Shown here: piece by piece, positions 1 to 53,932 of the stretch
Layout: each line of letters opens with the position of its first letter
Position numbering within the stretch: position 1 is the first letter of the stretch
The notes under the pieces: model-generated
What the model was told of the DNA's origin: nothing
Seen by the model: only the letters and a program-made list of their open reading frames with translations
Database searches by the model: none
Source of the DNA: a virus
Taxonomy: Duplodnaviria; Caudoviricetes
Length of the DNA: 53,932 bases
Virus record (IMG/VR): IMGVR_UViG_3300030116_005302
Location: 1-53,932 of that record
Reading direction: 5' to 3' (one strand)
Made by a program: the position numbers and the translations under genes

Positions 1-2
1 TC

Positions 3-473
3 CAACCTGATTTATTTGCTGCTACAGAAGCTGACGTTAAAGGTACTGGTCTTCAATCTACTTTAGGTAAAAACATTTATAGTATTACTGAAGGTGTTGG
101 GGCTTCTGGGGCTCGACTAGGCATGGATGTGGGCTCATATAAATCTATTCAAGATGCTGCTGCTAAACGAGCTGAGAGAAGAGCTGATATGGCTTTGTTT
201 CAGAATGTTGCTGGAGTGCTTGGTACTGCTACAGGACAAGCAATTAAAAATAAAAGGTCAGGTGGTACCTTAACAAGACCTGGAGTTTATGATGCTACTA
301 CAATGAGTAGAAGGCCAGCTCAAGGTATAGGTGAGCGTTTTGCTGGTGGGGTTTTTGGTTCTGGATACGTTAACCCTCCTTCTAGTTCTTTTTTTGGAAA
401 CTCTAATACTTCTTCTAATTTTGGTTTGAATTCTTCTTTTTTATATACACCTACAAATAAATTAACAAAGTGA
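3..473 (+). CDS. 3' part of a virion/ejection protein, 5'-truncated by the window edge
   Basis: The frame of ORF 123..473 is open back to position 3 (QPDLFAATEADVKG...). It is Gly/Ala/Ser-rich and precedes the ejection-protein cluster. It probably continues the ORF starting at 53664. Confidence 0.6.
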   Translation, partial: QPDLFAATEADVKGTGLQSTLGKNIYSITEGVGASGARLGMDVGSYKSIQDAAAKRAERRADMALFQNVAGVLGTATGQAIKNKRSGGTLTRPGVYDATTMSRRPAQGIGERFAGGVFGSGYVNPPSSSFFGNSNTSSNFGLNSSFLYTPTNKLTK

Positions 474-481
474 AATAAAAA

Positions 482-1069
482 ATGGCTATTGGCGCTATAT
501 ATGATTTAAGTAATATTATAAATCAATCTAATGTAAATACGGCTAATCCTATAACTGGTATAGGTGACCCCGACACAGATTTATTAAGGCTTTTACAAGA
601 CAGGTACGATCTTTCAAGATCTTATAGTGACTTTAGAGCTGGGGAGATAGGTAAACTAAAAACTTTACCGGAGGATATGATTTCAAAAGCTAGGGAAAGA
701 ATACCTGGCCAGACTCAAAGATCTAAAGAAATGCAAGAACGTATGATGAGTAGATACGGTGGCCAAATGGATGGAGCTACAAGAGGGGATTTTTTAAGAC
801 GGCAAGATCTTGAAATTGCTAGGGGAGCTGTTGGGTCTGTTAATATAGCCGGTAGAATGGGTAGGGAATTACAAACAAAAGGCCTTTCTGATTATATTAA
901 TATAGCGCAAGGCATATCTTCTGATGCTATGGGCACTTTATCGCAAGGGGCAAAAATGGACGCTCGAAGGGATTCTGAGTATAGACAAGCAAAAGCTGCT
1001 AGAAAAGCTTCTATATATAATACTGTAGGCGGGTTTGCTACTACAGCTCTTATGGCTTTTGCTTTTTAA
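482..1069 (+). CDS. Putative small DNA ejection (pilot) protein
   Basis: 195 aa, Gly/Ala/Gln-rich and helical, with a hydrophobic C-terminus (TVGGFATTALMAFAF). Its position matches P22 gp7-like ejection proteins. Confidence 0.55.
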   Translation: MAIGAIYDLSNIINQSNVNTANPITGIGDPDTDLLRLLQDRYDLSRSYSDFRAGEIGKLKTLPEDMISKARERIPGQTQRSKEMQERMMSRYGGQMDGATRGDFLRRQDLEIARGAVGSVNIAGRMGRELQTKGLSDYINIAQGISSDAMGTLSQGAKMDARRDSEYRQAKAARKASIYNTVGGFATTALMAFAF

Positions 1070-1082
1070 GGAACTATAAATT

Positions 1083-3809
1083 ATGGCTAATGGTTATACA
1101 CGACAAAGTTTTGGTGCGTCCCCAGCTTTAGGTTTTTTAACAGCCGCTCTTAAAGCTGGAACCGGTCCGTCAACAAGAGAAAATTTACAAGTTAAGCAAT
1201 TAGCTGATTATGAATATAAACAGATGCAGAAGAAAGAAGGTATAGAACTGTTTAAAGCTCATGAAGATTTAGGACTTTTTAATGATGATGGTACTGTTAA
1301 TCCAGACAGAGTAAATATGTTGTTAAGTCCTCCAGGCGCAAAAACGTATACACAAACAATAATAGACGATAAAACTGGGGAAGAAAAAGAAGTAACGGTT
1401 CCTCTCGTATCTAAAGACAATGAAGATAAAAAATTATTCCAAAGGCTTCTTAAATATAGATTAAGTAAAATGCCGGGTGCAGGTAAAACTTTAAACGTAG
1501 AATCAGGCGAAGAAGAAGATTTTGAGTTTAACAGGATTCAGGAGTTTACAGCTGCTGATGGGACAAAAAAATATAATCTTTTTGGTAATAAATACGATAA
1601 AAGCGGTAAGTTTTTAGGTATTTTTCCTGTTACGAAACTTAGAACTAATTCAGACTCCGATATAGTAGCAGTATATGATCAATCTCAAATTATAAGTTTG
1701 CTAGAAGATTCTAGAAGACAGGCTATTAATCAAGGTGGCGCTGATACAATAGCCAATAGGGTACGATCCGCAAAATTACTTTACAATAATTATAAAGATC
1801 CAGCTGTAAATATGGTGGGTCCTTTAGAAGAAGCAATTAGAGATCTTCCTAGAGATTCTGAAGCTACAAAAACTATAATGATGGAAACTGTAAAACAAGC
1901 TGCTGCTACAGGAGATGTTGATCACCTTAGGAAAGAAGTGTTAGAAATGGGCATAGACGAAGCTGTGTTTAACGAAGCACTAGCTGACGCTATTAAAAAA
2001 TCAGAAGCAGCTAAAGCTATAGCGGCTAACCAAATAGAAGATACAACTGCAGGTAAAGCTTCTGCAGAAGCAGGTACTGAAAGTGGGCTTCCTGAAAATG
2101 AAATAGATGAAGAAAATACAAAGTTAGCAGAGGCTAGAACTTTACAAGTAAAACAATCCGTAGACTTATTTTTACCTACTAAACAACAAATAAATCCAAG
2201 AGGAAGATTTAAATCAAACGCAAAAAGGTCTTTTAGAACTGTCGTAGACCCTGAAAAAGATATAAGAGTAGTAGGCCCTAAAAGACAAGACGATAAAACT
2301 CCTTTATATAATGACCTAGTTATAAGTAAATTATCGGAAGAGTTTGCAGATAATGTCGATCTTAAAAATGAATTTCGAGCTACATTAGCGCAAGACCAAG
2401 CAAAAGGTTTACCTAGAGGAACTACTTTTGCTAATAAATATAATTTGGAAGAAGAACTAATTAAAGCAGATGGCCCTGATCAAAGATTTTTAGGGGGTGC
2501 AGGGCAATTAAAACGACAAGAGTTTCGAAGGTCTCAAGCTGCAGAAGCAGCTGACGCTGTATCCGATCAATTTCTTGGGGATGACCCTGAAAATATGGCG
2601 GCTAGGGATGCTTATGAAAAAGAAGTACTTCGTAGGCAAATGGCCGGAGAAGAACCTCTTACAGAATCTGAAAGAAGAAGTATGTTAGGCGAAGCTGGGG
2701 CTTTTGGTTTGCCTATGCTAGATAGAGTTGGGGGTGCACCAGAGACCGGAACAGGCCCAAGACGTGTAGCTGCTTTTTCTGCAAATTTTACAGACGATTC
2801 AAGGGGTAATATAGAAGCTTCATATCAACAAGGTATTGAAGCTTTAAAAGTTGATCCCAATAATCCTGAAGTACTTGGAAGAGTTGAAGAGTTTATGAAG
2901 GGTTATCTTGAAAGTGGCATACCTTTAGATAAATTCAAACCCGGTTCTCCAGACGCACGAAGAGTTTCCGCAAATCTACAAGCTAATGATGTTAGAACAG
3001 CTAAAGATTTATCTAGTATGAGTAGACCTGATGTTATAGAGGCAGCAGCTATGTTGTGGGCAAACTTACCTGCAGCTCAAAGAACTCCAGATAATTTAGC
3101 TAAATTTCAAAACTTAGCAGTAACAGGTGATCCAACTAAGTCTGGGGCTGCTATAGCTGTCGATGCAAGAGATGCTAGGATAAGTGCGCAAAATGCTAAT
3201 ACTAATTATATTAAAGCTATAGACGCTATACGAAAAAATACAAGAGAAGCTTTAAAACAAAAGGAACTTAGCGCTGGTGATGTTAAAAATATAGAAAGCT
3301 TGGTAAATGCTTTGTACCCTGTAGATATGGATCTTTCTTCTCCCTTAACAGGAGATAAAGCAGAAAAAGCTAGAAAGGAATTAACAAAAGCCCTTAATAT
3401 AAATTTGCAAGCTCTTAGAAATACTATAGGTTTTCCCGAAGAGCAAAAAAGAGCTATACAAATAAGGCAAAGTATTAATGCAGCTTTACCTAGTTATCTT
3501 GCTTTATTAAATAACGAATTAAAAGGTGCTAAAATTTTTTCACCTACAACATGGTTTAATGACTGGTTTAGTGGAGATGTATCAGCTTCAAGACTTGGTG
3601 GCGTGGAGGGTATAAGAATTATTTCAAATCCTAATGACCCTAGTAAAGTTAGTAAAATTATATTTATGTCTCCTGAAGGAAAAGAATATGCAGGAGAATT
3701 AGACTATAGCATAGTTAGTGAAGAAGTAGCATCTAGAGTTTTAGACCCTTTTATTAGGGCTGTACAAACTTTACAAAATAGTGCAAATCAAGCCCAGGTC
3801 CAAGAATGA
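1083..3809 (+). CDS. Putative internal virion/ejection protein (908 aa)
   Basis: Long ORF preceded by AAGGA, Cys-free and helical, lying between the pilot gene and the giant internal protein. Confidence 0.6.
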   Translation: MANGYTRQSFGASPALGFLTAALKAGTGPSTRENLQVKQLADYEYKQMQKKEGIELFKAHEDLGLFNDDGTVNPDRVNMLLSPPGAKTYTQTIIDDKTGEEKEVTVPLVSKDNEDKKLFQRLLKYRLSKMPGAGKTLNVESGEEEDFEFNRIQEFTAADGTKKYNLFGNKYDKSGKFLGIFPVTKLRTNSDSDIVAVYDQSQIISLLEDSRRQAINQGGADTIANRVRSAKLLYNNYKDPAVNMVGPLEEAIRDLPRDSEATKTIMMETVKQAAATGDVDHLRKEVLEMGIDEAVFNEALADAIKKSEAAKAIAANQIEDTTAGKASAEAGTESGLPENEIDEENTKLAEARTLQVKQSVDLFLPTKQQINPRGRFKSNAKRSFRTVVDPEKDIRVVGPKRQDDKTPLYNDLVISKLSEEFADNVDLKNEFRATLAQDQAKGLPRGTTFANKYNLEEELIKADGPDQRFLGGAGQLKRQEFRRSQAAEAADAVSDQFLGDDPENMAARDAYEKEVLRRQMAGEEPLTESERRSMLGEAGAFGLPMLDRVGGAPETGTGPRRVAAFSANFTDDSRGNIEASYQQGIEALKVDPNNPEVLGRVEEFMKGYLESGIPLDKFKPGSPDARRVSANLQANDVRTAKDLSSMSRPDVIEAAAMLWANLPAAQRTPDNLAKFQNLAVTGDPTKSGAAIAVDARDARISAQNANTNYIKAIDAIRKNTREALKQKELSAGDVKNIESLVNALYPVDMDLSSPLTGDKAEKARKELTKALNINLQALRNTIGFPEEQKRAIQIRQSINAALPSYLALLNNELKGAKIFSPTTWFNDWFSGDVSASRLGGVEGIRIISNPNDPSKVSKIIFMSPEGKEYAGELDYSIVSEEVASRVLDPFIRAVQTLQNSANQAQVQE

Positions 3810-3810
3810 T

Positions 3811-6800
3811 ATGGCAGTATCAGAATCCCCAAGAATGGGAGCACTTTTAGACCAAATAGCTAGAGCAGAAAGCAATAATCAACCAAATGTAATTTACGGG
3901 GGTGCTACTTTTAATGATTATTCAGATCATCCAAGACAATATGTTCCTATTGTATCAGGGCCTAATCAGGGTTTAAAAAGTTCAGGAGCAGGGGCATTTC
4001 AATTTATTGCTCCTACTTGGGATATTTATAAAGAAAAATTAAATTTACCTGATTTTTCTCCTGAAAGCCAAAGAATTGCTGCTGCTGAATTAGCCAGAGA
4101 CGATTATAAAAAAAGAACAGGTAGAGATCTTGATGTAGATTTAGAGTCCGATGATCCTAAAATTCAACAAGATATTTTTAGAAATTTAAATAAAACATGG
4201 ACTAGTATTCCTGGGGGTATAGAAGAACGGCCAGATTCTAATTGGGCTAGTGTTTGGGGGGCTCCCACAATTGGAGCAGGACCACAAATAGCCGCTGTAT
4301 CTCCAAGTGAAGAAAAGCCTTTTGATATTGCTGGTCTTGCCCTTAATTTTGTATTTCCTGAAGCACAAGCTGCTGAACCAGACACTACTCAATCTGTAAC
4401 TCAAGAACCCCCATCAGGTCCTATGACATCAAGAGATATTGATTTTGCAAGTAATGTAGCTGCTGCTACTAGTGTACTTGGCGATCCTATAATGACTCCT
4501 GAACAAGTAACACAAGACTTATATGAAGGTTCTTCTATAGGGTATGATCCTGTGTATACAGACGCTATTGATTCTAGGGGGGAGTTATTTGGTAGAGCAG
4601 TATCCTCTGGTAAAGCTGGGGTATTTTCAAGTTTCGATAGGCTTGGTGCTATTTATAATACTATATTAGGTGATGAAGAAGCTGCAGCTTTAAATCTTGA
4701 ACGAGCAAGAGTACGGGACGAAGAAGCTTCTAAGTTACTAGATGGTACTGCTACTTTTGATCAATTATTAGAAGAGCCTGATCTTGACACATTTCTAGAT
4801 GTATCGGTTAAAACTGTAGGATCAGCAGTTCCTTACGGTATTGAATCTTTAGCTGGTTGGTTTGTAGGGGCAACTTTAGCGACTATGTCTCCTGCAGTTG
4901 TAGCTGCTGGTGGACTTGCAACTGTAGCAGGAAAAGCATCTCTTAAAAAAATATTCGGTGATATTTTAACTAAAAAATTAATTAAAAAAGAAGCTCTTGA
5001 TACTGACAGTAAAGAGCTTATAGAAGGCGTACACACTCGTAGAAAATGGACAGATAGAGCTGAACTAGGAGGCCGTGTAGGAGGTTTTGGGGCTTCTTAT
5101 GCTATAGGTGCTCCAATGGCTCTTGAAGAATTTCAAGAGGCTGGCCAAGAATTAAATATTGATACCGCAATAAAATCAGCAATTTTAGGTGCGCCTATTG
5201 CTTTAATAGATACTTATACAGAAGATTATTTAAGAAAGACTTTATTTAAAGTAGCTAGGGCAAAAGCTGCTACAGCGCCTGGTAATTCACCTTTAAAGAA
5301 TTTTGCAAAAGCAGTAGGTGGTACTACGTTAAAAGGTGGGATAGGGGAAGGTGTTGCAGAAACTTCACAAGAAGCAGTTGTAGCAGCGCAGCGTTTATTA
5401 ATAGATCCCACTTATACTTTGCAGGATACCTATTTAAGATTAGGTGAATCTTTGTTTGGCGGCATAATGGCTGGTAAAGCTTTTGGGGCTGCTGGTGGCT
5501 CTCTTGCTGCTACACCTAAACTAGCCCGTGAAATGTTAAACAGGGTTAGGGAAAAATCTGTATTAGGTAAGATAAATACAGCAGAAACAGGGGTCGATGA
5601 TGAAACTGTATTATCTGGAAGGCCTACAGCAGAACCTAACGCTGATTTGGATCTTCAGTTAGAATTAACCGGCCTAGGAGCTAAAGATGCAACGTGGGTA
5701 TCTAATCGTGAAAACGTAAATAACATAGCACGTAAATACGGTATAGACCTTGACAGTTTAGGATACGACCCTGTAAAAGTTAAAAATACAAATCTTTCTG
5801 TAGCTAGGGTAAATAAAGCAGCTTCTGCGCAACCTGACGCTCAAGACGGCCTTATATTTTCTACAAACGAAAATATTATTAATGGTGTTTTAAAAGGCGG
5901 GGCTACACCTGAATCTTTAAAAGCTGCTCTTGGCTATAGCGCAGTTGCTCCTGCTAATGCAGATACTTCTGTACAAGTTGAAATAAAAGCTGAAGACGGC
6001 TCTTCTAGAGTTATTTTTGCTCAAGCTGTAGATGGTACAGATCCAGAAGCATTAGCTGCTGCACAAGAAGCTGCTGAAAGACAACGAGCTCGTTTACCTG
6101 AACAATATCAAAGAAGTGCTACAGTAGAAACTATTGCTTTAGCTGCTGCATTAACTGGCAGACAAATTGTAGAAACTAAATCTACTGGTGATGATACTTT
6201 AGGTCAAATAGCAGCTTATGAAGAAACAGGTGAAGGTGGAGTTGCATTACCTTTAGACCCTTTAGTACAAACTATAAACGATCTTTCAAAAGAACGAGAT
6301 GCAATATTAGATCAAGTTAGGGTTGATAATGCAGAAACTTACGACATTATTAAAAGAACAGAAAACCGAATTAAAGAGTTAGTAGCAGATAAGGTTCAAA
6401 TACTTAATCAAATACGGGCAGAACGTGATATAGCACAACCTATAGGAATTGAAGGGGTAGACCCGGAAATACGTGAATTTTTAGATAATGTTTTAAGAAA
6501 TAATGTTGCTGCTGGTATTCGTAATGAAGTAGATCTTTATAATAAATTATTTACTGGTGGGCTTAGAAGAGCAACCCAACAAGATGCATTACAGGTAACC
6601 CACCCTGAAGCAGTAGACCAAATACAAACAATTAATAACGATATAGAAAGTTTAGAAAATTCTATAACGGGTTTAGAAAATACTTTATCTTCTGAAATTC
6701 GAAATTCTTTAGATTCTGTTGATGTAAGATTACGAAATACTAAAAATGAATTACAAAGAAAATCACTCGAAACAGCCCGTGAAGAAATGGTCGGAGCTGA

Positions 6801-9800
6801 AGAACGTAGAGCTCCTGGGTTACAACCGTTTGCACCTGTTAATAGATCTAAAATTACAAAACCTGACGAAATAGAAAAATTTGAAACTAACTGGAAAAAA
6901 GCTGAAAGTTTAATTGTTGCTCAAAGCGATCCAGAAAATTATGTTAATCGCAATATTGATATAGATGCATTAATAAATCTTGGGGTTACTAATGTTGATG
7001 CTACTGCTCTTGGTGAGTTAGTACAAGAAACTCCTTCTGACATATCATTAGTAGAACAAACTGCTAATAATAAGTTTGCAAAAGTATCTCAAGCATATAC
7101 AGCTCTTTTAGCATTTCAAAAATATAAAGGAAGAAATAATAGTTTTGCTGAAAGAAATGTAGTTCCTATTGGACCCCAACAAACTTCAAAACAACTGCAG
7201 GATGCAGTAAGAAATACACAAAAAGATTATGAAGCTTATGTTGCTAAAAATAGAGCTGCATTAGCAGAAACTATGCATAGTAATCCTGAAGCAATGCAAG
7301 AAAGAATTACAACAGTATCAGAAGAAATAGCTAACGAATTAGATACTACTATTGTAGAAAACGTAGAGGAACAAGTAGCTACAGATCCGATTATACCTTT
7401 TGATGTCAGACAAAGGATTGCAGAGGATATAAATAACTTTAGGCGTTTTAAACAAACTGCTAGTGATGCTTTAGTAAAAAATTTCATAAGTTCTTTAGAA
7501 GCTAACCAAAGAGCAGGAAACCCTAATTTTATTTATATAAAACTTGAAGAAAATCAATTTAGGATTGTGTCTCAATCTAAAGATGTATTGGTTTCAGAAG
7601 CTATTACTGATCGTGTTAATGCACTAAATACCGATTATAAAGAAGACTCTTACAATACTACAGAATGGACGTATAGACTGGTTGGTGAATTGTTATCTCA
7701 AAGTGCAAGGGATTCTATTTTTGTATTAAAAGGTCCTAAAACAGATCATCAATCGTCTTCAACTAAAGATAAAGGTAAAAAAGCTACTTTAAAACCCGAA
7801 GGTAGTAAGATTACATTAGGTAATGTAATTAAATATGGGAAAGCTATAAATATAGCTACAGATACTGCTTTAGTTGGGGAAGGGATAACTCGTGAACAAT
7901 CAAATCAATTAGCATTAAGCAGGGCTGTAACAGAGTTAAAAAGCCTAGGGTATACTATAGAAGTAAATAATAAAGATATTTTTGATTTTTTAAGTGATAC
8001 AGAAACTCAAATTTATAAAAATAATGTAGGCAGGCTTAGGGTAAAACATGATATTAAAGACGGAGAAAAAGTTACAACTTATGTAAATGTTGCTAACAAT
8101 ATGCCTGTTGTAATGCCTAATGAGATAGTGCCTGGCCATGTAGGGACAAATGGGGAAATATTTTTAGCAAGGCTTGTAATTAGAAATGGGGTGTTACAAG
8201 ATTTTTCTAGGCTATCAGAAGCAAATAAAGAACTTTCTGACATATTAGAAACTGCTACTACATTTGAAACACGGGATGCTAAAGGCCAAGTAACTAATAA
8301 TCCATTTACTTTAGCTGATTACTTTCTTACCAAAGCCCCATTACCTGCTTCTTCTCCTCGTTACACTGTACCGGGAGAAACTCAGTATTTACGGTATAAA
8401 TCTTTTCTTAAACAAATTGAAAATCTTAAAAATGCAGAACCTGAAGTAGCTATTGATATGTCAGAAGAAGGTTTTGTAGGAGCCGCAAATTTAGAAAGAG
8501 ATAATAAAATAAGAACTTTAGAATTTGCTGCTAAAGAGCTTCTTGGAAAAGTTCATTTTATTAAATATAGCCCTGAATTTAAAGAATGGTATTTTGAATC
8601 TCGAAATATGGATTTATACGATTCTAGTGTTGAAGAGTCTATGGACTATACAACTATAAATAAAGCCATTATGGATTACATAGGCGAGGAAGTAGAAAAT
8701 AAACATATAAGAGAGTTAGATCAAGCAATAATAGACCCTACTAGAGATAAACTATATAGCAAACGAACGTATGATGTAGATGGAAATGTTGAATACCATG
8801 ATGTTGAGTTTATTGGCGAAGGAGATTTTGCTGATTTAACACAAGCAGAAATTGTAGAAGGTTTATTTACTAGTAGAAGTTATGACCCTACTTCAAAGCT
8901 TCAATACGATACTCCTGTAAATAAAATTATTAAACAAAATAATAGAAGTTTATATAAAGCTCATAATATAAAAAATAATTGGGGTAGAGGTATTCGTTTA
9001 TTTGGAAAGATTGAAGTCAATAAAAAATATGAAACATTTAAAGATTTTGCGTCAAGGGCATTTAATCTACTTAAACTTAAAACTCCTCAACATGTCATAT
9101 TATTATCAGACTTAATAGACAACAGGGATACGTATAAAGGTTTTTTTAGAGATACTTATGGGCATTTTAATGAAATTGTAAATAGGTATTTAAATCAAAC
9201 TAATGACGCTTTAAAAGATCAGCCTAATAATAAAAGTTTGTTAATATTTAAAGAAATACTTGAAGAAGGCGAAGTTACAGAAGCTATTACTAAAAAATAT
9301 ATAAAAACAAAAGACGCTGAAGTTTATCAAAATGCTGTAGACAGATTTGAAAAATTGGTAGTAGACGAGTCTTTAGGCGAAGTGCAAGCTAATGCCGATG
9401 CTCAAATAGATAGAGTAATAAATGATTTTGTAAGAAATAATGGGAAATGGCCTCTTGGTATGAATGTTCCTTTAGGCGATAGCAACATTATTGTTATGAG
9501 AGATTTTGCTGTAAAAGAAAATGCAGCCGGAGTTTATGTACGGGATAAATCTAAAGATGTATCTTTAGAATTAATGTTACCTGTTTTTGCACATGAACTA
9601 GGTCATACTTTTGTTCGAGAATCAATAGACACACTTTTAGAAGCAAGTACAAAAAATAGTGCAATTTGGAAAAATCTTAATAATTCTTTTGAAGCTAAAA
9701 AAGCAGAACTTGAAAAAAATGGCGCTACAGAACATCAATATTTTAATGGCGAAACAGGTCTTAATGAATATATAGCTGACCAAGTTGGTAGTTGGCTAAT

Positions 9801-12252
9801 GCGGGAAACTACTAAAGCTACAAATGTAGCAGAAAGCTGGGTTAAAGAAATTGCAAATAAACTAAAAAGACTTTTTAATAATCTTGCAAATGTTTTAGGA
9901 GAAGCTTTTCCAGCTTTTGAAATCAGGTTTAGAGCAGATGTTCAAACTCAAAAATTTATTACCCAGGCCATAGATAAATTAAAATTTAACCATGGTACAG
10001 AGCGTAGAATTAATAATGGAACAGGTATTCCTGGTATTTATCAAAATTCGTCTGCAGGAAAAAGTACTTTTCAGGCTTTTGAACTTGCAGGAGTTGGGCA
10101 GAGTCTTAAAAATACTTCTCCAAAAGCTATAGCCTATGCTAAAAACATGGGTAGAAAAATGTTACAAAGTGGTCCGTTTAGACTTGGAGCTAAATTTTTA
10201 GCATCAAGTGATAACTGGTTTAGAACACTTGGACCTTCTGGCGTAAAACTTGGTCAATTTTTTCATGCTCAATCTCAATCTAAAGAGATAGCAGGGTTTC
10301 ACCAATTAGCAGGTAATGCTGAAAGACGTTTTATTTATCGTGCTGAAACTATTCTTGGTTCTAAACTAAAAGAAGGTACTGAATGGCAAAACCCTGATAT
10401 CAAAGCAATTTTTGAAATTGCTGAAAATGAATCTATTGCTACAGAAGATATTATAAATCTGCCTTTTAATGACGAAATTAAAAATAAAGCAATTCGATTA
10501 CGTAAAAACTTACTAGAATATATTTACGATTCTTATATTTCAAAAGTTGATGGGGTTACTATTAGAAAAAGAGGGGATTATTTTCCAAGACAAATAGATA
10601 TGATTCTTTTAATGGAAAGTGTAGAAGCCCAAAATAAATTAGTACAAATACTTTCTGATCCTAAGTTAAATAAAAATCCTAAAGTTCCTACTGTAGATGA
10701 AGCCGCAATGATTGTTAAAGGTTTGATAGACAATCCTCTTGAAAACGGTATTGAAATTGCAAACATTTTAAACCAAGAACGATCTTTAGACTTTGATGGT
10801 ATAGATACTTCAACTTTACGAAAAGCCGGTCTTCTTCAAGAAGCTCCTCAAGCTTTATTAAGTTACATACATTTTATAACCCGTAAAGTAGAACTAGAAC
10901 GAAAAGGTGGCAAGAAAGCTTTAGACGTTATAGTTAAAGATATTGTTGATGAACAGTTTGGTCCTGAGTTTAACCCAGATGGAACTACAAGACTTCCAGA
11001 AGAATTTATTGATACTCAAACTGGAGAAGTAAATGAAGCTGGTAGAGATCAATATTTTGCTAATAGAGAAAAATTAGAAGTTGCTTTAAAAGATGCAATT
11101 AATAAACAATTTGGCCGGGTAGAACCTTTACCTAGTTACATGCGGCAGTTTAACAGCATATCTTCAGTATTAACTGTTATGACAACATTATTGTTTACAG
11201 TTTTTGCTTCTTTGCCGGATTTAGGCGCAGTTATACTAAGGCAAAAAAGTTTTGGTAATTTAATTTCTTCTATGCAGGAAATGCAGAATCGACCTTATGA
11301 AGAAAGAGTTGATTTTGCTAGAGCCGTAGGAGCAGCTACTTATGATGGATTAGAAGTAGCTTTTACTGCTGTAGGAGAAATGGATTTTGCAAATACTTGG
11401 GCTAGATCATGGATGAAAAACTGGTTTAAGTATACAGGTCTTTCTTGGTGGACTAGATTTACTAGAGTATTCGCAGCTTCTATGGGCAGGTCTTATTTAG
11501 TAAACCTTTCTAAAACTTTAGGTCCTGATAGCACAGCTACCCAAGAACAAAAAGCTCAAGCCCAAAGATGGCTAGAAGAGTTTCCCGGTCTAGAGTTAAG
11601 TGATATTTTAGCTTGGAACTCTGGCGATTCTAGCGTTGATAATGGTTTTGGTTTTGATACTCCAGAAGGAGAAAAGGTTAGAGATGCAATAGCAAGATTT
11701 GTAGATGAATCAATAATAAGACCTAATCCAGCACAACGACCTAATTGGGCAAACAATCCCTGGTTTTCTGTTTTGTTTCAACTTAAACAATTTTTCTACT
11801 CTTACGGTAAAGTAGTTATTGGTGGGGCTGGCAGAGAAATGAAAAACCGGTATTCAGAAGACGGACATTTTGGAGGAGCAGCTATGTTAATGTTAATGGC
11901 TGCTGGCACTATGTTGCCTTTAGCAGCATTGGGCATAGAAATGAAAGAACTCGCTAAATATTTACTTCAATTAGGTCTTGGGCCTATTATTCCTAATGAA
12001 GCTTTAGGAGTTAGAGAAGCTACTGGGCAAACATTTAGAAGTGATTATACTCCTACTGGCCAGTATACGTTTGAGTTAATTGAAAAAGCTGGGTGGCTAG
12101 GTCCATTATCAATGGGTGTTATGGCTGCAAATAGTAGTAGGTGGGGAGACAATCCTGTTATTGGGTCAATTCCGGTAGCTGATGCTGCTTGGGATTCTTT
12201 TGGTAAGGGGGAGTGGGTAAGATTAATGCCTATCCTTAATAATATAAGGTAA
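3811..12252 (+). CDS. Giant internal virion protein with an N-terminal lambda-R-type lysozyme and a HExxH zincin-like motif
   Basis: The ATG at 3811 follows the upstream stop at 3809. N-terminal IARAES...DHP...SSGAGAFQF..TW...DFSPESQ matches lambda-lysozyme motifs. FAHELGH...NEYIAD lies at 9586-9780, and the C-terminus has hydrophobic helices. Confidence 0.8.
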   Translation: MAVSESPRMGALLDQIARAESNNQPNVIYGGATFNDYSDHPRQYVPIVSGPNQGLKSSGAGAFQFIAPTWDIYKEKLNLPDFSPESQRIAAAELARDDYKKRTGRDLDVDLESDDPKIQQDIFRNLNKTWTSIPGGIEERPDSNWASVWGAPTIGAGPQIAAVSPSEEKPFDIAGLALNFVFPEAQAAEPDTTQSVTQEPPSGPMTSRDIDFASNVAAATSVLGDPIMTPEQVTQDLYEGSSIGYDPVYTDAIDSRGELFGRAVSSGKAGVFSSFDRLGAIYNTILGDEEAAALNLERARVRDEEASKLLDGTATFDQLLEEPDLDTFLDVSVKTVGSAVPYGIESLAGWFVGATLATMSPAVVAAGGLATVAGKASLKKIFGDILTKKLIKKEALDTDSKELIEGVHTRRKWTDRAELGGRVGGFGASYAIGAPMALEEFQEAGQELNIDTAIKSAILGAPIALIDTYTEDYLRKTLFKVARAKAATAPGNSPLKNFAKAVGGTTLKGGIGEGVAETSQEAVVAAQRLLIDPTYTLQDTYLRLGESLFGGIMAGKAFGAAGGSLAATPKLAREMLNRVREKSVLGKINTAETGVDDETVLSGRPTAEPNADLDLQLELTGLGAKDATWVSNRENVNNIARKYGIDLDSLGYDPVKVKNTNLSVARVNKAASAQPDAQDGLIFSTNENIINGVLKGGATPESLKAALGYSAVAPANADTSVQVEIKAEDGSSRVIFAQAVDGTDPEALAAAQEAAERQRARLPEQYQRSATVETIALAAALTGRQIVETKSTGDDTLGQIAAYEETGEGGVALPLDPLVQTINDLSKERDAILDQVRVDNAETYDIIKRTENRIKELVADKVQILNQIRAERDIAQPIGIEGVDPEIREFLDNVLRNNVAAGIRNEVDLYNKLFTGGLRRATQQDALQVTHPEAVDQIQTINNDIESLENSITGLENTLSSEIRNSLDSVDVRLRNTKNELQRKSLETAREEMVGAEERRAPGLQPFAPVNRSKITKPDEIEKFETNWKKAESLIVAQSDPENYVNRNIDIDALINLGVTNVDATALGELVQETPSDISLVEQTANNKFAKVSQAYTALLAFQKYKGRNNSFAERNVVPIGPQQTSKQLQDAVRNTQKDYEAYVAKNRAALAETMHSNPEAMQERITTVSEEIANELDTTIVENVEEQVATDPIIPFDVRQRIAEDINNFRRFKQTASDALVKNFISSLEANQRAGNPNFIYIKLEENQFRIVSQSKDVLVSEAITDRVNALNTDYKEDSYNTTEWTYRLVGELLSQSARDSIFVLKGPKTDHQSSSTKDKGKKATLKPEGSKITLGNVIKYGKAINIATDTALVGEGITREQSNQLALSRAVTELKSLGYTIEVNNKDIFDFLSDTETQIYKNNVGRLRVKHDIKDGEKVTTYVNVANNMPVVMPNEIVPGHVGTNGEIFLARLVIRNGVLQDFSRLSEANKELSDILETATTFETRDAKGQVTNNPFTLADYFLTKAPLPASSPRYTVPGETQYLRYKSFLKQIENLKNAEPEVAIDMSEEGFVGAANLERDNKIRTLEFAAKELLGKVHFIKYSPEFKEWYFESRNMDLYDSSVEESMDYTTINKAIMDYIGEEVENKHIRELDQAIIDPTRDKLYSKRTYDVDGNVEYHDVEFIGEGDFADLTQAEIVEGLFTSRSYDPTSKLQYDTPVNKIIKQNNRSLYKAHNIKNNWGRGIRLFGKIEVNKKYETFKDFASRAFNLLKLKTPQHVILLSDLIDNRDTYKGFFRDTYGHFNEIVNRYLNQTNDALKDQPNNKSLLIFKEILEEGEVTEAITKKYIKTKDAEVYQNAVDRFEKLVVDESLGEVQANADAQIDRVINDFVRNNGKWPLGMNVPLGDSNIIVMRDFAVKENAAGVYVRDKSKDVSLELMLPVFAHELGHTFVRESIDTLLEASTKNSAIWKNLNNSFEAKKAELEKNGATEHQYFNGETGLNEYIADQVGSWLMRETTKATNVAESWVKEIANKLKRLFNNLANVLGEAFPAFEIRFRADVQTQKFITQAIDKLKFNHGTERRINNGTGIPGIYQNSSAGKSTFQAFELAGVGQSLKNTSPKAIAYAKNMGRKMLQSGPFRLGAKFLASSDNWFRTLGPSGVKLGQFFHAQSQSKEIAGFHQLAGNAERRFIYRAETILGSKLKEGTEWQNPDIKAIFEIAENESIATEDIINLPFNDEIKNKAIRLRKNLLEYIYDSYISKVDGVTIRKRGDYFPRQIDMILLMESVEAQNKLVQILSDPKLNKNPKVPTVDEAAMIVKGLIDNPLENGIEIANILNQERSLDFDGIDTSTLRKAGLLQEAPQALLSYIHFITRKVELERKGGKKALDVIVKDIVDEQFGPEFNPDGTTRLPEEFIDTQTGEVNEAGRDQYFANREKLEVALKDAINKQFGRVEPLPSYMRQFNSISSVLTVMTTLLFTVFASLPDLGAVILRQKSFGNLISSMQEMQNRPYEERVDFARAVGAATYDGLEVAFTAVGEMDFANTWARSWMKNWFKYTGLSWWTRFTRVFAASMGRSYLVNLSKTLGPDSTATQEQKAQAQRWLEEFPGLELSDILAWNSGDSSVDNGFGFDTPEGEKVRDAIARFVDESIIRPNPAQRPNWANNPWFSVLFQLKQFFYSYGKVVIGGAGREMKNRYSEDGHFGGAAMLMLMAAGTMLPLAALGIEMKELAKYLLQLGLGPIIPNEALGVREATGQTFRSDYTPTGQYTFELIEKAGWLGPLSMGVMAANSSRWGDNPVIGSIPVADAAWDSFGKGEWVRLMPILNNIR

Positions 12253-12257
12253 TTATT

Positions 12258-12653
12258 ATGATCGAATGGCACAAATATCCTAATTTTTCAGAAGACGAGT
12301 TTAAATGTTCTGCTTCTGGTACATGTATTATGAGGCCTATATTTCTTGATGCTTTACAAGAACTTAGGCATAAATACGGAAAAAGTATGGTAATATCAAG
12401 TGGTTACAGAAATCCTGAAAAGCACCCCATAGAGATGAAAAAGACTAGGCCGGGGGCACATGCACATGGATTAGCTGCTGATATTGTAGTTGCTTATCAG
12501 GACGCATATAATGTTTTAAATCTAGCAATAGAATTAGGATATTTTACTGGTATAGGAATTAGTCAAAAAGGGGATGCTGCATCACGTTTTATTCATTTAG
12601 ATATGATGGAACCTTCTGAACAGTTTCCAAGACCTACTATATGGAGCTACTGA
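12258..12653 (+). CDS. Endolysin, peptidase M15A family
   Basis: Motifs FSEDEFKC, ISSGYR, HAHGLAADI and FIHLD, with Zn ligands H/D/H. Adjacent to a holin-like gene. Confidence 0.9.
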   Translation: MIEWHKYPNFSEDEFKCSASGTCIMRPIFLDALQELRHKYGKSMVISSGYRNPEKHPIEMKKTRPGAHAHGLAADIVVAYQDAYNVLNLAIELGYFTGIGISQKGDAASRFIHLDMMEPSEQFPRPTIWSY

Positions 12654-12654
12654 T

Positions 12655-13029
12655 ATGCTAGGATTTTTAGGACCGATTGCTAATTTAGCTAACACTTTTG
12701 TAGAAGGACGTGTGGCTAAGTCAAAAGCTAAAGCAAAAGTACAAGTTGCAAAAGCTAATGCAGAAGCTGAAGTGATGAAAGTGGCTGCTACCCACGAAGC
12801 AGGCTGGGAAAAGATCATGGCTGAAGCATCAGCGGATTCATGGAAAGACGAAGCGTGGACTATTTTGTTTATAGTTATCATAGCTTTATCGTTTATTCCT
12901 CAGATGCAACCTTTTATAGCAAATGGATTTGCTGCGCTAGAAACAGCCCCTGACTGGTTCACGTATGCAATGTACGCCTCGATTGCTGCGTCATTTGGTA
13001 TTAGAGGCATAAAAGGGTTTAAAAAATAA
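12655..13029 (+). CDS. Putative holin (GTA 3TM-holin-like)
   Basis: SWKDE.W followed by hydrophobic helices and an ASFGIRG..K basic tail; directly follows the endolysin. Confidence 0.65.
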   Translation: MLGFLGPIANLANTFVEGRVAKSKAKAKVQVAKANAEAEVMKVAATHEAGWEKIMAEASADSWKDEAWTILFIVIIALSFIPQMQPFIANGFAALETAPDWFTYAMYASIAASFGIRGIKGFKK

Positions 13030-13316
13030 TGCCAAAGAAAAAAGATCCAAGGCTAGCTAGAGCGGGGGTTAGTGGGTACAACAAACCCAAACGTACCCCG
13101 AATCACCCCAAGAAGTCCCATGTTGTTGTAGCTAAAGTAGGCGACAAAGTTAAAACTATAAGATTTGGTCAACAAGGTGTTAAGGGGGCCGGTAAAAACC
13201 CTAAAACAGCAAAAGATAAAGCGAGGAAAAAATCTTACTATGCTAGACATAACGCTCAAGATGCAAATCCTAGTAAATTAAGTGCAAGATATTGGTCGCA
13301 TAAAGTTAAGTGGTAA
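13029..13316 (+). CDS. Small, highly basic conserved phage protein
   Basis: Lys/Arg-rich, with the pattern KTIRFGQQG...RKKSYYARH...SARYWS..KW. Start overlaps the upstream stop. Confidence 0.7.
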   Translation: MPKKKDPRLARAGVSGYNKPKRTPNHPKKSHVVVAKVGDKVKTIRFGQQGVKGAGKNPKTAKDKARKKSYYARHNAQDANPSKLSARYWSHKVKW

Positions 13317-13322
13317 TTAATT

Positions 13323-13697
13323 ATGGCATATTCAGAAACAATTAAACTAGTAACCGGGGACCATTTACCGTTATTAACTTTTACTCTTAAAGACAGTAAT
13401 ACTGCAGCAAGTGGAGCTACGTTAGATGAAAACGACTCTACAACATGGGCTCCGATATCCTTATCAGGATCTACAGTAAAATTCAGAATACGGCAGGTAG
13501 GCAGCACTACAGTTAAGGAAACGATTACTGCTACGGTTACTGATGCTGCAAATGGTGTTTGTACAGTAGAATTTCCTACAGGGGCTTTAGATACAGCCGG
13601 TACTTTTGAAGGGGAAATAGAGATTACAAACAGTTCAAGTAAAATACAGACTGTTTACGATTTAATTAAGTTAAACGTAAGAGCAGATTTTGACTAA
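13323..13697 (+). CDS. BppU-N-like Ig-fold tail protein
   Basis: Beta-rich pattern LTFTLKD...ISLSGSTVKF...TDAANGVC...AGTFEGEIEIT, located in the tail cluster. Confidence 0.65.
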   Translation: MAYSETIKLVTGDHLPLLTFTLKDSNTAASGATLDENDSTTWAPISLSGSTVKFRIRQVGSTTVKETITATVTDAANGVCTVEFPTGALDTAGTFEGEIEITNSSSKIQTVYDLIKLNVRADFD

Positions 13698-14386
13698 TGG
13701 CTGGCAAAGTAGGCATAACACAAGTATCTGGTAAAGTTACTATTAGCTATAGTGAAGCTAAGTTAATTGCCAGTTACGCAAATGCTAAAGGTTTAACTTC
13801 TAGTGCTTTCGCTAATGTGTTAGCTACTTATTCTAATTTGACTGCTGCTGATATTTACCTTATAGCCAGGGTTCTTGACCAAGAATTTCCTGAAACAGTT
13901 ACAATGTCAGAAAGCCATGCTATGACTATAGCTAAAGCTTTAGCAGATACACCTACTGTATCTGAAAGCCATGCTATGTCTGTAGGTAAAGCTTTAGCTG
14001 ATTCAGCTACTATGTCAGAGTCTTTTGCAAGAGCCTTAACTTGGGCACGTACTTTTGCAGAAACTCCTTCAGTAGCAGAAGCTATAGCATTAGCTATTTC
14101 TCACCCTGAAGCAGATACTGTTTCTGTAGGAGAAAGCCATGCTGTGAATGTAGGACAAGCTTCTTCAGATGCATTTAGCATAAATGAAACAACTGTTTTT
14201 AGTTTAGGTATTGTTACTAACGCTGTTAACAATGTTGTAAATGTAGCTGAAAGTCATGCTGTAAATGTATCAAAAGCACTTTCCGATTCAGCTACTATGT
14301 CAGAAAGTTTTTCTGCTAATCTTATTCTTGGGAATAACTCTAAACTTAATGAGAGTCAACTTAATACGTATACGCTTAACGGCTAG
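13697..14386 (+). CDS. Tail-associated protein with ~18-aa tandem repeats
   Basis: Repeats of the (S/G/A)ESHA(M/V)..KALAD type and a C-terminal LNESQLNTYTLNG. Confidence 0.65.
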   Translation: MAGKVGITQVSGKVTISYSEAKLIASYANAKGLTSSAFANVLATYSNLTAADIYLIARVLDQEFPETVTMSESHAMTIAKALADTPTVSESHAMSVGKALADSATMSESFARALTWARTFAETPSVAEAIALAISHPEADTVSVGESHAVNVGQASSDAFSINETTVFSLGIVTNAVNNVVNVAESHAVNVSKALSDSATMSESFSANLILGNNSKLNESQLNTYTLNG

Positions 14387-14397
14387 AGGGTTTTAAA

Positions 14398-14838
14398 ATG
14401 TTTAATGAGAGTTTTAATATAACAGGTAACGTAAAGTTTGAAATGAATGGGGAGCTGATACGTGAAGTTCCTAATTTAGTAGTAACAGCGGGTAAAGAAT
14501 TTATTGCAGCTAGTATACTAAAAACAACTAGTAATAGCCCTGCGGCTATGACACATATGGAAGTGGGTACTAGTACTACTGCTGCAGCAGCTGGTCAGAC
14601 TGCATTAGTAGCCGCAGTAAGTGGTAGTAGAACTGCATTAGCTACTCCCAGTGTTTCAGGAGCAATAGTTACTTATGTTTGTACTTTTGCCGCAGGTACA
14701 GGTACTGGAGCATTAACTGAAGCTGGTATTTTTAACGCTAGTTCAAGTGGTACAATGCTTTGTAGAACAGTATTTTCTGTTATAAACAAAGGCGCTAGTG
14801 ACTCTATGACAGTAACATGGACAGTAACGGTATCTTAA
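14398..14838 (+). CDS. Virion structural protein (tail collar/fibre-anchoring-like)
   Basis: PNLVVTAG...VGT..TAA...QTAL...LTEAGIF...RTVF..INK...TVTWTV, a pattern common in phage tail modules. Confidence 0.7.
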   Translation: MFNESFNITGNVKFEMNGELIREVPNLVVTAGKEFIAASILKTTSNSPAAMTHMEVGTSTTAAAAGQTALVAAVSGSRTALATPSVSGAIVTYVCTFAAGTGTGALTEAGIFNASSSGTMLCRTVFSVINKGASDSMTVTWTVTVS

Positions 14839-16479
14839 ATGCCCATTACAGACATTAAATTTACTAATAATGCTAGGACACTACTTAGTACAAGTAGTTT
14901 AGCTGATGATGCTACTAGCGTTTCGGTAGATGATGGTAGCGTTTTTCCATCTTTATCAAGTGGAAATTATTTTTACGCTACTCTTGAACGGGCTAGTGAT
15001 TCTACTACTAGAGAAATAGTAAAGGTTACTGCGCGAAGCGGCAATGATTTAACTATAGTAAGGGCCCAGGATAATACGTCTGCAACTACATTTAGTGCGG
15101 ACGATATTATTGAATTGCGTGTAGTTGCAAAAGCTTTAGAAGATATAAGAGATGCTGTAATTACACAGGAAGAAGTAGAAGATCATGTAGGAGGTATGCT
15201 AGACGGAACAGAAACTTTTATTGACGTTTCGTATGATGACACAGACGGGAACATAGATTTTGTAGTGCCAGTTAAAGATGAAGATAACATGGCTTCTGAT
15301 AGTGCTACGCATTTAGCTACACAACAATCTATTAAAGCGTATGTAGATGATAAAATAGTACAAACTATTCTTACTTTATATAAATATACAGCTACAGCAG
15401 GGCAAACTACTTTTACAGGTTCAGATGATGGATCTACTACTTTAGCTTATACAGCAGGAAGTCTGTTTGTAACATTAAATGGTTTAACTTTAGAAAACGG
15501 TACGGATTACACAGCTACTAATGGCACAAGTGTAGTGTTAACCGATGCTGCAACAGTAGGCGATGAGTTAAATATCTATGCTTTTGGTGTTTTTAATGCG
15601 GCTAATGTTACTGGCGCTGGTGGGGATTTTAGTATTGCCGATGATTTAAGTTTTACGAGTGATGCTGCTGTTATTAACATGGGTGCGGATAGTGATGTGA
15701 CTATGACGCACGTTGCAGACACTGGCGTTACGTTATCTGCTGGAGACAATGCTACAGTTTTACAATTAGATTCCAACGACTCTGGCGCAAGCAGTGGTCC
15801 AAAAATTATTCTTAATCGAACCAGCGATAGTCCTGCCGATGACGATTATACAGGCACAATAATTTTTCAAGGTGAAAACGACAATAACCAACAATTTAAA
15901 ACTGCCCAACTTAGCGCACAAGCAAAAGATGTAAGTGATGGAACAGAGGATAGTCAGTTACAGCTTGCGACAATGGTAAATGGTACTTTGACAAATGGTT
16001 TAGTACTAGAAAATGGCAGAATAAACTCTAGTGCTTTCAGCCCTGCAGGTTCAATAGTTCAGGTAGTACAAAATACATCAGTCGGACAGGCATCAACAAG
16101 TTCTACGAGTGCGGTTGATATTACTAATTTTACTGTAAATATCACACCTTCTTCAGCTAGTAATTACATTATTGTCTGTTTTTCAGCAAACCAACAATAC
16201 ACTTTAGTTGCAAGTACAAATGTCAGATATTGGCACAAATTTGTAGGAGGTAACCTTGGTGTGAGTGGAAAATTAATTCCCGGCCAACCTTGGGCGGGTT
16301 TAGCCGCAGAGTCTGGTGGCGGTGGTTTGCAAGCTGTAGGTAGTTACGCATGGATAGGAATGGATAATCCAGAATCAACTAGTGCAGTAACTTATAAAGT
16401 ACAACATTATGTTACCAGCGGTTCTTCTACTGGTTATACTTATTACGGGCAAATTGTGGCTATGGAGGTGCAGGTATGA
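14839..16479 (+). CDS. Tail fibre protein 1
   Basis: N-terminal EIVKVTARSG..LTIVRAQDNT anchor, a DEDNMASDSATHLATQQSIKAYVD motif, a YTATAGQTTF module and a C-terminal IVQVVQ...AMEV tip. Confidence 0.85.
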   Translation: MPITDIKFTNNARTLLSTSSLADDATSVSVDDGSVFPSLSSGNYFYATLERASDSTTREIVKVTARSGNDLTIVRAQDNTSATTFSADDIIELRVVAKALEDIRDAVITQEEVEDHVGGMLDGTETFIDVSYDDTDGNIDFVVPVKDEDNMASDSATHLATQQSIKAYVDDKIVQTILTLYKYTATAGQTTFTGSDDGSTTLAYTAGSLFVTLNGLTLENGTDYTATNGTSVVLTDAATVGDELNIYAFGVFNAANVTGAGGDFSIADDLSFTSDAAVINMGADSDVTMTHVADTGVTLSAGDNATVLQLDSNDSGASSGPKIILNRTSDSPADDDYTGTIIFQGENDNNQQFKTAQLSAQAKDVSDGTEDSQLQLATMVNGTLTNGLVLENGRINSSAFSPAGSIVQVVQNTSVGQASTSSTSAVDITNFTVNITPSSASNYIIVCFSANQQYTLVASTNVRYWHKFVGGNLGVSGKLIPGQPWAGLAAESGGGGLQAVGSYAWIGMDNPESTSAVTYKVQHYVTSGSSTGYTYYGQIVAMEVQV

Positions 16480-16853
16480 CAATACCAACGATATGTGATG
16501 CACTCCACGCTTTAGCACCAAATGCAGAGTGGAGTATCGGTGGGGAACAAGTGTACAGTAATATTATTTGGCATAAAGGTAATGGCTATGAAAAACCAAG
16601 TGAGTCTGCGGTAAATGCAAAAATTACAGAAATAGAAAATGCAAAGCCAATGGTAGAACTGAGGCGGCAACGTGACGCAAAACTTACCGATACCGATTGG
16701 GTTGTGACAAAAGCAGACGAAACAAACAGTGCAGTGGCGGATAATTGGAAAACGTATCGACAAGCTCTAAGAGATTTACCTGCAAGTGCTAGTCCACAAT
16801 TAGATAGTCATGGAAATTTAACTAACGTAACTTGGCCGACACAGCCTAGTTAA
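16476..16853 (+). CDS. Tail fibre assembly chaperone
   Basis: LRRQRDAKLTDTDW...WKTYRQALRDLP...WPTQP signature; overlaps the fibre stop. Confidence 0.9.
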   Translation: MTIPTICDALHALAPNAEWSIGGEQVYSNIIWHKGNGYEKPSESAVNAKITEIENAKPMVELRRQRDAKLTDTDWVVTKADETNSAVADNWKTYRQALRDLPASASPQLDSHGNLTNVTWPTQPS

Positions 16854-16864
16854 TTGGAATAATT

Positions 16865-17923
16865 ATGCCTAGTAAAGCAAGAAAAGCAGCAGCCCAAGCG
16901 TCTTATCAACAAGGCCAACGCAAGAACATGATTTATAATGGTGATATGGAAATTTGTCAAAGGTCTACTAGCGTTTCAGGAATTGGAAATGGTGACGCAG
17001 GATACCATGTGCAAGACAGATGGAGAGTGGGAGAAGGTGGCGCACCAAACGCAGTAGTTACTATGTCAAAATCAACAACAGCACCAGATGGGTTTGCTTC
17101 TTCGTTAAAGTTAGATTGCACGACTGCATCTGGAACTGTAGCCGATGCTGATTTATTGGTGATATCACAACTGTTTGAAGGTCAAGATTTGCAGTCATGG
17201 AATAAAGGTGATGCTCAAGCAAGGGCAATTACAATTTCTTTTTGGGTAAATACTACAAAAACAGGAACCTATATTATTTCAATGTATGACAATGATAATA
17301 ATAGAGCTTGCGGCCAATCTTATACAGTTAGTTCTAGTAATACTTGGGAATATAAAACAGTTACTTTTCCACCAGACACTACGGGAGCTTATGATAATGA
17401 TAATGCAGTAAGTTTATATCTTTATTGGGGACTAGTTGCAGGAGCAGATTATGCAGGTGGGAGTTTAGCAACTGCATGGGAAAGTAACAACAATCCTGAT
17501 AGATTTACAGGTCAAGTAGATGCTTTTGATAGCACAAGTAATAATTTTCATTTGACTGGCGTACAGATGGAATTGGGAAATACGGCTACTGATTTTCAAT
17601 ATGAATCACACGCTGAAAATTTAGCACGATGTCAAAGGTATTATCAAATAGTTGGATTTTATGATACTTCAGGGATAACTTCTGGTAATTATTTATATTA
17701 TTCAGCAAAAAGTTTACCTACAGCAATGAGAGCTTCTCCATCAACTTTAGCGTCTTATGCGTTTAATACTACTTCTGGTAATTTTCAAACCCGTAGAGAT
17801 TCAACTTACACAAATGGCGTAGTACAAGTAGTGAGTTCGCCACGCACATATTCTTGTAGAGGAAATAATACTAACACCTATAACTGGATTTTAGGAGATG
17901 TTCATTTAGGAGCAGAACTGTGA
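16865..17923 (+). CDS. Tail fibre/receptor-binding protein 2
   Basis: KNMIYNGDMEICQR...DRW...LTGVQMELG..AT.F...LARCQRYY, a module common in marine phage fibres. Confidence 0.8.
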   Translation: MPSKARKAAAQASYQQGQRKNMIYNGDMEICQRSTSVSGIGNGDAGYHVQDRWRVGEGGAPNAVVTMSKSTTAPDGFASSLKLDCTTASGTVADADLLVISQLFEGQDLQSWNKGDAQARAITISFWVNTTKTGTYIISMYDNDNNRACGQSYTVSSSNTWEYKTVTFPPDTTGAYDNDNAVSLYLYWGLVAGADYAGGSLATAWESNNNPDRFTGQVDAFDSTSNNFHLTGVQMELGNTATDFQYESHAENLARCQRYYQIVGFYDTSGITSGNYLYYSAKSLPTAMRASPSTLASYAFNTTSGNFQTRRDSTYTNGVVQVVSSPRTYSCRGNNTNTYNWILGDVHLGAEL

Positions 17924-18108
17924 ATATTGTTTCAGCAAAATATGTTTATAATGAGTTAACAGAAACAAACTGTAGTATTGAAGTCGTAATCTCTAAGGGT
18001 AGTACCACAAACACTATTTACGTTCCATTTGATAAAGACAACACTGATTATGAAGAAATAATGAAACAAGTTGACGCAGGTACATTAACAATAGCGGATG
18101 CAGACTAA
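17920..18108 (+). CDS. Small fibre-associated (chaperone-like) protein
   Basis: VPFDKDNTDYEEI..V..G..TIADAD motif, typically found downstream of the preceding fibre type. Confidence 0.7.
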   Translation: MNIVSAKYVYNELTETNCSIEVVISKGSTTNTIYVPFDKDNTDYEEIMKQVDAGTLTIADAD

Positions 18109-18314
18109 TGGAAAACACCGAAAGAATACATGAACTAACCGCTCGGCTTGAAGCTCATGTTGCACGTTGCGAAGAACGGGATAAAACTATATTTAATGAT
18201 TTAGCTGAGTTAAAAGAAGAATTAAAAGATTTTCGTATGCTAATGACAAAGATTGGTGTTCTGTTAACATCTGGTGTAGCGGGGACATTGGTAACAGTTT
18301 TATTGAGGGGATAA
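18108..18314 (+). CDS. Small coiled-coil protein with a C-terminal TM helix (XhlA/holin-like)
   Basis: LEAHVARCEER coiled coil followed by a hydrophobic tail. Confidence 0.55.
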   Translation: MENTERIHELTARLEAHVARCEERDKTIFNDLAELKEELKDFRMLMTKIGVLLTSGVAGTLVTVLLRG

Positions 18315-20371
18315 TGGCTTATTTTAAAATTAATAGATTTAAAGGGATTGCTCCAGCCGTTTCTCCAAGACTTTTAGCAGAAGGCATAGGCCAAACTGCA
18401 GAAAATGTAGATCTTGAAAGTGGTAGACTTGTTCCTATTCAAAATGACGATAGTGATTTTGATGCTACTACTTCAGTTCCAAATGAAGTAGCTCTTCCAA
18501 ATGCAAATAAAAAAAGTATATTTGTTTATAATGATACTACTTGGTTAACTAATTTTGGTGATAATCTTAATATAGATTTACTTGATAGTCCTGTAATAAA
18601 TGATGCCTATGATCGTATTTATTTTACAGGGGATACTTTTCCTAAATATAGTTTTAATACTTCTATTACATCAGGCTCAGGAGCTAAACCTGATGTTGTG
18701 TACAGATTAGGTATCCCTGCTCCTGATAGTGCTCTTAGTGTTTCTGTTAGCGGAAGTGCTGATGCTGGAGCTCTAACAAATGATGTATCTTATGTATATA
18801 CATTTGTATTAGGTACTGGAGAAGAAGGGCCTCCAAGCCCTGCAAGCACTGTAACTCAATTAGCAAATGGGCAAACTGCAAATTTATCTGCTATTGATGA
18901 TACTCTTCCTACTCATCCAGGTGGGGGCAGTATTAATTATTATACTACTGGGCTTAAAAGAAGAATTTATAGATCAAATACTGGCTCTACTAATACCGAG
19001 TTTCAATTTGTAAAAGACATTAGTAGTGGTACTACTACTACAGATACTGCAGATGCTGATGCTTTAGGTGAAATTTTACCTAGTACAACATGGATAGGTC
19101 CTCCGGATGATAATTCTTCTGATTATCCTGATGGGCAAATGTTAGGTTTAACTTTTATAGCAAACGGTGTTTTTGCTGGCTTTTCTGGTAGAATGCTTTG
19201 TTTTAGTGAACCTTTTTTACCTCATGCATGGCCTGCAGATTACAGATTAACTTTAGATAGAAATATTGTAGGGCTTGGGGTTACTACTAATGGTATAGCA
19301 GTAATGACAGAAGGTTCGCCTTATTTTGTAGGTGGCACTGATCCGGGGTCAATGACTGCAATTAAATTAGATAGCGCCCAAGCTTGTTTAAACAAAAATT
19401 CTATTGTTGATATGGGTGATTATGTATTATATGCAGGGCCCGATGGACTTGTTGCTATATCGGGCAACGAAGTTCAAATAGTATCTAAAGGTGTTATATC
19501 TCCTGAACAATGGAAAGATGCTGCAGGTACTTTTAGACCCGCTGCTATATCCGCTTTTAGATATAAAGAAACTTATGTTGCATTTGATTTAAGTAGTTCT
19601 ACTGGTTGGGTGTATGATCCCAAAGGGCAAGAAAATATGTTTACTACTTTGTCTTCTGCTTCTGCAGTACGTGGGGGGTATGAAGATCTTACTAATGGAG
19701 ATTTATATTTAATAGTAGGTTCAGCTATACATAAATATAGAGAAGGCGATACTACTCAAACTTTAACTTATAAATCAGGTAAGTTTGTTACTCCAGCTCC
19801 TATGAGTATGAGTTATGTATCTGTTGATGCTGACTCTTTTGCAACAAACCCAGTAGTTGTTAAGGTTTTTGGAGATGGTACGTTAATATCTAACTATTCT
19901 CTTGTTCTTTACAAAGAAACTATAGCCGAAAGCGCAGTTAACGAATCTACTGATGTTATTACTATAGCTGCTCATGGTTTTGAAACCGGAGCTTCTGTTA
20001 CTTATAATGCTGAAGGAGGAGGAACTGCTTTAACATTAAGTACAGGCGCTGTATCTGATGGAGATGAACTTTTTGTTATTGTTGTTTCTTCTAGCACTAT
20101 TAAATTAGCTTCTACCAGGGATAATGCATTTGCAAATACCGCTGTTACTATAACTAATGATGGTAATGATTCTCAAACATTAACTAGCGGAAATCTTCTT
20201 CAACAAACTACAACTGTACCTAGCGGTATATCTACCAAAGCATATTTACAAGAGCCTATAATGCGGCTTCCTGCTACTATAGCCCAAGAGTGGGAAGTAC
20301 AAATTGAAACTAAACAAACAATTAATGATGTATGTATTGCGCAAAGTATTGATGAAATAAAGGCGACTTAA
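18314..20371 (+). CDS. Tail nozzle/stabilization protein
   Basis: 685 aa with F.GI.P..SPRLL at the N-terminus, YVYTFV...GEEGPPSPAS, RIYRS and FSEPF.PHAWP, typical of beta-propeller podovirus tail proteins. Confidence 0.75.
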   Translation: MAYFKINRFKGIAPAVSPRLLAEGIGQTAENVDLESGRLVPIQNDDSDFDATTSVPNEVALPNANKKSIFVYNDTTWLTNFGDNLNIDLLDSPVINDAYDRIYFTGDTFPKYSFNTSITSGSGAKPDVVYRLGIPAPDSALSVSVSGSADAGALTNDVSYVYTFVLGTGEEGPPSPASTVTQLANGQTANLSAIDDTLPTHPGGGSINYYTTGLKRRIYRSNTGSTNTEFQFVKDISSGTTTTDTADADALGEILPSTTWIGPPDDNSSDYPDGQMLGLTFIANGVFAGFSGRMLCFSEPFLPHAWPADYRLTLDRNIVGLGVTTNGIAVMTEGSPYFVGGTDPGSMTAIKLDSAQACLNKNSIVDMGDYVLYAGPDGLVAISGNEVQIVSKGVISPEQWKDAAGTFRPAAISAFRYKETYVAFDLSSSTGWVYDPKGQENMFTTLSSASAVRGGYEDLTNGDLYLIVGSAIHKYREGDTTQTLTYKSGKFVTPAPMSMSYVSVDADSFATNPVVVKVFGDGTLISNYSLVLYKETIAESAVNESTDVITIAAHGFETGASVTYNAEGGGTALTLSTGAVSDGDELFVIVVSSSTIKLASTRDNAFANTAVTITNDGNDSQTLTSGNLLQQTTTVPSGISTKAYLQEPIMRLPATIAQEWEVQIETKQTINDVCIAQSIDEIKAT

Positions 20372-21994
20372 ATGGCTTCGACTCCTACTAAAGTTCCTGG
20401 GCTTCCTGCAATTCCATCTAATGCATCTCCTGATCTTAAAGCATACTTAAAAGCTTTAGGTGAAGCTCTTGAAATAAGGTTAGGTCGAAGAGGAGACCAA
20501 CGTGATCGGGCTATAACTTTAAGAGAATTGATTGATTCAGGTTTAGCAAAAGAACTTAAGTCAGCTCCTTTTAATCCTAATAAGTCTAGTGAAACACATG
20601 TAGGTATTTCTTCTATAAACGGACCACATTTACTTACCCCACCTACTCCTTCAGGTTTTACAGTTAGTGGGGCTTTTAAAAATGTAGTTTTAAACTGGTC
20701 AGACCCTAACTTTATTTATTCTAATCATTCTTATACAGAAGTATTTAGACAAAATGCCCAAGCAGCAGATCCTGATGGAATTGCTGAGTCTCAAACTTTA
20801 GGTAGTGCTGGTAATTTAAGTTTTACTGGAGTTCTTTCAACTCAAGATGCTACTAATGGAACAATTCAAAATTCTACTATTACATTTAATGCCCCTACTA
20901 AAGTAACTATTACTTCTTTAGGTAGTGATGAGTCTGGTAGAAATTTTACTGTTACAGGTACTAATGCAAGTGGGTCTTCTGTTAATAGTGGACCTGTAGC
21001 TGGCCCAACTGCAGGCGCTACTAAAGAATTTTCATCTACATCTGGGGATGGGTTGTTTAAAACAGTTACTCAAATAGCATGTAGCAGTAGCATTGTAGGC
21101 AATGTGTCGGCAGGTTGTGCTGAATCTGCTGATGCCATAGGTAATGCTACTTCTATAGGTACTTCTGGATCTATGGTATCTACTGATGCAGCTGTTGCAG
21201 CTGGCGAAGCTTATTTTTATTGGATACGTTTTGTTAGTGAAGAAGGAGTTGCCGGGCCTTTTAATTCTACAAATGGAACAATAGCTTCTACTGTACGTAT
21301 ACAGGAAACAGATATATCAGAAGACGCTATAACTACACCCAAATTAAAAGCTGGGGCTATAACAGCAGATAAAGGAATGTTTCAAAGTGCTGCAATAGAA
21401 TCTGCAGATATAGCTGATGGTAATATTACTACTGCTAAAATAGCTGCTGCTGCTATTACTACTGCTAAAATAAATGCTGCAGCTATTACAAATGCAAAAA
21501 TAGGTACTGCAGCAGTTGGTACTTTATCAATTGATGGTAATGCTGTTACTGTTCCTGATTTTGATACCTATTCAGATAAAGCTGTATTAAAAGCTAGTGG
21601 AGAACAAGATGTTTTTAACGAAACAAGTTTTGTTGTTTCTACTGGTGATTCTAGTATAACCGCTCCAATTTTAATAACTGTTACCGGTTATCATTCTGCT
21701 AGAGATGATAATAGCGATGAAGGTGATTCAGGTGTTATTTTAAAACTTTATGTTGATGAAGGATCTGGGTCTAGTTTAAAAGTCGAACAAATTTCTGGTA
21801 CAGAAACTGATAGCGGTACTAATTTTATTTGTGTTCCTTTTTCTATGACTTATAAAACAGCAGCTACTTATAGGACTAAAATAAGATTATCAGCTACACC
21901 TGTTAGAGTACAAACTACTAGTGGTATAGGTGCTTACACAGCAGATTGTAATATAATACAAGTTAAATCACTTAGAGTAGCAGTAAAAAGATGA
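20372..21994 (+). CDS. Tail fibre/spike protein with ITTAKI repeats
   Basis: Fn3-like PPTPSGF...YFYWIRFVS..GVAGPFNS and 10-aa AITTAKI.A repeats at ~21325-21530. Confidence 0.75.
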   Translation: MASTPTKVPGLPAIPSNASPDLKAYLKALGEALEIRLGRRGDQRDRAITLRELIDSGLAKELKSAPFNPNKSSETHVGISSINGPHLLTPPTPSGFTVSGAFKNVVLNWSDPNFIYSNHSYTEVFRQNAQAADPDGIAESQTLGSAGNLSFTGVLSTQDATNGTIQNSTITFNAPTKVTITSLGSDESGRNFTVTGTNASGSSVNSGPVAGPTAGATKEFSSTSGDGLFKTVTQIACSSSIVGNVSAGCAESADAIGNATSIGTSGSMVSTDAAVAAGEAYFYWIRFVSEEGVAGPFNSTNGTIASTVRIQETDISEDAITTPKLKAGAITADKGMFQSAAIESADIADGNITTAKIAAAAITTAKINAAAITNAKIGTAAVGTLSIDGNAVTVPDFDTYSDKAVLKASGEQDVFNETSFVVSTGDSSITAPILITVTGYHSARDDNSDEGDSGVILKLYVDEGSGSSLKVEQISGTETDSGTNFICVPFSMTYKTAATYRTKIRLSATPVRVQTTSGIGAYTADCNIIQVKSLRVAVKR

Positions 21995-22476
21995 TTATTG
22001 CAGTGTTTGATGTAGATACAGGACAATGCTTACAGATAAGAGATACTGCATATGGTAATTTGTCAGATTATCCATTAGCAAAAGAATTAACTGAAACAGT
22101 AGATCCATCTTCTATTTGGTATAATAAAGCTTCTAATACTGTTGTAACTAGAACAGAAGTTTCTTTAGATTTACCAGATATTGTTTCTGTTGGGGATACT
22201 GTACAAGCTGCAATACCTGCAGATTGTTATGCTGAAGTAAACAATGTTAAACAAACAGATAATATTGTTATAGATACTTCAAAACCTGATAGTTTTTGGG
22301 TTCAATTAATTGGGCCTTCTAAGTTTGAAAAAAAAGTTAATGTTTTTTCTTATTTTCAAAAACGAAAAAAAGAATACCCATCTATCGTAGATCAATTAGA
22401 TGAACTTTATCACAACGGTATAGATGGCTGGAAAGCAAAAATTAAAGAAGTGAAGGATAAATACCCTAAATCATAG
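21991..22476 (+). CDS. Tail fibre chaperone-like protein
   Basis: C-terminal RKKEYPSIVDQLDELYH.G...WK..I..VK.KYPK signature. Confidence 0.75.
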   Translation: MIIAVFDVDTGQCLQIRDTAYGNLSDYPLAKELTETVDPSSIWYNKASNTVVTRTEVSLDLPDIVSVGDTVQAAIPADCYAEVNNVKQTDNIVIDTSKPDSFWVQLIGPSKFEKKVNVFSYFQKRKKEYPSIVDQLDELYHNGIDGWKAKIKEVKDKYPKS

Positions 22477-22532
22477 AGATAAACGTAATTATCTTTTAAT
22501 AGAATGGATTCGTTATATGTGGTGCGTTAAGT

Positions 22533-23021
22533 ATGCCGGATCCATTAACAGTTACAGCTGCAATAACTTTAGCTGGTAAAGCAGTCAGTCAAGTTTCAAA
22601 GCTTGTGCAAAGCGGGCGTGAAATTGAAGACTGTATGGGTCACATAAGCCGTTGGTTTGAGTGTTGTTCAGATATAAACAAAGCTCGAGAACGAGCAGAA
22701 AACCCTCCATTTTTCAAGAAGTTAACTAATTCTAAGTCTATCGAAAGTGAAGCTCTGGATGCCATGATTGCTCAGAAAAAGATGCGTGACCAGAGGGCAC
22801 AGTTGCGTGAGCTCATCATGTGGCAGTGGGGCAAAGACGAATGGGATAACTTACAACGCCTAGAGAAAGAAATCCGTGAGAAACGGGCAAAGGCTATTCA
22901 TGACCGCATTGTGCTCAAACAGAAGATATTTGATTTTATTATTGGAATGATAGGAATAATTGCGATTGTAGGAATAATTATTGGATTTATTTGGATAATA
23001 TCATTGGGTGGCGGTGAGTGA
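22533..23021 (+). CDS. Hypothetical coiled-coil protein with a C-terminal TM anchor
   Basis: 162 aa, ending in the hydrophobic segment IIGMIGIIAIVGIIIGFIWII. Confidence 0.7.
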   Translation: MPDPLTVTAAITLAGKAVSQVSKLVQSGREIEDCMGHISRWFECCSDINKARERAENPPFFKKLTNSKSIESEALDAMIAQKKMRDQRAQLRELIMWQWGKDEWDNLQRLEKEIREKRAKAIHDRIVLKQKIFDFIIGMIGIIAIVGIIIGFIWIISLGGGE

Positions 23022-23227
23022 TATTGGTTTTTATGTTGACTACATTCCTTGATGGTGCACCGCAACCGGATAAGTTTTACTGGGAATCTATTGATAGATG
23101 CCAGTATTTTGCTAAAAGTTTACGTAGACAAAACTATCATTTAAGTAGAAAATATAATCAACCGGAGGTAGGTGCAACCTGTACTCCAGTTATGGTGAAC
23201 CCGGATAGAGTTAAAGTATGGAGGTAG
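23018..23227 (+). CDS. Hypothetical small protein with two Cys
   Basis: 69 aa, GTGA overlap with the upstream gene, hydrophobic N-terminus. Confidence 0.55.
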   Translation: MILVFMLTTFLDGAPQPDKFYWESIDRCQYFAKSLRRQNYHLSRKYNQPEVGATCTPVMVNPDRVKVWR

Positions 23228-23228
23228 T

Positions 23229-23549
23229 ATGACTCCTAAAAATTTAGACCCCGGATCTATCTACGAAAAATATGATATTAACCACGATGGTACGGTGTCT
23301 GATGAAGAAATGAAACGTAGTTATGAGCTCATAGAGCTTGAATTACGTGAAGAAAAATCAGAAGCCCAGAAAAACATGGCATGGGTAGCTATGATTTCTA
23401 TGATAGTTTTTAGTGCCTTTCTTTTTGTTCCAATAGTTTCAGAAAGCCGAGTTACTGCATTAGGAGATATCCTTGGTTTATTTTACATTGCTCAGGCAGG
23501 TGTAGTTGGAGCTTATATGGGCGTAACAGCATGGATGAGTAGGAAATAA
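23229..23549 (+). CDS. EF-hand-like membrane protein (2 TM)
   Basis: DINHDGTVSDEE loop followed by two hydrophobic helices; GGAGG RBS. Confidence 0.7.
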   Translation: MTPKNLDPGSIYEKYDINHDGTVSDEEMKRSYELIELELREEKSEAQKNMAWVAMISMIVFSAFLFVPIVSESRVTALGDILGLFYIAQAGVVGAYMGVTAWMSRK

Positions 23550-23755
23550 TGGTAAATAAAAGAACATCAACAAAAAAAACTAAGTCTAAAAGCACGGTAA
23601 ATAAGGCAGGTAATTACACTAAACCGGGTATGAGAAAGCGTTTATTTGAGAAAATAAAAGCAGGGTCTAAAGGCGGTAATCCGGGGCAATGGTCAGCTAG
23701 AAAAGCGCAGATGCTTGCGCAGCAGTATAAAAAAGCTGGAGGAGGCTATAAATGA
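23549..23755 (+). CDS. DUF5872-like protein, N-terminal half
   Basis: YTKP..R...KIKAGSKGG.PGQWSARKAQ.LAQ.YKKAGGGY signature. Confidence 0.7.
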   Translation: MVNKRTSTKKTKSKSTVNKAGNYTKPGMRKRLFEKIKAGSKGGNPGQWSARKAQMLAQQYKKAGGGYK

Positions 23756-23916
23756 AAGTAAATGCACCAAAAGGTTTTCATTGGATGAAACAAAAAAATG
23801 GTTCTTTTAAATTAATGAAACATACTGGGACTTTTAAAAAACATAAAGGTGCTAGTTTAACTGCAAATTTTCCAGTGCAAAAAGTACATACTAACGGTAT
23901 GAAAAAGAAAACCTGA
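23752..23916 (+). CDS. Small basic protein (54 aa, absent from the ORF track)
   Basis: ATGA overlap; translates as MKVNAPKGFHWMKQKNGSFKLMKHTGTFKKHKGASLTANFPVQKVHTNGMKKKT and fills the gap almost exactly; GGAGG upstream. Confidence 0.7.
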   Translation: MKVNAPKGFHWMKQKNGSFKLMKHTGTFKKHKGASLTANFPVQKVHTNGMKKKT

Positions 23917-23918
23917 TA

Positions 23919-24164
23919 ATGGCTCTAGCAAAATCACAAAAAAGTCTTAAGAAATGGACTAAACAAAAATGGCGTACTAAATCTGGTAAAAAATCATCTG
24001 AAACAGGTGAAAGATATTTACCTGAAAAAGCTATAAAAAATTTATCTGCTAAAGAATATGCTGCAACAACTAGGAAAAAAAGAGAAGATACAAAAAAAGG
24101 CAAACAGCATAGCAAGCAACCGAAAAAAATAGCTAAAAAAACCAGACGTTATCGTAAGAAATGA
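23919..24164 (+). CDS. DUF5872-like protein, C-terminal half
   Basis: SQKSLKKWTKQKWRTKSG...RYLP.KA...LS..EY..T..KK...GKQ signature. Confidence 0.7.
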   Translation: MALAKSQKSLKKWTKQKWRTKSGKKSSETGERYLPEKAIKNLSAKEYAATTRKKREDTKKGKQHSKQPKKIAKKTRRYRKK

Positions 24165-24274
24165 AAAAATTTTTTAATAGTATTAATATTATTATAATAA
24201 TATTAGTGCTTTTAATGTGTATATGCGGGTATTTAGTAGGGTTATTAATCTGGTGGGAGCCCTGGGACATTTAA
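24161..24274 (+). CDS. Possible 37-aa membrane peptide
   Basis: ATGA overlap; MKKFFNSINIIIIILVLLMCICGYLVGLLIWWEPWDI. Overlaps the end of the convergent gene by 30 nt. Confidence 0.4.
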   Translation: MKKFFNSINIIIIILVLLMCICGYLVGLLIWWEPWDI

Positions 24275-24661
24275 ACAAATAGTTTCTAACCGTTTAACAA
24301 ATTCTTTTCTTGATATACATTTTTCTATAAATTGATCTTTAGTTAAAGCTGCAGCATTCCATTCTTTATTTTCAAGTATTAATGCTTTATCTTCATGTCC
24401 GTATATGACCATGACCCGTTGTCCATGGTCTACGGCCCGATTCAACCATGACTTTTGTAAAGGTGACACTGTGTTTTTAAGTATTGAAGTCCCCTGGACC
24501 GGGAGCTTTTTAATATATTTATACTCAGCCCATATAAACGCTTTCGGGCCAGAGTAAAATGCATCAGGCACACCACCTGCATAGGTGTCGTGTATTTTCC
24601 ATTTAAATACTTCAGGAGATAGGGCTTTGTGCACAGCTTTTACATAACTGTGCTCGTTCAT
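24245..24661 (-). CDS. VRR-NUC/Holliday-junction-resolvase-like PD-(D/E)xK nuclease
   Basis: GGVPD...WAEYK...SPLQKSW motifs. Confidence 0.8.
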   Translation of the reverse strand: MNEHSYVKAVHKALSPEVFKWKIHDTYAGGVPDAFYSGPKAFIWAEYKYIKKLPVQGTSILKNTVSPLQKSWLNRAVDHGQRVMVIYGHEDKALILENKEWNAAALTKDQFIEKCISRKEFVKRLETICLNVPGLPPD

Positions 24662-25408
24662 TTAAACGCCCCATTGACAATCAGGCTCATCACCTTTTTT
24701 ATAGCTGCACCATTTACAATTGTTTTTACTTGGATTAGGTGCAAAGTCATCGCATGTTGTCATTTTAATAGCACGTTCGTGTATCCCTGGGAGAAACATT
24801 AAAGCCTCCTCCCGGGTATACGGTACAGTTGTTGTTTCACCATGGTCTAAATACCAAAGTTCAGAACTTACGTACTCTAATTCAGGGCTACGCATAAATG
24901 CTGCAAGTGCATACAGCAAGCATTGTTGGGAGTGAGGTATTTCGTTACCTATTTTTTTGCCTGTTTTATAATCAATAACACGGGCTGAAGTCTGGCCTTC
25001 TTGTATGTAAGCATCAAGTTTTACTCGGGCCCAGCAGTCTGTGCTCATCCATTTTGTTTGCCCCCAATCGACAGTAAATGCCCATTCGCCTTCAAGTTCT
25101 ACTTGCCCGTCTATATAAAGTTTTTTAAGTTGATGGAACTCATCTTCAAATTTAACTAGGCTACCTGGGAACTCCGTCAATTTACCATTAACAAAGTCTT
25201 CTGCTTCTTGGTGTATTTTTGAACCACGTTCAGCTGCTGGTCCGGAAGGTTCTCGTACTTTACGTACTTTAGATATGTATATGCGGTAAGGGCATTCTTC
25301 AAATGTTTTAAGAGTTGAATACGACCACGCGGGAACTAAACCAAATGTATCTGGTTTTTTAAGTGGCTTATCCTTGTCCGGTCTCGCTTCCTGCGTTAAC
25401 TTGATCAA
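24662..25408 (-). CDS. Cas4/RecB-like PD-(D/E)xK exonuclease
   Basis: WSYSTL..FEECP, RGSKIH, KLD...IDYKTG, Q..LY and a C-terminal CKWC...C providing likely Fe-S ligands. Confidence 0.9.
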   Translation of the reverse strand: MIKLTQEARPDKDKPLKKPDTFGLVPAWSYSTLKTFEECPYRIYISKVRKVREPSGPAAERGSKIHQEAEDFVNGKLTEFPGSLVKFEDEFHQLKKLYIDGQVELEGEWAFTVDWGQTKWMSTDCWARVKLDAYIQEGQTSARVIDYKTGKKIGNEIPHSQQCLLYALAAFMRSPELEYVSSELWYLDHGETTTVPYTREEALMFLPGIHERAIKMTTCDDFAPNPSKNNCKWCSYKKGDEPDCQWGV

Positions 25409-27902
25409 TTAAGACATTGTCTCTTGTATCGAAATATTGAGCCATTATATCCTTTAATTGAACACTGTCAACTTCCCACCTTATCAATACCCCACGTATG
25501 GGATTAGCTGATTGATCTCGAGCCGGGCGTTTCCTTTCAATTTGTAATCCATTTCTATCTGTCATTTTTCTAAATTGTTTAATTGCTATTGGCGGGGTTT
25601 GTTCTGTCTGTGTATGGTACACGGTACGTAGATGCTCAAGCGGAACTATTGAATACTGGTCCTGGGCTGCGTCTGCGATCCATGTTTTTACGAACCGCTG
25701 TGATGACATAATAGTATTTGCATTAAATGCATTATCTAAAGATATGTCTAAAACATCCATAAAAAACATTAAGTTACCAACTTTAATAGCTTCACAAAAC
25801 TCTTCGAATACTGACATCGTTACATTGCGCATTGTTATCTTAGCTTCATTGTTCATGCAGATCCGTGCCATACGTTTGCTAACTTTGTATTGAGATAGCG
25901 CCCCGGCAAAAGTACTTAATTCTTCGTGTATTGTGTCTATGTTTTCTACTATTTCTGGATGGGCATCTTCTAATTTAACCTCCTGCCTGGGGCCTACGTT
26001 GTATCGTCTATCACCTGTTTCTATTTTTACTGCATCTGACCTATTGGTAAGAAAGATAAAGTTTGTATAGCTGGGTAATTCAATTTGATTACTACGCATC
26101 CCACGGATAGTTAAAGTAGGTTCGGTAATCTGATTCTTTAGTTTATCTGCCATACGGAGACTACCTCCGTTAGCATCTGTCATTCTAAATTCATCAATGA
26201 TTAAGAACAGCGCTGATCTCATATATAAGTTAAATTGTTCTTCGATATTTTCTAGATTTTTCATTGGTACGTGTTCATTACCAAACAGGGGTTTTAATAC
26301 TCTGTTGATAAATACACCTTTACCTGTCCCGGGTATACCTGTAAGTATCCAAGCTGTCATGCTTTTGGTTTTATTCTGGTAAATATAAGCAAGCCAGTTT
26401 AGAAAGTGTTCCGTTTCAGGGTCTTTACCGCCCAGAATATGTTTAATTAGACCGTAGATCATGGGACACATACCCTTAAGATTTACTCCTGTACCATATT
26501 CAAGTGGTTCTCCTATCATGTTTTCATTAAGCATGTACTGTGATCTACGGTACATGTTCACATAGAAAGGAGTTTTATCCAGATTGACAGCTGTTTTAGA
26601 ACTCATAGGTTCAAATACAACCTGTGCGTCTGGTATAAAATCTGGTTGAGTTCTACCGTGGCTGCGCATAAACCCTTCAATACTTGTTTTATTGGTAGGG
26701 GTTAACGGGTAGTCATCACTGAATTGATTTAGGTTAGGATCAAATACACCGTTATAATAAGTATCAGTATAAAAGTCCCTAAGTACCACGGGTTGCGTTG
26801 CTTTATTTCCTGCAATATCTGTTTCGGTAAACCTATCAAATATTGATAAATAGAAGTCTTTGTCAGCTTTAGCGATTTCAAATATTGGTTCGTCTTTGAA
26901 ATTAAACATGTAAGTCGGGTCTTCAAGGTGGAAATAATATGCATTGCTGTCCCCTCCGTTTATATTACAACGTATAAATGGAGCAGAGCTCTCATCTACA
27001 ATTGTTATAGACATCTTGTCCGGGTTTACCAGAACTTCTGTAGCTTGGTTATTTATTGTCGCAGTGTGTACTTTAGCAGATCGTTTCTGTAATCCTGCTT
27101 TCTTGCGCAGCTCATCTTTAATAGATATTTCTGCTGCAAAATTCTTTTCAGGATTTACTTCGTACATAAGAGTAGCCAAATCTACTGTGGCTTTTTCTCT
27201 TTTTGTAAATATGATTCGTTCTTTTGCAGAGTTAAACGGGTCTATAGAAGTATCTACAAAGTCAGGAGCAGCAATAAAAATAATTTTAGTATTGTCTGCA
27301 ACTGAAGGATCGAGTGGATACTTGAGTGATTGTCCGTTACTGCTTAGTTCTAGTTGTGTTTTAAATAAATCGTTTGTGTAGTTAACGTGTTTAAGCCATA
27401 ACTTGATTGATGGTACCGGTAGTGGTATCTCAAGTAGCATGAATATGTGCAACGATACACGGTCACTTTTTAAACCAAGGCTTGATGAGGCCTGTGCTAT
27501 GTAGCTTACGTTATGAAATACTTTAGGTAAGCTGGTAATAATTGTTTCCGCAATACGGCCTACGTCTAAGTTGGTTAGAGTTGACTTAGATACGAAGCCA
27601 GGAATGCGAATGTTGTCAACATCAAATACAATGTACTCACAGAATGCATTTTTATCTCCTTGTCCTGCTCTACTTTGGTTATGTAATTGTTTCTTTAGGG
27701 GTCCTTTTAATAAACAATCACCTTTAGAGGAGTGAGTACGGATTAGAGATTCAAATTGTTTTAAACCTTTATTGGTTTTTTCTATTTGGTAATGGTGTGA
27801 ATTGACTTTTTTTACGTGGGGGTAAGGTTGAGTTTCCTTACTTGAGATTCTTTTTGTTAAACGTAAAGCACTAGCTGCTTCTAGAAAAACTATTTCCATC
27901 AT
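25368..27902 (-). CDS. Primase-SF3 helicase (DUF5906-like C-terminus)
   Basis: Walker A GIPGTGKG, Walker B LIIDE, motif C FLTN and DRRY. N-terminal FDVD...SLH is consistent with an AEP primase. Confidence 0.85.
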   Translation of the reverse strand: MMEIVFLEAASALRLTKRISSKETQPYPHVKKVNSHHYQIEKTNKGLKQFESLIRTHSSKGDCLLKGPLKKQLHNQSRAGQGDKNAFCEYIVFDVDNIRIPGFVSKSTLTNLDVGRIAETIITSLPKVFHNVSYIAQASSSLGLKSDRVSLHIFMLLEIPLPVPSIKLWLKHVNYTNDLFKTQLELSSNGQSLKYPLDPSVADNTKIIFIAAPDFVDTSIDPFNSAKERIIFTKREKATVDLATLMYEVNPEKNFAAEISIKDELRKKAGLQKRSAKVHTATINNQATEVLVNPDKMSITIVDESSAPFIRCNINGGDSNAYYFHLEDPTYMFNFKDEPIFEIAKADKDFYLSIFDRFTETDIAGNKATQPVVLRDFYTDTYYNGVFDPNLNQFSDDYPLTPTNKTSIEGFMRSHGRTQPDFIPDAQVVFEPMSSKTAVNLDKTPFYVNMYRRSQYMLNENMIGEPLEYGTGVNLKGMCPMIYGLIKHILGGKDPETEHFLNWLAYIYQNKTKSMTAWILTGIPGTGKGVFINRVLKPLFGNEHVPMKNLENIEEQFNLYMRSALFLIIDEFRMTDANGGSLRMADKLKNQITEPTLTIRGMRSNQIELPSYTNFIFLTNRSDAVKIETGDRRYNVGPRQEVKLEDAHPEIVENIDTIHEELSTFAGALSQYKVSKRMARICMNNEAKITMRNVTMSVFEEFCEAIKVGNLMFFMDVLDISLDNAFNANTIMSSQRFVKTWIADAAQDQYSIVPLEHLRTVYHTQTEQTPPIAIKQFRKMTDRNGLQIERKRPARDQSANPIRGVLIRWEVDSVQLKDIMAQYFDTRDNVLIDQVNAGSETGQG

Positions 27903-28105
27903 TCCTCTCCATCGTACTTCCTTTGAAATACTTCTTTTCTGTCTATTGAAACTGATTTGTCTTCAGATTCTAGACTTAGTCTGACTTGTTTCCCATTTAT
28001 TTTAATGACTGTTATTGTAAGGAAGATATTTCCTTCTCTGTGAACTACAATAGCGCTGTCTTTATTATTAGTATTTTCTTTGCGGGTAAGTACGAGTTTG
28101 CTCAT
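27899..28105 (-). CDS. csrA: CsrA/RsmA-like RNA-binding translational regulator
   Basis: LVLTRK...ITVIKINGKQVRL...VSIDRKEVFQR aligns by eye with CsrA MLILTRR...VTVLGVKGNQVRI...VSVHREEIYQR. Confidence 0.85.
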   Translation of the reverse strand: MSKLVLTRKENTNNKDSAIVVHREGNIFLTITVIKINGKQVRLSLESEDKSVSIDRKEVFQRKYDGEE

Positions 28106-29961
28106 TTTGTATATGCTTTGTCATACCCACCTTCAGCTGATAATGGTAGTTCTTTACACCATACCGGTGGTTGTGTCATTGTAAATATTATATTGTCCAT
28201 AATATTACATGAATCTTTCTCTGTAGCAACAGCTATTATCTCATCGTGTACTGTTAAAACTACAGATCCACCGTTAGTATTTTGTAAATAATTATGCACT
28301 TTATTTATGGAATCAGTAATAATTATACGTGCTAAAGCTTGTACAATATTTTCTGCTATTTTTCCGCCATAAAGTTTAACTTGTTGTTTCTGGTTGAAGT
28401 ATACAAAATCAGACCCTTCAAAATATCCGTTACCTCGTTTGATTAAACCGGGGTATTTTAGGTACATACCATTTGGCAGCATTAATGCTCTATCAGCAAC
28501 TGTCAACGGTCCATATGTTAGTCCTTCAGAGTTTTTTTGAAGGGAACAAGTGATTAAGTATTCGCATTTTTTCCAGAAGTTAGCTATATCCGGATAGTTT
28601 CCTCGGTATGTATTTACTACATCTAATGCATCTTCATCTGATATATCTACTTCTGGGCCAGCCAGTCCATTTCTAAGCGTGAAAGCGAACTTTTTGTAAC
28701 CCATACCATACCCAAGGCCAAGTATTGCAGTCTTGCCTACAAACCTCTCTACTGGGTTGTCGTCCTTGTTTATAGGTTTCTTGTATATTTTAGAAGCAAA
28801 GTTACTGTATATATCTTCTCCGTTAGCAAATTCTTGTAGTAAGTCTGTTTGATTTGAAATCCACGCCAGGACACGGGCTTCAATATTTGATAAGTCAGCA
28901 ACGTATACTAGATGCCCTTCGGGTGCTTGTAATGCTTTACGTAACTCAGAACCCCTGGGTAGGTTTTGCATATTAAGTTTGTCAGTGCCACCGAATCTGC
29001 CTGTATGTGCCGCATAATATCTTAATGGGACACTTATGGACCCATCCTTGTTGATAACATTTAAAAACCTCTGGGCCCTGGTTTCTTCAATTCTTGATTT
29101 AACTGCTATCCGTGCTTCCCATAAATTTTTATGTTCTGGATACTTTCTAACCATTTGTTTGTAACCGGCATCATTTTTCCCAAGTGCGGGTATTTTATTG
29201 CCGGTAGTAGGGCTGGTCTTCATAGGTGGATTAATACCTATTGATTCAAGATAGGCGCTAAACTGTTGATTACTGGACAAAACTTTTTTATCTATTCCGC
29301 AAGCTTCTATTTTTTCTTTACTTTCCTGTGTTATGCGGTCACGATATTTGGTTAAGAGTTCACGGTCTACGGTCAGCTTAGGCTCAACAAACATCTTGGT
29401 TGTAAGGTCAATAATATGCAACTCTGTATCCGGGATCTTAGACTTCAATTTATTATAGATACTGTGAGTAAGGTCTACGTCCTGTTTGCAGTAACCTGCA
29501 ATCTGGTCTTCAATATCCGGAGGTAAGTCTACAATACCTTTTGCTGATACTAGCTCATCTCCTTTACGCATCTGTTCATCGTCAGGCCATAACCTTTTAC
29601 ATACTTCAGACAGCTTTGCTGATTGCATTGGGTCAATGCCGCGAGCCATAGCTGCAGTATCATAGTAAAAAGCAGGGTGTACGTTGTAGTATTGAGTTAG
29701 AATATAGCCGTCAAATAAAGCATTATGACAAACTACAGCTGTGTTATCCCAGTCAACATCTTGCAAAAAAGCTTCTATATCATTTTCATTTAGCCAATCT
29801 GCTTCCTGTTCTGAAAAGAAACGAACCCCCAGCCCCCATACTTTAAACTGATCTCCGTTAACATATTCTGCAGTCGTAAGTTTTTTCAGAGAATAATGAG
29901 GATCGAAGTAGGTTTCAAAATCAAGAACTAATACACTTAGCTTATCAAGATCTACTGTCAT
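28102..29961 (-). CDS. polA: DNA polymerase family A with 3'-5' exonuclease
   Basis: Exo motifs LDFET, HNALFD, YCKQD; polymerase motifs HTGRF...QNLP, A (DLSNIEAR), B (R..GKTAILGLGYG) and C (TVHDE). Confidence 0.97.
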   Translation of the reverse strand: MTVDLDKLSVLVLDFETYFDPHYSLKKLTTAEYVNGDQFKVWGLGVRFFSEQEADWLNENDIEAFLQDVDWDNTAVVCHNALFDGYILTQYYNVHPAFYYDTAAMARGIDPMQSAKLSEVCKRLWPDDEQMRKGDELVSAKGIVDLPPDIEDQIAGYCKQDVDLTHSIYNKLKSKIPDTELHIIDLTTKMFVEPKLTVDRELLTKYRDRITQESKEKIEACGIDKKVLSSNQQFSAYLESIGINPPMKTSPTTGNKIPALGKNDAGYKQMVRKYPEHKNLWEARIAVKSRIEETRAQRFLNVINKDGSISVPLRYYAAHTGRFGGTDKLNMQNLPRGSELRKALQAPEGHLVYVADLSNIEARVLAWISNQTDLLQEFANGEDIYSNFASKIYKKPINKDDNPVERFVGKTAILGLGYGMGYKKFAFTLRNGLAGPEVDISDEDALDVVNTYRGNYPDIANFWKKCEYLITCSLQKNSEGLTYGPLTVADRALMLPNGMYLKYPGLIKRGNGYFEGSDFVYFNQKQQVKLYGGKIAENIVQALARIIITDSINKVHNYLQNTNGGSVVLTVHDEIIAVATEKDSCNIMDNIIFTMTQPPVWCKELPLSAEGGYDKAYTK

Positions 29962-29962
29962 A

Positions 29963-30340
29963 TTATATCTCGCACTTTGGTTTATCTATTTGCTTTTGGA
30001 AATATTCATCAACTTCCTGGTCAACTGTGTCTGGCATTGCTGCCATAGCAAAATCTGTTTCTGTTTCAAACTTTTCACGGACATGAGGTTTGATAGTATC
30101 TATAAAGTTGTAATACATAGTCATACCTATATCTGTAAAAAAAGAATCATTGTATGGATAAACAGCAGAACAGAGTCTTAGCATGTTATGTAAGTGTTTT
30201 TTGAATTTTTCATCGTAACTAAAAAAATCCATAATATGTTCATGTTGTACATGCTCTCTGGCCCAACGTATGTACAATGTATTTTTTTGGTCATCTGATA
30301 ATTCATCAAAACTTGTCGGTAATATTTCTTCGTCAGTCAT
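29963..30340 (-). CDS. Hypothetical protein
   Basis: 125-aa ORF tightly packed in the operon, with a GAGGGG RBS. Confidence 0.7.
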   Translation of the reverse strand: MTDEEILPTSFDELSDDQKNTLYIRWAREHVQHEHIMDFFSYDEKFKKHLHNMLRLCSAVYPYNDSFFTDIGMTMYYNFIDTIKPHVREKFETETDFAMAAMPDTVDQEVDEYFQKQIDKPKCEI

Positions 30341-30342
30341 TG

Positions 30343-30534
30343 TTAACCCCTCAGTAAATACAAGATGAGGCTTGCTAATGCAGCAAGCCCCGTTATGAAT
30401 GTAAAAGATATAGTAAACTTTTTATGTGGCCGTCCACCTTGTTCACCTAGATTTATAGGTATATGTTTATCTACACCTGGTTTTAAAGTTTTAATTTTTC
30501 GATGGCGTCTACAAGTCATGGCTACCACCAGCAT
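30343..30534 (-). CDS. Hypothetical small membrane protein
   Basis: Fills the gap between neighbours; hydrophobic C-terminus. Confidence 0.5.
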   Translation of the reverse strand: MLVVAMTCRRHRKIKTLKPGVDKHIPINLGEQGGRPHKKFTISFTFITGLAALASLILYLLRG

Positions 30535-30971
30535 TCATACCATACTTTTTTATCTTCTTTTAACCATTCAAATGCTTTTTGTGTAAACTCAAAGTCCTGT
30601 TCGTAATAATCTTTTACGCTTTGTTCTTGGAACTGTTGCCCCCAAAAGAAACCATCATTACAAACGGGTAACTTTTCAGTTTGTATAGTACGTTGTAATA
30701 TATTTATGTCTTCCCAATCCAAAAATAATTTCTGGCAGTTAAAATCATCTGCCATTACTCCATAAGGAGCTTTAACATTAAGTCTGTGATGCCAAAGCTG
30801 TCGCATGTATTCATGTAGTCGTGCATGTTTGCGCCACTCGAATACCATTTCTTGTTCACAATCCCAATATGGATCTTCTTTGTCTGCTTCATATGTATTT
30901 ATATCTATAACTTTTTCATCTTTGTTTTTTGGTTTAACGATTAACCATCCTGCATATTGATCTAGTCCCAT
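30522..30971 (-). CDS. Conserved phage protein (MGLDQY...WRKH...FNC...GFFWG family)
   Basis: Recognisable motif family of unknown function; AGGAG RBS. Confidence 0.8.
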   Translation of the reverse strand: MGLDQYAGWLIVKPKNKDEKVIDINTYEADKEDPYWDCEQEMVFEWRKHARLHEYMRQLWHHRLNVKAPYGVMADDFNCQKLFLDWEDINILQRTIQTEKLPVCNDGFFWGQQFQEQSVKDYYEQDFEFTQKAFEWLKEDKKVWYECWW

Positions 30972-30988
30972 TCTTCATTCTCCTTTAA

Positions 30989-31153
30989 TTATCCAGCCTC
31001 CGCTAGGTTCCTTTCTCTCTCTACCGTAGAGAGCCAGTCTTGAAAATCCTGATCTAACCCTTTTGGCATATCATTCCAACAGATTTGTAGATTAGGATTA
31101 TCATTCCACTGTATCATTATCACTGAGGCTACTATTTTAAATTTCTTTTCCAT
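30989..31153 (-). CDS. Hypothetical 54-aa protein (absent from the ORF track)
   Basis: MEKKFKIVASVIMIQWNDNPNLQICWNDMPKGLDQDFQDWLSTVERERNLAEAG, with an AAGGAG RBS. Confidence 0.65.
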   Translation of the reverse strand: MEKKFKIVASVIMIQWNDNPNLQICWNDMPKGLDQDFQDWLSTVERERNLAEAG

Positions 31154-31353
31154 TTTCTTACTCCTTTTAATGGTGAGCCTACTATTCTTTGCAATATCAC
31201 TTTTTTTAACCGATGCAAAATCGCTTTACAGTTTATACAGACGATGAATCTTTAGGGGCATCTGTATAAAATGAGAATAGTGTAACCACACGGCTCTGAC
31301 ATGGTGTTTTTTGAGGTGTTGTTAGAACCTCGGAGATATGCATCGCCCCTTAG

Positions 31354-31384
31354 AAAAAGAAGCCAAACTACTAGAGTTTGGCTT
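31354..31384 (-). terminator. Rho-independent terminator
   Basis: Minus strand AAGCCAAACT-ctagt-AGTTTGGCTT-CTTTTT. Confidence 0.65.
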
Positions 31385-31516
31385 AAGTCCTGTTGGGAAA
31401 CAGGGGGAGGAAAATTATATCCATAGTGTATACCCTTGTTAACTAAATTAAAAGAGGAGCCCCAGTTTGATGAGATACGGGGTCGGGGTTGGAACAAACT
31501 GAGGCCCCCTGCGAGA

Positions 31517-32194
31517 CTAAGCTTCTATAGTTACATCCTTCATTTTTTCATAAAACTCTTCAGCTAGTTTGTAGTCGGCATCCTGTGCCCAGCCTTCAAA
31601 CGATACATCCAAGTTCATGAACTGTTGACCAGAACGATTCTGGGTTGCAACTGCAGACAGTTTCCATAAACCAGAGAACCTATCTCCTCCTTTAATATTG
31701 ATTTGAGAGTTCCAGCTTCGTGATACACGTAGCTTAGAACTTGCAAAATCCATTATTACAGGCATTGATAGTACACCGGTTTTAGGATCTTTTAAAAGCA
31801 AAACATGTGAATGAGTTTGCACAATGTCATACTCATCGGGTTTATCCTGCTCTTTTATAGCAGTTTCAGCTTCTGCTGCACTGCGATAAGTACCTAGAAA
31901 ACCACCGCCAGCTTCTCGCTTTTTCCATACAACATGGTCATCTTTGAAAGTGACACTGATTGTATAGAGGTCAGATCCATAGTTTTCATTAGTCAAACTA
32001 TTCAAGAAGTCACCCGGGTCAGCACCTTCAATAAAGTTTGCATGATGCTTATCTACTTCAGGAGACATTTTCTGTAGTAGTTTAATACGTGGTATTGTCA
32101 TGCTATCACTAGACACATTTTCGTTACCACGACCTGCACTTTGTTTAACATGCGCAGGCATTTTGTCAGTAGCTAATGCTATTTCATTTGCCAT
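31517..32194 (-). CDS. Putative ssDNA-binding protein
   Basis: GNENV...IPRIKLLQ.MSP motif of SSB-like proteins in PolA/SNF2 phage replication modules. Confidence 0.6.
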   Translation of the reverse strand: MANEIALATDKMPAHVKQSAGRGNENVSSDSMTIPRIKLLQKMSPEVDKHHANFIEGADPGDFLNSLTNENYGSDLYTISVTFKDDHVVWKKREAGGGFLGTYRSAAEAETAIKEQDKPDEYDIVQTHSHVLLLKDPKTGVLSMPVIMDFASSKLRVSRSWNSQINIKGGDRFSGLWKLSAVATQNRSGQQFMNLDVSFEGWAQDADYKLAEEFYEKMKDVTIEA

Positions 32195-32206
32195 ATATCA
32201 TTATCC

Positions 32207-32599
32207 TTATAGTTTACGTAAGTTAACTTTGCGAAGTTGAGTGGCTTTTACACCGGGAACGTCTTTTATTTTGACTGATTCATTCCAAGCAGCTGAACTA
32301 ACTCTTCTGTGTAATAAAGAAAATTCACCAGTTTTCTGTATATGTTCATGAAGAACACCCCAGTCTTCTACTTCGGGTACTGATTCTTCTTTAATGGTTA
32401 CAGATGACATATCGTTTGCAGTCCGGGTTAGTCCTTGTGCATCCATCTTTTCAATCAGCACTGAATCCAGTAGCCGGTCTTTTTCTTTAATCTCTTTTAG
32501 TTGTTTATTTAATAGTTCTGTTTCATGTCTATGTTCTAGTTTTTGTCTAATCAAATTGTCTATATTAAATTGTTTGTATTTGTTTAGTAGGTCGTCCAT
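32207..32599 (-). CDS. Conserved replication-module protein
   Basis: Coiled coil plus VEDW..L...I...GEFSLL.RRVS...VPGV, a type usually adjacent to the SSB-like gene. Confidence 0.7.
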   Translation of the reverse strand: MDDLLNKYKQFNIDNLIRQKLEHRHETELLNKQLKEIKEKDRLLDSVLIEKMDAQGLTRTANDMSSVTIKEESVPEVEDWGVLHEHIQKTGEFSLLHRRVSSAAWNESVKIKDVPGVKATQLRKVNLRKL

Positions 32600-33941
32600 G
32601 TTTTTTCCTCAAAGTATTTAAAGTGCCTAACAAGTCTTCCATCCTTGTTAATTTCTTTTCTAGTTTTTTATACACTTCTGTTTCCCATGTATGACGGGCA
32701 GCAATGCATATCACCTCAGTTCTTTTAGTTTGCCCTGCCCGATATATTCTTCTATTGAATTGCTGGAAGTGTTCAGCGTTGTACGTAGGTGATGACCATA
32801 TAACTGTGTTAGCTTTTGTAAGAGTTAAGCCGTGGCTTGTAGACTGTGGATGCGCAAAGATACATTGCAATTGCCCAGCCTGGAATCTCTCTACAATATC
32901 TGCACGTTTGTTAGATGGAGTCTGGCCATCAATTACTGCATATTTTATTTTTTGTTTTTCTGCCAGAGCTACAAGCTGTTCTCTTTCATGTCTCCAGTTG
33001 AAAGCAACGAGTGAATGTCTACGCTCTACGATCAAGGACATAACCATGTCATATCTTTCTTTATGTATTTTTACGACATTACCGAACTCATCGTAGATTG
33101 CACCGGTACATAACTGCAGCAGCTTTTTAACTTTAGCGCCTGCATGTACTGCGTTAATAGTTGATTCTTCTGTATACAGTACAGACTCTTCTTCAAAGGT
33201 ATCGTACTCAAGCTGCACATCTTTATGTAAAGTTGTATACACAAACCTTCTGGATGTAGCTGGCATGTCAATACATTCTTCAAGCTTATACCGTATGTTA
33301 ATATCTTTAATTGCAGCAGCAACCAGGGTTTCTGCATTCGATTTATCAACCCATTCGTTAGCAAAGCCATTGTATCTGGATGTGCATACGTTAGACCTGA
33401 ATGTATAGAACTTGGGGCCAAGTCTTTTACCATCGTCAATTACATAGCACGGATGCCATAGGTCAAGTATTGTATTGCTGTTAGGTGTACCCGACATACC
33501 AATACGGTATTTGAAGTTGGATACAATTTTTGCAAGTGCTTTACTGCGTTGACTATCCTTGTTTTTAAATGCAGTAAATTCGTCAATGCATATAGTATTG
33601 AAATCCTTAAGGTGCACCTGGTTTTTAAGTAACCACTTAACCGCATCATGGTTTGTAATTACAACAGGTGTATCTGACTCAAATGCTTTCTGACGATTAC
33701 GTGCATAGGCAATTTCATACTGTAAGCCATTGGTAAACTTTAGTATGTCTTCCCCCCATGAAGCTTGAAGTATTGATAGAGGCGCAAGTACAAGCAAGCG
33801 ACCTTTATCTTCTTTACCTTGGACATAAGCATCAAGGACACTTCTGGTTTTACCAGTGCCCGGGTCTGAAGTTATCAAGCATTTGGGATTTTTTTGAATA
33901 AAGGCAGTAGTAGCCTTTTGATGTGCAAAAGCTTTCAACAT
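32565..33941 (-). CDS. SNF2-family helicase
   Basis: DPGTGKT, IDEF..FKN, MSGTP, HGLTL and Q...RIYRAGQ motifs. Confidence 0.93.
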   Translation of the reverse strand: MLKAFAHQKATTAFIQKNPKCLITSDPGTGKTRSVLDAYVQGKEDKGRLLVLAPLSILQASWGEDILKFTNGLQYEIAYARNRQKAFESDTPVVITNHDAVKWLLKNQVHLKDFNTICIDEFTAFKNKDSQRSKALAKIVSNFKYRIGMSGTPNSNTILDLWHPCYVIDDGKRLGPKFYTFRSNVCTSRYNGFANEWVDKSNAETLVAAAIKDINIRYKLEECIDMPATSRRFVYTTLHKDVQLEYDTFEEESVLYTEESTINAVHAGAKVKKLLQLCTGAIYDEFGNVVKIHKERYDMVMSLIVERRHSLVAFNWRHEREQLVALAEKQKIKYAVIDGQTPSNKRADIVERFQAGQLQCIFAHPQSTSHGLTLTKANTVIWSSPTYNAEHFQQFNRRIYRAGQTKRTEVICIAARHTWETEVYKKLEKKLTRMEDLLGTLNTLRKKHGRPTKQIQTI

Positions 33942-33999
33942 AATTCATTACTCTTTTTTCGTTTATCATTGTTCGTTGAGAACAACTATTATACACGGG

Positions 34000-34317
34000 C
34001 TACGTTCTAGGATCTATCTCTATCCATTCAAAATATGGAACAGGTAGTTCTATAAACTTAGCTACTTTTATCTTTCTGTTATTAAGCCTAAGTTCTTCTC
34101 GTACCATTGTTTTCTTCATAACAAATAAAATAATAGATACAATAAGACCACCTACAAGAGCAGCCATCATACCTGAATATGTGCCTGCAAGAGACCACAT
34201 AAGAAATGCAGTAATAGCTATGTCAATCGGGATGTCGTAACTTATTACTTTTCTTGGACCTAGTTTTAGTACTAGAAACAGTAACCCTGCGGCTGCGGTT
34301 ATACCTGCGATCATCAT
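34000..34317 (-). CDS. Hypothetical membrane protein
   Basis: About three hydrophobic segments; AAGGAG RBS. Confidence 0.7.
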   Translation of the reverse strand: MMIAGITAAAGLLFLVLKLGPRKVISYDIPIDIAITAFLMWSLAGTYSGMMAALVGGLIVSIILFVMKKTMVREELRLNNRKIKVAKFIELPVPYFEWIEIDPRT

Positions 34318-34385
34318 TATTTTTTCTCCTTAGTGAATCAATTAATGAAATAATTTTTAGGATTTGTAATACAAAAAATAAAGTT

Positions 34386-34562
34386 TTACTTACTTTGAAC
34401 AGAAGATGTTTCACTTAGTTTTCCCCATGAAAGATAAATAATAAATGCAATTGCAATCATAGAGATAATGCCTTGAACACCAATAGTTATTGCTTCCAAA
34501 GCCATAGTCAAACTAATAATTGCAACAAGAGTTAAAGCAATTTTTGCTGGTATATTTTTCAT
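34386..34562 (-). CDS. Small membrane protein (58 aa, absent from the ORF track)
   Basis: ATGA overlap with the vWA gene; MKNIPAKIALTLVAIISLTMALEAITIGVQGIISMIAIAFIIYLSWGKLSETSSVQSK. Confidence 0.55.
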   Translation of the reverse strand: MKNIPAKIALTLVAIISLTMALEAITIGVQGIISMIAIAFIIYLSWGKLSETSSVQSK

Positions 34563-35722
34563 TGTTCATCCTTGTTTTCTGGTAATAAATATACTGTTTC
34601 ACCCCATGGTGCTTCTTCATTCCGTACAGTAGATATCCATAAGACTGGTATTTCTGGTTCTTCACCGAACTCATCAGACCCCAAGTCAGTTAAATATATA
34701 ATTACTTCTACATCGGGAAACTCTTCAACAACTTTTGTAATTGCAGGATGAAAGCTGGTACCGCCTCTTCCTTTGATTACACATTCTGTTTCTTCTATAT
34801 CTTCATAGTCTTCAAATATTTTTACATCTTGTACTTCTGTATCACACTGCATAAGTATTAGTCTTTGTGGCATAGTCTCACGAGCTACGGCACATGTTTC
34901 TCCCCAGAACTGGGTAAACTCTTCAACACTTACAGACCCGGACGAGTCTTTAATTACTGCTACGGATCCAATTGCATCAGAGTTGAATGAAGGCAAGTAC
35001 TCGTCTTCACTTAGGTAAGCACGGTTTGGTTTCTTCCAAGTGTAGTCATCGCTGGCTACAGACTTGAAGAAACTCCAGAGTAAATCTTTCCAGTCAATAA
35101 GAGGATTAACTACATCCTTTACCAGTTCTTCAAGATGCCCGGGCAATTTACCTTGTGCTTTTGCAATGGACAACGCTTGGTTGATTGCTACCTGCCACTC
35201 AGCCTCTGTGTTTGCAGATACATTGTCCATTACAAAGCCCCATGTTGGACCTTCCTGTTCAGGAGGCAACTGATTGTAAATAGCTTCTGCTGACATATTT
35301 TTGAACTCTTCTGCTTTAAGTGCATTTTGAGGAAGTATATGTCCATGATCTAAAAGATGTAGATTGATTGCATAGTCACATGCAGCATTCCATCTTTGAT
35401 ATTCACGTTCCTGTCTCCTTGCTTGGTGACTGAATACAATGTGAAGTAGTTCATGTGCAAGAAGACCACGGGTTTCTTGCGGTGTTTGTTTACAAATAAA
35501 CCTGGGATTGTATATGAGGTCTACACCATTAGTAGCTGCAGTCTCTTCATCCCAAGTTGGTTTGTAGTTTAGTTTTAAAGCAAGAGTACCGTAGAAAGGT
35601 TCTTTAAGTAGTAAAGAAGACTTTGCTTTTATTATTAGTTTGTTTGCTTCTTGTTCATATAAGTCTCTTTCTTTGGGATCACTCACCTGATTTTGTTTTC
35701 GTTGAGGCCCGATAACAGTCAT
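34559..35722 (-). CDS. Metallopeptidase-vWA protein (DUF2201-like)
   Basis: TAATNG, AHELLH, WNAACDYAIN, MIDAS DSSGS, GRGGT.F and YLTD motifs. Confidence 0.92.
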   Translation of the reverse strand: MTVIGPQRKQNQVSDPKERDLYEQEANKLIIKAKSSLLLKEPFYGTLALKLNYKPTWDEETAATNGVDLIYNPRFICKQTPQETRGLLAHELLHIVFSHQARRQEREYQRWNAACDYAINLHLLDHGHILPQNALKAEEFKNMSAEAIYNQLPPEQEGPTWGFVMDNVSANTEAEWQVAINQALSIAKAQGKLPGHLEELVKDVVNPLIDWKDLLWSFFKSVASDDYTWKKPNRAYLSEDEYLPSFNSDAIGSVAVIKDSSGSVSVEEFTQFWGETCAVARETMPQRLILMQCDTEVQDVKIFEDYEDIEETECVIKGRGGTSFHPAITKVVEEFPDVEVIIYLTDLGSDEFGEEPEIPVLWISTVRNEEAPWGETVYLLPENKDEQ

Positions 35723-35724
35723 AA

Positions 35725-36483
35725 TTAATCCTCTAGTAGTGATGATATAAGGGCTGTTTGATTGTGCTCATCTAAATCAAAACCGATTTCCTGTTTGATT
35801 TGTTCAGCTTGTATTTTTCTTGTAGTTTTCTCATGCATTTTTGCAATTAATTCTGGTGGAACTAAAGACTCACCTGCAGGATACACATCAAGAAATTGTT
35901 TTAGGGTATTAACTCTGTTTAACAAGGTCTTCATTTGAACATTAAGGTTAGTTTTTTTCTTATCCCAGTTTGCAAGGGAATCGTAAGCATTGTTTAACAA
36001 AGGATTAAGTTCTTCTCTTGCTTTTGAACTTAAGTCATCTTCGTGTATATTAGCGCCACCATTATAACTTGAAGTAAGATAAGGCAAGTTGATATATGGA
36101 TCGAGTTCCACGGTAAACTCACGATATCCAGGTTCAACGTTTGATTTGAATTTCATCTCAATACGTTTTGTTACATTGTGGTCTTCTCCCAGATATCGAA
36201 AACCGTTTAGAAACTCTTTTACATCAGCTGAATCAGTAGCATCAGTCCATCTATCTGATGTTAATTTTGCTGAGTTATTGGATAACTGAATGTATTTTCT
36301 GAAGTAGTCATGATTAACAAGACTTTTAACTGCTTGCTGGAATGGTGATTCCATAACAGCTTGTCTTACTGCATTAGAAAGTTTTGGGTCTTTAGTAGGT
36401 TTGATATGACTTTTTTCAAACTGTTCTTCTGCATTTTTTACTATGGTAGCTCGTAGATCTTGTGACATACGTACATGTGCCAT
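35725..36483 (-). CDS. Nmad5-like hypothetical protein
   Basis: N-terminal RMSQDLR..I...A and C-terminal LL....TLKQ.L..YP....LVP resemble Nmad5 (recalled, not searched). Confidence 0.5.
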   Translation of the reverse strand: MAHVRMSQDLRATIVKNAEEQFEKSHIKPTKDPKLSNAVRQAVMESPFQQAVKSLVNHDYFRKYIQLSNNSAKLTSDRWTDATDSADVKEFLNGFRYLGEDHNVTKRIEMKFKSNVEPGYREFTVELDPYINLPYLTSSYNGGANIHEDDLSSKAREELNPLLNNAYDSLANWDKKKTNLNVQMKTLLNRVNTLKQFLDVYPAGESLVPPELIAKMHEKTTRKIQAEQIKQEIGFDLDEHNQTALISSLLED

Positions 36484-36495
36484 TGTTTATTCTCC

Positions 36496-37506
36496 TTATA
36501 TTACTACTGAAGCATTGTCTTGAATCCATTCCTGACATGCTTCATGGTTTTGAAGTGCTCGGTCTTTTGCAAGACTGTCTTTCATAAAGTAAACCTGATA
36601 CTCAGGATTTAACTTTCTCATATACTTAACAATGTTCTTGAATGTTGTACTATCAACTCGTGCAGCTAGTGCACCAGAGATTGCAAACATTACTGAAGTA
36701 TCGTCAGGTACATCGACCAGGTGTGGTGTTTTAATTATCTTGTCAATGTCAGGCAGACTATTGAACATTGTTTTATGTGCAATGAACTCACCTGCTGGTC
36801 CATCACCAATGATAGATGCAACACCATAGAACTGTTCATCGTTTGAACTACCCATATGAGGAAGCTTTTTGTCAACCATTTCCCAACCACGAGGAGTTGG
36901 AAATGCATTTTGTTTTGCGTCCATAGCATGAAGTAGTTGCGGTCGATAACGTATAAAGCTAGTTATCATTGGGCTGATATCATTTTGCATAGCCCATACA
37001 CACCAGTCATCTACGTTAGGTTCAACTGTGTAATGCGCAAACCGAGACTTAACTGGTGTTGGCATCTCGTGCACAGCTGCTCTATCTTTTGATCTGTTAC
37101 CAGCTGCAATGATTGTTGTATACGGTGGAAGTGTATAAGTACCAATCTTCTTGTCGAGTATCAATTGCAACAAGGCATTCTGTGTTGCTTTAGGTGCAAC
37201 GGGCAACTCGTCAATAAACAGGGTCACTGATCCTTGATAACTTGCATCAGGATAATCTTCCGGAATACCGTATCGAGTACGATATGTACCGTCTGCCTGC
37301 TCTACAACTTTAAGGCCACCACGTACATCGACTGGGTCAAACAGATTTGCACGTAACTCAAAGAGCTTTGAATCACGGGCATGTGCAGTTTGATATACGA
37401 TCTGTGATTTACCTAGACCGGGCCCACCCCAGATCATAGTAGGTATATCAGCTTTTGCATTGGCTGTTATCTCTTTGTATAACAGCGAGGGTTTTATTTC
37501 TCTCAT
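36496..37506 (-). CDS. MoxR-type AAA+ ATPase
   Basis: WGGPGLGKS, LFIDE, QNALLQL, AAGN, SRF.H and FPTPRGW motifs. Confidence 0.93.
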   Translation of the reverse strand: MREIKPSLLYKEITANAKADIPTMIWGGPGLGKSQIVYQTAHARDSKLFELRANLFDPVDVRGGLKVVEQADGTYRTRYGIPEDYPDASYQGSVTLFIDELPVAPKATQNALLQLILDKKIGTYTLPPYTTIIAAGNRSKDRAAVHEMPTPVKSRFAHYTVEPNVDDWCVWAMQNDISPMITSFIRYRPQLLHAMDAKQNAFPTPRGWEMVDKKLPHMGSSNDEQFYGVASIIGDGPAGEFIAHKTMFNSLPDIDKIIKTPHLVDVPDDTSVMFAISGALAARVDSTTFKNIVKYMRKLNPEYQVYFMKDSLAKDRALQNHEACQEWIQDNASVVI

Positions 37507-38048
37507 ATGACTGTCTCCTTTTGTACAGAGTTCATGGTTATTGTGTAGTATCTTTTATATGGGTCATCTAATATTGCATTTTCTATTTTTTTCTCCAATT
37601 GTTTATGGGTATTAAGTCCGCACCAACGTCTAATTGTTCGTGCTGAAGAAGGCCCACGTTTAAATATTCTGTCATTAATTATCATAAGATCCATGTCTTC
37701 ATTAATGCATTGAAAGTTTGCAGCCAAGAACGCTACTCTAAATGGAATTTTTATATCGTATAAATTCTGTGAAGGAGCAGGTTCTCTTAATTTTTCTGCA
37801 TAATCAGGTAATACAGCTACTTCATACTGATAAGATGTAGCTATTTTATGTAAAATAGTAAGCCGTGCTTTATCTTTTGGATAATTTAAATATGTATCTG
37901 TATAACCATACTCCCACGGAGTAGTATAGGTTGTGACCATATCTTCTGGAGTTTGAAGTATAGGGTTTAGATCAATACTGTGTTCTACATACATGCAAGC
38001 ACTTAGCTCATTTACAAGACTGGTTATAAATTTGTTTTCATATTTCAT
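37503..38048 (-). CDS. Hypothetical protein
   Basis: 181 aa, with ATGA overlaps on both sides. Confidence 0.7.
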   Translation of the reverse strand: MKYENKFITSLVNELSACMYVEHSIDLNPILQTPEDMVTTYTTPWEYGYTDTYLNYPKDKARLTILHKIATSYQYEVAVLPDYAEKLREPAPSQNLYDIKIPFRVAFLAANFQCINEDMDLMIINDRIFKRGPSSARTIRRWCGLNTHKQLEKKIENAILDDPYKRYYTITMNSVQKETVI

Positions 38049-38482
38049 TCGTTCCTTCCTATTCTGATATTCAATTGTTCTCGATTAAATAAAGCCAAGT
38101 ACTCATCTTTTAATCTTTCTCCGATATTAGATATTTTTTTCGCTTTGAAACAAGCTTCTTTATAGTTTCTATCCTGGTCAGCCTTGTACAATTCTTTAAT
38201 ATGTTTTTGTAACTGGCACACAAAATGTGCGATATCTGTTTCTGGGAATTTATTTTTTCTTTCTAACTTATCTAACTCTCCACGTATTTTTTCAGTGGCA
38301 GCTGCTATGTAAGTATTCTCTATGTAAGCTTCAAGACTCTCTGGGTTACAACCGCCAAGAGTATCGCGCATGTTATTCAATACATCATTCATCTCTAGCT
38401 TTAGATTGGTTTCATCAAGATCAGGATGTAGTTTTGCAAACAAAGGCAGGTATGGTTCTGCCCATTCATTTACGAACGGCAT
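38045..38482 (-). CDS. Hypothetical protein
   Basis: 145 aa; GAGGAG RBS. Confidence 0.7.
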   Translation of the reverse strand: MPFVNEWAEPYLPLFAKLHPDLDETNLKLEMNDVLNNMRDTLGGCNPESLEAYIENTYIAAATEKIRGELDKLERKNKFPETDIAHFVCQLQKHIKELYKADQDRNYKEACFKAKKISNIGERLKDEYLALFNREQLNIRIGRNE

Positions 38483-38570
38483 TATCTATCTCCTCTATAA
38501 CTTTAATTAATTTTTCTGCGAGCTCAGTGTCTTCGTCTGTATCAAATTCGATGGTGATTTTAATTTTCAC
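38466..38570 (-). CDS. Possible 34-aa protein
   Basis: GTG start overlapping the upstream stop; MKIKITIEFDTDEDTELAEKLIKVIEEIDNAVRK. Confidence 0.5.
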   Translation of the reverse strand: MKIKITIEFDTDEDTELAEKLIKVIEEIDNAVRK

Positions 38571-38848
38571 TACATCTTCCTTATTTCTTCATACTCAGTG
38601 AACTCGTCAGGATCTTCATGCTTGTCGATTTCTTCTTCAATGATTACATCTTCTTGAATAGAAAAGTTTGGGTCCAGGTTTTCGATTGTAATTGTAGGCC
38701 CATACTTGACCATGATAGTTATAGTTTTAGTAGGATCTTTAGGGTCTCTTTCTTTAGTACTCCAGAGCCCACGAGGATCCAGCTTTTTAATTTCTCCGAT
38801 TACTGTAGTAGCAACCGTTTTAAATTTATCTGGTATTTGTATCCACAT
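38570..38848 (-). CDS. Hypothetical early protein with an acidic tail
   Basis: 92 aa; AAGGAG RBS. Confidence 0.7.
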   Translation of the reverse strand: MWIQIPDKFKTVATTVIGEIKKLDPRGLWSTKERDPKDPTKTITIMVKYGPTITIENLDPNFSIQEDVIIEEEIDKHEDPDEFTEYEEIRKM

Positions 38849-38849
38849 A

Positions 38850-39089
38850 TCAATCTCCTTTTGTTATTTGCGATAGTGCTGTTTCATACCTTGCATAATT
38901 TTCGTTGTACATTTCCATTAGTTTTTCGATAGCTTTAACACCTTCTTCTTTACCATCACGCAAGCCACTTCTATATCCTCTATCAAAGGCCTTTGCTACT
39001 TCCAGTTCATATTGCTCCATGTCCTGTGCAATAGCATGTTCTGCTGCCTGCATAGTTTCATTGTAATGTTTATCTTCCTGATCACTCAT
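38850..39089 (-). CDS. Hypothetical early protein
   Basis: 79 aa; GAGGAG RBS; contains a short GxxxG run (FDRGYRSGLRDGKEEG). Confidence 0.7.
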   Translation of the reverse strand: MSDQEDKHYNETMQAAEHAIAQDMEQYELEVAKAFDRGYRSGLRDGKEEGVKAIEKLMEMYNENYARYETALSQITKGD

Positions 39090-39289
39090 ACTAGATTCTC
39101 CTCGTGATTAACTGATTGATAAAGGGAATCAACTGTCTCCCTGTACTCTGCCCGATCATATCTTTCAATAGGTATCTCAGATACAAGCAAGCGAAACTTT
39201 GCAAGCTTAACTCTTTCACTTACTAATCTGGTTTTCATAGCAGCTAGTTCTTCCTGCAGTTCTACATTAGTCTTTCTGTTCTTCGGCAT
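39086..39289 (-). CDS. Hypothetical early protein
   Basis: 67 aa; AAGGAG RBS. Confidence 0.7.
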   Translation of the reverse strand: MPKNRKTNVELQEELAAMKTRLVSERVKLAKFRLLVSEIPIERYDRAEYRETVDSLYQSVNHEENLV

Positions 39290-39488
39290 AGTAATCTCCT
39301 TCAGATGTTACCCATCTGTTTCCAACTTCTAATGCTTCGTCTTTATCTTTACAGAACTCTACCCAAGGTAGATATGTTTCTTCTCCAGGGTACATGTACA
39401 CCTTGTACATATCTGCGGTTGATAAATACTCAACGTCTGCAGATTTTCCTGTGGTATAACAATGTAGTTTTATCTTCTTCATAGGCAT
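39267..39488 (-). CDS. Hypothetical early protein
   Basis: Start revised to the ATG at 39488, behind AAGGAGG. Confidence 0.65.
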   Translation of the reverse strand: MPMKKIKLHCYTTGKSADVEYLSTADMYKVYMYPGEETYLPWVEFCKDKDEALEVGNRWVTSEGDYYAEEQKD

Positions 39489-39530
39489 GGTAGTCCTCCT
39501 TTTTGCCGTGCAAGCTAGTCCCCCCAGTAT

Positions 39531-39564
39531 AAAAAAACCCCAGCTCAAATACATGAGCCAGGGC
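39531..39564 (-). terminator. Rho-independent terminator
   Basis: Minus strand CCCTGGCTCA-tgtatt-TGAGCTGGGG-TTTTTTT. Confidence 0.7.
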
Positions 39565-39723
39565 TTCTCAAGGAGGACGCTACTTTGAACTCACGCAGGA
39601 GTAGCCAACCTACGGACACCGAGGGCCGTGTCATATTTACCGCTGTCTTCTCTGTGTCTAGGCTTATTACAGTTCGGTAGCTCACATATTTTTATAGTAG
39701 ACGGAGCACAACTACTACCGTAG

Positions 39724-40518
39724 CTAGCACTTGATAGTAAATGCTAGCGTTTCCTTACCAGTAAGACGCGAACCTTTGACAGTACGGTGATTCTCGTCAA
39801 TGTATGTAGCTGATCGTATCAACTTGAACACAATCTGATTACGTACTCTTTTGACAGTAGCATCAGACAGATAGTTTGGTTGCTTGTTCCAACCAGCTTT
39901 CTCCCATGCCATGGTATGCAACAGATACCATGTACCTGCTTCACGAGAACTGTTCATCATAGCTTCCTGGTACTTTTCCAAATACTCAGGCAGGTCACCA
40001 GACAAATCAGCCTTGGATGCTTGAGACTCGAACAGATACCTACGGTATGCCCGCTCTGCCAATGCAGACTCACAAGCGTTACCGATACCTGATACAAGAC
40101 CAAATACTTTTGGCTTGGAACAACCAGATATCATCGACTGGTAGGCATCGTCCATTACCTTGTGGTCTGGGTCGTTAGTACCAAAGTCAATCATACCTTG
40201 AAGGTTATCCGCTTCCATACCTTCACGGTACGCAGATACTACAGCTTCAACTGTAGCTTCAGTAGGTATCAGATGCATCTGACCATCAGGCCATTCCTTA
40301 CCCCAGTAGTCCAAGCTACTTGGCTTATAATCTCGAAGCGCCCACTCCGGGAACTCTGGATTATCGACTGCATCTTGTCTGGCAGTAGCTCCTTCAGGGT
40401 CAGCGATAGTATCGTCTCGCACTGCAACATTCAGGTCAGTCTTATCAGGTGCTACTAGCTCTTCACGATCACCTAGATCACGAGGGTCTATACTTGGTGC
40501 ATAATTAGTCAACGTCAT
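39724..40518 (-). CDS. Hypothetical early protein (264 aa)
   Basis: Long ORF with an AAGGAG RBS; no recognised motif. Confidence 0.8.
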   Translation of the reverse strand: MTLTNYAPSIDPRDLGDREELVAPDKTDLNVAVRDDTIADPEGATARQDAVDNPEFPEWALRDYKPSSLDYWGKEWPDGQMHLIPTEATVEAVVSAYREGMEADNLQGMIDFGTNDPDHKVMDDAYQSMISGCSKPKVFGLVSGIGNACESALAERAYRRYLFESQASKADLSGDLPEYLEKYQEAMMNSSREAGTWYLLHTMAWEKAGWNKQPNYLSDATVKRVRNQIVFKLIRSATYIDENHRTVKGSRLTGKETLAFTIKC

Positions 40519-40606
40519 AGTAATTCTCCTTAAGATTAGGATTAACAGTTACAAGGACTAAGTCCTCATTAAATAAACTCTCTATAAAAATCAATATCTC
40601 TTCCAT
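40505..40606 (-). CDS. Possible 33-aa acidic peptide
   Basis: AAGGAGGT RBS; MEEILIFIESLFNEDLVLVTVNPNLKENYYDVD. Confidence 0.45.
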   Translation of the reverse strand: MEEILIFIESLFNEDLVLVTVNPNLKENYYDVD

Positions 40607-40678
40607 GAAATACCTCCTTGATAGAAAAAAGAGAGAAAAAATAACAATAAAAAGTCTCCGATTAATATAAAAATATCT

Positions 40679-41035
40679 TTATGCCACCTCCTTTATCATT
40701 GGTAGATGTGCCCATGCACTTGCTACTTCTGCTATTAATACTTGTACATGTTCAATGTCATTTACATCGTTTAATTTTTTTGCACGGAAGCATTTCCTAA
40801 TACAATGCAGATACAAATCATTTAATTTCTCGGACAATTCATAACCTTTTTCTTTACCTTCCGTTAATGACGCCTGCAATGCGAACAATAACTCTACAGC
40901 TCGGTTGATTTCTCGGTCTTTATCCTCTAGTGCACCACTGCGCATTGCATCTTCTGCTTTACCGAGGGCTTCCAATAATGCAGTAAGCAATTGCATAATT
41001 AGTTCAATTCCGTCTTTCATTTCTTCTTTTTTCAT
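40679..41035 (-). CDS. fliS: FliS-like flagellin export chaperone homologue
   Basis: ELIMQL....L..L.KA..A.......K...INRA.ELL..LQASL...KG.ELS.KL..LY......L/C..A...ND...IE.V..LI.EV.SAW matches the FliS four-helix pattern. ATG at 41035 behind AAGGAGG. Confidence 0.8.
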   Translation of the reverse strand: MKKEEMKDGIELIMQLLTALLEALGKAEDAMRSGALEDKDREINRAVELLFALQASLTEGKEKGYELSEKLNDLYLHCIRKCFRAKKLNDVNDIEHVQVLIAEVASAWAHLPMIKEVA

Positions 41036-41069
41036 GTCATATCCTCCTTGAAATGGATAAATAATTAAA

Positions 41070-41119
41070 AAATACAATGGAAAATGCTCACTCGAAGACC
41101 CCGTGAGGGGGCTGAGTGG
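41070..41119 (-). promoter_or_regulatory. Early hairpin cassette D (upstream of the fliS-like gene)
   Basis: Plus strand AAATACAATGGAAAATGC followed by a CCCC-GTGA-GGGG stem-loop. Confidence 0.65.
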
Positions 41120-41136
41120 TTAATTTTTAACCGATT

Positions 41137-41425
41137 TGTGCCAGTAACAAGGCCTTGTGCCAGCACTGTGCCAGCAACTGTGCCATGTAAAACGAGCCTT
41201 AAGTATTTGTATTGCATAATGAATCATGGTTCTGTGCCACTTGTGCCACTTACTTTTACTAAGTTAAACATAGAACATATTTATTATTTAACGCCCGCAT
41301 ATTGTAAACCAACTTGAAAATGCTGGCACAGCTGGCACAACTGGCACAGATTTACGATTTATGGTTTACGATCAATGGTTTACGTCCGTGCCAGCAAGCA
41401 AATCCTGTCTGGCACAGGTGGCACG
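41137..41425. repeat. Inverted iteron array (TGTGCCA/TGGCACA), probable replication origin
   Basis: TGTGCCA at 41137, 41156, 41167, 41179, 41233 and 41242; AT-rich core at ~41250-41320; TGGCACA at 41324, 41333, 41342 and 41410; variants at 41387 and 41419. Confidence 0.75.
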
Positions 41426-41573
41426 AAGCGTTATTATGTGGTGCCTCGCGCTTGGACGTGGTTCTTGGAGCAAGAATGCTTGTCACTTGCAAGCAAGCAA
41501 CGCCCGCAAGCATAAACCTTGGGCAAGCAAGCATGGACCCCGATACAAGCCCGGCATCCATAACGCCCGCATA

Positions 41574-41606
41574 ATAAAAAAACCCCCCAGACTTTCGTCC
41601 GGGAGG
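41574..41606 (-). terminator. Rho-independent terminator
   Basis: Minus strand CCTCCCGGAC-GAAA-GTCTGGGGG-TTTTTTT, downstream of gene 41624..41836. Confidence 0.8.
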
Positions 41607-41623
41607 CTTCTCTAGGAGGAAAC

Positions 41624-41836
41624 TTATTCAAAGATATATACTTCACAGGCTATCCTCTTAACCTGGTATATCTGGTTCTGTCCATCAAACACTTGGCATC
41701 TTAAACCGTCTCTTTCCCACACTAACGCGAGAGTCGAGGCTTGACTGGCTGATACGTCAGACCAACCTGCAAAGTGGTCGTAGATTACTAACACTAGACC
41801 TGCAACAACAGCCCATAATACTATTTTAGTTTTCAT
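41624..41836 (-). CDS. Small early protein with an N-terminal TM/signal segment
   Basis: GAGGAG RBS; MKTKIVLWAVVAGLVLVIY; two Cys. Confidence 0.7.
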   Translation of the reverse strand: MKTKIVLWAVVAGLVLVIYDHFAGWSDVSASQASTLALVWERDGLRCQVFDGQNQIYQVKRIACEVYIFE

Positions 41837-42013
41837 TTACTTCTCCTCCTTTAGCTTGGCTTCTTCCTCAGCTACTGCTTTGGCAAAGTCATTTCCTGCT
41901 TGCTTAACGTAAGCCACTGCTTTCGGAGTAACTCTCTTAAGCCAGGTGCCCACTACTCGTGTGCCAGCTACTGCTTTATCTTTTAACTCTTCAGTATTTA
42001 CTTCTACTTTCAT
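41837..42013 (-). CDS. 58-aa early protein (absent from the ORF track)
   Basis: AGGAGG RBS; MKVEVNTEELKDKAVAGTRVVGTWLKRVTPKAVAYVKQAGNDFAKAVAEEEAKLKEEK. Confidence 0.7.
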   Translation of the reverse strand: MKVEVNTEELKDKAVAGTRVVGTWLKRVTPKAVAYVKQAGNDFAKAVAEEEAKLKEEK

Positions 42014-42046
42014 CTCTATCCTCCTAGATAGTTAAATTAAACTAAG

Positions 42047-42100
42047 AAATACAATAAAAAATGCCGACTATCAGATTCCGCGAGGAACCTGATAGTCAGC
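42047..42100 (-). promoter_or_regulatory. Early hairpin cassette C
   Basis: Plus strand AAATACAATAAAAAATGC overlapping the stem GCCGACTATCAG-ATTCC-GCGA-GGAAC-CTGATAGTCAGC. Confidence 0.7.
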
Positions 42101-42107
42101 TGTTGGG

Positions 42108-42416
42108 TTATGACTCTAAGTCGAGCTCTTTGTCTGCGTCTGTAGCTTTCCTATGAATCCAAATACCACCTTTGAAGTCAAATTCTCCAGTGCTGTATGC
42201 AGATTCTATAAGGAGTTCAGCTTCTTGTCCGTTCTTAAGCATACCCTTAGACTCAACGACACATTTCACAATGCCTTTATCATCGTAAGACCATGCACAC
42301 CAGGCTCTAACTCTACCATTAGGTAGCTTGATAGCCTTGATTGTTACGGCATTGTGAAGCCTCCAATAAGGCCGTTCTTCCCATTGGTTAGTATTGTTTT
42401 GATTTTCTGTAGTCAT
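42108..42416 (-). CDS. Hypothetical early protein (102 aa)
   Basis: Start revised to the ATG at 42416, behind AGGAGG. Confidence 0.75.
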   Translation of the reverse strand: MTTENQNNTNQWEERPYWRLHNAVTIKAIKLPNGRVRAWCAWSYDDKGIVKCVVESKGMLKNGQEAELLIESAYSTGEFDFKGGIWIHRKATDADKELDLES

Positions 42417-42445
42417 GATAGACCTCCTAGTTAAATTGAAATAAA

Positions 42446-42490
42446 AAATACAATAGAAAATGCAAACTACGGCCATCGTGAGATGGCCAT
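42446..42490 (-). promoter_or_regulatory. Early hairpin cassette B (45-bp direct repeat)
   Basis: AAATACAATAGAAAATGCAAACTAC-GGCCATC-GTGA-GATGGCC-AT; 44/45 identical to 42699-42743. Confidence 0.8.
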
Positions 42491-42512
42491 AGAATGCTAG
42501 AAGATGCTTGGG

Positions 42513-42668
42513 CTAAGTTTCAGACTCTGGCATTGGTAAAACCAAAGTGTTTCCTTCGAAGCCTAGTGCTATTAGTTCTTCGAAAGTTTTATTAGCGTAT
42601 TTTTCGTTAAACTCCTTAAAAGACATATGTTTAGGAATTATTATAGTCTCGACTAGTTCTTCTTCCAT
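42513..42668 (-). CDS. 51-aa acidic early protein (absent from the ORF track)
   Basis: GGAGGA RBS; MEEELVETIIIPKHMSFKEFNEKYANKTFEELIALGFEGNTLVLPMPESET; flanked by the two 45-bp repeats. Confidence 0.7.
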   Translation of the reverse strand: MEEELVETIIIPKHMSFKEFNEKYANKTFEELIALGFEGNTLVLPMPESET

Positions 42669-42698
42669 AAGTTCCTCCATGGATAAGTAATTAATAAT

Positions 42699-42743
42699 AA
42701 ATACAATAGAAAATGCAAACTACGGTCATCGTGAGATGGCCAT
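42699..42743 (-). promoter_or_regulatory. Early hairpin cassette A (45-bp direct repeat)
   Basis: Same as cassette B, with one C>T change in the stem. Confidence 0.8.
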
Positions 42744-42871
42744 TGATTGCGAGTGAATGAATTACGATTGAGTGGACGAGTAACAAAGATAGAGAGCGTA
42801 TGCGAACGTGTGTCTAGACACATCTTTGTTACGTAGTCCACGATTGAGTAATGAGCGAGCAATGGAATGGA

Positions 42872-43045
42872 TTAGATTTCAGTGAATACGTTGTATCCAT
42901 CCATGAAACCCCTAATGGATTCAGAGATGATTTCCGATGTTTCGGCTTCTACCCATTTTCCGTTTTCCCAGGTTCGTTGTAAGTAGATGATTTTCGTGAG
43001 TGTTACTTCTAGTACATAGATGAAAGCTAAGAAGATGATAGTCAT
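42872..43045 (-). CDS. Possible first early gene (57 aa)
   Basis: ATG at 43045 behind GAGGT; hydrophobic N-terminus. Confidence 0.45.
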   Translation of the reverse strand: MTIIFLAFIYVLEVTLTKIIYLQRTWENGKWVEAETSEIISESIRGFMDGYNVFTEI

Positions 43046-43327
43046 GGTACATACCTCATGATTGATTGAAGTTAAATAATTCATAGAAGTTGCTTACTGA
43101 CACAATGCGCGAGCGTTGGGTCCTCTTTGCAAATGGGGCCCCATACGTAAAATGCAAAACAAGGTTCCAATATGAAAATCGGGGGTTAGGTGTGCTGTGG
43201 AGGCAAGGTATAGATGAGTGACAGAGCGGTATATACAAAAAATTTTTTGAAAATTTTTTCAGCAAAAATTTGCCAAACAACTTGTTTATCCTGTATATTT
43301 CAGAAAATTAACCATAATTCGTAGGCC

Positions 43328-43837
43328 ATGGACAAAGATATCGAACCATCGGAACAGTACGAAGTCCCCGAGCATGTGGAATTCCAGTCCAAAATGCCGT
43401 ACATGGGGCTACATACTAATGAATTAACGGTCCAGGAAGAGCGTTTCATCAATTTAATAGCAAGTGGCATGACAATTACTGCTGCTGGACGTGCTGTCGG
43501 GTATAAAACACGGCATTATGCCAGCAGGGTTGCTAATAAACCCAAGATTAAACAAGCACTTGACTATCTCAAACAGGAATTACGTGAAGAAACCAAGTTT
43601 ACACGGGCTCATGCGCATAAAATGTACATGGATACGTACATTGCGTCTGCAAATGCTACAGAAATGAAAGGCACCGTGGATTCTTTGTGTAAGTTGCACG
43701 GATTACACCAGCCTGACAACGCAACTCAGGTCAATATTAATGTAAATGGGGTAAAACAGCTGGAAAGAATGAGTGATGAAGAGTTACTTAAGATAGCTGG
43801 GCACTCCGAAAACTATCTGGAGCCTGATAATGGCTGA
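43328..43837 (+). CDS. terS: Terminase small subunit
   Basis: HTH-like LT.QEERF...GMT.TAA.RAVGY, C-terminal KLHGL...ERMSDEELL; upstream of TerL. Confidence 0.8.
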   Translation: MDKDIEPSEQYEVPEHVEFQSKMPYMGLHTNELTVQEERFINLIASGMTITAAGRAVGYKTRHYASRVANKPKIKQALDYLKQELREETKFTRAHAHKMYMDTYIASANATEMKGTVDSLCKLHGLHQPDNATQVNINVNGVKQLERMSDEELLKIAGHSENYLEPDNG

Positions 43838-44435
43838 AGAAAGAAGTACTTTTAATTTTAAAGAAGCCGATATAAAAAGTTTTTTGGATAATCCCTCAAT
43901 TGAGGGTTTTGGTAAACTTACTGCAGGTGCAAATGCTGCAAATGTCCGTCCTTCTACCCCAAATATGGAGGAATCTTCACAGCGTATGGAGATGTCTAAA
44001 CTAGGTAGAGGTGCTTCTAGTGAAATGGGCGGAAATTTACATGGCGCTCTTCCTAAATCTGACCCTCGTTATAAACGGAATAAGTTAAATACCAGTATAG
44101 GGGGGTCTATTGAAGACGTGCCCTTGTATTCTAATGAAAATATGGGCATAACAGGTTCGGCAAGAGCTAATATATCTAATTTAATCGGGGACCTTCCTCC
44201 TGTTTTAGCTACAATTGGCGGTGTAAATATAACTTTTCCCAAAAGCAGTTTTGGTATTGGTATAGATTACGGTGAAACCCGGACATTGGGCGGCATGCCT
44301 TCAAATACTTACCAAACAGGTAATATTTCTGCCAGAAAAGATGATGTGTTTGGGGGGACTCTTGGTGCTAATGTAAGGTTTGCTGAAAATCAAGACCCGT
44401 ATTTTGGCCTGACTTATAATAAAAGGTTTGATTAA
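43830..44435 (+). CDS. Hypothetical protein with a beta-barrel-like C-terminal half
   Basis: Alternating Gly/hydrophobic strands ending in YFGLTYNKRFD. Confidence 0.65.
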   Translation: MAEERSTFNFKEADIKSFLDNPSIEGFGKLTAGANAANVRPSTPNMEESSQRMEMSKLGRGASSEMGGNLHGALPKSDPRYKRNKLNTSIGGSIEDVPLYSNENMGITGSARANISNLIGDLPPVLATIGGVNITFPKSSFGIGIDYGETRTLGGMPSNTYQTGNISARKDDVFGGTLGANVRFAENQDPYFGLTYNKRFD

Positions 44436-44572
44436 TGCAAATAGCACCGATAAACAGAAACCATTACCAAAAACCTTTGGTACCGCAAAATGAACAACGG
44501 CCTCAACCAGAGCCAAAAGAGCTTGTTGAGCGCAAAAAACCAGAGACCAATAAAGTGGATAAATACGTATAG
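44435..44572 (+). CDS. 45-aa peptide (absent from the ORF track)
   Basis: TAATG overlap upstream and a stop abutting the TerL ATG; MQIAPINRNHYQKPLVPQNEQRPQPEPKELVERKKPETNKVDKYV. Confidence 0.6.
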   Translation: MQIAPINRNHYQKPLVPQNEQRPQPEPKELVERKKPETNKVDKYV

Positions 44573-46234
44573 ATGTCAGCAGTACCCGAGGTACAACTGT
44601 TTGAGTGTTATCGTTGTCACATATCGCGGCCGGTAACTCTTTTTGCAGAAAACGATAAGCTATGTGCGTATTGTAAAGCAGATATATCCGAGGCTTTACC
44701 TGCTCCTGAACAGAAGGTAGAGGAAAAGGTAGAAGAAGAGAAAGACGTATCGGCACAGGATAAAGCTCGTGCAGAACTGGCTTTACGTTTCCTTACAAGA
44801 AAAAGGATGTTGCCTTTTGTAGAAAGGTTTAACCCTGATTACAATGCGGGTTGGGTGCACAAAGACGTTTGTGCCCGTTTGGAAAAATTCAGTCGTGACG
44901 TAGTTGATAAAAAGTCACCACGGCTTATGTTGTTTATGCCTCCCAGACACGGTAAGAGTACACTTGCATCAGTGGCCTTTCCCGCATGGCATCTGGGTAG
45001 GAATCCCGCCCATGAGTTTATAGGTTGTTCGTATTCCGGATCGTTGGCCATGGGCTTCAGCCGTAAAGTACGGCAGTTGCTACGTGAACCGTCGTACAAA
45101 ACAGCATTTAAAACCAGACTTGATCCGGATTCACAGTCAGCCGAAGCATGGTTAACGGTCAATGGTGGGGGTTATGTAGCCGCTGGTGTTGGCGGGGGTA
45201 TTACAGGTAAAGGGGCCCATATTCTTTTAATAGATGATCCGATTAAAAACAGGGAGGATGCAGAATCCCAGAATAACAGGAGCGCTACGTGGGACTGGTA
45301 CACATCCACCGCTTATACCCGACTGGCGCCAGGTGGCGGTATTCTTGTTATTCTTACCCGATGGCATGACGATGATCTGGCAGGTCGATTATTGAAAGCT
45401 ACCACGGAGGGGGGCGACCATTGGGAAGTTGTCCGTTACCCTGCAATCGCGGAAGAGGACGAGAAGTTTCGTGAAAAGGGGGAGCCGCTGCATACAGAGC
45501 GTTATGGGCTCGATGCACTGGACCGGATTCGTAAAGCTATCGGACCAAGGGACTGGTCTGCACTTTACCAGCAGAATCCGGTAGCGGATGATGGGGAATA
45601 CTTTACGAGGGATATGATCCAGTACTTTGAGCCTGATGATATAGACCTTGACCGTATGCGGTTCTACTGTGCGTGGGACTTGGCTATCGGGCAACGGGAC
45701 AGGAATGACTACTCGGTTGGTATAGTTGTAGGGGTGAATGAGTACGACCAGATGTTCGTTGTTGATATAGATAGGGGTAGATTTGACGGCTTCGAACTGG
45801 TAGAAAGGATACTGGATTTGTATGAATTGTGGAGACCGTCTATTATAGGCATAGAAAAAGGGCATATTGAAATGGCATTAGGCCCTTTTCTGGAGAAACG
45901 TGTAAGGGAGCGGGGGCTCCATGAAGCGTATTTTAAAGATTTAAAAACTGGCAGGCGTGATAAAGAAGCCCGAGCCAGAGCTATCCAGGGACGGATGCAA
46001 CAGGGGATGGTATATATTCCGAAAAACGAAAATTTTTCCGGACCATTAGTTGCAGAACTTTTACGATTCCCTAATGGAGTACATGACGATCAGGTAGACG
46101 CATTAGCATGGATAGGACTTATGATGACAGAATTTAATACATTTTCTGAAAGAATAGTTCAACCCCCGTCCTGGCGTGATAGACTTCAACACTTGGCTAA
46201 AGAAACCCGAACTAAATCTGCGATGAGAGCTTAA
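44573..46234 (+). CDS. terL: Terminase large subunit
   Basis: MPPRHGKS Walker A, LLIDDP Walker B, TRWHDDDL, WDLA and HDDQVDA nuclease motifs. Confidence 0.97.
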   Translation: MSAVPEVQLFECYRCHISRPVTLFAENDKLCAYCKADISEALPAPEQKVEEKVEEEKDVSAQDKARAELALRFLTRKRMLPFVERFNPDYNAGWVHKDVCARLEKFSRDVVDKKSPRLMLFMPPRHGKSTLASVAFPAWHLGRNPAHEFIGCSYSGSLAMGFSRKVRQLLREPSYKTAFKTRLDPDSQSAEAWLTVNGGGYVAAGVGGGITGKGAHILLIDDPIKNREDAESQNNRSATWDWYTSTAYTRLAPGGGILVILTRWHDDDLAGRLLKATTEGGDHWEVVRYPAIAEEDEKFREKGEPLHTERYGLDALDRIRKAIGPRDWSALYQQNPVADDGEYFTRDMIQYFEPDDIDLDRMRFYCAWDLAIGQRDRNDYSVGIVVGVNEYDQMFVVDIDRGRFDGFELVERILDLYELWRPSIIGIEKGHIEMALGPFLEKRVRERGLHEAYFKDLKTGRRDKEARARAIQGRMQQGMVYIPKNENFSGPLVAELLRFPNGVHDDQVDALAWIGLMMTEFNTFSERIVQPPSWRDRLQHLAKETRTKSAMRA

Positions 46235-46237
46235 TAT

Positions 46238-48400
46238 ATGGCAGTACTACCTAAACGAAGAAAAATTTCTGCTCAAGACGAAGAAACAATTAGCAGCCAT
46301 CAGTGGGATAGATATGTCCGAGCCCGTGACAATGGGCACGTAGACTATATTGATCTTGCTAAAAAATGTGATGCTTATTATCAAGGAGAGCAGTGGGACT
46401 CGGCCGATATAACTGCACTTGATGCAGAAGGACGTCCCGCGCTAACAATCAATACTATATTACCTACGGTAAATACTGTTCTTGGGGAGCAGGCCAGTAG
46501 ACGTGCAGATATAAGATTTAAACCTAGGCGAAAAGGTGACCAGCAAACAGCTGATACTTTGACTAAGTTGTTTATGCAGATTGCTGATAATAACAAACTG
46601 GATTGGATAGAACAGCAGGTATTTAGTGATGGTCTTATAATGGACGGCCGTGGATACTTCGATGTTCGTATAGACTTTAGTGATAACATGCAGGGTGAAG
46701 TCAGGATAACTGCTAAGGATCCGTTGGATATTATTCTTGATCCGGATGCTAAGGACTATGATCCTAAAACGTGGAACGAAGTTTTTGAAACCAAGTGGAT
46801 GACTCTTGATGAGATAGAAGAACTATATGGCAAGAAGCAGGCGGACAAGCTTGTATTTATTGCAGAAAACGGCCAGTCATTTGGCAGAGACTCAGTAGAG
46901 TATTATGAAACACGTTTCGGTGATACTGATGAGAGTGATAACTATATAGGCACTACCACTACTTCAGATGATGAATATAGAAGTATTAAAGCGCTTAGAG
47001 TAATTGAACGTCAATATAAAAAATTAACTAAAGTAGACTGTTATCTCGATCCGCAAAATGGTGACATGCGACCTATTCCTGAAAATTGGTCTGATACTAA
47101 AGCTAAAAAATTTGCAAAACAATATGGCCTGCAGATTTATTCCAAGATGAAAAAGAAGGTGCGCTGGACAGTAACATGCGACAAAGTAGTATTGTTCGAT
47201 GATTGGTCCCCATATGATGAATTTACAATCGTGCCGTTTTTTGCGTATTTCCGCAGGGGCAGACCGTTTGGCATGGTGCGTAACTTGCTGTCTCCGCAAG
47301 AACAATTGAACAAGGTTACCAGCCAGGAGCTTCATATTGTAAATACAACTGCTAACAGTGGTTGGCTGGTTGAATCAGGATCTTTAACTAGTATGCAAGT
47401 AGAAGACCTTGAAGAACATGGAGCAGAAACAGGTCTTGTTCTTGAATATAATCGGGGTTCTACACCCCCCGGTAAGATTCCACCAAACCAGATACCTACT
47501 GGTCTTGATAGAATAAGTCAGAAAGCAGCTGCAAATATAAAAGATATTAGTGGTATTAATGATTCAATGCTTGGTACTGACAGTGCTGAAGTATCAGGCG
47601 TAGCTATTCAGGCTAAACAGAATCGTGGAATTATAATGATTCAGGTTCCGTTAGATAACCTTAAGAAAACAAGACTATATTTAGCGGAGAAAGTATTAAA
47701 TCTGGTTCAGAATTATTACACGGAAGAACGAGTAATAATGATTACCAATGAAGAAGATCCTATGAAACCTAATGAGCCTATGGTTGTTAATCAAACTCTT
47801 CCGGAAGGAATTGTAGTCAATGATATTACTTTAGGTGAGTATGATGTAGTTGTTAACACTGCCCCTGCCCGTGATTCGTTTGACGAAGTACAATTTGCCG
47901 AAGCTCTTAACTTACGTACTGTTGGGGTTGCAATACCTGATGATGCAATTGTTGAGTATAGCCATCTTAACCGTAAAGAAGAACTCGCAACCCGTATACG
48001 TAGAATGACGGGACAAGAACCACCTTCGGAAGAACAAGCGCAAATGCAGCAGATACAACAACAAATGGCTATGCAGCAGCTGCAGCTTGAAATAGCTAAA
48101 CTTGAGGCCGAGGTTCAGAAACTGCAAAGTGAAGCGCAAGTTAATATGGCTAAAGCTCAGGAAAGTGCTAGTAAACCACAACTTGGCGCTGCAGAACTAC
48201 AATCTAAACTTGAAATGAAGCAGCGTGAACTTGATCTTAGAAGAGAATTAGCATCTCTAACTAATCAAACTAGACAAAATCAAGCTAGTACTCAAGCTGC
48301 ATCTAAGTTGGCTGTTACAGCTATGAATACAGCTTCTCGATCCGGTAATGTGACCCCACAAATGCCGGGCCCAGTAGATATACAAAACTTTAGAGGATAA
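46238..48400 (+). CDS. Portal protein (P22-like)
   Basis: YY.GEQW...GRPALTIN, FGMVR.L.SPQ..LNK, SGVAI..KQ and a Gln-rich C-terminal coiled coil. Confidence 0.92.
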   Translation: MAVLPKRRKISAQDEETISSHQWDRYVRARDNGHVDYIDLAKKCDAYYQGEQWDSADITALDAEGRPALTINTILPTVNTVLGEQASRRADIRFKPRRKGDQQTADTLTKLFMQIADNNKLDWIEQQVFSDGLIMDGRGYFDVRIDFSDNMQGEVRITAKDPLDIILDPDAKDYDPKTWNEVFETKWMTLDEIEELYGKKQADKLVFIAENGQSFGRDSVEYYETRFGDTDESDNYIGTTTTSDDEYRSIKALRVIERQYKKLTKVDCYLDPQNGDMRPIPENWSDTKAKKFAKQYGLQIYSKMKKKVRWTVTCDKVVLFDDWSPYDEFTIVPFFAYFRRGRPFGMVRNLLSPQEQLNKVTSQELHIVNTTANSGWLVESGSLTSMQVEDLEEHGAETGLVLEYNRGSTPPGKIPPNQIPTGLDRISQKAAANIKDISGINDSMLGTDSAEVSGVAIQAKQNRGIIMIQVPLDNLKKTRLYLAEKVLNLVQNYYTEERVIMITNEEDPMKPNEPMVVNQTLPEGIVVNDITLGEYDVVVNTAPARDSFDEVQFAEALNLRTVGVAIPDDAIVEYSHLNRKEELATRIRRMTGQEPPSEEQAQMQQIQQQMAMQQLQLEIAKLEAEVQKLQSEAQVNMAKAQESASKPQLGAAELQSKLEMKQRELDLRRELASLTNQTRQNQASTQAASKLAVTAMNTASRSGNVTPQMPGPVDIQNFRG

Positions 48401-48409
48401 GGAGTTAAT

Positions 48410-48535
48410 ATGAAACATGCTAGTGGTAAGTCTAAAAATAACATGGCTAAAGGAAAGAAATCCATGGCTATGAAAAAGAAGAAAAAAACTACAAAGGCTA
48501 AAAAGCCTAAACCAAGTAAAGGGTACGGATATTAA
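48410..48535 (+). CDS. 41-aa Lys-rich peptide (absent from the ORF track)
   Basis: AAGGAG RBS; MKHASGKSKNNMAKGKKSMAMKKKKKTTKAKKPKPSKGYGY. Confidence 0.65.
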   Translation: MKHASGKSKNNMAKGKKSMAMKKKKKTTKAKKPKPSKGYGY

Positions 48536-48550
48536 TAAAAGGAGTTATTA

Positions 48551-49618
48551 ATGGCTGAAGAAAAAAGCGAAGAAAGTGGTATTGTACTTGGGCCTAATTA
48601 CCCAGGATCTGATCCTGTGGAAAAGGCTAAGTATGAGGTTGATTTAAATTTCCCTGAAGAAATAACAGATGAAGTTCTGAATGAGGAAGAAACAACTGAG
48701 GAAGTAACAGAAGAAGCTGTTGCTGAAACCGAACAAGATGAGAACAAGACAGATGGTGACATTACGGCAGAGGAGACTACTGAAGATGCTGAAGAATCAG
48801 CAGAATCAGAAGAAACAACTGAAGAAGCAGAACCAGAACTGGAAGAGGTTGCTGAACTGGAAGAAGAAGCAGAGCCAGAACCTAAAAAACCTATGGTTCC
48901 GAAGTCTAGATTGGATGAAGTCCTTGCTAAACAAAGAAAACTTCAAGAACAATTAGATGCTTTAACTGCAGAGCGAGAAGCTTCTGAAGCCCCACCTGTA
49001 GAACCGGCACCAGAACCTTATGATTTTGATACGAAAGAGCTTGAATATCAAGAACACGTATTAAATGGGGAAACTGATAAAGCTGTAGCTCTTAGAAAAG
49101 AGATAAGAGAAGCTGAAAAAACTCAACTTGAGTTTGAAATGGGGCAAAAATTTAACCAACATACTGAACATTCCCAGCAGTTACAGGCTTTACAAACAGC
49201 AGCTATAGAAATGGAAACTCAATATCCTGTTTTTGATAAAAATTCTGAAACTTTTAATCAAGAATATACTAATGAAGTAATACAATTAAGAGATGCTTTT
49301 GTTTCTCAAGGCAATAATGTTGTTGAAGCTTTGCAAAAAGCAGTTACTTATGTGGTAAAAACAAATGATATTAAATCTACTGGGGAAGAAACTACTTTAG
49401 ATGCCCCAGCACCCAAACAAACTACAGATCAAGTAGCTAAAAAACGTAAAGAAGTGTCTAAAAAACTTAAAGCTGCCGAAACCCAACCCCCTGATATGCC
49501 TGGAGAAAGTTCTTCTGCGCATGGTGAAAAGGTAGTTGATATAGCTAACATGACTGATGAAGAATTTAACGCTTTACCAGCAGCTACTTTAAAACGATTA
49601 CGTGGAGATGTAGGGTAA
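48551..49618 (+). CDS. Capsid scaffolding protein
   Basis: Acidic N-terminus, MVPKSRLDEV coiled coil, C-terminal MTDEEFNALP..TLKRLRGD; lies between portal and capsid. Confidence 0.85.
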   Translation: MAEEKSEESGIVLGPNYPGSDPVEKAKYEVDLNFPEEITDEVLNEEETTEEVTEEAVAETEQDENKTDGDITAEETTEDAEESAESEETTEEAEPELEEVAELEEEAEPEPKKPMVPKSRLDEVLAKQRKLQEQLDALTAEREASEAPPVEPAPEPYDFDTKELEYQEHVLNGETDKAVALRKEIREAEKTQLEFEMGQKFNQHTEHSQQLQALQTAAIEMETQYPVFDKNSETFNQEYTNEVIQLRDAFVSQGNNVVEALQKAVTYVVKTNDIKSTGEETTLDAPAPKQTTDQVAKKRKEVSKKLKAAETQPPDMPGESSSAHGEKVVDIANMTDEEFNALPAATLKRLRGDVG

Positions 49619-49621
49619 AAG

Positions 49622-49650
49622 TTGCATAATTACAATTATGCGGTTATCCT
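49622..49650 (+). promoter_or_regulatory. Putative sigma70-like capsid promoter with an overlapping operator palindrome
   Basis: TTGCAT-17 nt-TATCCT, overlapped by the inverted repeat GCATAATT-ac-AATTATGC. Confidence 0.5.
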
Positions 49651-49660
49651 TTTTAAAATT

Positions 49661-49816
49661 TCGTCTGCTTAAACGATATTAAGCCGAGTCGTTAACGTAA
49701 ATAACGTATTCGCCTGGTAGGGCGTTAAATATACAGAGCCCGCAGCTCGCTAAATATGCGAAACCGTTTCCCTACGATAGTGGGTACACGGACTATACCG
49801 CTCCAAAAGTCGGTTA
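49661..49816 (+). ncRNA. Structured 5' leader of the capsid mRNA (tandem pseudoknots)
   Basis: Crossing stem pairs: TCGT/ACGA with GCTTAA/TTAAGC, and GAGC/GCTC with CGCA/TGCG, plus weaker units. Confidence 0.45.
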
Positions 49817-49853
49817 AGTATGATAAATAGTTAATTATGTAAGGAGTTTAGCA

Positions 49854-50978
49854 ATGGCTAATACTAATTTTGCATCATTGACTTCAAACCAACTTACGGC
49901 TTGGAGTCGTGATTTCTGGCGGGTGGCACGTAATATGTCATTCATCAACCAGTTCGCTGGAACTGGTTCCAACGCCATGGTGCAAAGAATTACAGATTTG
50001 ACCAAATCTGATAAAGGTACCAAGGCAGTAATAACCTTGCTCGCTGATATGACGGGTGATGGTATTACAGGGGATAACACTTTGGAAGGTAATGAAGAGT
50101 CTCTAAGAGCCTTCGATATTACCATCCAGCTTGATCAACTACGTTTTGCTAACCGTTTAGCAGGTCGTCTAGCTGACCAAAAGAGTGTTGTTAATTTTCG
50201 TGAAAATTCACGGGACGCACTAGCTTATGCTATTGCAGATCGTATTGACCAGTTAGCATTCCTAACTCTTTCCGGTGTTGCTTACACTGAAAAGACCAAT
50301 GGTGCTTCTCGAGCTACGTCTTCTACTACAGGACATGAGCTCGCTGATCTTGAATTTGCTTCAGACGTTTCAGCTCCTACTACAAATCGTCACAGACGAT
50401 GGGATGCTACAAATGGTCTAGTTGCGGGCGATACTTCAGCTGTAGTAGCAGCTGATACTTTAGCTTACAAATGTATTGTTGAAACTAAAGCTTATGCTAA
50501 AGACAACTACATTCGTGGAGTTAGAGGACCCGGTGGAGAAGAAATGTTTTATATGTTCGTTACTCCACAGCAAATGGCCGATCTGAAGCTTGACTCAGAC
50601 TTCCTAGCGAATGTTCGTCAAGCAAGCCTAAGAGGACCACAAAACCAACTGTTTTCTGGTACTTCTAGCTTGATGGTAGACGGTGTAATGATAAGCGAGT
50701 TCCGACACGTTTATAATACAGCTGGCGCTACCAGTGGTACGGACAAGTGGGGATCTGGCTCCGATGTAAACGGTGCTAGAGCATTGTTCTGTGGTGCACA
50801 AGCCCTTGCTATGGCTGATATTGGGTTGCCTGAAATAGTTGAAGAAAGCTTTGACTATGGAAACCAACAAGGTATCAGTATTGGTAAGATTTTCGGCCTC
50901 CGTAAACCTAAGTATAATAGTGATTATAACGACTCTGTAGAAGACTTCGGTGTAATTGCTGTTGATACATCATTCTAA
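49854..50978 (+). CDS. Major capsid protein (N4-gp56/DUF4043-like)
   Basis: AAGGAG RBS; LTKS.KG...ITL.....GDG..GD..LEGNEE.L, GAQALA and KP.Y.....EDFGVI..D motifs. Confidence 0.92.
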   Translation: MANTNFASLTSNQLTAWSRDFWRVARNMSFINQFAGTGSNAMVQRITDLTKSDKGTKAVITLLADMTGDGITGDNTLEGNEESLRAFDITIQLDQLRFANRLAGRLADQKSVVNFRENSRDALAYAIADRIDQLAFLTLSGVAYTEKTNGASRATSSTTGHELADLEFASDVSAPTTNRHRRWDATNGLVAGDTSAVVAADTLAYKCIVETKAYAKDNYIRGVRGPGGEEMFYMFVTPQQMADLKLDSDFLANVRQASLRGPQNQLFSGTSSLMVDGVMISEFRHVYNTAGATSGTDKWGSGSDVNGARALFCGAQALAMADIGLPEIVEESFDYGNQQGISIGKIFGLRKPKYNSDYNDSVEDFGVIAVDTSF

Positions 50979-50992
50979 GGAGGATTTAGAAA

Positions 50993-51400
50993 ATGGCTAC
51001 ATATACTTCAGGCGCTGTCGATGGAAATTCATCATTTAAGCCGTTTCCAAGTGGAACTCTTGGTGTTCGTTACGCTAAGTTTACAGCAACTACTGCAATC
51101 GCACTAAATGATGTGATTCAAATGGTAGATGTTTTTGCTGGTGAAACAGTTCACAATATTGTGCTTAAAACTGGTGATTTAGACACAGGTACTGCACTTG
51201 TGCTTGACGTTGGCGATGGTTCAGATACTGACTACTACATTGATGGATCAACGATTGGTCAGGCCGGTGGTACAGATACTCTAGATGCTAATACCGCACC
51301 GAGGACTTATACAGCTGATGACACAATTGATGTCTTGGCTCAAGTTGCCCCCGGTGGTGGTGGTACTGGAGATATTGAGATTTGGGTAACTGTATCTTAA
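50993..51400 (+). CDS. Capsid decoration/cement protein
   Basis: Beta-rich 135 aa directly after the capsid gene, with a DLD.G...LDVGD motif and an AAGGAGG RBS. Confidence 0.7.
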   Translation: MATYTSGAVDGNSSFKPFPSGTLGVRYAKFTATTAIALNDVIQMVDVFAGETVHNIVLKTGDLDTGTALVLDVGDGSDTDYYIDGSTIGQAGGTDTLDANTAPRTYTADDTIDVLAQVAPGGGGTGDIEIWVTVS

Positions 51401-51427
51401 TTTTATAAAATGTACCTCTCTCAACTA

Positions 51428-51459
51428 AATATGACCTCTTCTTCGGAGGAGGTCATATT
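51428..51459 (+). terminator. Stem-loop after the capsid genes (terminator or mRNA stabiliser)
   Basis: AATATGACCTCTTC-TTCG-GAGGAGGTCATATT, a cUUCGg loop with only a weak U tail. Confidence 0.65.
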
Positions 51460-51475
51460 AACTAAGGAGTAGTTA

Positions 51476-51877
51476 ATGAAAGTTGTAAGTACAGAAAAAG
51501 ATATGCGTGTTGCTAGTATGAAAGGACATGCTATTATTTTAAAAGCTAATGAGCCTAAAGAGATTAGAGAAGATTTAGGACTTATTGCTTTAGAACAAGG
51601 CGCAAAACTTGTTTCAGACGAACCTAAAGAAGTTATTGAAGAAGTAACTGAAGTAGCTGATGAAGAACCGGAGATAGTCATTGAATCCGCAGAATCGGAA
51701 GATGATGGGTTTGAAGAATTGGTTGCTGTAATGAAAGGACTTATTGATAAAGGTGATCCTGATGATTTTAAAGCAGATGGAACTCCTAAAGCAGCCGTTG
51801 TAAATAAACTTAGTGGCTCTACCATAACTACAGAACAGCGGGAAGCTGCATGGGAAGAGGCTCTTAACGCAGGTTGA
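51476..51877 (+). CDS. Hypothetical protein (head module)
   Basis: AAGGAG RBS; C-terminal DF.ADGTPK......L.G..IT..QR.AAW small helical domain. Confidence 0.75.
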   Translation: MKVVSTEKDMRVASMKGHAIILKANEPKEIREDLGLIALEQGAKLVSDEPKEVIEEVTEVADEEPEIVIESAESEDDGFEELVAVMKGLIDKGDPDDFKADGTPKAAVVNKLSGSTITTEQREAAWEEALNAG

Positions 51878-51885
51878 GGTAGCCG

Positions 51886-52575
51886 ATGGCTCTGACAGTT
51901 AAAAACATTCTAGATAGAGTACAAATAACTCTACAAGATACTACAAACATACGTTGGACACAGGCAGAGCTATTAAATTATCTTAATGATGCCCAACGCG
52001 AAATAGCGTTATTAAAACCTGACGCTACTTCTATCAATACAAATATCCAGTTAGCGACTGGTACTCAACAATCTTTACCAAGTGGCGGTAATAGAATTTT
52101 ACGAGTACTTCGTAATATGTCTAGTGCGGCAGGAGATGCTACAGGAGGCCGTGCTATACGCCAAGTGTCTCTAGAATCTTTGGATGCACAAGATCCTAAT
52201 TGGCATGATCCAACCGCTACTGGTTTATCTAAACATACTACTATAGTAAAACATTGGGTTTATGATGAGTCAGACCCAAAAGTATTTTATGTGTATCCCG
52301 GTGTAGCAGGTAATGCTTTTGTTGAAATAGTTTACTCAGTAGTTCCTGGAGTTCTTGATTACTCAAGTAATGGGTCTTCTACTTTAGGAGTAAATGATAT
52401 TTATGGGAGTGCCATAATGAATTACATTTTGTTTATGGCTTATATGAAGGATGCAGAAACTGCTTCTAATCAATCCAGGGCTAGTTCTCATTTAACTTTA
52501 TTTCAACAAGCCGTTAGCCTTAAAGGTGAAATGGATCAAGTTAATTCACCTTCTATTAATAAACAAGTAGGATAA
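51886..52575 (+). CDS. Head-tail adaptor (DUF6682-like)
   Basis: LQD...RWT..EL..YLNDAQREI...KPDA, FYVYP and AYMKD.E motifs. Confidence 0.8.
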   Translation: MALTVKNILDRVQITLQDTTNIRWTQAELLNYLNDAQREIALLKPDATSINTNIQLATGTQQSLPSGGNRILRVLRNMSSAAGDATGGRAIRQVSLESLDAQDPNWHDPTATGLSKHTTIVKHWVYDESDPKVFYVYPGVAGNAFVEIVYSVVPGVLDYSSNGSSTLGVNDIYGSAIMNYILFMAYMKDAETASNQSRASSHLTLFQQAVSLKGEMDQVNSPSINKQVG

Positions 52576-52577
52576 TT

Positions 52578-53264
52578 ATGGCAACTACATACGAGTCTTT
52601 AATACCAGAAATTATTCCTATAGTACCTTCTTGTCCTGATAGTCTTATACATCAGCATATCAGGTCTACAGTTATAGATTTATGCGAGCGTTCTACTATA
52701 TACCAAAAAGAACTTGATCCTATTACTACTACATCTTCTATTTACGAATATGATTTCGATGCTCCATCAGGAACTATAGTTCATAAAATAGTGTGGGCTA
52801 TATATGATGGAAATGTTTTAGAGCCTGTTACAAGTGGTTTATTAGAGCAACGCCAACGTGACTGGAGAAATACTACAGGTACTCCAGAGTATATAATTAA
52901 ACAAAACCAGGAAAATTTTTGGATTGTTCCTGTACCCTCAGTTTCTAAAACTGAAGGTTTGATTTTACGAGTAGCTTTAAAACCTACTCATACATCTACG
53001 TCTTGTGATTCGACAGTTATGTCGGATAACAGAGATGCCATAGTAAATGGCGCTTTATCAAGATTACTTCGTATCCCCTCAAAAGATTGGTCTGATCCTC
53101 AGTCAGCTTCTCTTTATTTTACTTTATATGCAGAAGCTACCGCTACTGCAGAAAAAAGAGCCCGTCTTGGAGATACAGCAGTAGCTGGTAAAGTAAACTA
53201 CGGAGGGATTCACTCTACCAGACGGAGCGTTAAAAAATATGCAGGAAGAAGAACCTTTTTCTGA
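52578..53264 (+). CDS. Second adaptor/tail tubular protein
   Basis: VP.CP...I...IR...IDLCE, VALKPT and GAL.RL..IP.K.WS motifs. Confidence 0.7.
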   Translation: MATTYESLIPEIIPIVPSCPDSLIHQHIRSTVIDLCERSTIYQKELDPITTTSSIYEYDFDAPSGTIVHKIVWAIYDGNVLEPVTSGLLEQRQRDWRNTTGTPEYIIKQNQENFWIVPVPSVSKTEGLILRVALKPTHTSTSCDSTVMSDNRDAIVNGALSRLLRIPSKDWSDPQSASLYFTLYAEATATAEKRARLGDTAVAGKVNYGGIHSTRRSVKKYAGRRTFF

Positions 53265-53664
53265 TTTAAGATTAGGAGATATTAAGAAAGAATGGGACTG
53301 GGTAAAACCCGAAATTGAAAAATTATTAATAAATACACCTCAAAATAAATATAGGCTTGAAGATGTTTATGCAGCTTGTGTATCTAAAGAAGCTTATTTA
53401 TTAATATCAAAAAGTGGTTTTGCAGTAGTAACTATTAAAGGCGATGAGTATACAGATGAAAAAATATTGTTTATCTGGATTTTATGCTCAGTTAAAGTAC
53501 ATACAAAATATGAGTTAAAATGCGGTTGGGACAAATTGGAACAATTTGCAAAAGAAGCAGGGTGCCAGATTATGGAAACAGGGTCTCCGTTACAAAAAGT
53601 AGGATCTTATTTAATGCGTACCGGCTGGTCTTTAGATAATATTGATTATAGTAAGAGAATATAA
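53239..53664 (+). CDS. GNAT-fold-like morphogenesis protein
   Basis: W.WVKP.I..L...GF.V...LFIW...LEQFAKEAGC..M...GW pattern, located before the ejection genes. Confidence 0.6.
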   Translation: MQEEEPFSDLRLGDIKKEWDWVKPEIEKLLINTPQNKYRLEDVYAACVSKEAYLLISKSGFAVVTIKGDEYTDEKILFIWILCSVKVHTKYELKCGWDKLEQFAKEAGCQIMETGSPLQKVGSYLMRTGWSLDNIDYSKRI

Positions 53665-53932
53665 TGAGTAAAAAGCCAAAAAAAGATAAACCTAGTCCAT
53701 ATGAAATAGCTTCTAGACAATTTGCGGCTATTCAAGAACGTGAAAACTGGAATGTAGCTACCGACTTGTTACCTGTATTTAAAAATTTTGCAGAAACTGA
53801 TTATGGAAAAGAACAAGCTGCTTTAGCAAATGCTGAATTAGCTCAACAACGTGCTCAAATGAATCCAATAGGTTTAGCATTAAGCCGTGGTAGTCTAGGG
53901 GAAGGTAGTACAGCTACTTTGGATTATATTCA
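53664..53932 (+). CDS. 5' part of a virion protein, running off the window end
   Basis: TAATG overlap; open frame MSKKPKKDKPSPYEIASRQF...TLDYI to the last base. Confidence 0.7.
   Translation, partial: MSKKPKKDKPSPYEIASRQFAAIQERENWNVATDLLPVFKNFAETDYGKEQAALANAELAQQRAQMNPIGLALSRGSLGEGSTATLDYI

What the first reader, a model, noticed from the sequence alone, without database searches (positions are those of the whole stretch)
27899..41035. Candidate phage flagellin/motility-control system: FliS and CsrA homologues in one small genome
Seen: a FliS-like gene (40679-41035) in the early region and a CsrA-like gene (27899-28105) in the replication operon. Established: FliS binds the flagellin C-terminus and chaperones its export. 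CsrA represses flagellin translation in the Hag-FliW-CsrA circuit of Bacillus and Campylobacter, and controls flhDC in enterobacteria. Inference: the phage may act on flagellin at both protein and mRNA level, halting costly filament synthesis, changing the motility of infected cells or removing a receptor for competing phages. I know of no described phage system pairing the two. The genes are 13 kb apart, so the link is functional inference only.
Basis: partly seen in the sequence, partly recalled or inferred. Interest (0 to 1): 0.88.

Follow-up and report, generated by a model that had tools for sequence, protein, structure and literature searches.

The report
Phage FliS lacking its export-docking helix
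An uncultured marine phage carries a true copy of the bacterial flagellin chaperone FliS that lacks the piece needed to hand flagellin to the export machine, so it may trap flagellin, whereas its CsrA-like gene is a separate, conserved part of the phage's replication genes.

Summary
Both homologies are real, and both genes lie on the minus strand. 40679-41035 is a FliS: Pfam 62.4 bits, model pLDDT 92.5, and the 12 best PDB matches are all FliS. 27899-28105 is a CsrA: Pfam 29.8 bits against a cut-off of 27, and a profile of the phage group matches only CsrA/Rsm chains in the PDB.

The proposed two-gene system is not supported. A CsrA gene sits between PolA and the primase in 6 of 6 long relatives, so it is a core replication-module gene. 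FliS was found in 0 of 27 terminase-related virus records. It occurs only in a narrow sublineage, in a variable slot, and no FliW or flagellin gene is present.

The new point is the FliS itself. The whole phage lineage starts about 15 residues late and lacks helix alpha1 (Ile7, Tyr10, Val13 in Salmonella), which docks FliS-flagellin on the export gate protein FlhA. A B. subtilis FliS lacking 18 N-terminal residues behaves like a fliS deletion. My best reading (inferred) is a docking-dead decoy that sequesters host flagellin.

Its nearest cellular relatives are FliS of marine Porticoccaceae/SAR92 genomes (up to 42% identity), which is only a weak host hint. I found no FliS in PHROGs or BFVD, only one marginal match (26% identity, E 3e-3) among 50,697 phage records, and none in three paper searches.

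The parts
40679..41035 (-). Phage FliS homologue, 118 aa. It is a four-helix bundle that naturally lacks the N-terminal ~15 residues (helix alpha1 with the conserved Tyr) that cellular FliS uses to dock on FlhA.
   Evidence: Pfam 62.4 bits. Model pLDDT 92.5. FliS structures are the 12 best PDB matches. Phage residue 12 aligns to residue 27 of Salmonella FliS, 6ch3_B. Alignments with 23 and 33 cellular FliS show their extra N-terminal segment with a conserved Y. The upstream in-frame extension is interrupted by stops in 4 of 4 divergent homologue loci. dN/dS is 0.26-0.64 in 10 pairs.
41036..41060 (-). Ribosome-binding site of FliS: AAGGAGG 7 nt before the ATG. A Shine-Dalgarno-like word is kept in the homologue loci.
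   Evidence: Read directly from the sequence.
41138..41424 (.). Cluster of TGGCAC repeats in both orientations, in the ~530-nt non-coding stretch upstream of FliS. Likely a protein-binding array (regulatory or origin). Its link to FliS expression is not shown.
   Evidence: 12 of the window's 26 TGGCAC copies lie in this stretch. They are not sigma-54 promoters: the spaced consensus scan gave fewer matches than the shuffles (28 against a mean of 36.7).
27899..28105 (-). Phage CsrA-family RNA-binding protein, 68 aa. A conserved member of the replication operon, translationally coupled to PolA upstream and the primase-helicase downstream.
   Evidence: Pfam 29.8 bits. The group profile matches only CsrA/Rsm chains in the PDB. 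Invariant L4 V5 L6 R8 K9 ... I54 R56 across 12 sequences. The model shows five strands plus a C-terminal helix. ATGA overlaps on both sides. A syntenic CsrA is present in 6 of 6 long relatives.
28102..29961 (-). Family A DNA polymerase with 3'-5' exonuclease, the upstream neighbour of CsrA.
   Evidence: Pfam DNA_pol_A 117.6 bits and DNA_pol_A_exo1 27.6 bits.
25368..27902 (-). Primase-helicase-like protein (DUF5906 / VapE-like), the downstream neighbour of CsrA.
   Evidence: Pfam DUF5906 70.8 bits and VapE-like 26.9 bits.
39724..40518 (-). 264-aa protein of unknown family just downstream of FliS. It is not a FliS-specific partner, because homologues also occur in relatives that lack FliS.
   Evidence: No Pfam or PHROG match. 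Homologues of 28-35% identity in G004 and G008, which have no FliS.

Best explanation
The window is a nearly complete genome of an uncultured marine phage that looks podovirus-like. It carries two unrelated small genes of bacterial origin. They act independently.

(A) FliS
This is an accessory gene of one narrow sublineage. It is a genuine flagellin-chaperone fold but starts about 15 residues late. It therefore lacks helix alpha1 (Ile7, Tyr10, Val13 in Salmonella), which docks the FliS-flagellin complex on the export gate protein FlhA.

Proposed mechanism: the protein is made from the early/middle leftward genes. It binds the C-terminal D0/D1 segment of host flagellin in competition with the host's own FliS. 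Because it cannot dock on FlhA, it holds flagellin in the cytoplasm. Filament growth stops, along with the drain of flagellin through the flagellar export apparatus.

Possible pay-offs are saved resources, no new filament for flagellum-dependent competitors, or altered swimming of the infected cell.

- Shown: family membership, the fold, the missing helix, purifying selection, and one origin within the FliS subfamily that holds the Porticoccaceae/SAR92 proteins.
- From the literature: the helix is the FlhA-binding site, and deleting it abolishes function.
- Inferred: binding to the host's flagellin, the dominant-negative effect, and the pay-off.

(B) CsrA
This protein is a core gene of the replication module across the whole phage group, and it keeps the RNA-binding residues. 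I take it to be the phage's own post-transcriptional regulator. It would bind GGA-containing leaders of phage mRNAs, and possibly host mRNAs, to time or balance translation. It is not a dedicated flagellin repressor.

- Shown: membership, conservation, synteny and translational coupling.
- Inferred: its targets.
For: FliS identity:
- Pfam 62.4 bits.
- Model pLDDT 92.5.
- Foldseek PDB ranks 1-12 are all FliS, TMq 0.75-0.82.

FliS truncation:
- In the phmmer alignment to 6ch3_B (Salmonella FliS-FliC), phage residues 12-111 match chain residues 27-125. Chain numbering equals native numbering, because Leu44 and Phe45 fall where the paper places them. Phage Met1 therefore corresponds to residue 16.
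- Cellular FliS in alignments A3 (23 sequences) and A5 (33 sequences) carry an extra N-terminal segment of about 16-25 residues with a conserved Y. All 20 phage-lineage proteins start at MKKEE or MNKE.
- The only possible in-frame extension (TTG at 41077) is broken by stop codons 1-6 codons upstream of the ATG in L124, L125, L126 and L128, that is 4 of 4 divergent loci.
- The residues aligned to the minor FlhA contact (Leu44, Phe45) are Asp29 and Ala30, and Asp29 is invariant in the phage lineage.

Literature:
- Altegoer 2018, PMC6070490 (passages read): B. subtilis FliS without its first 18 residues phenocopies a fliS deletion. Tyr7 and Tyr10 are not part of the flagellin interface.

Core of the fold kept:
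- L53 and W108 are invariant, and L16, A27, A46, L57, G64, L71, L74 and Y75 are nearly invariant, across 46 phage and cellular sequences.
- 4 of the 12 H. pylori FliS residues that contact FlaB are identical in the phage protein: R45, L53, G64, Y75. This is my own mapping of the alignment onto the residues listed in PMC7248283.

The gene is functional:
- Five intact orthologues of 116-118 aa, with dN/dS 0.26-0.64 in 10 of 10 pairs.
- It is present in independent marine runs. For example, one X7 contig covers 40020-42497 with 3 differences.

Origin and host hint:
- The closest cellular FliS (P0039) maps at 73-88% identity to Cellvibrionales, Porticoccaceae and SAR92 MAGs.
- 57 of 201 genomes of that family match the phage FliS at E<=1e-13. 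Only 1 of 400 genomes in a class-wide sample does, and that one is the SAR92 MAG itself.
- In the tree the phage FliS form one clade (100/100) inside a 95/95 clade that holds all 7 rows from that family. The 3 other gammaproteobacterial rows fall outside it.
- These MAGs encode flagellin (4 of 5).

Independence of the two genes:
- FliS in 0 of 27 relatives. A syntenic CsrA in 6 of 6 long relatives.
- The slot that holds FliS carries other accessory genes in G004 and G008.

CsrA:
-.
- ATGA overlaps with PolA and the primase.
Against: - No direct evidence shows that the phage FliS binds any flagellin.
- Identity to the nearest cellular FliS is only 42% at best, and the stem branch is long (0.71). 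The binding surface could have been retargeted.
- 8 of the 12 H. pylori contact residues are not identical (mapping).
- The host is not established.
  - No tRNA genes.
  - Only one distant terminase homologue (33% identity) in 201 genomes of the candidate family.
  - The window's GC is 38% against 43-45% in the candidate MAG loci.
- A decoy must outcompete the host's FliS. Expression level and timing are unknown, and no RNA run holds the sequence (this says nothing either way).
- FliS scores below the NCBIfam equivalog cut-off.
- For CsrA no target is known. The monomer model found no CsrA chain by Foldseek, as might be expected for an intertwined dimer.
- Whether the 57.7-kb FliS-bearing relative (L128) also has CsrA could not be checked.
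Confidence: 0.45

Rival explanations
1. FliS and CsrA are two arms of one phage system that shuts down flagellin at the protein level (FliS) and the mRNA level (CsrA repressing flagellin translation, as in the Hag-FliW-CsrA circuit).
For: - Both homologues are real and lie on the same strand in the same leftward gene block.
- Both families touch flagellin homeostasis in some bacteria. I saw this in the abstracts and listing of PMC6070490, PMC6529632 and PMC4894983.
- In the FliS-bearing sublineage the two genes probably co-occur, because CsrA is core.
Against: - The distributions are nested, not linked. CsrA is in 6 of 6 long relatives at a fixed place in the replication operon, while FliS is in 0 of 27 relatives.
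- No FliW in the phage or in 0 of 5 candidate-host MAGs.
- The genes lie 12.6 kb apart in different modules.
- By phmmer the single phage protein is closest to gammaproteobacterial CsrA/RsmE chains, although the group profile scores a Bacillales CsrA highest. From my own knowledge, gammaproteobacterial CsrA favours motility rather than repressing flagellin.
Confidence: 0.1
2. The phage FliS has been retargeted. It uses the FliS bundle to bind something other than flagellin. One candidate is the anti-sigma-28 factor FlgM, which FliS is reported to bind in Salmonella (recalled, not checked here); holding FlgM in the cell would switch off late flagellar and chemotaxis genes. Other candidates are another flagellar export substrate or a phage protein with a flagellin-like amphipathic tail.
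For: - Long stem branch and only 31-42% identity to cellular FliS.
- 8 of 12 contact residues differ from H. pylori FliS (mapping).
- dN/dS of 0.26-0.64 is rather relaxed.
- H. pylori FliS binds HP1076 at the surface that the flagellin D1 domain uses in B. subtilis (passages of PMC7248283). The bundle can therefore take other partners.
Against: - The residues conserved across all FliS are kept.
- No phage gene matches Flagellin_N or Flagellin_C, and no other flagellar family was found among the 42 different window ORFs I scanned, 30 of them against Pfam.
- The neighbouring 264-aa gene also occurs in relatives without FliS.
Confidence: 0.2
3. The phage FliS is a working chaperone that helps the host. 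It would keep flagellin soluble and the infected cell motile, or protect flagellin from proteolysis, and would reach the export gate by some route that does not need helix alpha1.
For: - The fold and core residues are intact.
- FliS prevents flagellin aggregation (introduction of PMC6070490).
- Altegoer 2018 also reports direct flagellin-FlhA-C contacts in B. subtilis.
Against: - Helix alpha1 and the conserved Tyr are absent in the whole lineage.
- Deleting this region abolished filament formation in B. subtilis, and Tyr10 is essential in Salmonella.
- Candidate host genomes already have their own full-length FliS.
Confidence: 0.1
4. For the CsrA gene alone: its main role is host take-over rather than control of phage mRNAs. 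As an extra CsrA that host sRNA sponges may not titrate, it would lock the CsrA regulon (carbon flux, stationary-phase and biofilm genes) into a growth-like state that favours replication.
For: - csrA alleles occur in 30 of 2517 phage genomes and 161 of 20668 plasmids, and the authors argue they matter for the fitness of mobile elements (passages of PMC7366521).
- RNA-binding residues are invariant.
- Candidate host genomes have a canonical CsrA (5 of 5) whose regulon could be hijacked.
Against: - The gene is fixed inside the replication operon of relatives whose GC ranges from 38% to 51%. They therefore probably infect different hosts, which fits phage-intrinsic targets better.
- The phage protein is very diverged from host CsrA: 29.8 bits against about 90 bits on the same model.
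Confidence: 0.3

Closest known systems
Cellular flagellin export chaperone FliS (Salmonella 6CH3, B. subtilis 5MAW/6GOW, H. pylori 3IQC/6LEA, Aquifex 1ORJ/1ORY)
   Same: Same Pfam family. Same four-helix bundle, TMq 0.75-0.82 and rmsd 1.0-2.4 A. Family-wide conserved core residues are kept.
   Different: - It lacks the N-terminal helix alpha1 with the conserved Tyr that docks on FlhA.
- It has a shorter C-terminal tail.
- It is encoded by a phage, outside any flagellar operon.
- It is only 18-31% identical to the solved FliS chains and at most 42% identical to the nearest cellular FliS.
Laboratory mutant B. subtilis FliS lacking residues 1-18 (Altegoer et al. 2018, PMC6070490)
   Same: Same architecture: a FliS core without the N-terminal FlhA-recognition segment. 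The mutant cannot support filament assembly or swarming (passage read).
   Different: The phage protein is a natural, conserved form under purifying selection. It would be made in a cell that still has wild-type FliS, so the expected effect is competition, not simple loss of function. That effect has not been tested.
FlaG of Campylobacter jejuni, an antagonist of the docking of FliS-flagellin on FlhA (PMC11536152; only the abstract in the search listing was seen)
   Same: Works like it in outcome: a small protein that limits flagellin export and filament length by interfering with the FliS-flagellin-FlhA hand-over.
   Different: FlaG is a host protein from a different family and competes at FlhA. 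The phage protein is a FliS that would compete at flagellin.
CsrA/Rsm homologues on mobile elements: RsmM-type alleles in P. aeruginosa phages, plasmid alleles, CsrT on Legionella ICEs (Sobrero and Valverde 2020, PMC7366521, passages read)
   Same: A CsrA-family gene carried by a phage. PHROGs already has a 'CsrA-like regulator' family that the window protein matches.
   Different: - Here it is a syntenic core gene wedged between PolA and the primase in a marine phage group.
- tblastn found no match in 50,697 phage records at E<=0.01.
- The window's copy has a 5-6-residue insert after strand 1 that the relatives' copies lack.
- The function of any phage CsrA is still unknown, according to that paper.
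Prophage TldR / phage flagellin remodelling of host flagella (PMC13418256 and bioRxiv 2025.07.22.666180; abstracts in the search listing only)
   Same: A phage-encoded function aimed at host flagellin.
   Different: That system is an RNA-guided transcription factor plus a phage flagellin gene in temperate enterobacterial phages. Here there is no flagellin gene, and the candidate effector is a chaperone-like protein.

Membership tests
FliS (PF02561 / TIGR00208) | Profile match above the curated cut-off | tested here: met
   Pfam 62.4 bits against 26.7, and 63.1 bits in the genome scan. The stricter NCBIfam equivalog cut-off is narrowly missed: 50.7 against 53.75.
FliS (PF02561 / TIGR00208) | Antiparallel four-helix bundle like solved FliS | tested here: met
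   Model pLDDT 92.5. PDB ranks 1-12 are all FliS, TMq 0.75-0.82.
FliS (PF02561 / TIGR00208) | N-terminal helix alpha1 with a conserved Tyr (Tyr10 in Salmonella) that docks on FlhA-C | tested here: not met
   Phage Met1 aligns to about residue 16 of Salmonella FliS. The segment is present in the 23 and 33 aligned cellular FliS and absent from all 20 phage-lineage proteins. The upstream frame is closed in 4 of 4 divergent loci.
FliS (PF02561 / TIGR00208) | Binds the C-terminal D0/D1 of flagellin | not testable with these tools
   Indirect only. Family-wide conserved core residues are kept, and 4 of 12 H. pylori contact residues are identical. This needs a binding assay.
FliS (PF02561 / TIGR00208) | Encoded in a flagellar gene cluster (with fliD, flaG or fliT) | tested here: not met
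   Its neighbours are phage early genes and genes of unknown function. No Flagellin_N, Flagellin_C or FliW match in the genome.
CsrA/RsmA (PF02599) | Profile match above the curated cut-off | tested here: met
   Window protein 29.8 bits against 27. Syntenic copies in relatives 32.6-45 bits, 5 of 5 tested. The group profile matches 11 PDB sequences, all CsrA/Rsm, best E 4.4e-10. NCBIfam equivalog cut-offs are not met: 30.7 against 73.
CsrA/RsmA (PF02599) | RNA-binding residues in strand 1 (LxLxRR-like) and strand 5 (the Arg44 equivalent). Which residues are critical is recalled from E. coli mutagenesis, not from a call. | tested here: met
   L4 V5 L6 R8 K9 and I54 R56 are invariant in 12 phage-group sequences. 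R56 aligns with the Arg of the 'HREE' motif of CsrA/RsmE chains.
CsrA/RsmA (PF02599) | Five strands plus a C-terminal helix, forming an intertwined homodimer | tested here: inconclusive
   The monomer model (pLDDT 82) has strands 2-7, 18-23, 26-32, 40-45 and 52-56 and helix 57-65. Foldseek found no CsrA chain with it (0 matches at E<=0.001). The dimer was not modelled.
Hag-FliW-CsrA partner-switch circuit | FliW present to antagonise CsrA and sense flagellin | tested here: not met
   PF02623 was not found in the phage at E<=1 or in 0 of 5 candidate-host-family MAGs (incomplete genomes, so 'not found' only).
Co-evolving two-gene phage system (FliS + CsrA) | The two genes are gained and lost together among relatives | tested here: not met
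   CsrA in 6 of 6 long relatives. FliS in 0 of 27. FliS is limited to the window plus 6 metagenome loci of 64-100% identity.

The most novel reading that the evidence does not exclude
A virus has captured the flagellin chaperone and removed its export-gate docking helix. The result is a dominant-negative decoy that traps flagellin, or another FliS client such as FlgM, and so shuts down filament assembly from inside the cell. I know of no earlier phage-encoded inhibitor of flagellar type III export that works by chaperone mimicry. Because the lineage is found in marine metagenomes from seven studies beyond the possible source samples, it may change the motility of infected SAR92-like bacteria in the sea.
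Probability: 0.35. Interest if true: 0.78.

Novelty: new variant of a known kind. Interest (0 to 1): 0.6.

Why it matters
Flagella are costly. They also serve as receptors for some phages and drive the chemotaxis that shapes carbon turnover around marine particles.

A phage-made FliS that cannot dock on FlhA would be a simple natural tool for switching off filament export. It would also be a ready-made probe for the chaperone-to-gate hand-over that has been studied in Salmonella and Bacillus.

I found nothing comparable:
- no PHROG family;
- nothing in 50,697 phage records by tblastn with the phage protein, and only one marginal match (26% identity, E 3e-3) with a cellular FliS;
- no BFVD viral structure at E<=0.001;
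- nothing in three full-text searches.

The CsrA result matters in a smaller way. It shows a CsrA-family gene as a fixed component of a phage replication operon across a widespread marine group. This gives a defined system in which to ask what phage CsrA proteins do, a question the 2020 survey left open.

Tried and rejected
Searches that found nothing or little
- Sigma-54 promoter idea for the TGGCAC repeats upstream of FliS: rejected. The spaced consensus with up to 2 mismatches gave 28 matches against 36.7 expected, and the repeats occur in both orientations.
- Simple promoter and terminator scan of 39500-42100: no more than the shuffles.
- Related viral loci by FliS or CsrA peptides, as single proteins and as alignments A1 and A2: none in IMG/VR.
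- The VWA gene 34559-35722 as a bridge query: only distant relatives, at most 46% identity.
- Megablast of 25000-45000, and tblastn of both proteins, against 50,697 phage records: no match.
- KPP25 ORF065, next to that phage's PolA: by eye it does not resemble CsrA.
- tRNA scan: none.
- Terminase in 201 genomes of the candidate host family: one distant hit at 33% identity, so no prophage or binned relative.

Jobs without a usable answer
- Complex prediction of the phage FliS (alignment A5) with the C-terminal 90 residues of the flagellin of SAR92 MAG G032: no verdict (scores 0.29 and 0.16, mark 0.32, controls not run). This is not evidence either way.
- Foldseek PDB search with the CsrA monomer model: no CsrA chain found. 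I read this as a limit of a monomer model of an intertwined dimer.
- RNA evidence: no RNA holder is listed for 38000-43500. This says nothing about expression.
- The four runs that were laid are contigs, so they show presence only.

Limits
They may name phages with a syntenic csrA.
- Host taxonomy rests on the record titles of five MAG loci. The genome search prints no taxon names for genomes reached this way.
- The critical RNA-binding residues of E. coli CsrA, the FliS-FlgM interaction, and the statement that gammaproteobacterial CsrA favours motility are recalled, not taken from a call.

Full report
What the window is

The window is one IMG/VR virus record of 53,932 bp. CheckV rates it 92% complete, and no end repeats were found.
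- Late genes run rightward from 43328 across the record's ends to 24164. They include a small terminase, a large terminase, a portal, a major head protein, an 'internal virion protein', tail fibres and a 2823-aa virion protein.
- Early and replication genes run leftward from 43470 to 24245. They include PolA, a DUF5906/VapE primase-helicase, a PD-(D/E)XK nuclease, an SNF2 helicase, a Pam3 gp34-like protein, and a MoxR AAA / VWA pair.
- No tape measure protein was seen, so the virion is probably podovirus-like.
- The nearest cultured phages are distant. The terminase is 48% identical to that of Aeromonas phage phiA008 and 41% identical to those of the Pseudomonas KPP25 group. PolA is 34% identical.
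- The terminase has 320 relatives in IMG/VR. In that scan, 20 public marine, aquatic or estuary runs from 9 studies hold half or nearly half of the sampled words of 38000-43500. Six of those rows, from two studies, may be the source sample.

Check of the observation

FliS is solid.
- Pfam gives 62.4 bits against a cut-off of 26.7, over nearly the whole model.
- The AlphaFold model built on 46 sequences has pLDDT 92.5.
- Its 12 best PDB matches are all FliS from Bacillus, Helicobacter, Salmonella, Aquifex and one further bacterium, with TMq 0.75-0.82.

CsrA is marginal as a single sequence, at 29.8 bits against 27. It becomes secure with its relatives.
- The syntenic copies score 32.6-45 bits.
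- A profile of 12 group members matches 11 PDB sequences, all CsrA/Rsm, down to E 4.4e-10.
- The strand-1 word LVLxRK and the strand-5 Arg are invariant.
- The model has five strands and a C-terminal helix.

Are the two genes a system?

I took the 27 longest or closest terminase relatives (77-97% identity) out of the 80 loci kept, and searched their whole records.
- FliS (PF02561) was found in 0 of 27. That includes records 94%, 96% and 88% complete.
- The CsrA alignment matched 7 of 27 at E<=1e-3.

I then fetched six long records (five whole, one nearly so) and compared them with 70 window proteins.
- All six carry a 59-63-aa ORF between PolA and the primase.
- Five of five tested pass Pfam CsrA. 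The sixth is identical to one of them.

So CsrA is a core, syntenic member of the replication operon. It is translationally coupled by ATGA overlaps on both sides.

FliS sits in a variable slot. In G004 and G008 the homologue of the next gene downstream (39724-40518) is preceded by other accessory genes.

A metagenome scan found FliS relatives of 64-100% identity in 6 phage-context loci. One of them is a syntenic 57.7-kb contig whose terminase is 95% identical. I could not extend that contig to the CsrA position.

The phage has no flagellin or FliW gene. The distribution is therefore nested, not linked.

The feature that matters: a docking-less FliS

- In the phmmer alignment to Salmonella FliS (6ch3_B), phage residues 12-111 match residues 27-125. 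The phage protein therefore begins at the equivalent of residue 16.
- The aligned cellular FliS (23, 33) carry an extra N-terminal segment with a conserved Tyr. All 20 phage-lineage proteins start at MKKEE or MNKE.
- The one in-frame upstream extension in the window (TTG at 41077) is closed by stop codons in 4 of 4 divergent homologue loci, while a Shine-Dalgarno word before the ATG is kept.
- Xing et al. 2018 show that this helix (Ile7, Tyr10, Val13) is the primary contact with the FlhA cytoplasmic domain, and that Tyr10 is essential and conserved. Flagellin itself makes no contact with FlhA in their structure (passages).
- Altegoer et al. 2018 show that B. subtilis FliS without its first 18 residues behaves like a fliS deletion, and that the Tyr residues are not part of the flagellin interface (passages).
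- The residues aligned with the minor FlhA contact (Leu44, Phe45) are Asp29 and Ala30 in the phage.
- The family-wide core residues are kept.
- The gene is under purifying selection, with dN/dS 0.26-0.64 in 10 of 10 pairs.

The simplest reading is a FliS that can still hold a client but cannot deliver it. That would make it a decoy competing with the host chaperone. Client binding and the dominant-negative effect are inferred, not shown.

Origin and host

- An exhaustive HMMER search found 187 proteins at E<=1e-3 but only 3 at E<=1e-10. Two of those three are phage-lineage proteins (P0012, P0015), and the third (P0038) is a 60-aa piece 80% identical to the window protein.
- The best cellular protein, P0039 (E 4.9e-10, just above that threshold), maps at 73-88% identity to MAGs titled Cellvibrionales, Porticoccaceae and SAR92 clade.
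- In a sample of 400 genomes of the same class, only the SAR92 MAG itself reached E<=1e-13. The next best scored 48.8 bits.
- Within its family, 57 of 201 genomes reached that level, with up to 72.8 bits and 42% identity.
- In a maximum-likelihood tree of 35 rows, the five phage FliS form one clade (100/100). That clade lies inside a 95/95 clade holding all seven rows from this family and eight unnamed metagenomic proteins. The three other gammaproteobacterial rows fall outside. The order inside that clade is unresolved.
- I chose the rows for the tree by hand: 5 phage, 7 family, 5 other loci, and 18 of the 150 proteins listed.
- These MAGs have flagellin (4 of 5), a canonical CsrA (5 of 5) and no detectable FliW (0 of 5).

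This points to a flagellated marine gammaproteobacterial host, but weakly. The phage has no tRNA genes. There are no prophage-like relatives in 201 genomes of the family. The phage's GC is 38% against 43-45% for the MAG loci.

CsrA

Phage csrA alleles are already on record: 30 of 2517 phage genomes, function unknown (passages of PMC7366521). PHROGs has a 'CsrA-like regulator' family.

What is new here is the fixed position between PolA and the primase across relatives whose GC ranges from 38% to 51%. For that reason I favour phage-intrinsic targets, meaning timing or balancing of phage translation, over a host-specific target. This is inference, and host take-over remains a serious rival.

Nothing ties it to flagellin. 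By phmmer the single protein is closest to gammaproteobacterial CsrA/RsmE chains, although the group profile scores a Bacillales CsrA highest.

Novelty and verdict

A phage-borne CsrA is a known kind. A phage-borne FliS is not, as far as I could find.
- No PHROG family.
- No tblastn match in 50,697 phage records with the phage protein, and a single marginal one with a cellular FliS: MT836129, 26% identity, E 3e-3.
- No BFVD structure at E<=0.001.
- Nothing in three full-text searches.

The natural loss of the FlhA-docking helix gives a specific hypothesis that is easy to test. The FliS alone deserves follow-up.

Things that did not help

- The complex prediction gave no verdict.
- No RNA run holds the region.
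- The CsrA monomer model found no CsrA chain by Foldseek.

Noticed in passing
window 41138-41424 (non-coding stretch about 41050-41600): 12 of the window's 26 TGGCAC copies are packed into about 290 bp, in both orientations. The stretch lies between a by-eye intrinsic terminator (about 41610-41575, minus strand) and the FliS ribosome-binding site. Relatives G004 and G008 show other short repeated words at the same place. Two close-relative contigs (L005, L007) end about 3285 nt upstream of their terminase gene, which corresponds to about window 41288. This could be a regulator array, an origin or a packaging end.
   Followed up: partly
window 42497-42871: Contigs from 4 of 4 laid public runs (X7, X9, X10, X18) skip 367-373 bp here, with 4-6 other letters in their place. 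The small ORFs 42513-42680 and 42653-42862 are therefore an insertion/deletion polymorphism in the population.
   Followed up: no
window 3781-12252 (+): A single 2823-aa ORF. Its N-terminus matches lysozyme / metallo-endopeptidase PHROGs and its C-terminus matches 'virion structural protein' families. It is probably a giant internal virion or ejection protein.
   Followed up: no
window 34559-37506 (-): A trio of a MoxR-like AAA ATPase (36496-37506), a weak Nmad5-like protein (35725-36483) and a DUF2201 metallopeptidase/VWA protein (34559-35722) inside the replication block. It is shared with G004, G008 and L128 but was not detected in G001, G002, G003 or G005.
   Followed up: no
G004:C1:10014-10436(-), G008:C1:16311-16739(-) and 16866-17360(-): In relatives without FliS, the same variable slot holds other accessory ORFs. 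By eye they resemble SLOG/DUF2493-type and NADAR/YbiA-type proteins. They were not scanned against any library.
   Followed up: no
window 40505-40606 (-): A 33-codon ORF with its own AAGGAGG site lies between FliS and the 264-aa gene and overlaps that gene's start. G004 and G008 have a 48-54-aa ORF starting MDDIEWLN at the same place. It may be a conserved small protein (read by eye).
   Followed up: no
window 27899-28105 (-) compared with relatives: The window's CsrA and its close homologues carry a 5-6-residue Asn/Lys-rich insert after strand 1. The copies in G001-G005 and G008 lack it.
   Followed up: no

Follow-up and report, generated by a model that had tools for sequence, protein, structure and literature searches.

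A phage-encoded member of the FliS family without the FlhA-docking helix, a possible trap for flagellin or FlgM

The flagellin chaperone FliS has a four-helix core around which the last ~40 residues of flagellin are wrapped, and in the solved complexes helices 3 and 4 of FliS contact flagellin (PMC7248283). For Salmonella it is reported that the N-terminal helix α1, with residues Ile7, Tyr10 and Val13, caps the free chaperone and is the primary docking site for FlhA-C (PMC5932034). This helix is autoinhibitory: it is buried in the free chaperone and freed on flagellin binding. Tyr10 is essential for the FliS-FlhA complex, and flagellin itself makes no contact with FlhA-C in the solved structure described there (PMC5932034). 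FliS of Salmonella and Yersinia also binds FlgM and suppresses its secretion, by which sigma-28 is kept in check (PMC8527033, PMC7248283). An earlier note on the DNA described here, made from the sequence alone, had taken as established that an N-terminal segment caps the flagellin-binding groove, that its Tyr is implicated in docking at FlhA and that FliS binds FlgM, and these premises are borne out by the literature (PMC5932034, PMC8527033).

Interference with this delivery route is known from the laboratory and from nature. Salmonella FliS(Y10S) still holds flagellin, docks poorly at FlhA and reduces FliC secretion (PMC8527033). In Campylobacter jejuni, FlaG acts as a natural antagonist: it restricts filament growth by hindering the delivery of FliS-flagellin to FlhA (PMC11536152). 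Phages encode small proteins by which a motility organelle of the host is shut down from within, such as PfsE of the Pf phage and other inhibitors of type IV pili (PMC8764522).

Here we describe a gene of an uncultivated marine phage whose product resembles bacterial FliS (PF02561; Salmonella PDB 6CH3; nearest relative the SAR92/HTCC2207 FliS, P0171) in sequence family, four-helix bundle and most core residues. It differs from bacterial FliS in that it is without ~16-20 N-terminal residues including the FlhA-docking Tyr, scores under the TIGR00208 cut-off and has an invariant C-terminal tail of its own, and its gene lies in the putative early region of a phage, whereas the bacterial gene lies in a flagellin-fliD-fliS operon. 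FliS(Y10S) can be seen as a laboratory analogue of the role that we propose for it, but the mutant is one substitution in the host's only copy, whereas the phage protein would act as a viral second copy without the helix, in addition to the wild-type FliS of the cell. FlaG, a host protein with no relation to FliS, acts by competition at FlhA, but for the phage protein we propose competition for the substrate. Inhibitors of the PfsE type target the pilus machinery and, in contrast to the phage protein, are no homologues of a host chaperone.

A FliS-family protein in a phage genome

The window, which is the whole stretch of 53,932 bp that was analysed, is a phage record, complete or nearly so, with linear ends, an estimated completeness of 92% and a GC content of 37.9%; no tRNAs were found in it. 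A plus-strand module, which begins at 43328 and continues over the record end as far as ~23549, codes for the terminase (small and large subunits), portal, major head protein, internal virion proteins, tail fibres and a virion protein of 2823 aa. The minus-strand module runs from 42476 down to 24245, and small ORFs of unknown function come first, followed by genes for an ATPase, HNH endonuclease, helicase, DNA polymerase, primase-like protein and exonuclease. By its large terminase subunit (TerL), the closest cultured phage is Aeromonas phage phiA008, with 48% identity. A sequencing-run look-up for the phage returned 20 DNA holders in 8 studies and 0 RNA holders. Early host-directed genes are usually found beside a divergent region such as the one at ~42.9-43.3 kb, and the FliS-like gene, on the minus strand, is the fifth ORF after it (ORFs of at least 30 aa counted). 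With early host-takeover genes it shares its place in the minus-strand block adjoining the divergent region, its small size and its fast evolution relative to the core genes, and by position it is probably an early gene. The gene and its direct surroundings comprise the following features:

40679 to 41035, minus strand: FliS-like coding sequence (stop codon 40679-40681), four-helix FliS core without the N-terminal FlhA-docking helix
41043 to 41048, minus strand: Shine-Dalgarno sequence AGGAGG, 7 nt 5' of the ATG, read directly from the sequence
40505 to 40606, minus strand: 33-aa ORF that follows the FliS-like gene and overlaps the start of the 264-aa ORF, kept in the related loci L017 and L018
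39724 to 40518, minus strand: 264-aa ORF, downstream and co-oriented; it follows the FliS-like gene in every relative whose sequence extends that far

The 118-aa translation (P0001) agrees with the residues that were quoted in the earlier note, and the strong ribosome-binding site claimed there is indeed present as AGGAGG with a 7-nt spacer to the ATG. An alternative TTG start at 41077 could add 14 residues in the window; it has no ribosome-binding site, and an in-frame stop lies 1-5 codons 5' of the ATG in 4/4 relatives. The 264-aa ORF belongs to no PHROG or Pfam family, and its AF2 model (5 sequences, pLDDT 70) had no match in the PDB at E <= 0.001. That no other recognisable flagellar gene lies nearby, as had been remarked before, agrees with our searches: the 10 ORFs neighbouring the FliS-like gene have no Pfam family, and no N- or C-terminal flagellin domain was detected anywhere in the record at E <= 1. 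Bacterial fliS at the loci L009, L025 and L026 has fliD-fliS or fliS-fliT-like neighbours, whereas the phage gene is not in a flagellar cluster.

By sequence and by fold, the phage protein is a true member of the FliS family and not a generic helical bundle, as the earlier note had recognised. It matches Pfam FliS (PF02561) with an E-value of 6e-17 and 62.4 bits (gathering cut-off 26.7), and residues 8-110 align with profile positions 13-113 of 115, so that the first 12 profile positions are missing. Against the NCBIfam FliS equivalog TIGR00208 it scores 50.7 bits, below the cut-off of 53.75, with positions 22-118 of 124 covered. PHROGs has no family for it (sole row an unknown family at E 0.13). 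The best solved relative by sequence is the Salmonella FliS-FliC fusion 6ch3_B (E 1.4e-7; residues 12-111 on residues 27-125 of the chain), followed by FliS of H. pylori and B. subtilis. The AlphaFold and Foldseek comparison foreseen in the earlier note gave the same answer. The AF2 model, built on 20 relatives, has a pLDDT of 88 and a pTM of 0.83 and contains four helices (3-33, 36-62, 69-88 and 91-109), with residues 113-118 disordered, and the Foldseek ranks 1-8 against the PDB are all solved FliS chains (TM 0.76-0.79, rmsd 1.4-2.5).

To place the start of the protein among its relatives, we searched 1.84 billion representative proteins with a phage-family profile and obtained 2,328 matches at E <= 0.001. 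Only the two clusters of the phage family itself had E-values below 1e-30, and the next match was at 2e-19. The best 150 of the 2,328 matches, 147 of them from outside the family, were re-aligned locally. Among these 147, 12-19 residues precede the point at which the phage protein starts in 119 sequences, 7-11 residues in 3, at least 21 in 14 and none in 11. For a column alignment, 117 full-length bacterial sequences were kept; the other 30 of the 147 were dropped for an N-terminal extension outside 10-25 residues, a length outside 120-160 aa or a match ending before profile position 108. They were combined with 18 of the 20 phage-family members, leaving out P0002 (odd C-terminus) and P0007 (short). 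In this alignment the cap Tyr is present in 115/117 bacterial relatives, the nearest SAR92 FliS included, and its column is empty in 18/18 phage-family members; the first Tyr of the phage protein is residue 65. The phage residues K7-D8-G9 align with the bacterial A-[D/S]-P columns, where the nearest bacterial relatives read A-D-G. The lost part thus consists of ~16-20 residues before K7-D8-G9, including the conserved Tyr. The missing N-terminal cap described in the earlier note is therefore correct for the helix and its Tyr (115/117 against 0/18), but not entirely so for the 'TASP' part, which is not wholly missing since K7-D8-G9 occupies the A-[D/S]-P columns. At the minor FlhA interface, Salmonella Leu44/Phe45 align with Asp29/Ala30 of the phage protein, in columns that vary among bacteria too.

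Short forms also turned up outside the phage family, as the 11/147 representatives that start at or after helix 1. Ten of these (all but P0080) represent clusters with 1-3 members each. Their contigs measure 965-23,116 bp, most of them no more than a few kb, and longer members occur in two of the clusters. They look mostly like miscalled starts or cut genes, though less clearly so for P0154, P0155 and P0163.

The core of the chaperone is largely retained. All motifs named in the earlier note were found (L53-Q-A-S-L57, L71..L74-Y75, N89-D90 and E103-V-A-S-A-W108), and their columns are strongly conserved among the 117 bacterial sequences (L53 in 117, L57 in 117, Y75 in 116, D90 in 100 and W108 in 117). 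Sixteen columns share one residue in at least 100/117 bacterial sequences, and the majority of the phage family keeps 13 of them: L12, L16, A27, I/L49, L53, L57, G64, L71, L74, Y75, Y77, D90 and W108. The other three are the absent cap Tyr, a Leu that is Cys82 in 18/18 and a Glu column with 9 Glu and 9 His. The copy in the window itself has His77 at a conserved Tyr column (Tyr in 17/18 family members) and a His at the Glu column. Cys82, Lys70, Tyr65 and Gly9 are invariant in the phage family and unlike the bacterial consensus. The C-terminal tail, ...LPxxKEVA in 20/20 phage relatives, is disordered in the AF2 model and has no bacterial counterpart; its invariance hints at an extra interaction of its own.

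Relatives and origin of the phage gene

A word-indexed protein search found 22 proteins including the query, namely 20 full-length relatives and 2 chimeric fragments. The full-length relatives (113-133 aa, 63-100% identity) come from marine sources such as Tara. All of them, except for one shortened call, share the N-terminus MKKEE/MNKE, and all 20 end in EVA. A scan of metagenomes recovered six phage-family loci and two bacterial loci. The gene order is fixed at 6/6 family loci, wherever the locus is long enough to show the neighbours, and the FliS-like gene always has the GTGCCA repeat region, or else a small inserted ORF, on one side and a homologue of the 264-aa ORF on the other. Values of dN/dS ranged from 0.26 to 0.64 and were below 1 in 10/10 pairs, which indicates purifying but fairly relaxed selection. 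From the shared N-terminus, the in-frame stops upstream, dN/dS and the fixed synteny it follows that the short form is selected and is not a broken gene. In L022, a 57.7-kb contig, TerL and the ATPase are 95% identical to those of the window, compared with 64% for the FliS-like protein and ~35% for the 264-aa ORF; this last protein has 35-40% identity in L020-L022 and is fast-evolving like the FliS-like gene. By these identities, the corner of the genome with both genes has a far higher rate of evolution than the core, which is typical of host-interaction genes.

The cluster of the best bacterial match holds the FliS of the marine gammaproteobacterium HTCC2207, of a SAR92 clade isolate and of Porticoccaceae MAGs. 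This nearest bacterial FliS is 38% identical to the phage protein over 105 residues, with phage residue 8 at bacterial residue 24. A quick maximum-likelihood tree (SH-aLRT support only; careful search unfinished) was made from 83 rows: 11 taken from the 20 family members, the 60 best bacterial rows out of 117 and 12 FliS derived from loci. The phage sequences form one clade with a support of 100 and a stem branch of 0.89 changes per column, a length compatible with a possible change of partner, and this clade lies in a polytomy with Porticoccaceae/SAR92 and unnamed marine sequences. Porticoccaceae/SAR92 bacteria have flagellin genes. The fliS loci of these bacteria have a GC content of ~50%, against 38% in the phage. 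As a lead and not as a result, the host could be a flagellated marine gammaproteobacterium, possibly near Porticoccaceae; naming one was rejected on account of the GC mismatch and the polytomy.

We found no precedent for a FliS in this context. No match to the phage protein was obtained with tblastn at E <= 0.01 in 50,697 phage records (INPHARED), a set that may not include the records nearest this phage, and a megablast of 38000-44000 against phages also gave no match. Scans with the family alignment confirmed 0/215 candidate stretches in an IMG/VR pattern scan, again a set outside which the nearest records may lie, and 0/45 candidates in contigs of GTDB species genomes. A structure search of BFVD had no match at E <= 0.001. 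With the SAR92 FliS as query, two phage records were matched, both of them UNVERIFIED faecal 'Bacteriophage sp.' contigs. These were rejected as phages and are bacterial fragments: both have genes for flagellin, FliD and full-length FliS, and in one of them pyruvate formate-lyase is encoded too. A FliS cluster in the Protein Atlas with 57 members and the label 'Viruses 50%' scored 0.88, under the counting level; it is a lead only and may be the phage family or another one. Our literature search found no report of a phage-encoded FliS or of a phage protein acting on flagellar export, and in a 2024 review on superinfection exclusion (PMC11436027) the word search 'flagell' gave hits in the reference list only. 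The phage FliS is hence a variant of a known family, in a context without a precedent that we could find.

Possible function of the phage FliS

Since the docking helix is absent and the core is kept, the phage protein would have an open client site and no means of docking. We therefore propose, with a probability of roughly 40%, that it is a captured FliS with the four-helix body kept that traps flagellin and/or FlgM without delivery to FlhA. It would then be a virus-encoded, dominant-negative type III secretion chaperone, a decapitated copy of FliS that keeps flagellin, and perhaps also FlgM, from reaching the FlhA gate. Beyond the loss of the helix and the retention of the core, the steps of this proposal (client binding, failure to dock, the effect on flagella and the benefit to the phage) are what we infer from the anatomy. 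Expression would be early, from a cassette of its own with a strong ribosome-binding site. Without the autoinhibitory cap the protein could bind the client of FliS, which is newly made flagellin and possibly the anti-sigma factor FlgM, and this client would not be handed over to FlhA. Abundant early synthesis would put it in competition with host FliS for flagellin, FlgM or both. We expect that filament-type export would be blocked in a dominant-negative manner, and if FlgM is retained in the cell as well, the expression of late flagellar genes would be shut down too. The phage would likely benefit by stopping a costly host programme or by altering a flagellar receptor. The phage record codes for no flagellin-like protein and so brings no client of its own to chaperone, which we count for the trap. 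A co-fold of the phage protein with residues 316-410 of the HTCC2207 flagellin scored 0.09 against a mark of 0.32 and, having been run without controls, speaks neither for nor against binding.

If true, no viral inhibitor that acts on flagellar assembly from within the cell would have been described before it, and it would be the natural counterpart of the laboratory Tyr10 mutants of FliS. The phage FliS is a natural experiment in which the chaperone body occurs without its docking and autoinhibitory helix. Trapping of flagellin would reveal a new host-takeover route in abundant marine bacteria, would offer a compact genetic tool to halt filament growth and would support the two-step model, in which substrate binding comes first and the release of the helix and docking at FlhA come after it. 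If another partner is bound, the protein would be an example of a secretion chaperone fold re-used by viruses.

This last case, in which a FliS scaffold that was captured long ago now binds a non-flagellar host or phage protein via phage-specific features and has no flagellar effect, seems unlikely to us. The loss of 3/16 conserved columns, the His77 of the window's own copy, the long stem, the TIGR00208 score below the equivalog cut-off and the invariant C-terminal tail all count against the trap. The last three also favour a re-purposed bundle: the stem branch of 0.89 changes per column goes with only 38% identity to the nearest bacterial FliS, and the terminal EVA, disordered in the model, is the same in 20/20. 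The residues Cys82, Lys70, Tyr65 and Gly9, invariant in phages and different from the bacterial consensus, point in the same direction, as does the adjacent 264-aa ORF, which has no fold match and co-varies in rate. A re-purposed bundle is harder to reconcile with the 13/16 top bacterial columns that were kept, among them L-x-x-L-Y, N-D and W108, many of which lie on helices 3 and 4 that contact flagellin in the solved complexes (PMC7248283). Moreover, the loss is confined to exactly the FlhA-docking helix, as a decoy requires, and the phage codes for no flagellin-like client. The trap has a further difficulty in that for a lytic phage a block on new filaments would leave the existing flagella in place, which makes the gain less obvious. 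Alternatively, the protein might be a regulator with FlgM as its main client, which would be held in the cytoplasm or contested with FliA, so that late flagellar and chemotaxis transcription is re-set. Binding of FlgM by FliS and suppression of its secretion in Salmonella and Yersinia (PMC8527033, PMC7248283) agree with this, and from the Salmonella structure the client pocket of a FliS without the cap would be expected to be permanently open (PMC5932034). The -10 consensus motif of sigma-28 is, on the other hand, not enriched in the phage, with 34 one-mismatch sites versus 28.2 expected and 0 exact ones, so the phage is not obviously a sigma-28 user, and we regard an FlgM-centred role as improbable.

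Phages carry host-like auxiliary genes, and with its core FliS residues kept the protein could also be an ordinary helper chaperone that stabilises flagellin and still supports export, by which the host would remain motile in infection; docking at FlhA would then be dispensable or otherwise provided. We give this slightly less credit than a role centred on FlgM. The docking Tyr found in 115/117 bacterial relatives, including the nearest SAR92 FliS, is absent in the phage, both FlhA interfaces of Salmonella FliS (PMC5932034) are missing and the host has its own fliS already. It is very improbable that the gene is a decaying, functionless remnant of a captured fliS. It is truncated compared with bacterial fliS, as such a remnant could be, but ~20 relatives have the identical start, dN/dS is below 1 in 10/10 pairs, the ribosome-binding site is strong, the synteny is fixed and the fold is predicted with confidence.

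Hairpin and repeat elements of the cassette

The 18-mer GCATTTTNNATTGTATTT has 4 copies in the window versus 0.19 expected, and all four fall on the minus strand in the interval 41070-42716. Each copy lies 18-34 nt 5' of the start of a small ORF, and directly 5' of each copy is a stem-loop. The units are made up of the following elements:

41070 to 41087, minus strand: conserved 18-mer GCATTTTCCATTGTATTT, 34 nt 5' of the FliS-like ATG
41089 to 41118, minus strand: stem-loop directly 5' of this 18-mer (-14.3 kcal/mol, z -2.83)
42047 to 42064, minus strand: sister copy of the 18-mer, before the 58-aa ORF 41837-42013
42446 to 42463, minus strand: sister copy of the 18-mer, before an ORF ending at 42108
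42699 to 42716, minus strand: sister copy of the 18-mer, before the 55-aa ORF 42513-42680
41136 to 41424, no strand assigned: cluster of (C/T)TGTGCCA(G/C) repeats, non-coding, in both orientations about an AT-rich centre, immediately 5' of the FliS-like cassette

The z-scores of the four stem-loops range from -2.7 to -8.1 (-8.09, -6.96 and -2.74 in the three sister cassettes), and two of them were also picked up as terminator-like. The 'own early cassette' that the earlier note assigned to the gene is real as anatomy, being one of four units of a stem-loop and an 18-mer, while its early timing is deduced from position. The 18-mer may be promoter-like or the tail of a terminator, and for the whole unit a promoter, a terminator-promoter pair or a processing site are candidate functions. 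A sigma-70 promoter scan found 10 sites against 9.2 expected, and Rfam gave nothing at the gathering score in 40400-43400. Of the 26 GTGCCA sites in the window, 12 fall within the repeat cluster. The repeat region has the same spacing in L017, L019 and L022 and 80% nucleotide identity to that of L022; it could serve as an origin or as an array of operators. Its TGGCAC repeats were considered as sigma-54 promoters and rejected, since their spacing is wrong as judged by eye against the consensus. Lastly, L018 and L022 have an additional small ORF between the hairpin/18-mer unit and the FliS-like gene, and in both a 37-nt stretch with the ribosome-binding site and the first codons is repeated at this inserted ORF, which suggests that cassettes may be shuffled via recombination at the common translation start.

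C-terminal tail and downstream neighbour of the FliS-like gene

The 118-aa FliS-like protein, which belongs to the FliS family and is devoid of the N-terminal FlhA-docking helix, ends in a short conserved tail, and its gene is directly followed by an ORF with which synteny is always kept:

40679-40705: C-terminal tail L-P-x-x-K-E-V-A, residues 111-118 of the FliS-like protein
39724-40518, minus strand: 264-aa ORF, directly 3' of the FliS-like gene

Tail residues L111, P112, E116, V117 and A118 are invariant in all 20 full-length marine metagenomic relatives, whereas the tails of bacterial FliS proteins are variable. The tail is disordered in the predicted model (pLDDT <50) and could serve as a short linear motif for interaction or for degradation. 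The 264-aa ORF evolves as fast as the FliS-like gene, with 35-40% identity in relatives that share 95% identity in the large terminase subunit (TerL). It matched no Pfam or PHROG family. Its predicted model is largely helical (pLDDT 70) and gave no structural match in the PDB.

Repeats and a duplicated translation start

Repeated sequence occurs at or upstream of the FliS-like gene, in the window and in metagenomic relatives:

41136-41424: (C/T)TGTGCCA(G/C) repeats of either orientation, densely clustered about an AT-rich centre
41070-42754, minus strand: four units made up of a stem-loop and then GCATTTTNNATTGTATTT, with a small early ORF after each unit
L018:417-453 and L022:9657-9693: copies of a 37-nt stretch, counterparts of window 41014-41050

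Twelve of the 26 GTGCCA sites in the window fall inside the cluster. Its repeat spacing is preserved in the relatives L017, L019 and L022, and the region has 80% nucleotide identity with L022 (from a 57.7-kb contig). The reverse complement of this site, TGGCAC, is identical to the -24 element of sigma-54 promoters, but the repeats, judged by eye, are not spaced as in such a promoter. Possible roles of the cluster are those of a replication origin or of an operator array. The stem-loop with GCATTTTNNATTGTATTT is a putative phage-specific regulatory unit, perhaps a promoter, a terminator-promoter pair or a processing site. The 37-nt stretch spans the RBS of the FliS-like gene and its opening codons and recurs upstream in two relatives, where the additional copy begins a further small ORF. 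This duplication looks like cassette insertion via recombination at a common translation start.

Virion proteins, bacterial fliS loci and sequencing runs

3781-12252, plus strand: 2823-aa virion protein, with a peptidase/lysozyme-like match N-terminally and virion structural protein matches C-terminally
18314-20371: internal virion protein
L009:980-2350: locus with a small ORF after fliS and a 456-aa ORF after that, from an uncultured gammaproteobacterial MAG of low GC (38%)

Together, the two virion proteins suggest a podovirus-like ejection apparatus. In the bacterial locus L009, the 456-aa ORF was read by eye as a putative sigma-54-dependent activator of the FleQ type. Two phage-collection records matched by SAR92 FliS (MT836129.1 and MT836588.1, both UNVERIFIED 'Bacteriophage sp.') encode flagellin, FliD and full-length FliS, and one of them also pyruvate formate-lyase; they were rejected as phages, as they look like bacterial DNA filed under phage. 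Lastly, sequencing runs X7 and X12-X15 contain 0.48-0.81 of the sampled words from 39700-43300. All five carry an organism label other than 'metagenome', and they could point to a culture with the host inside.
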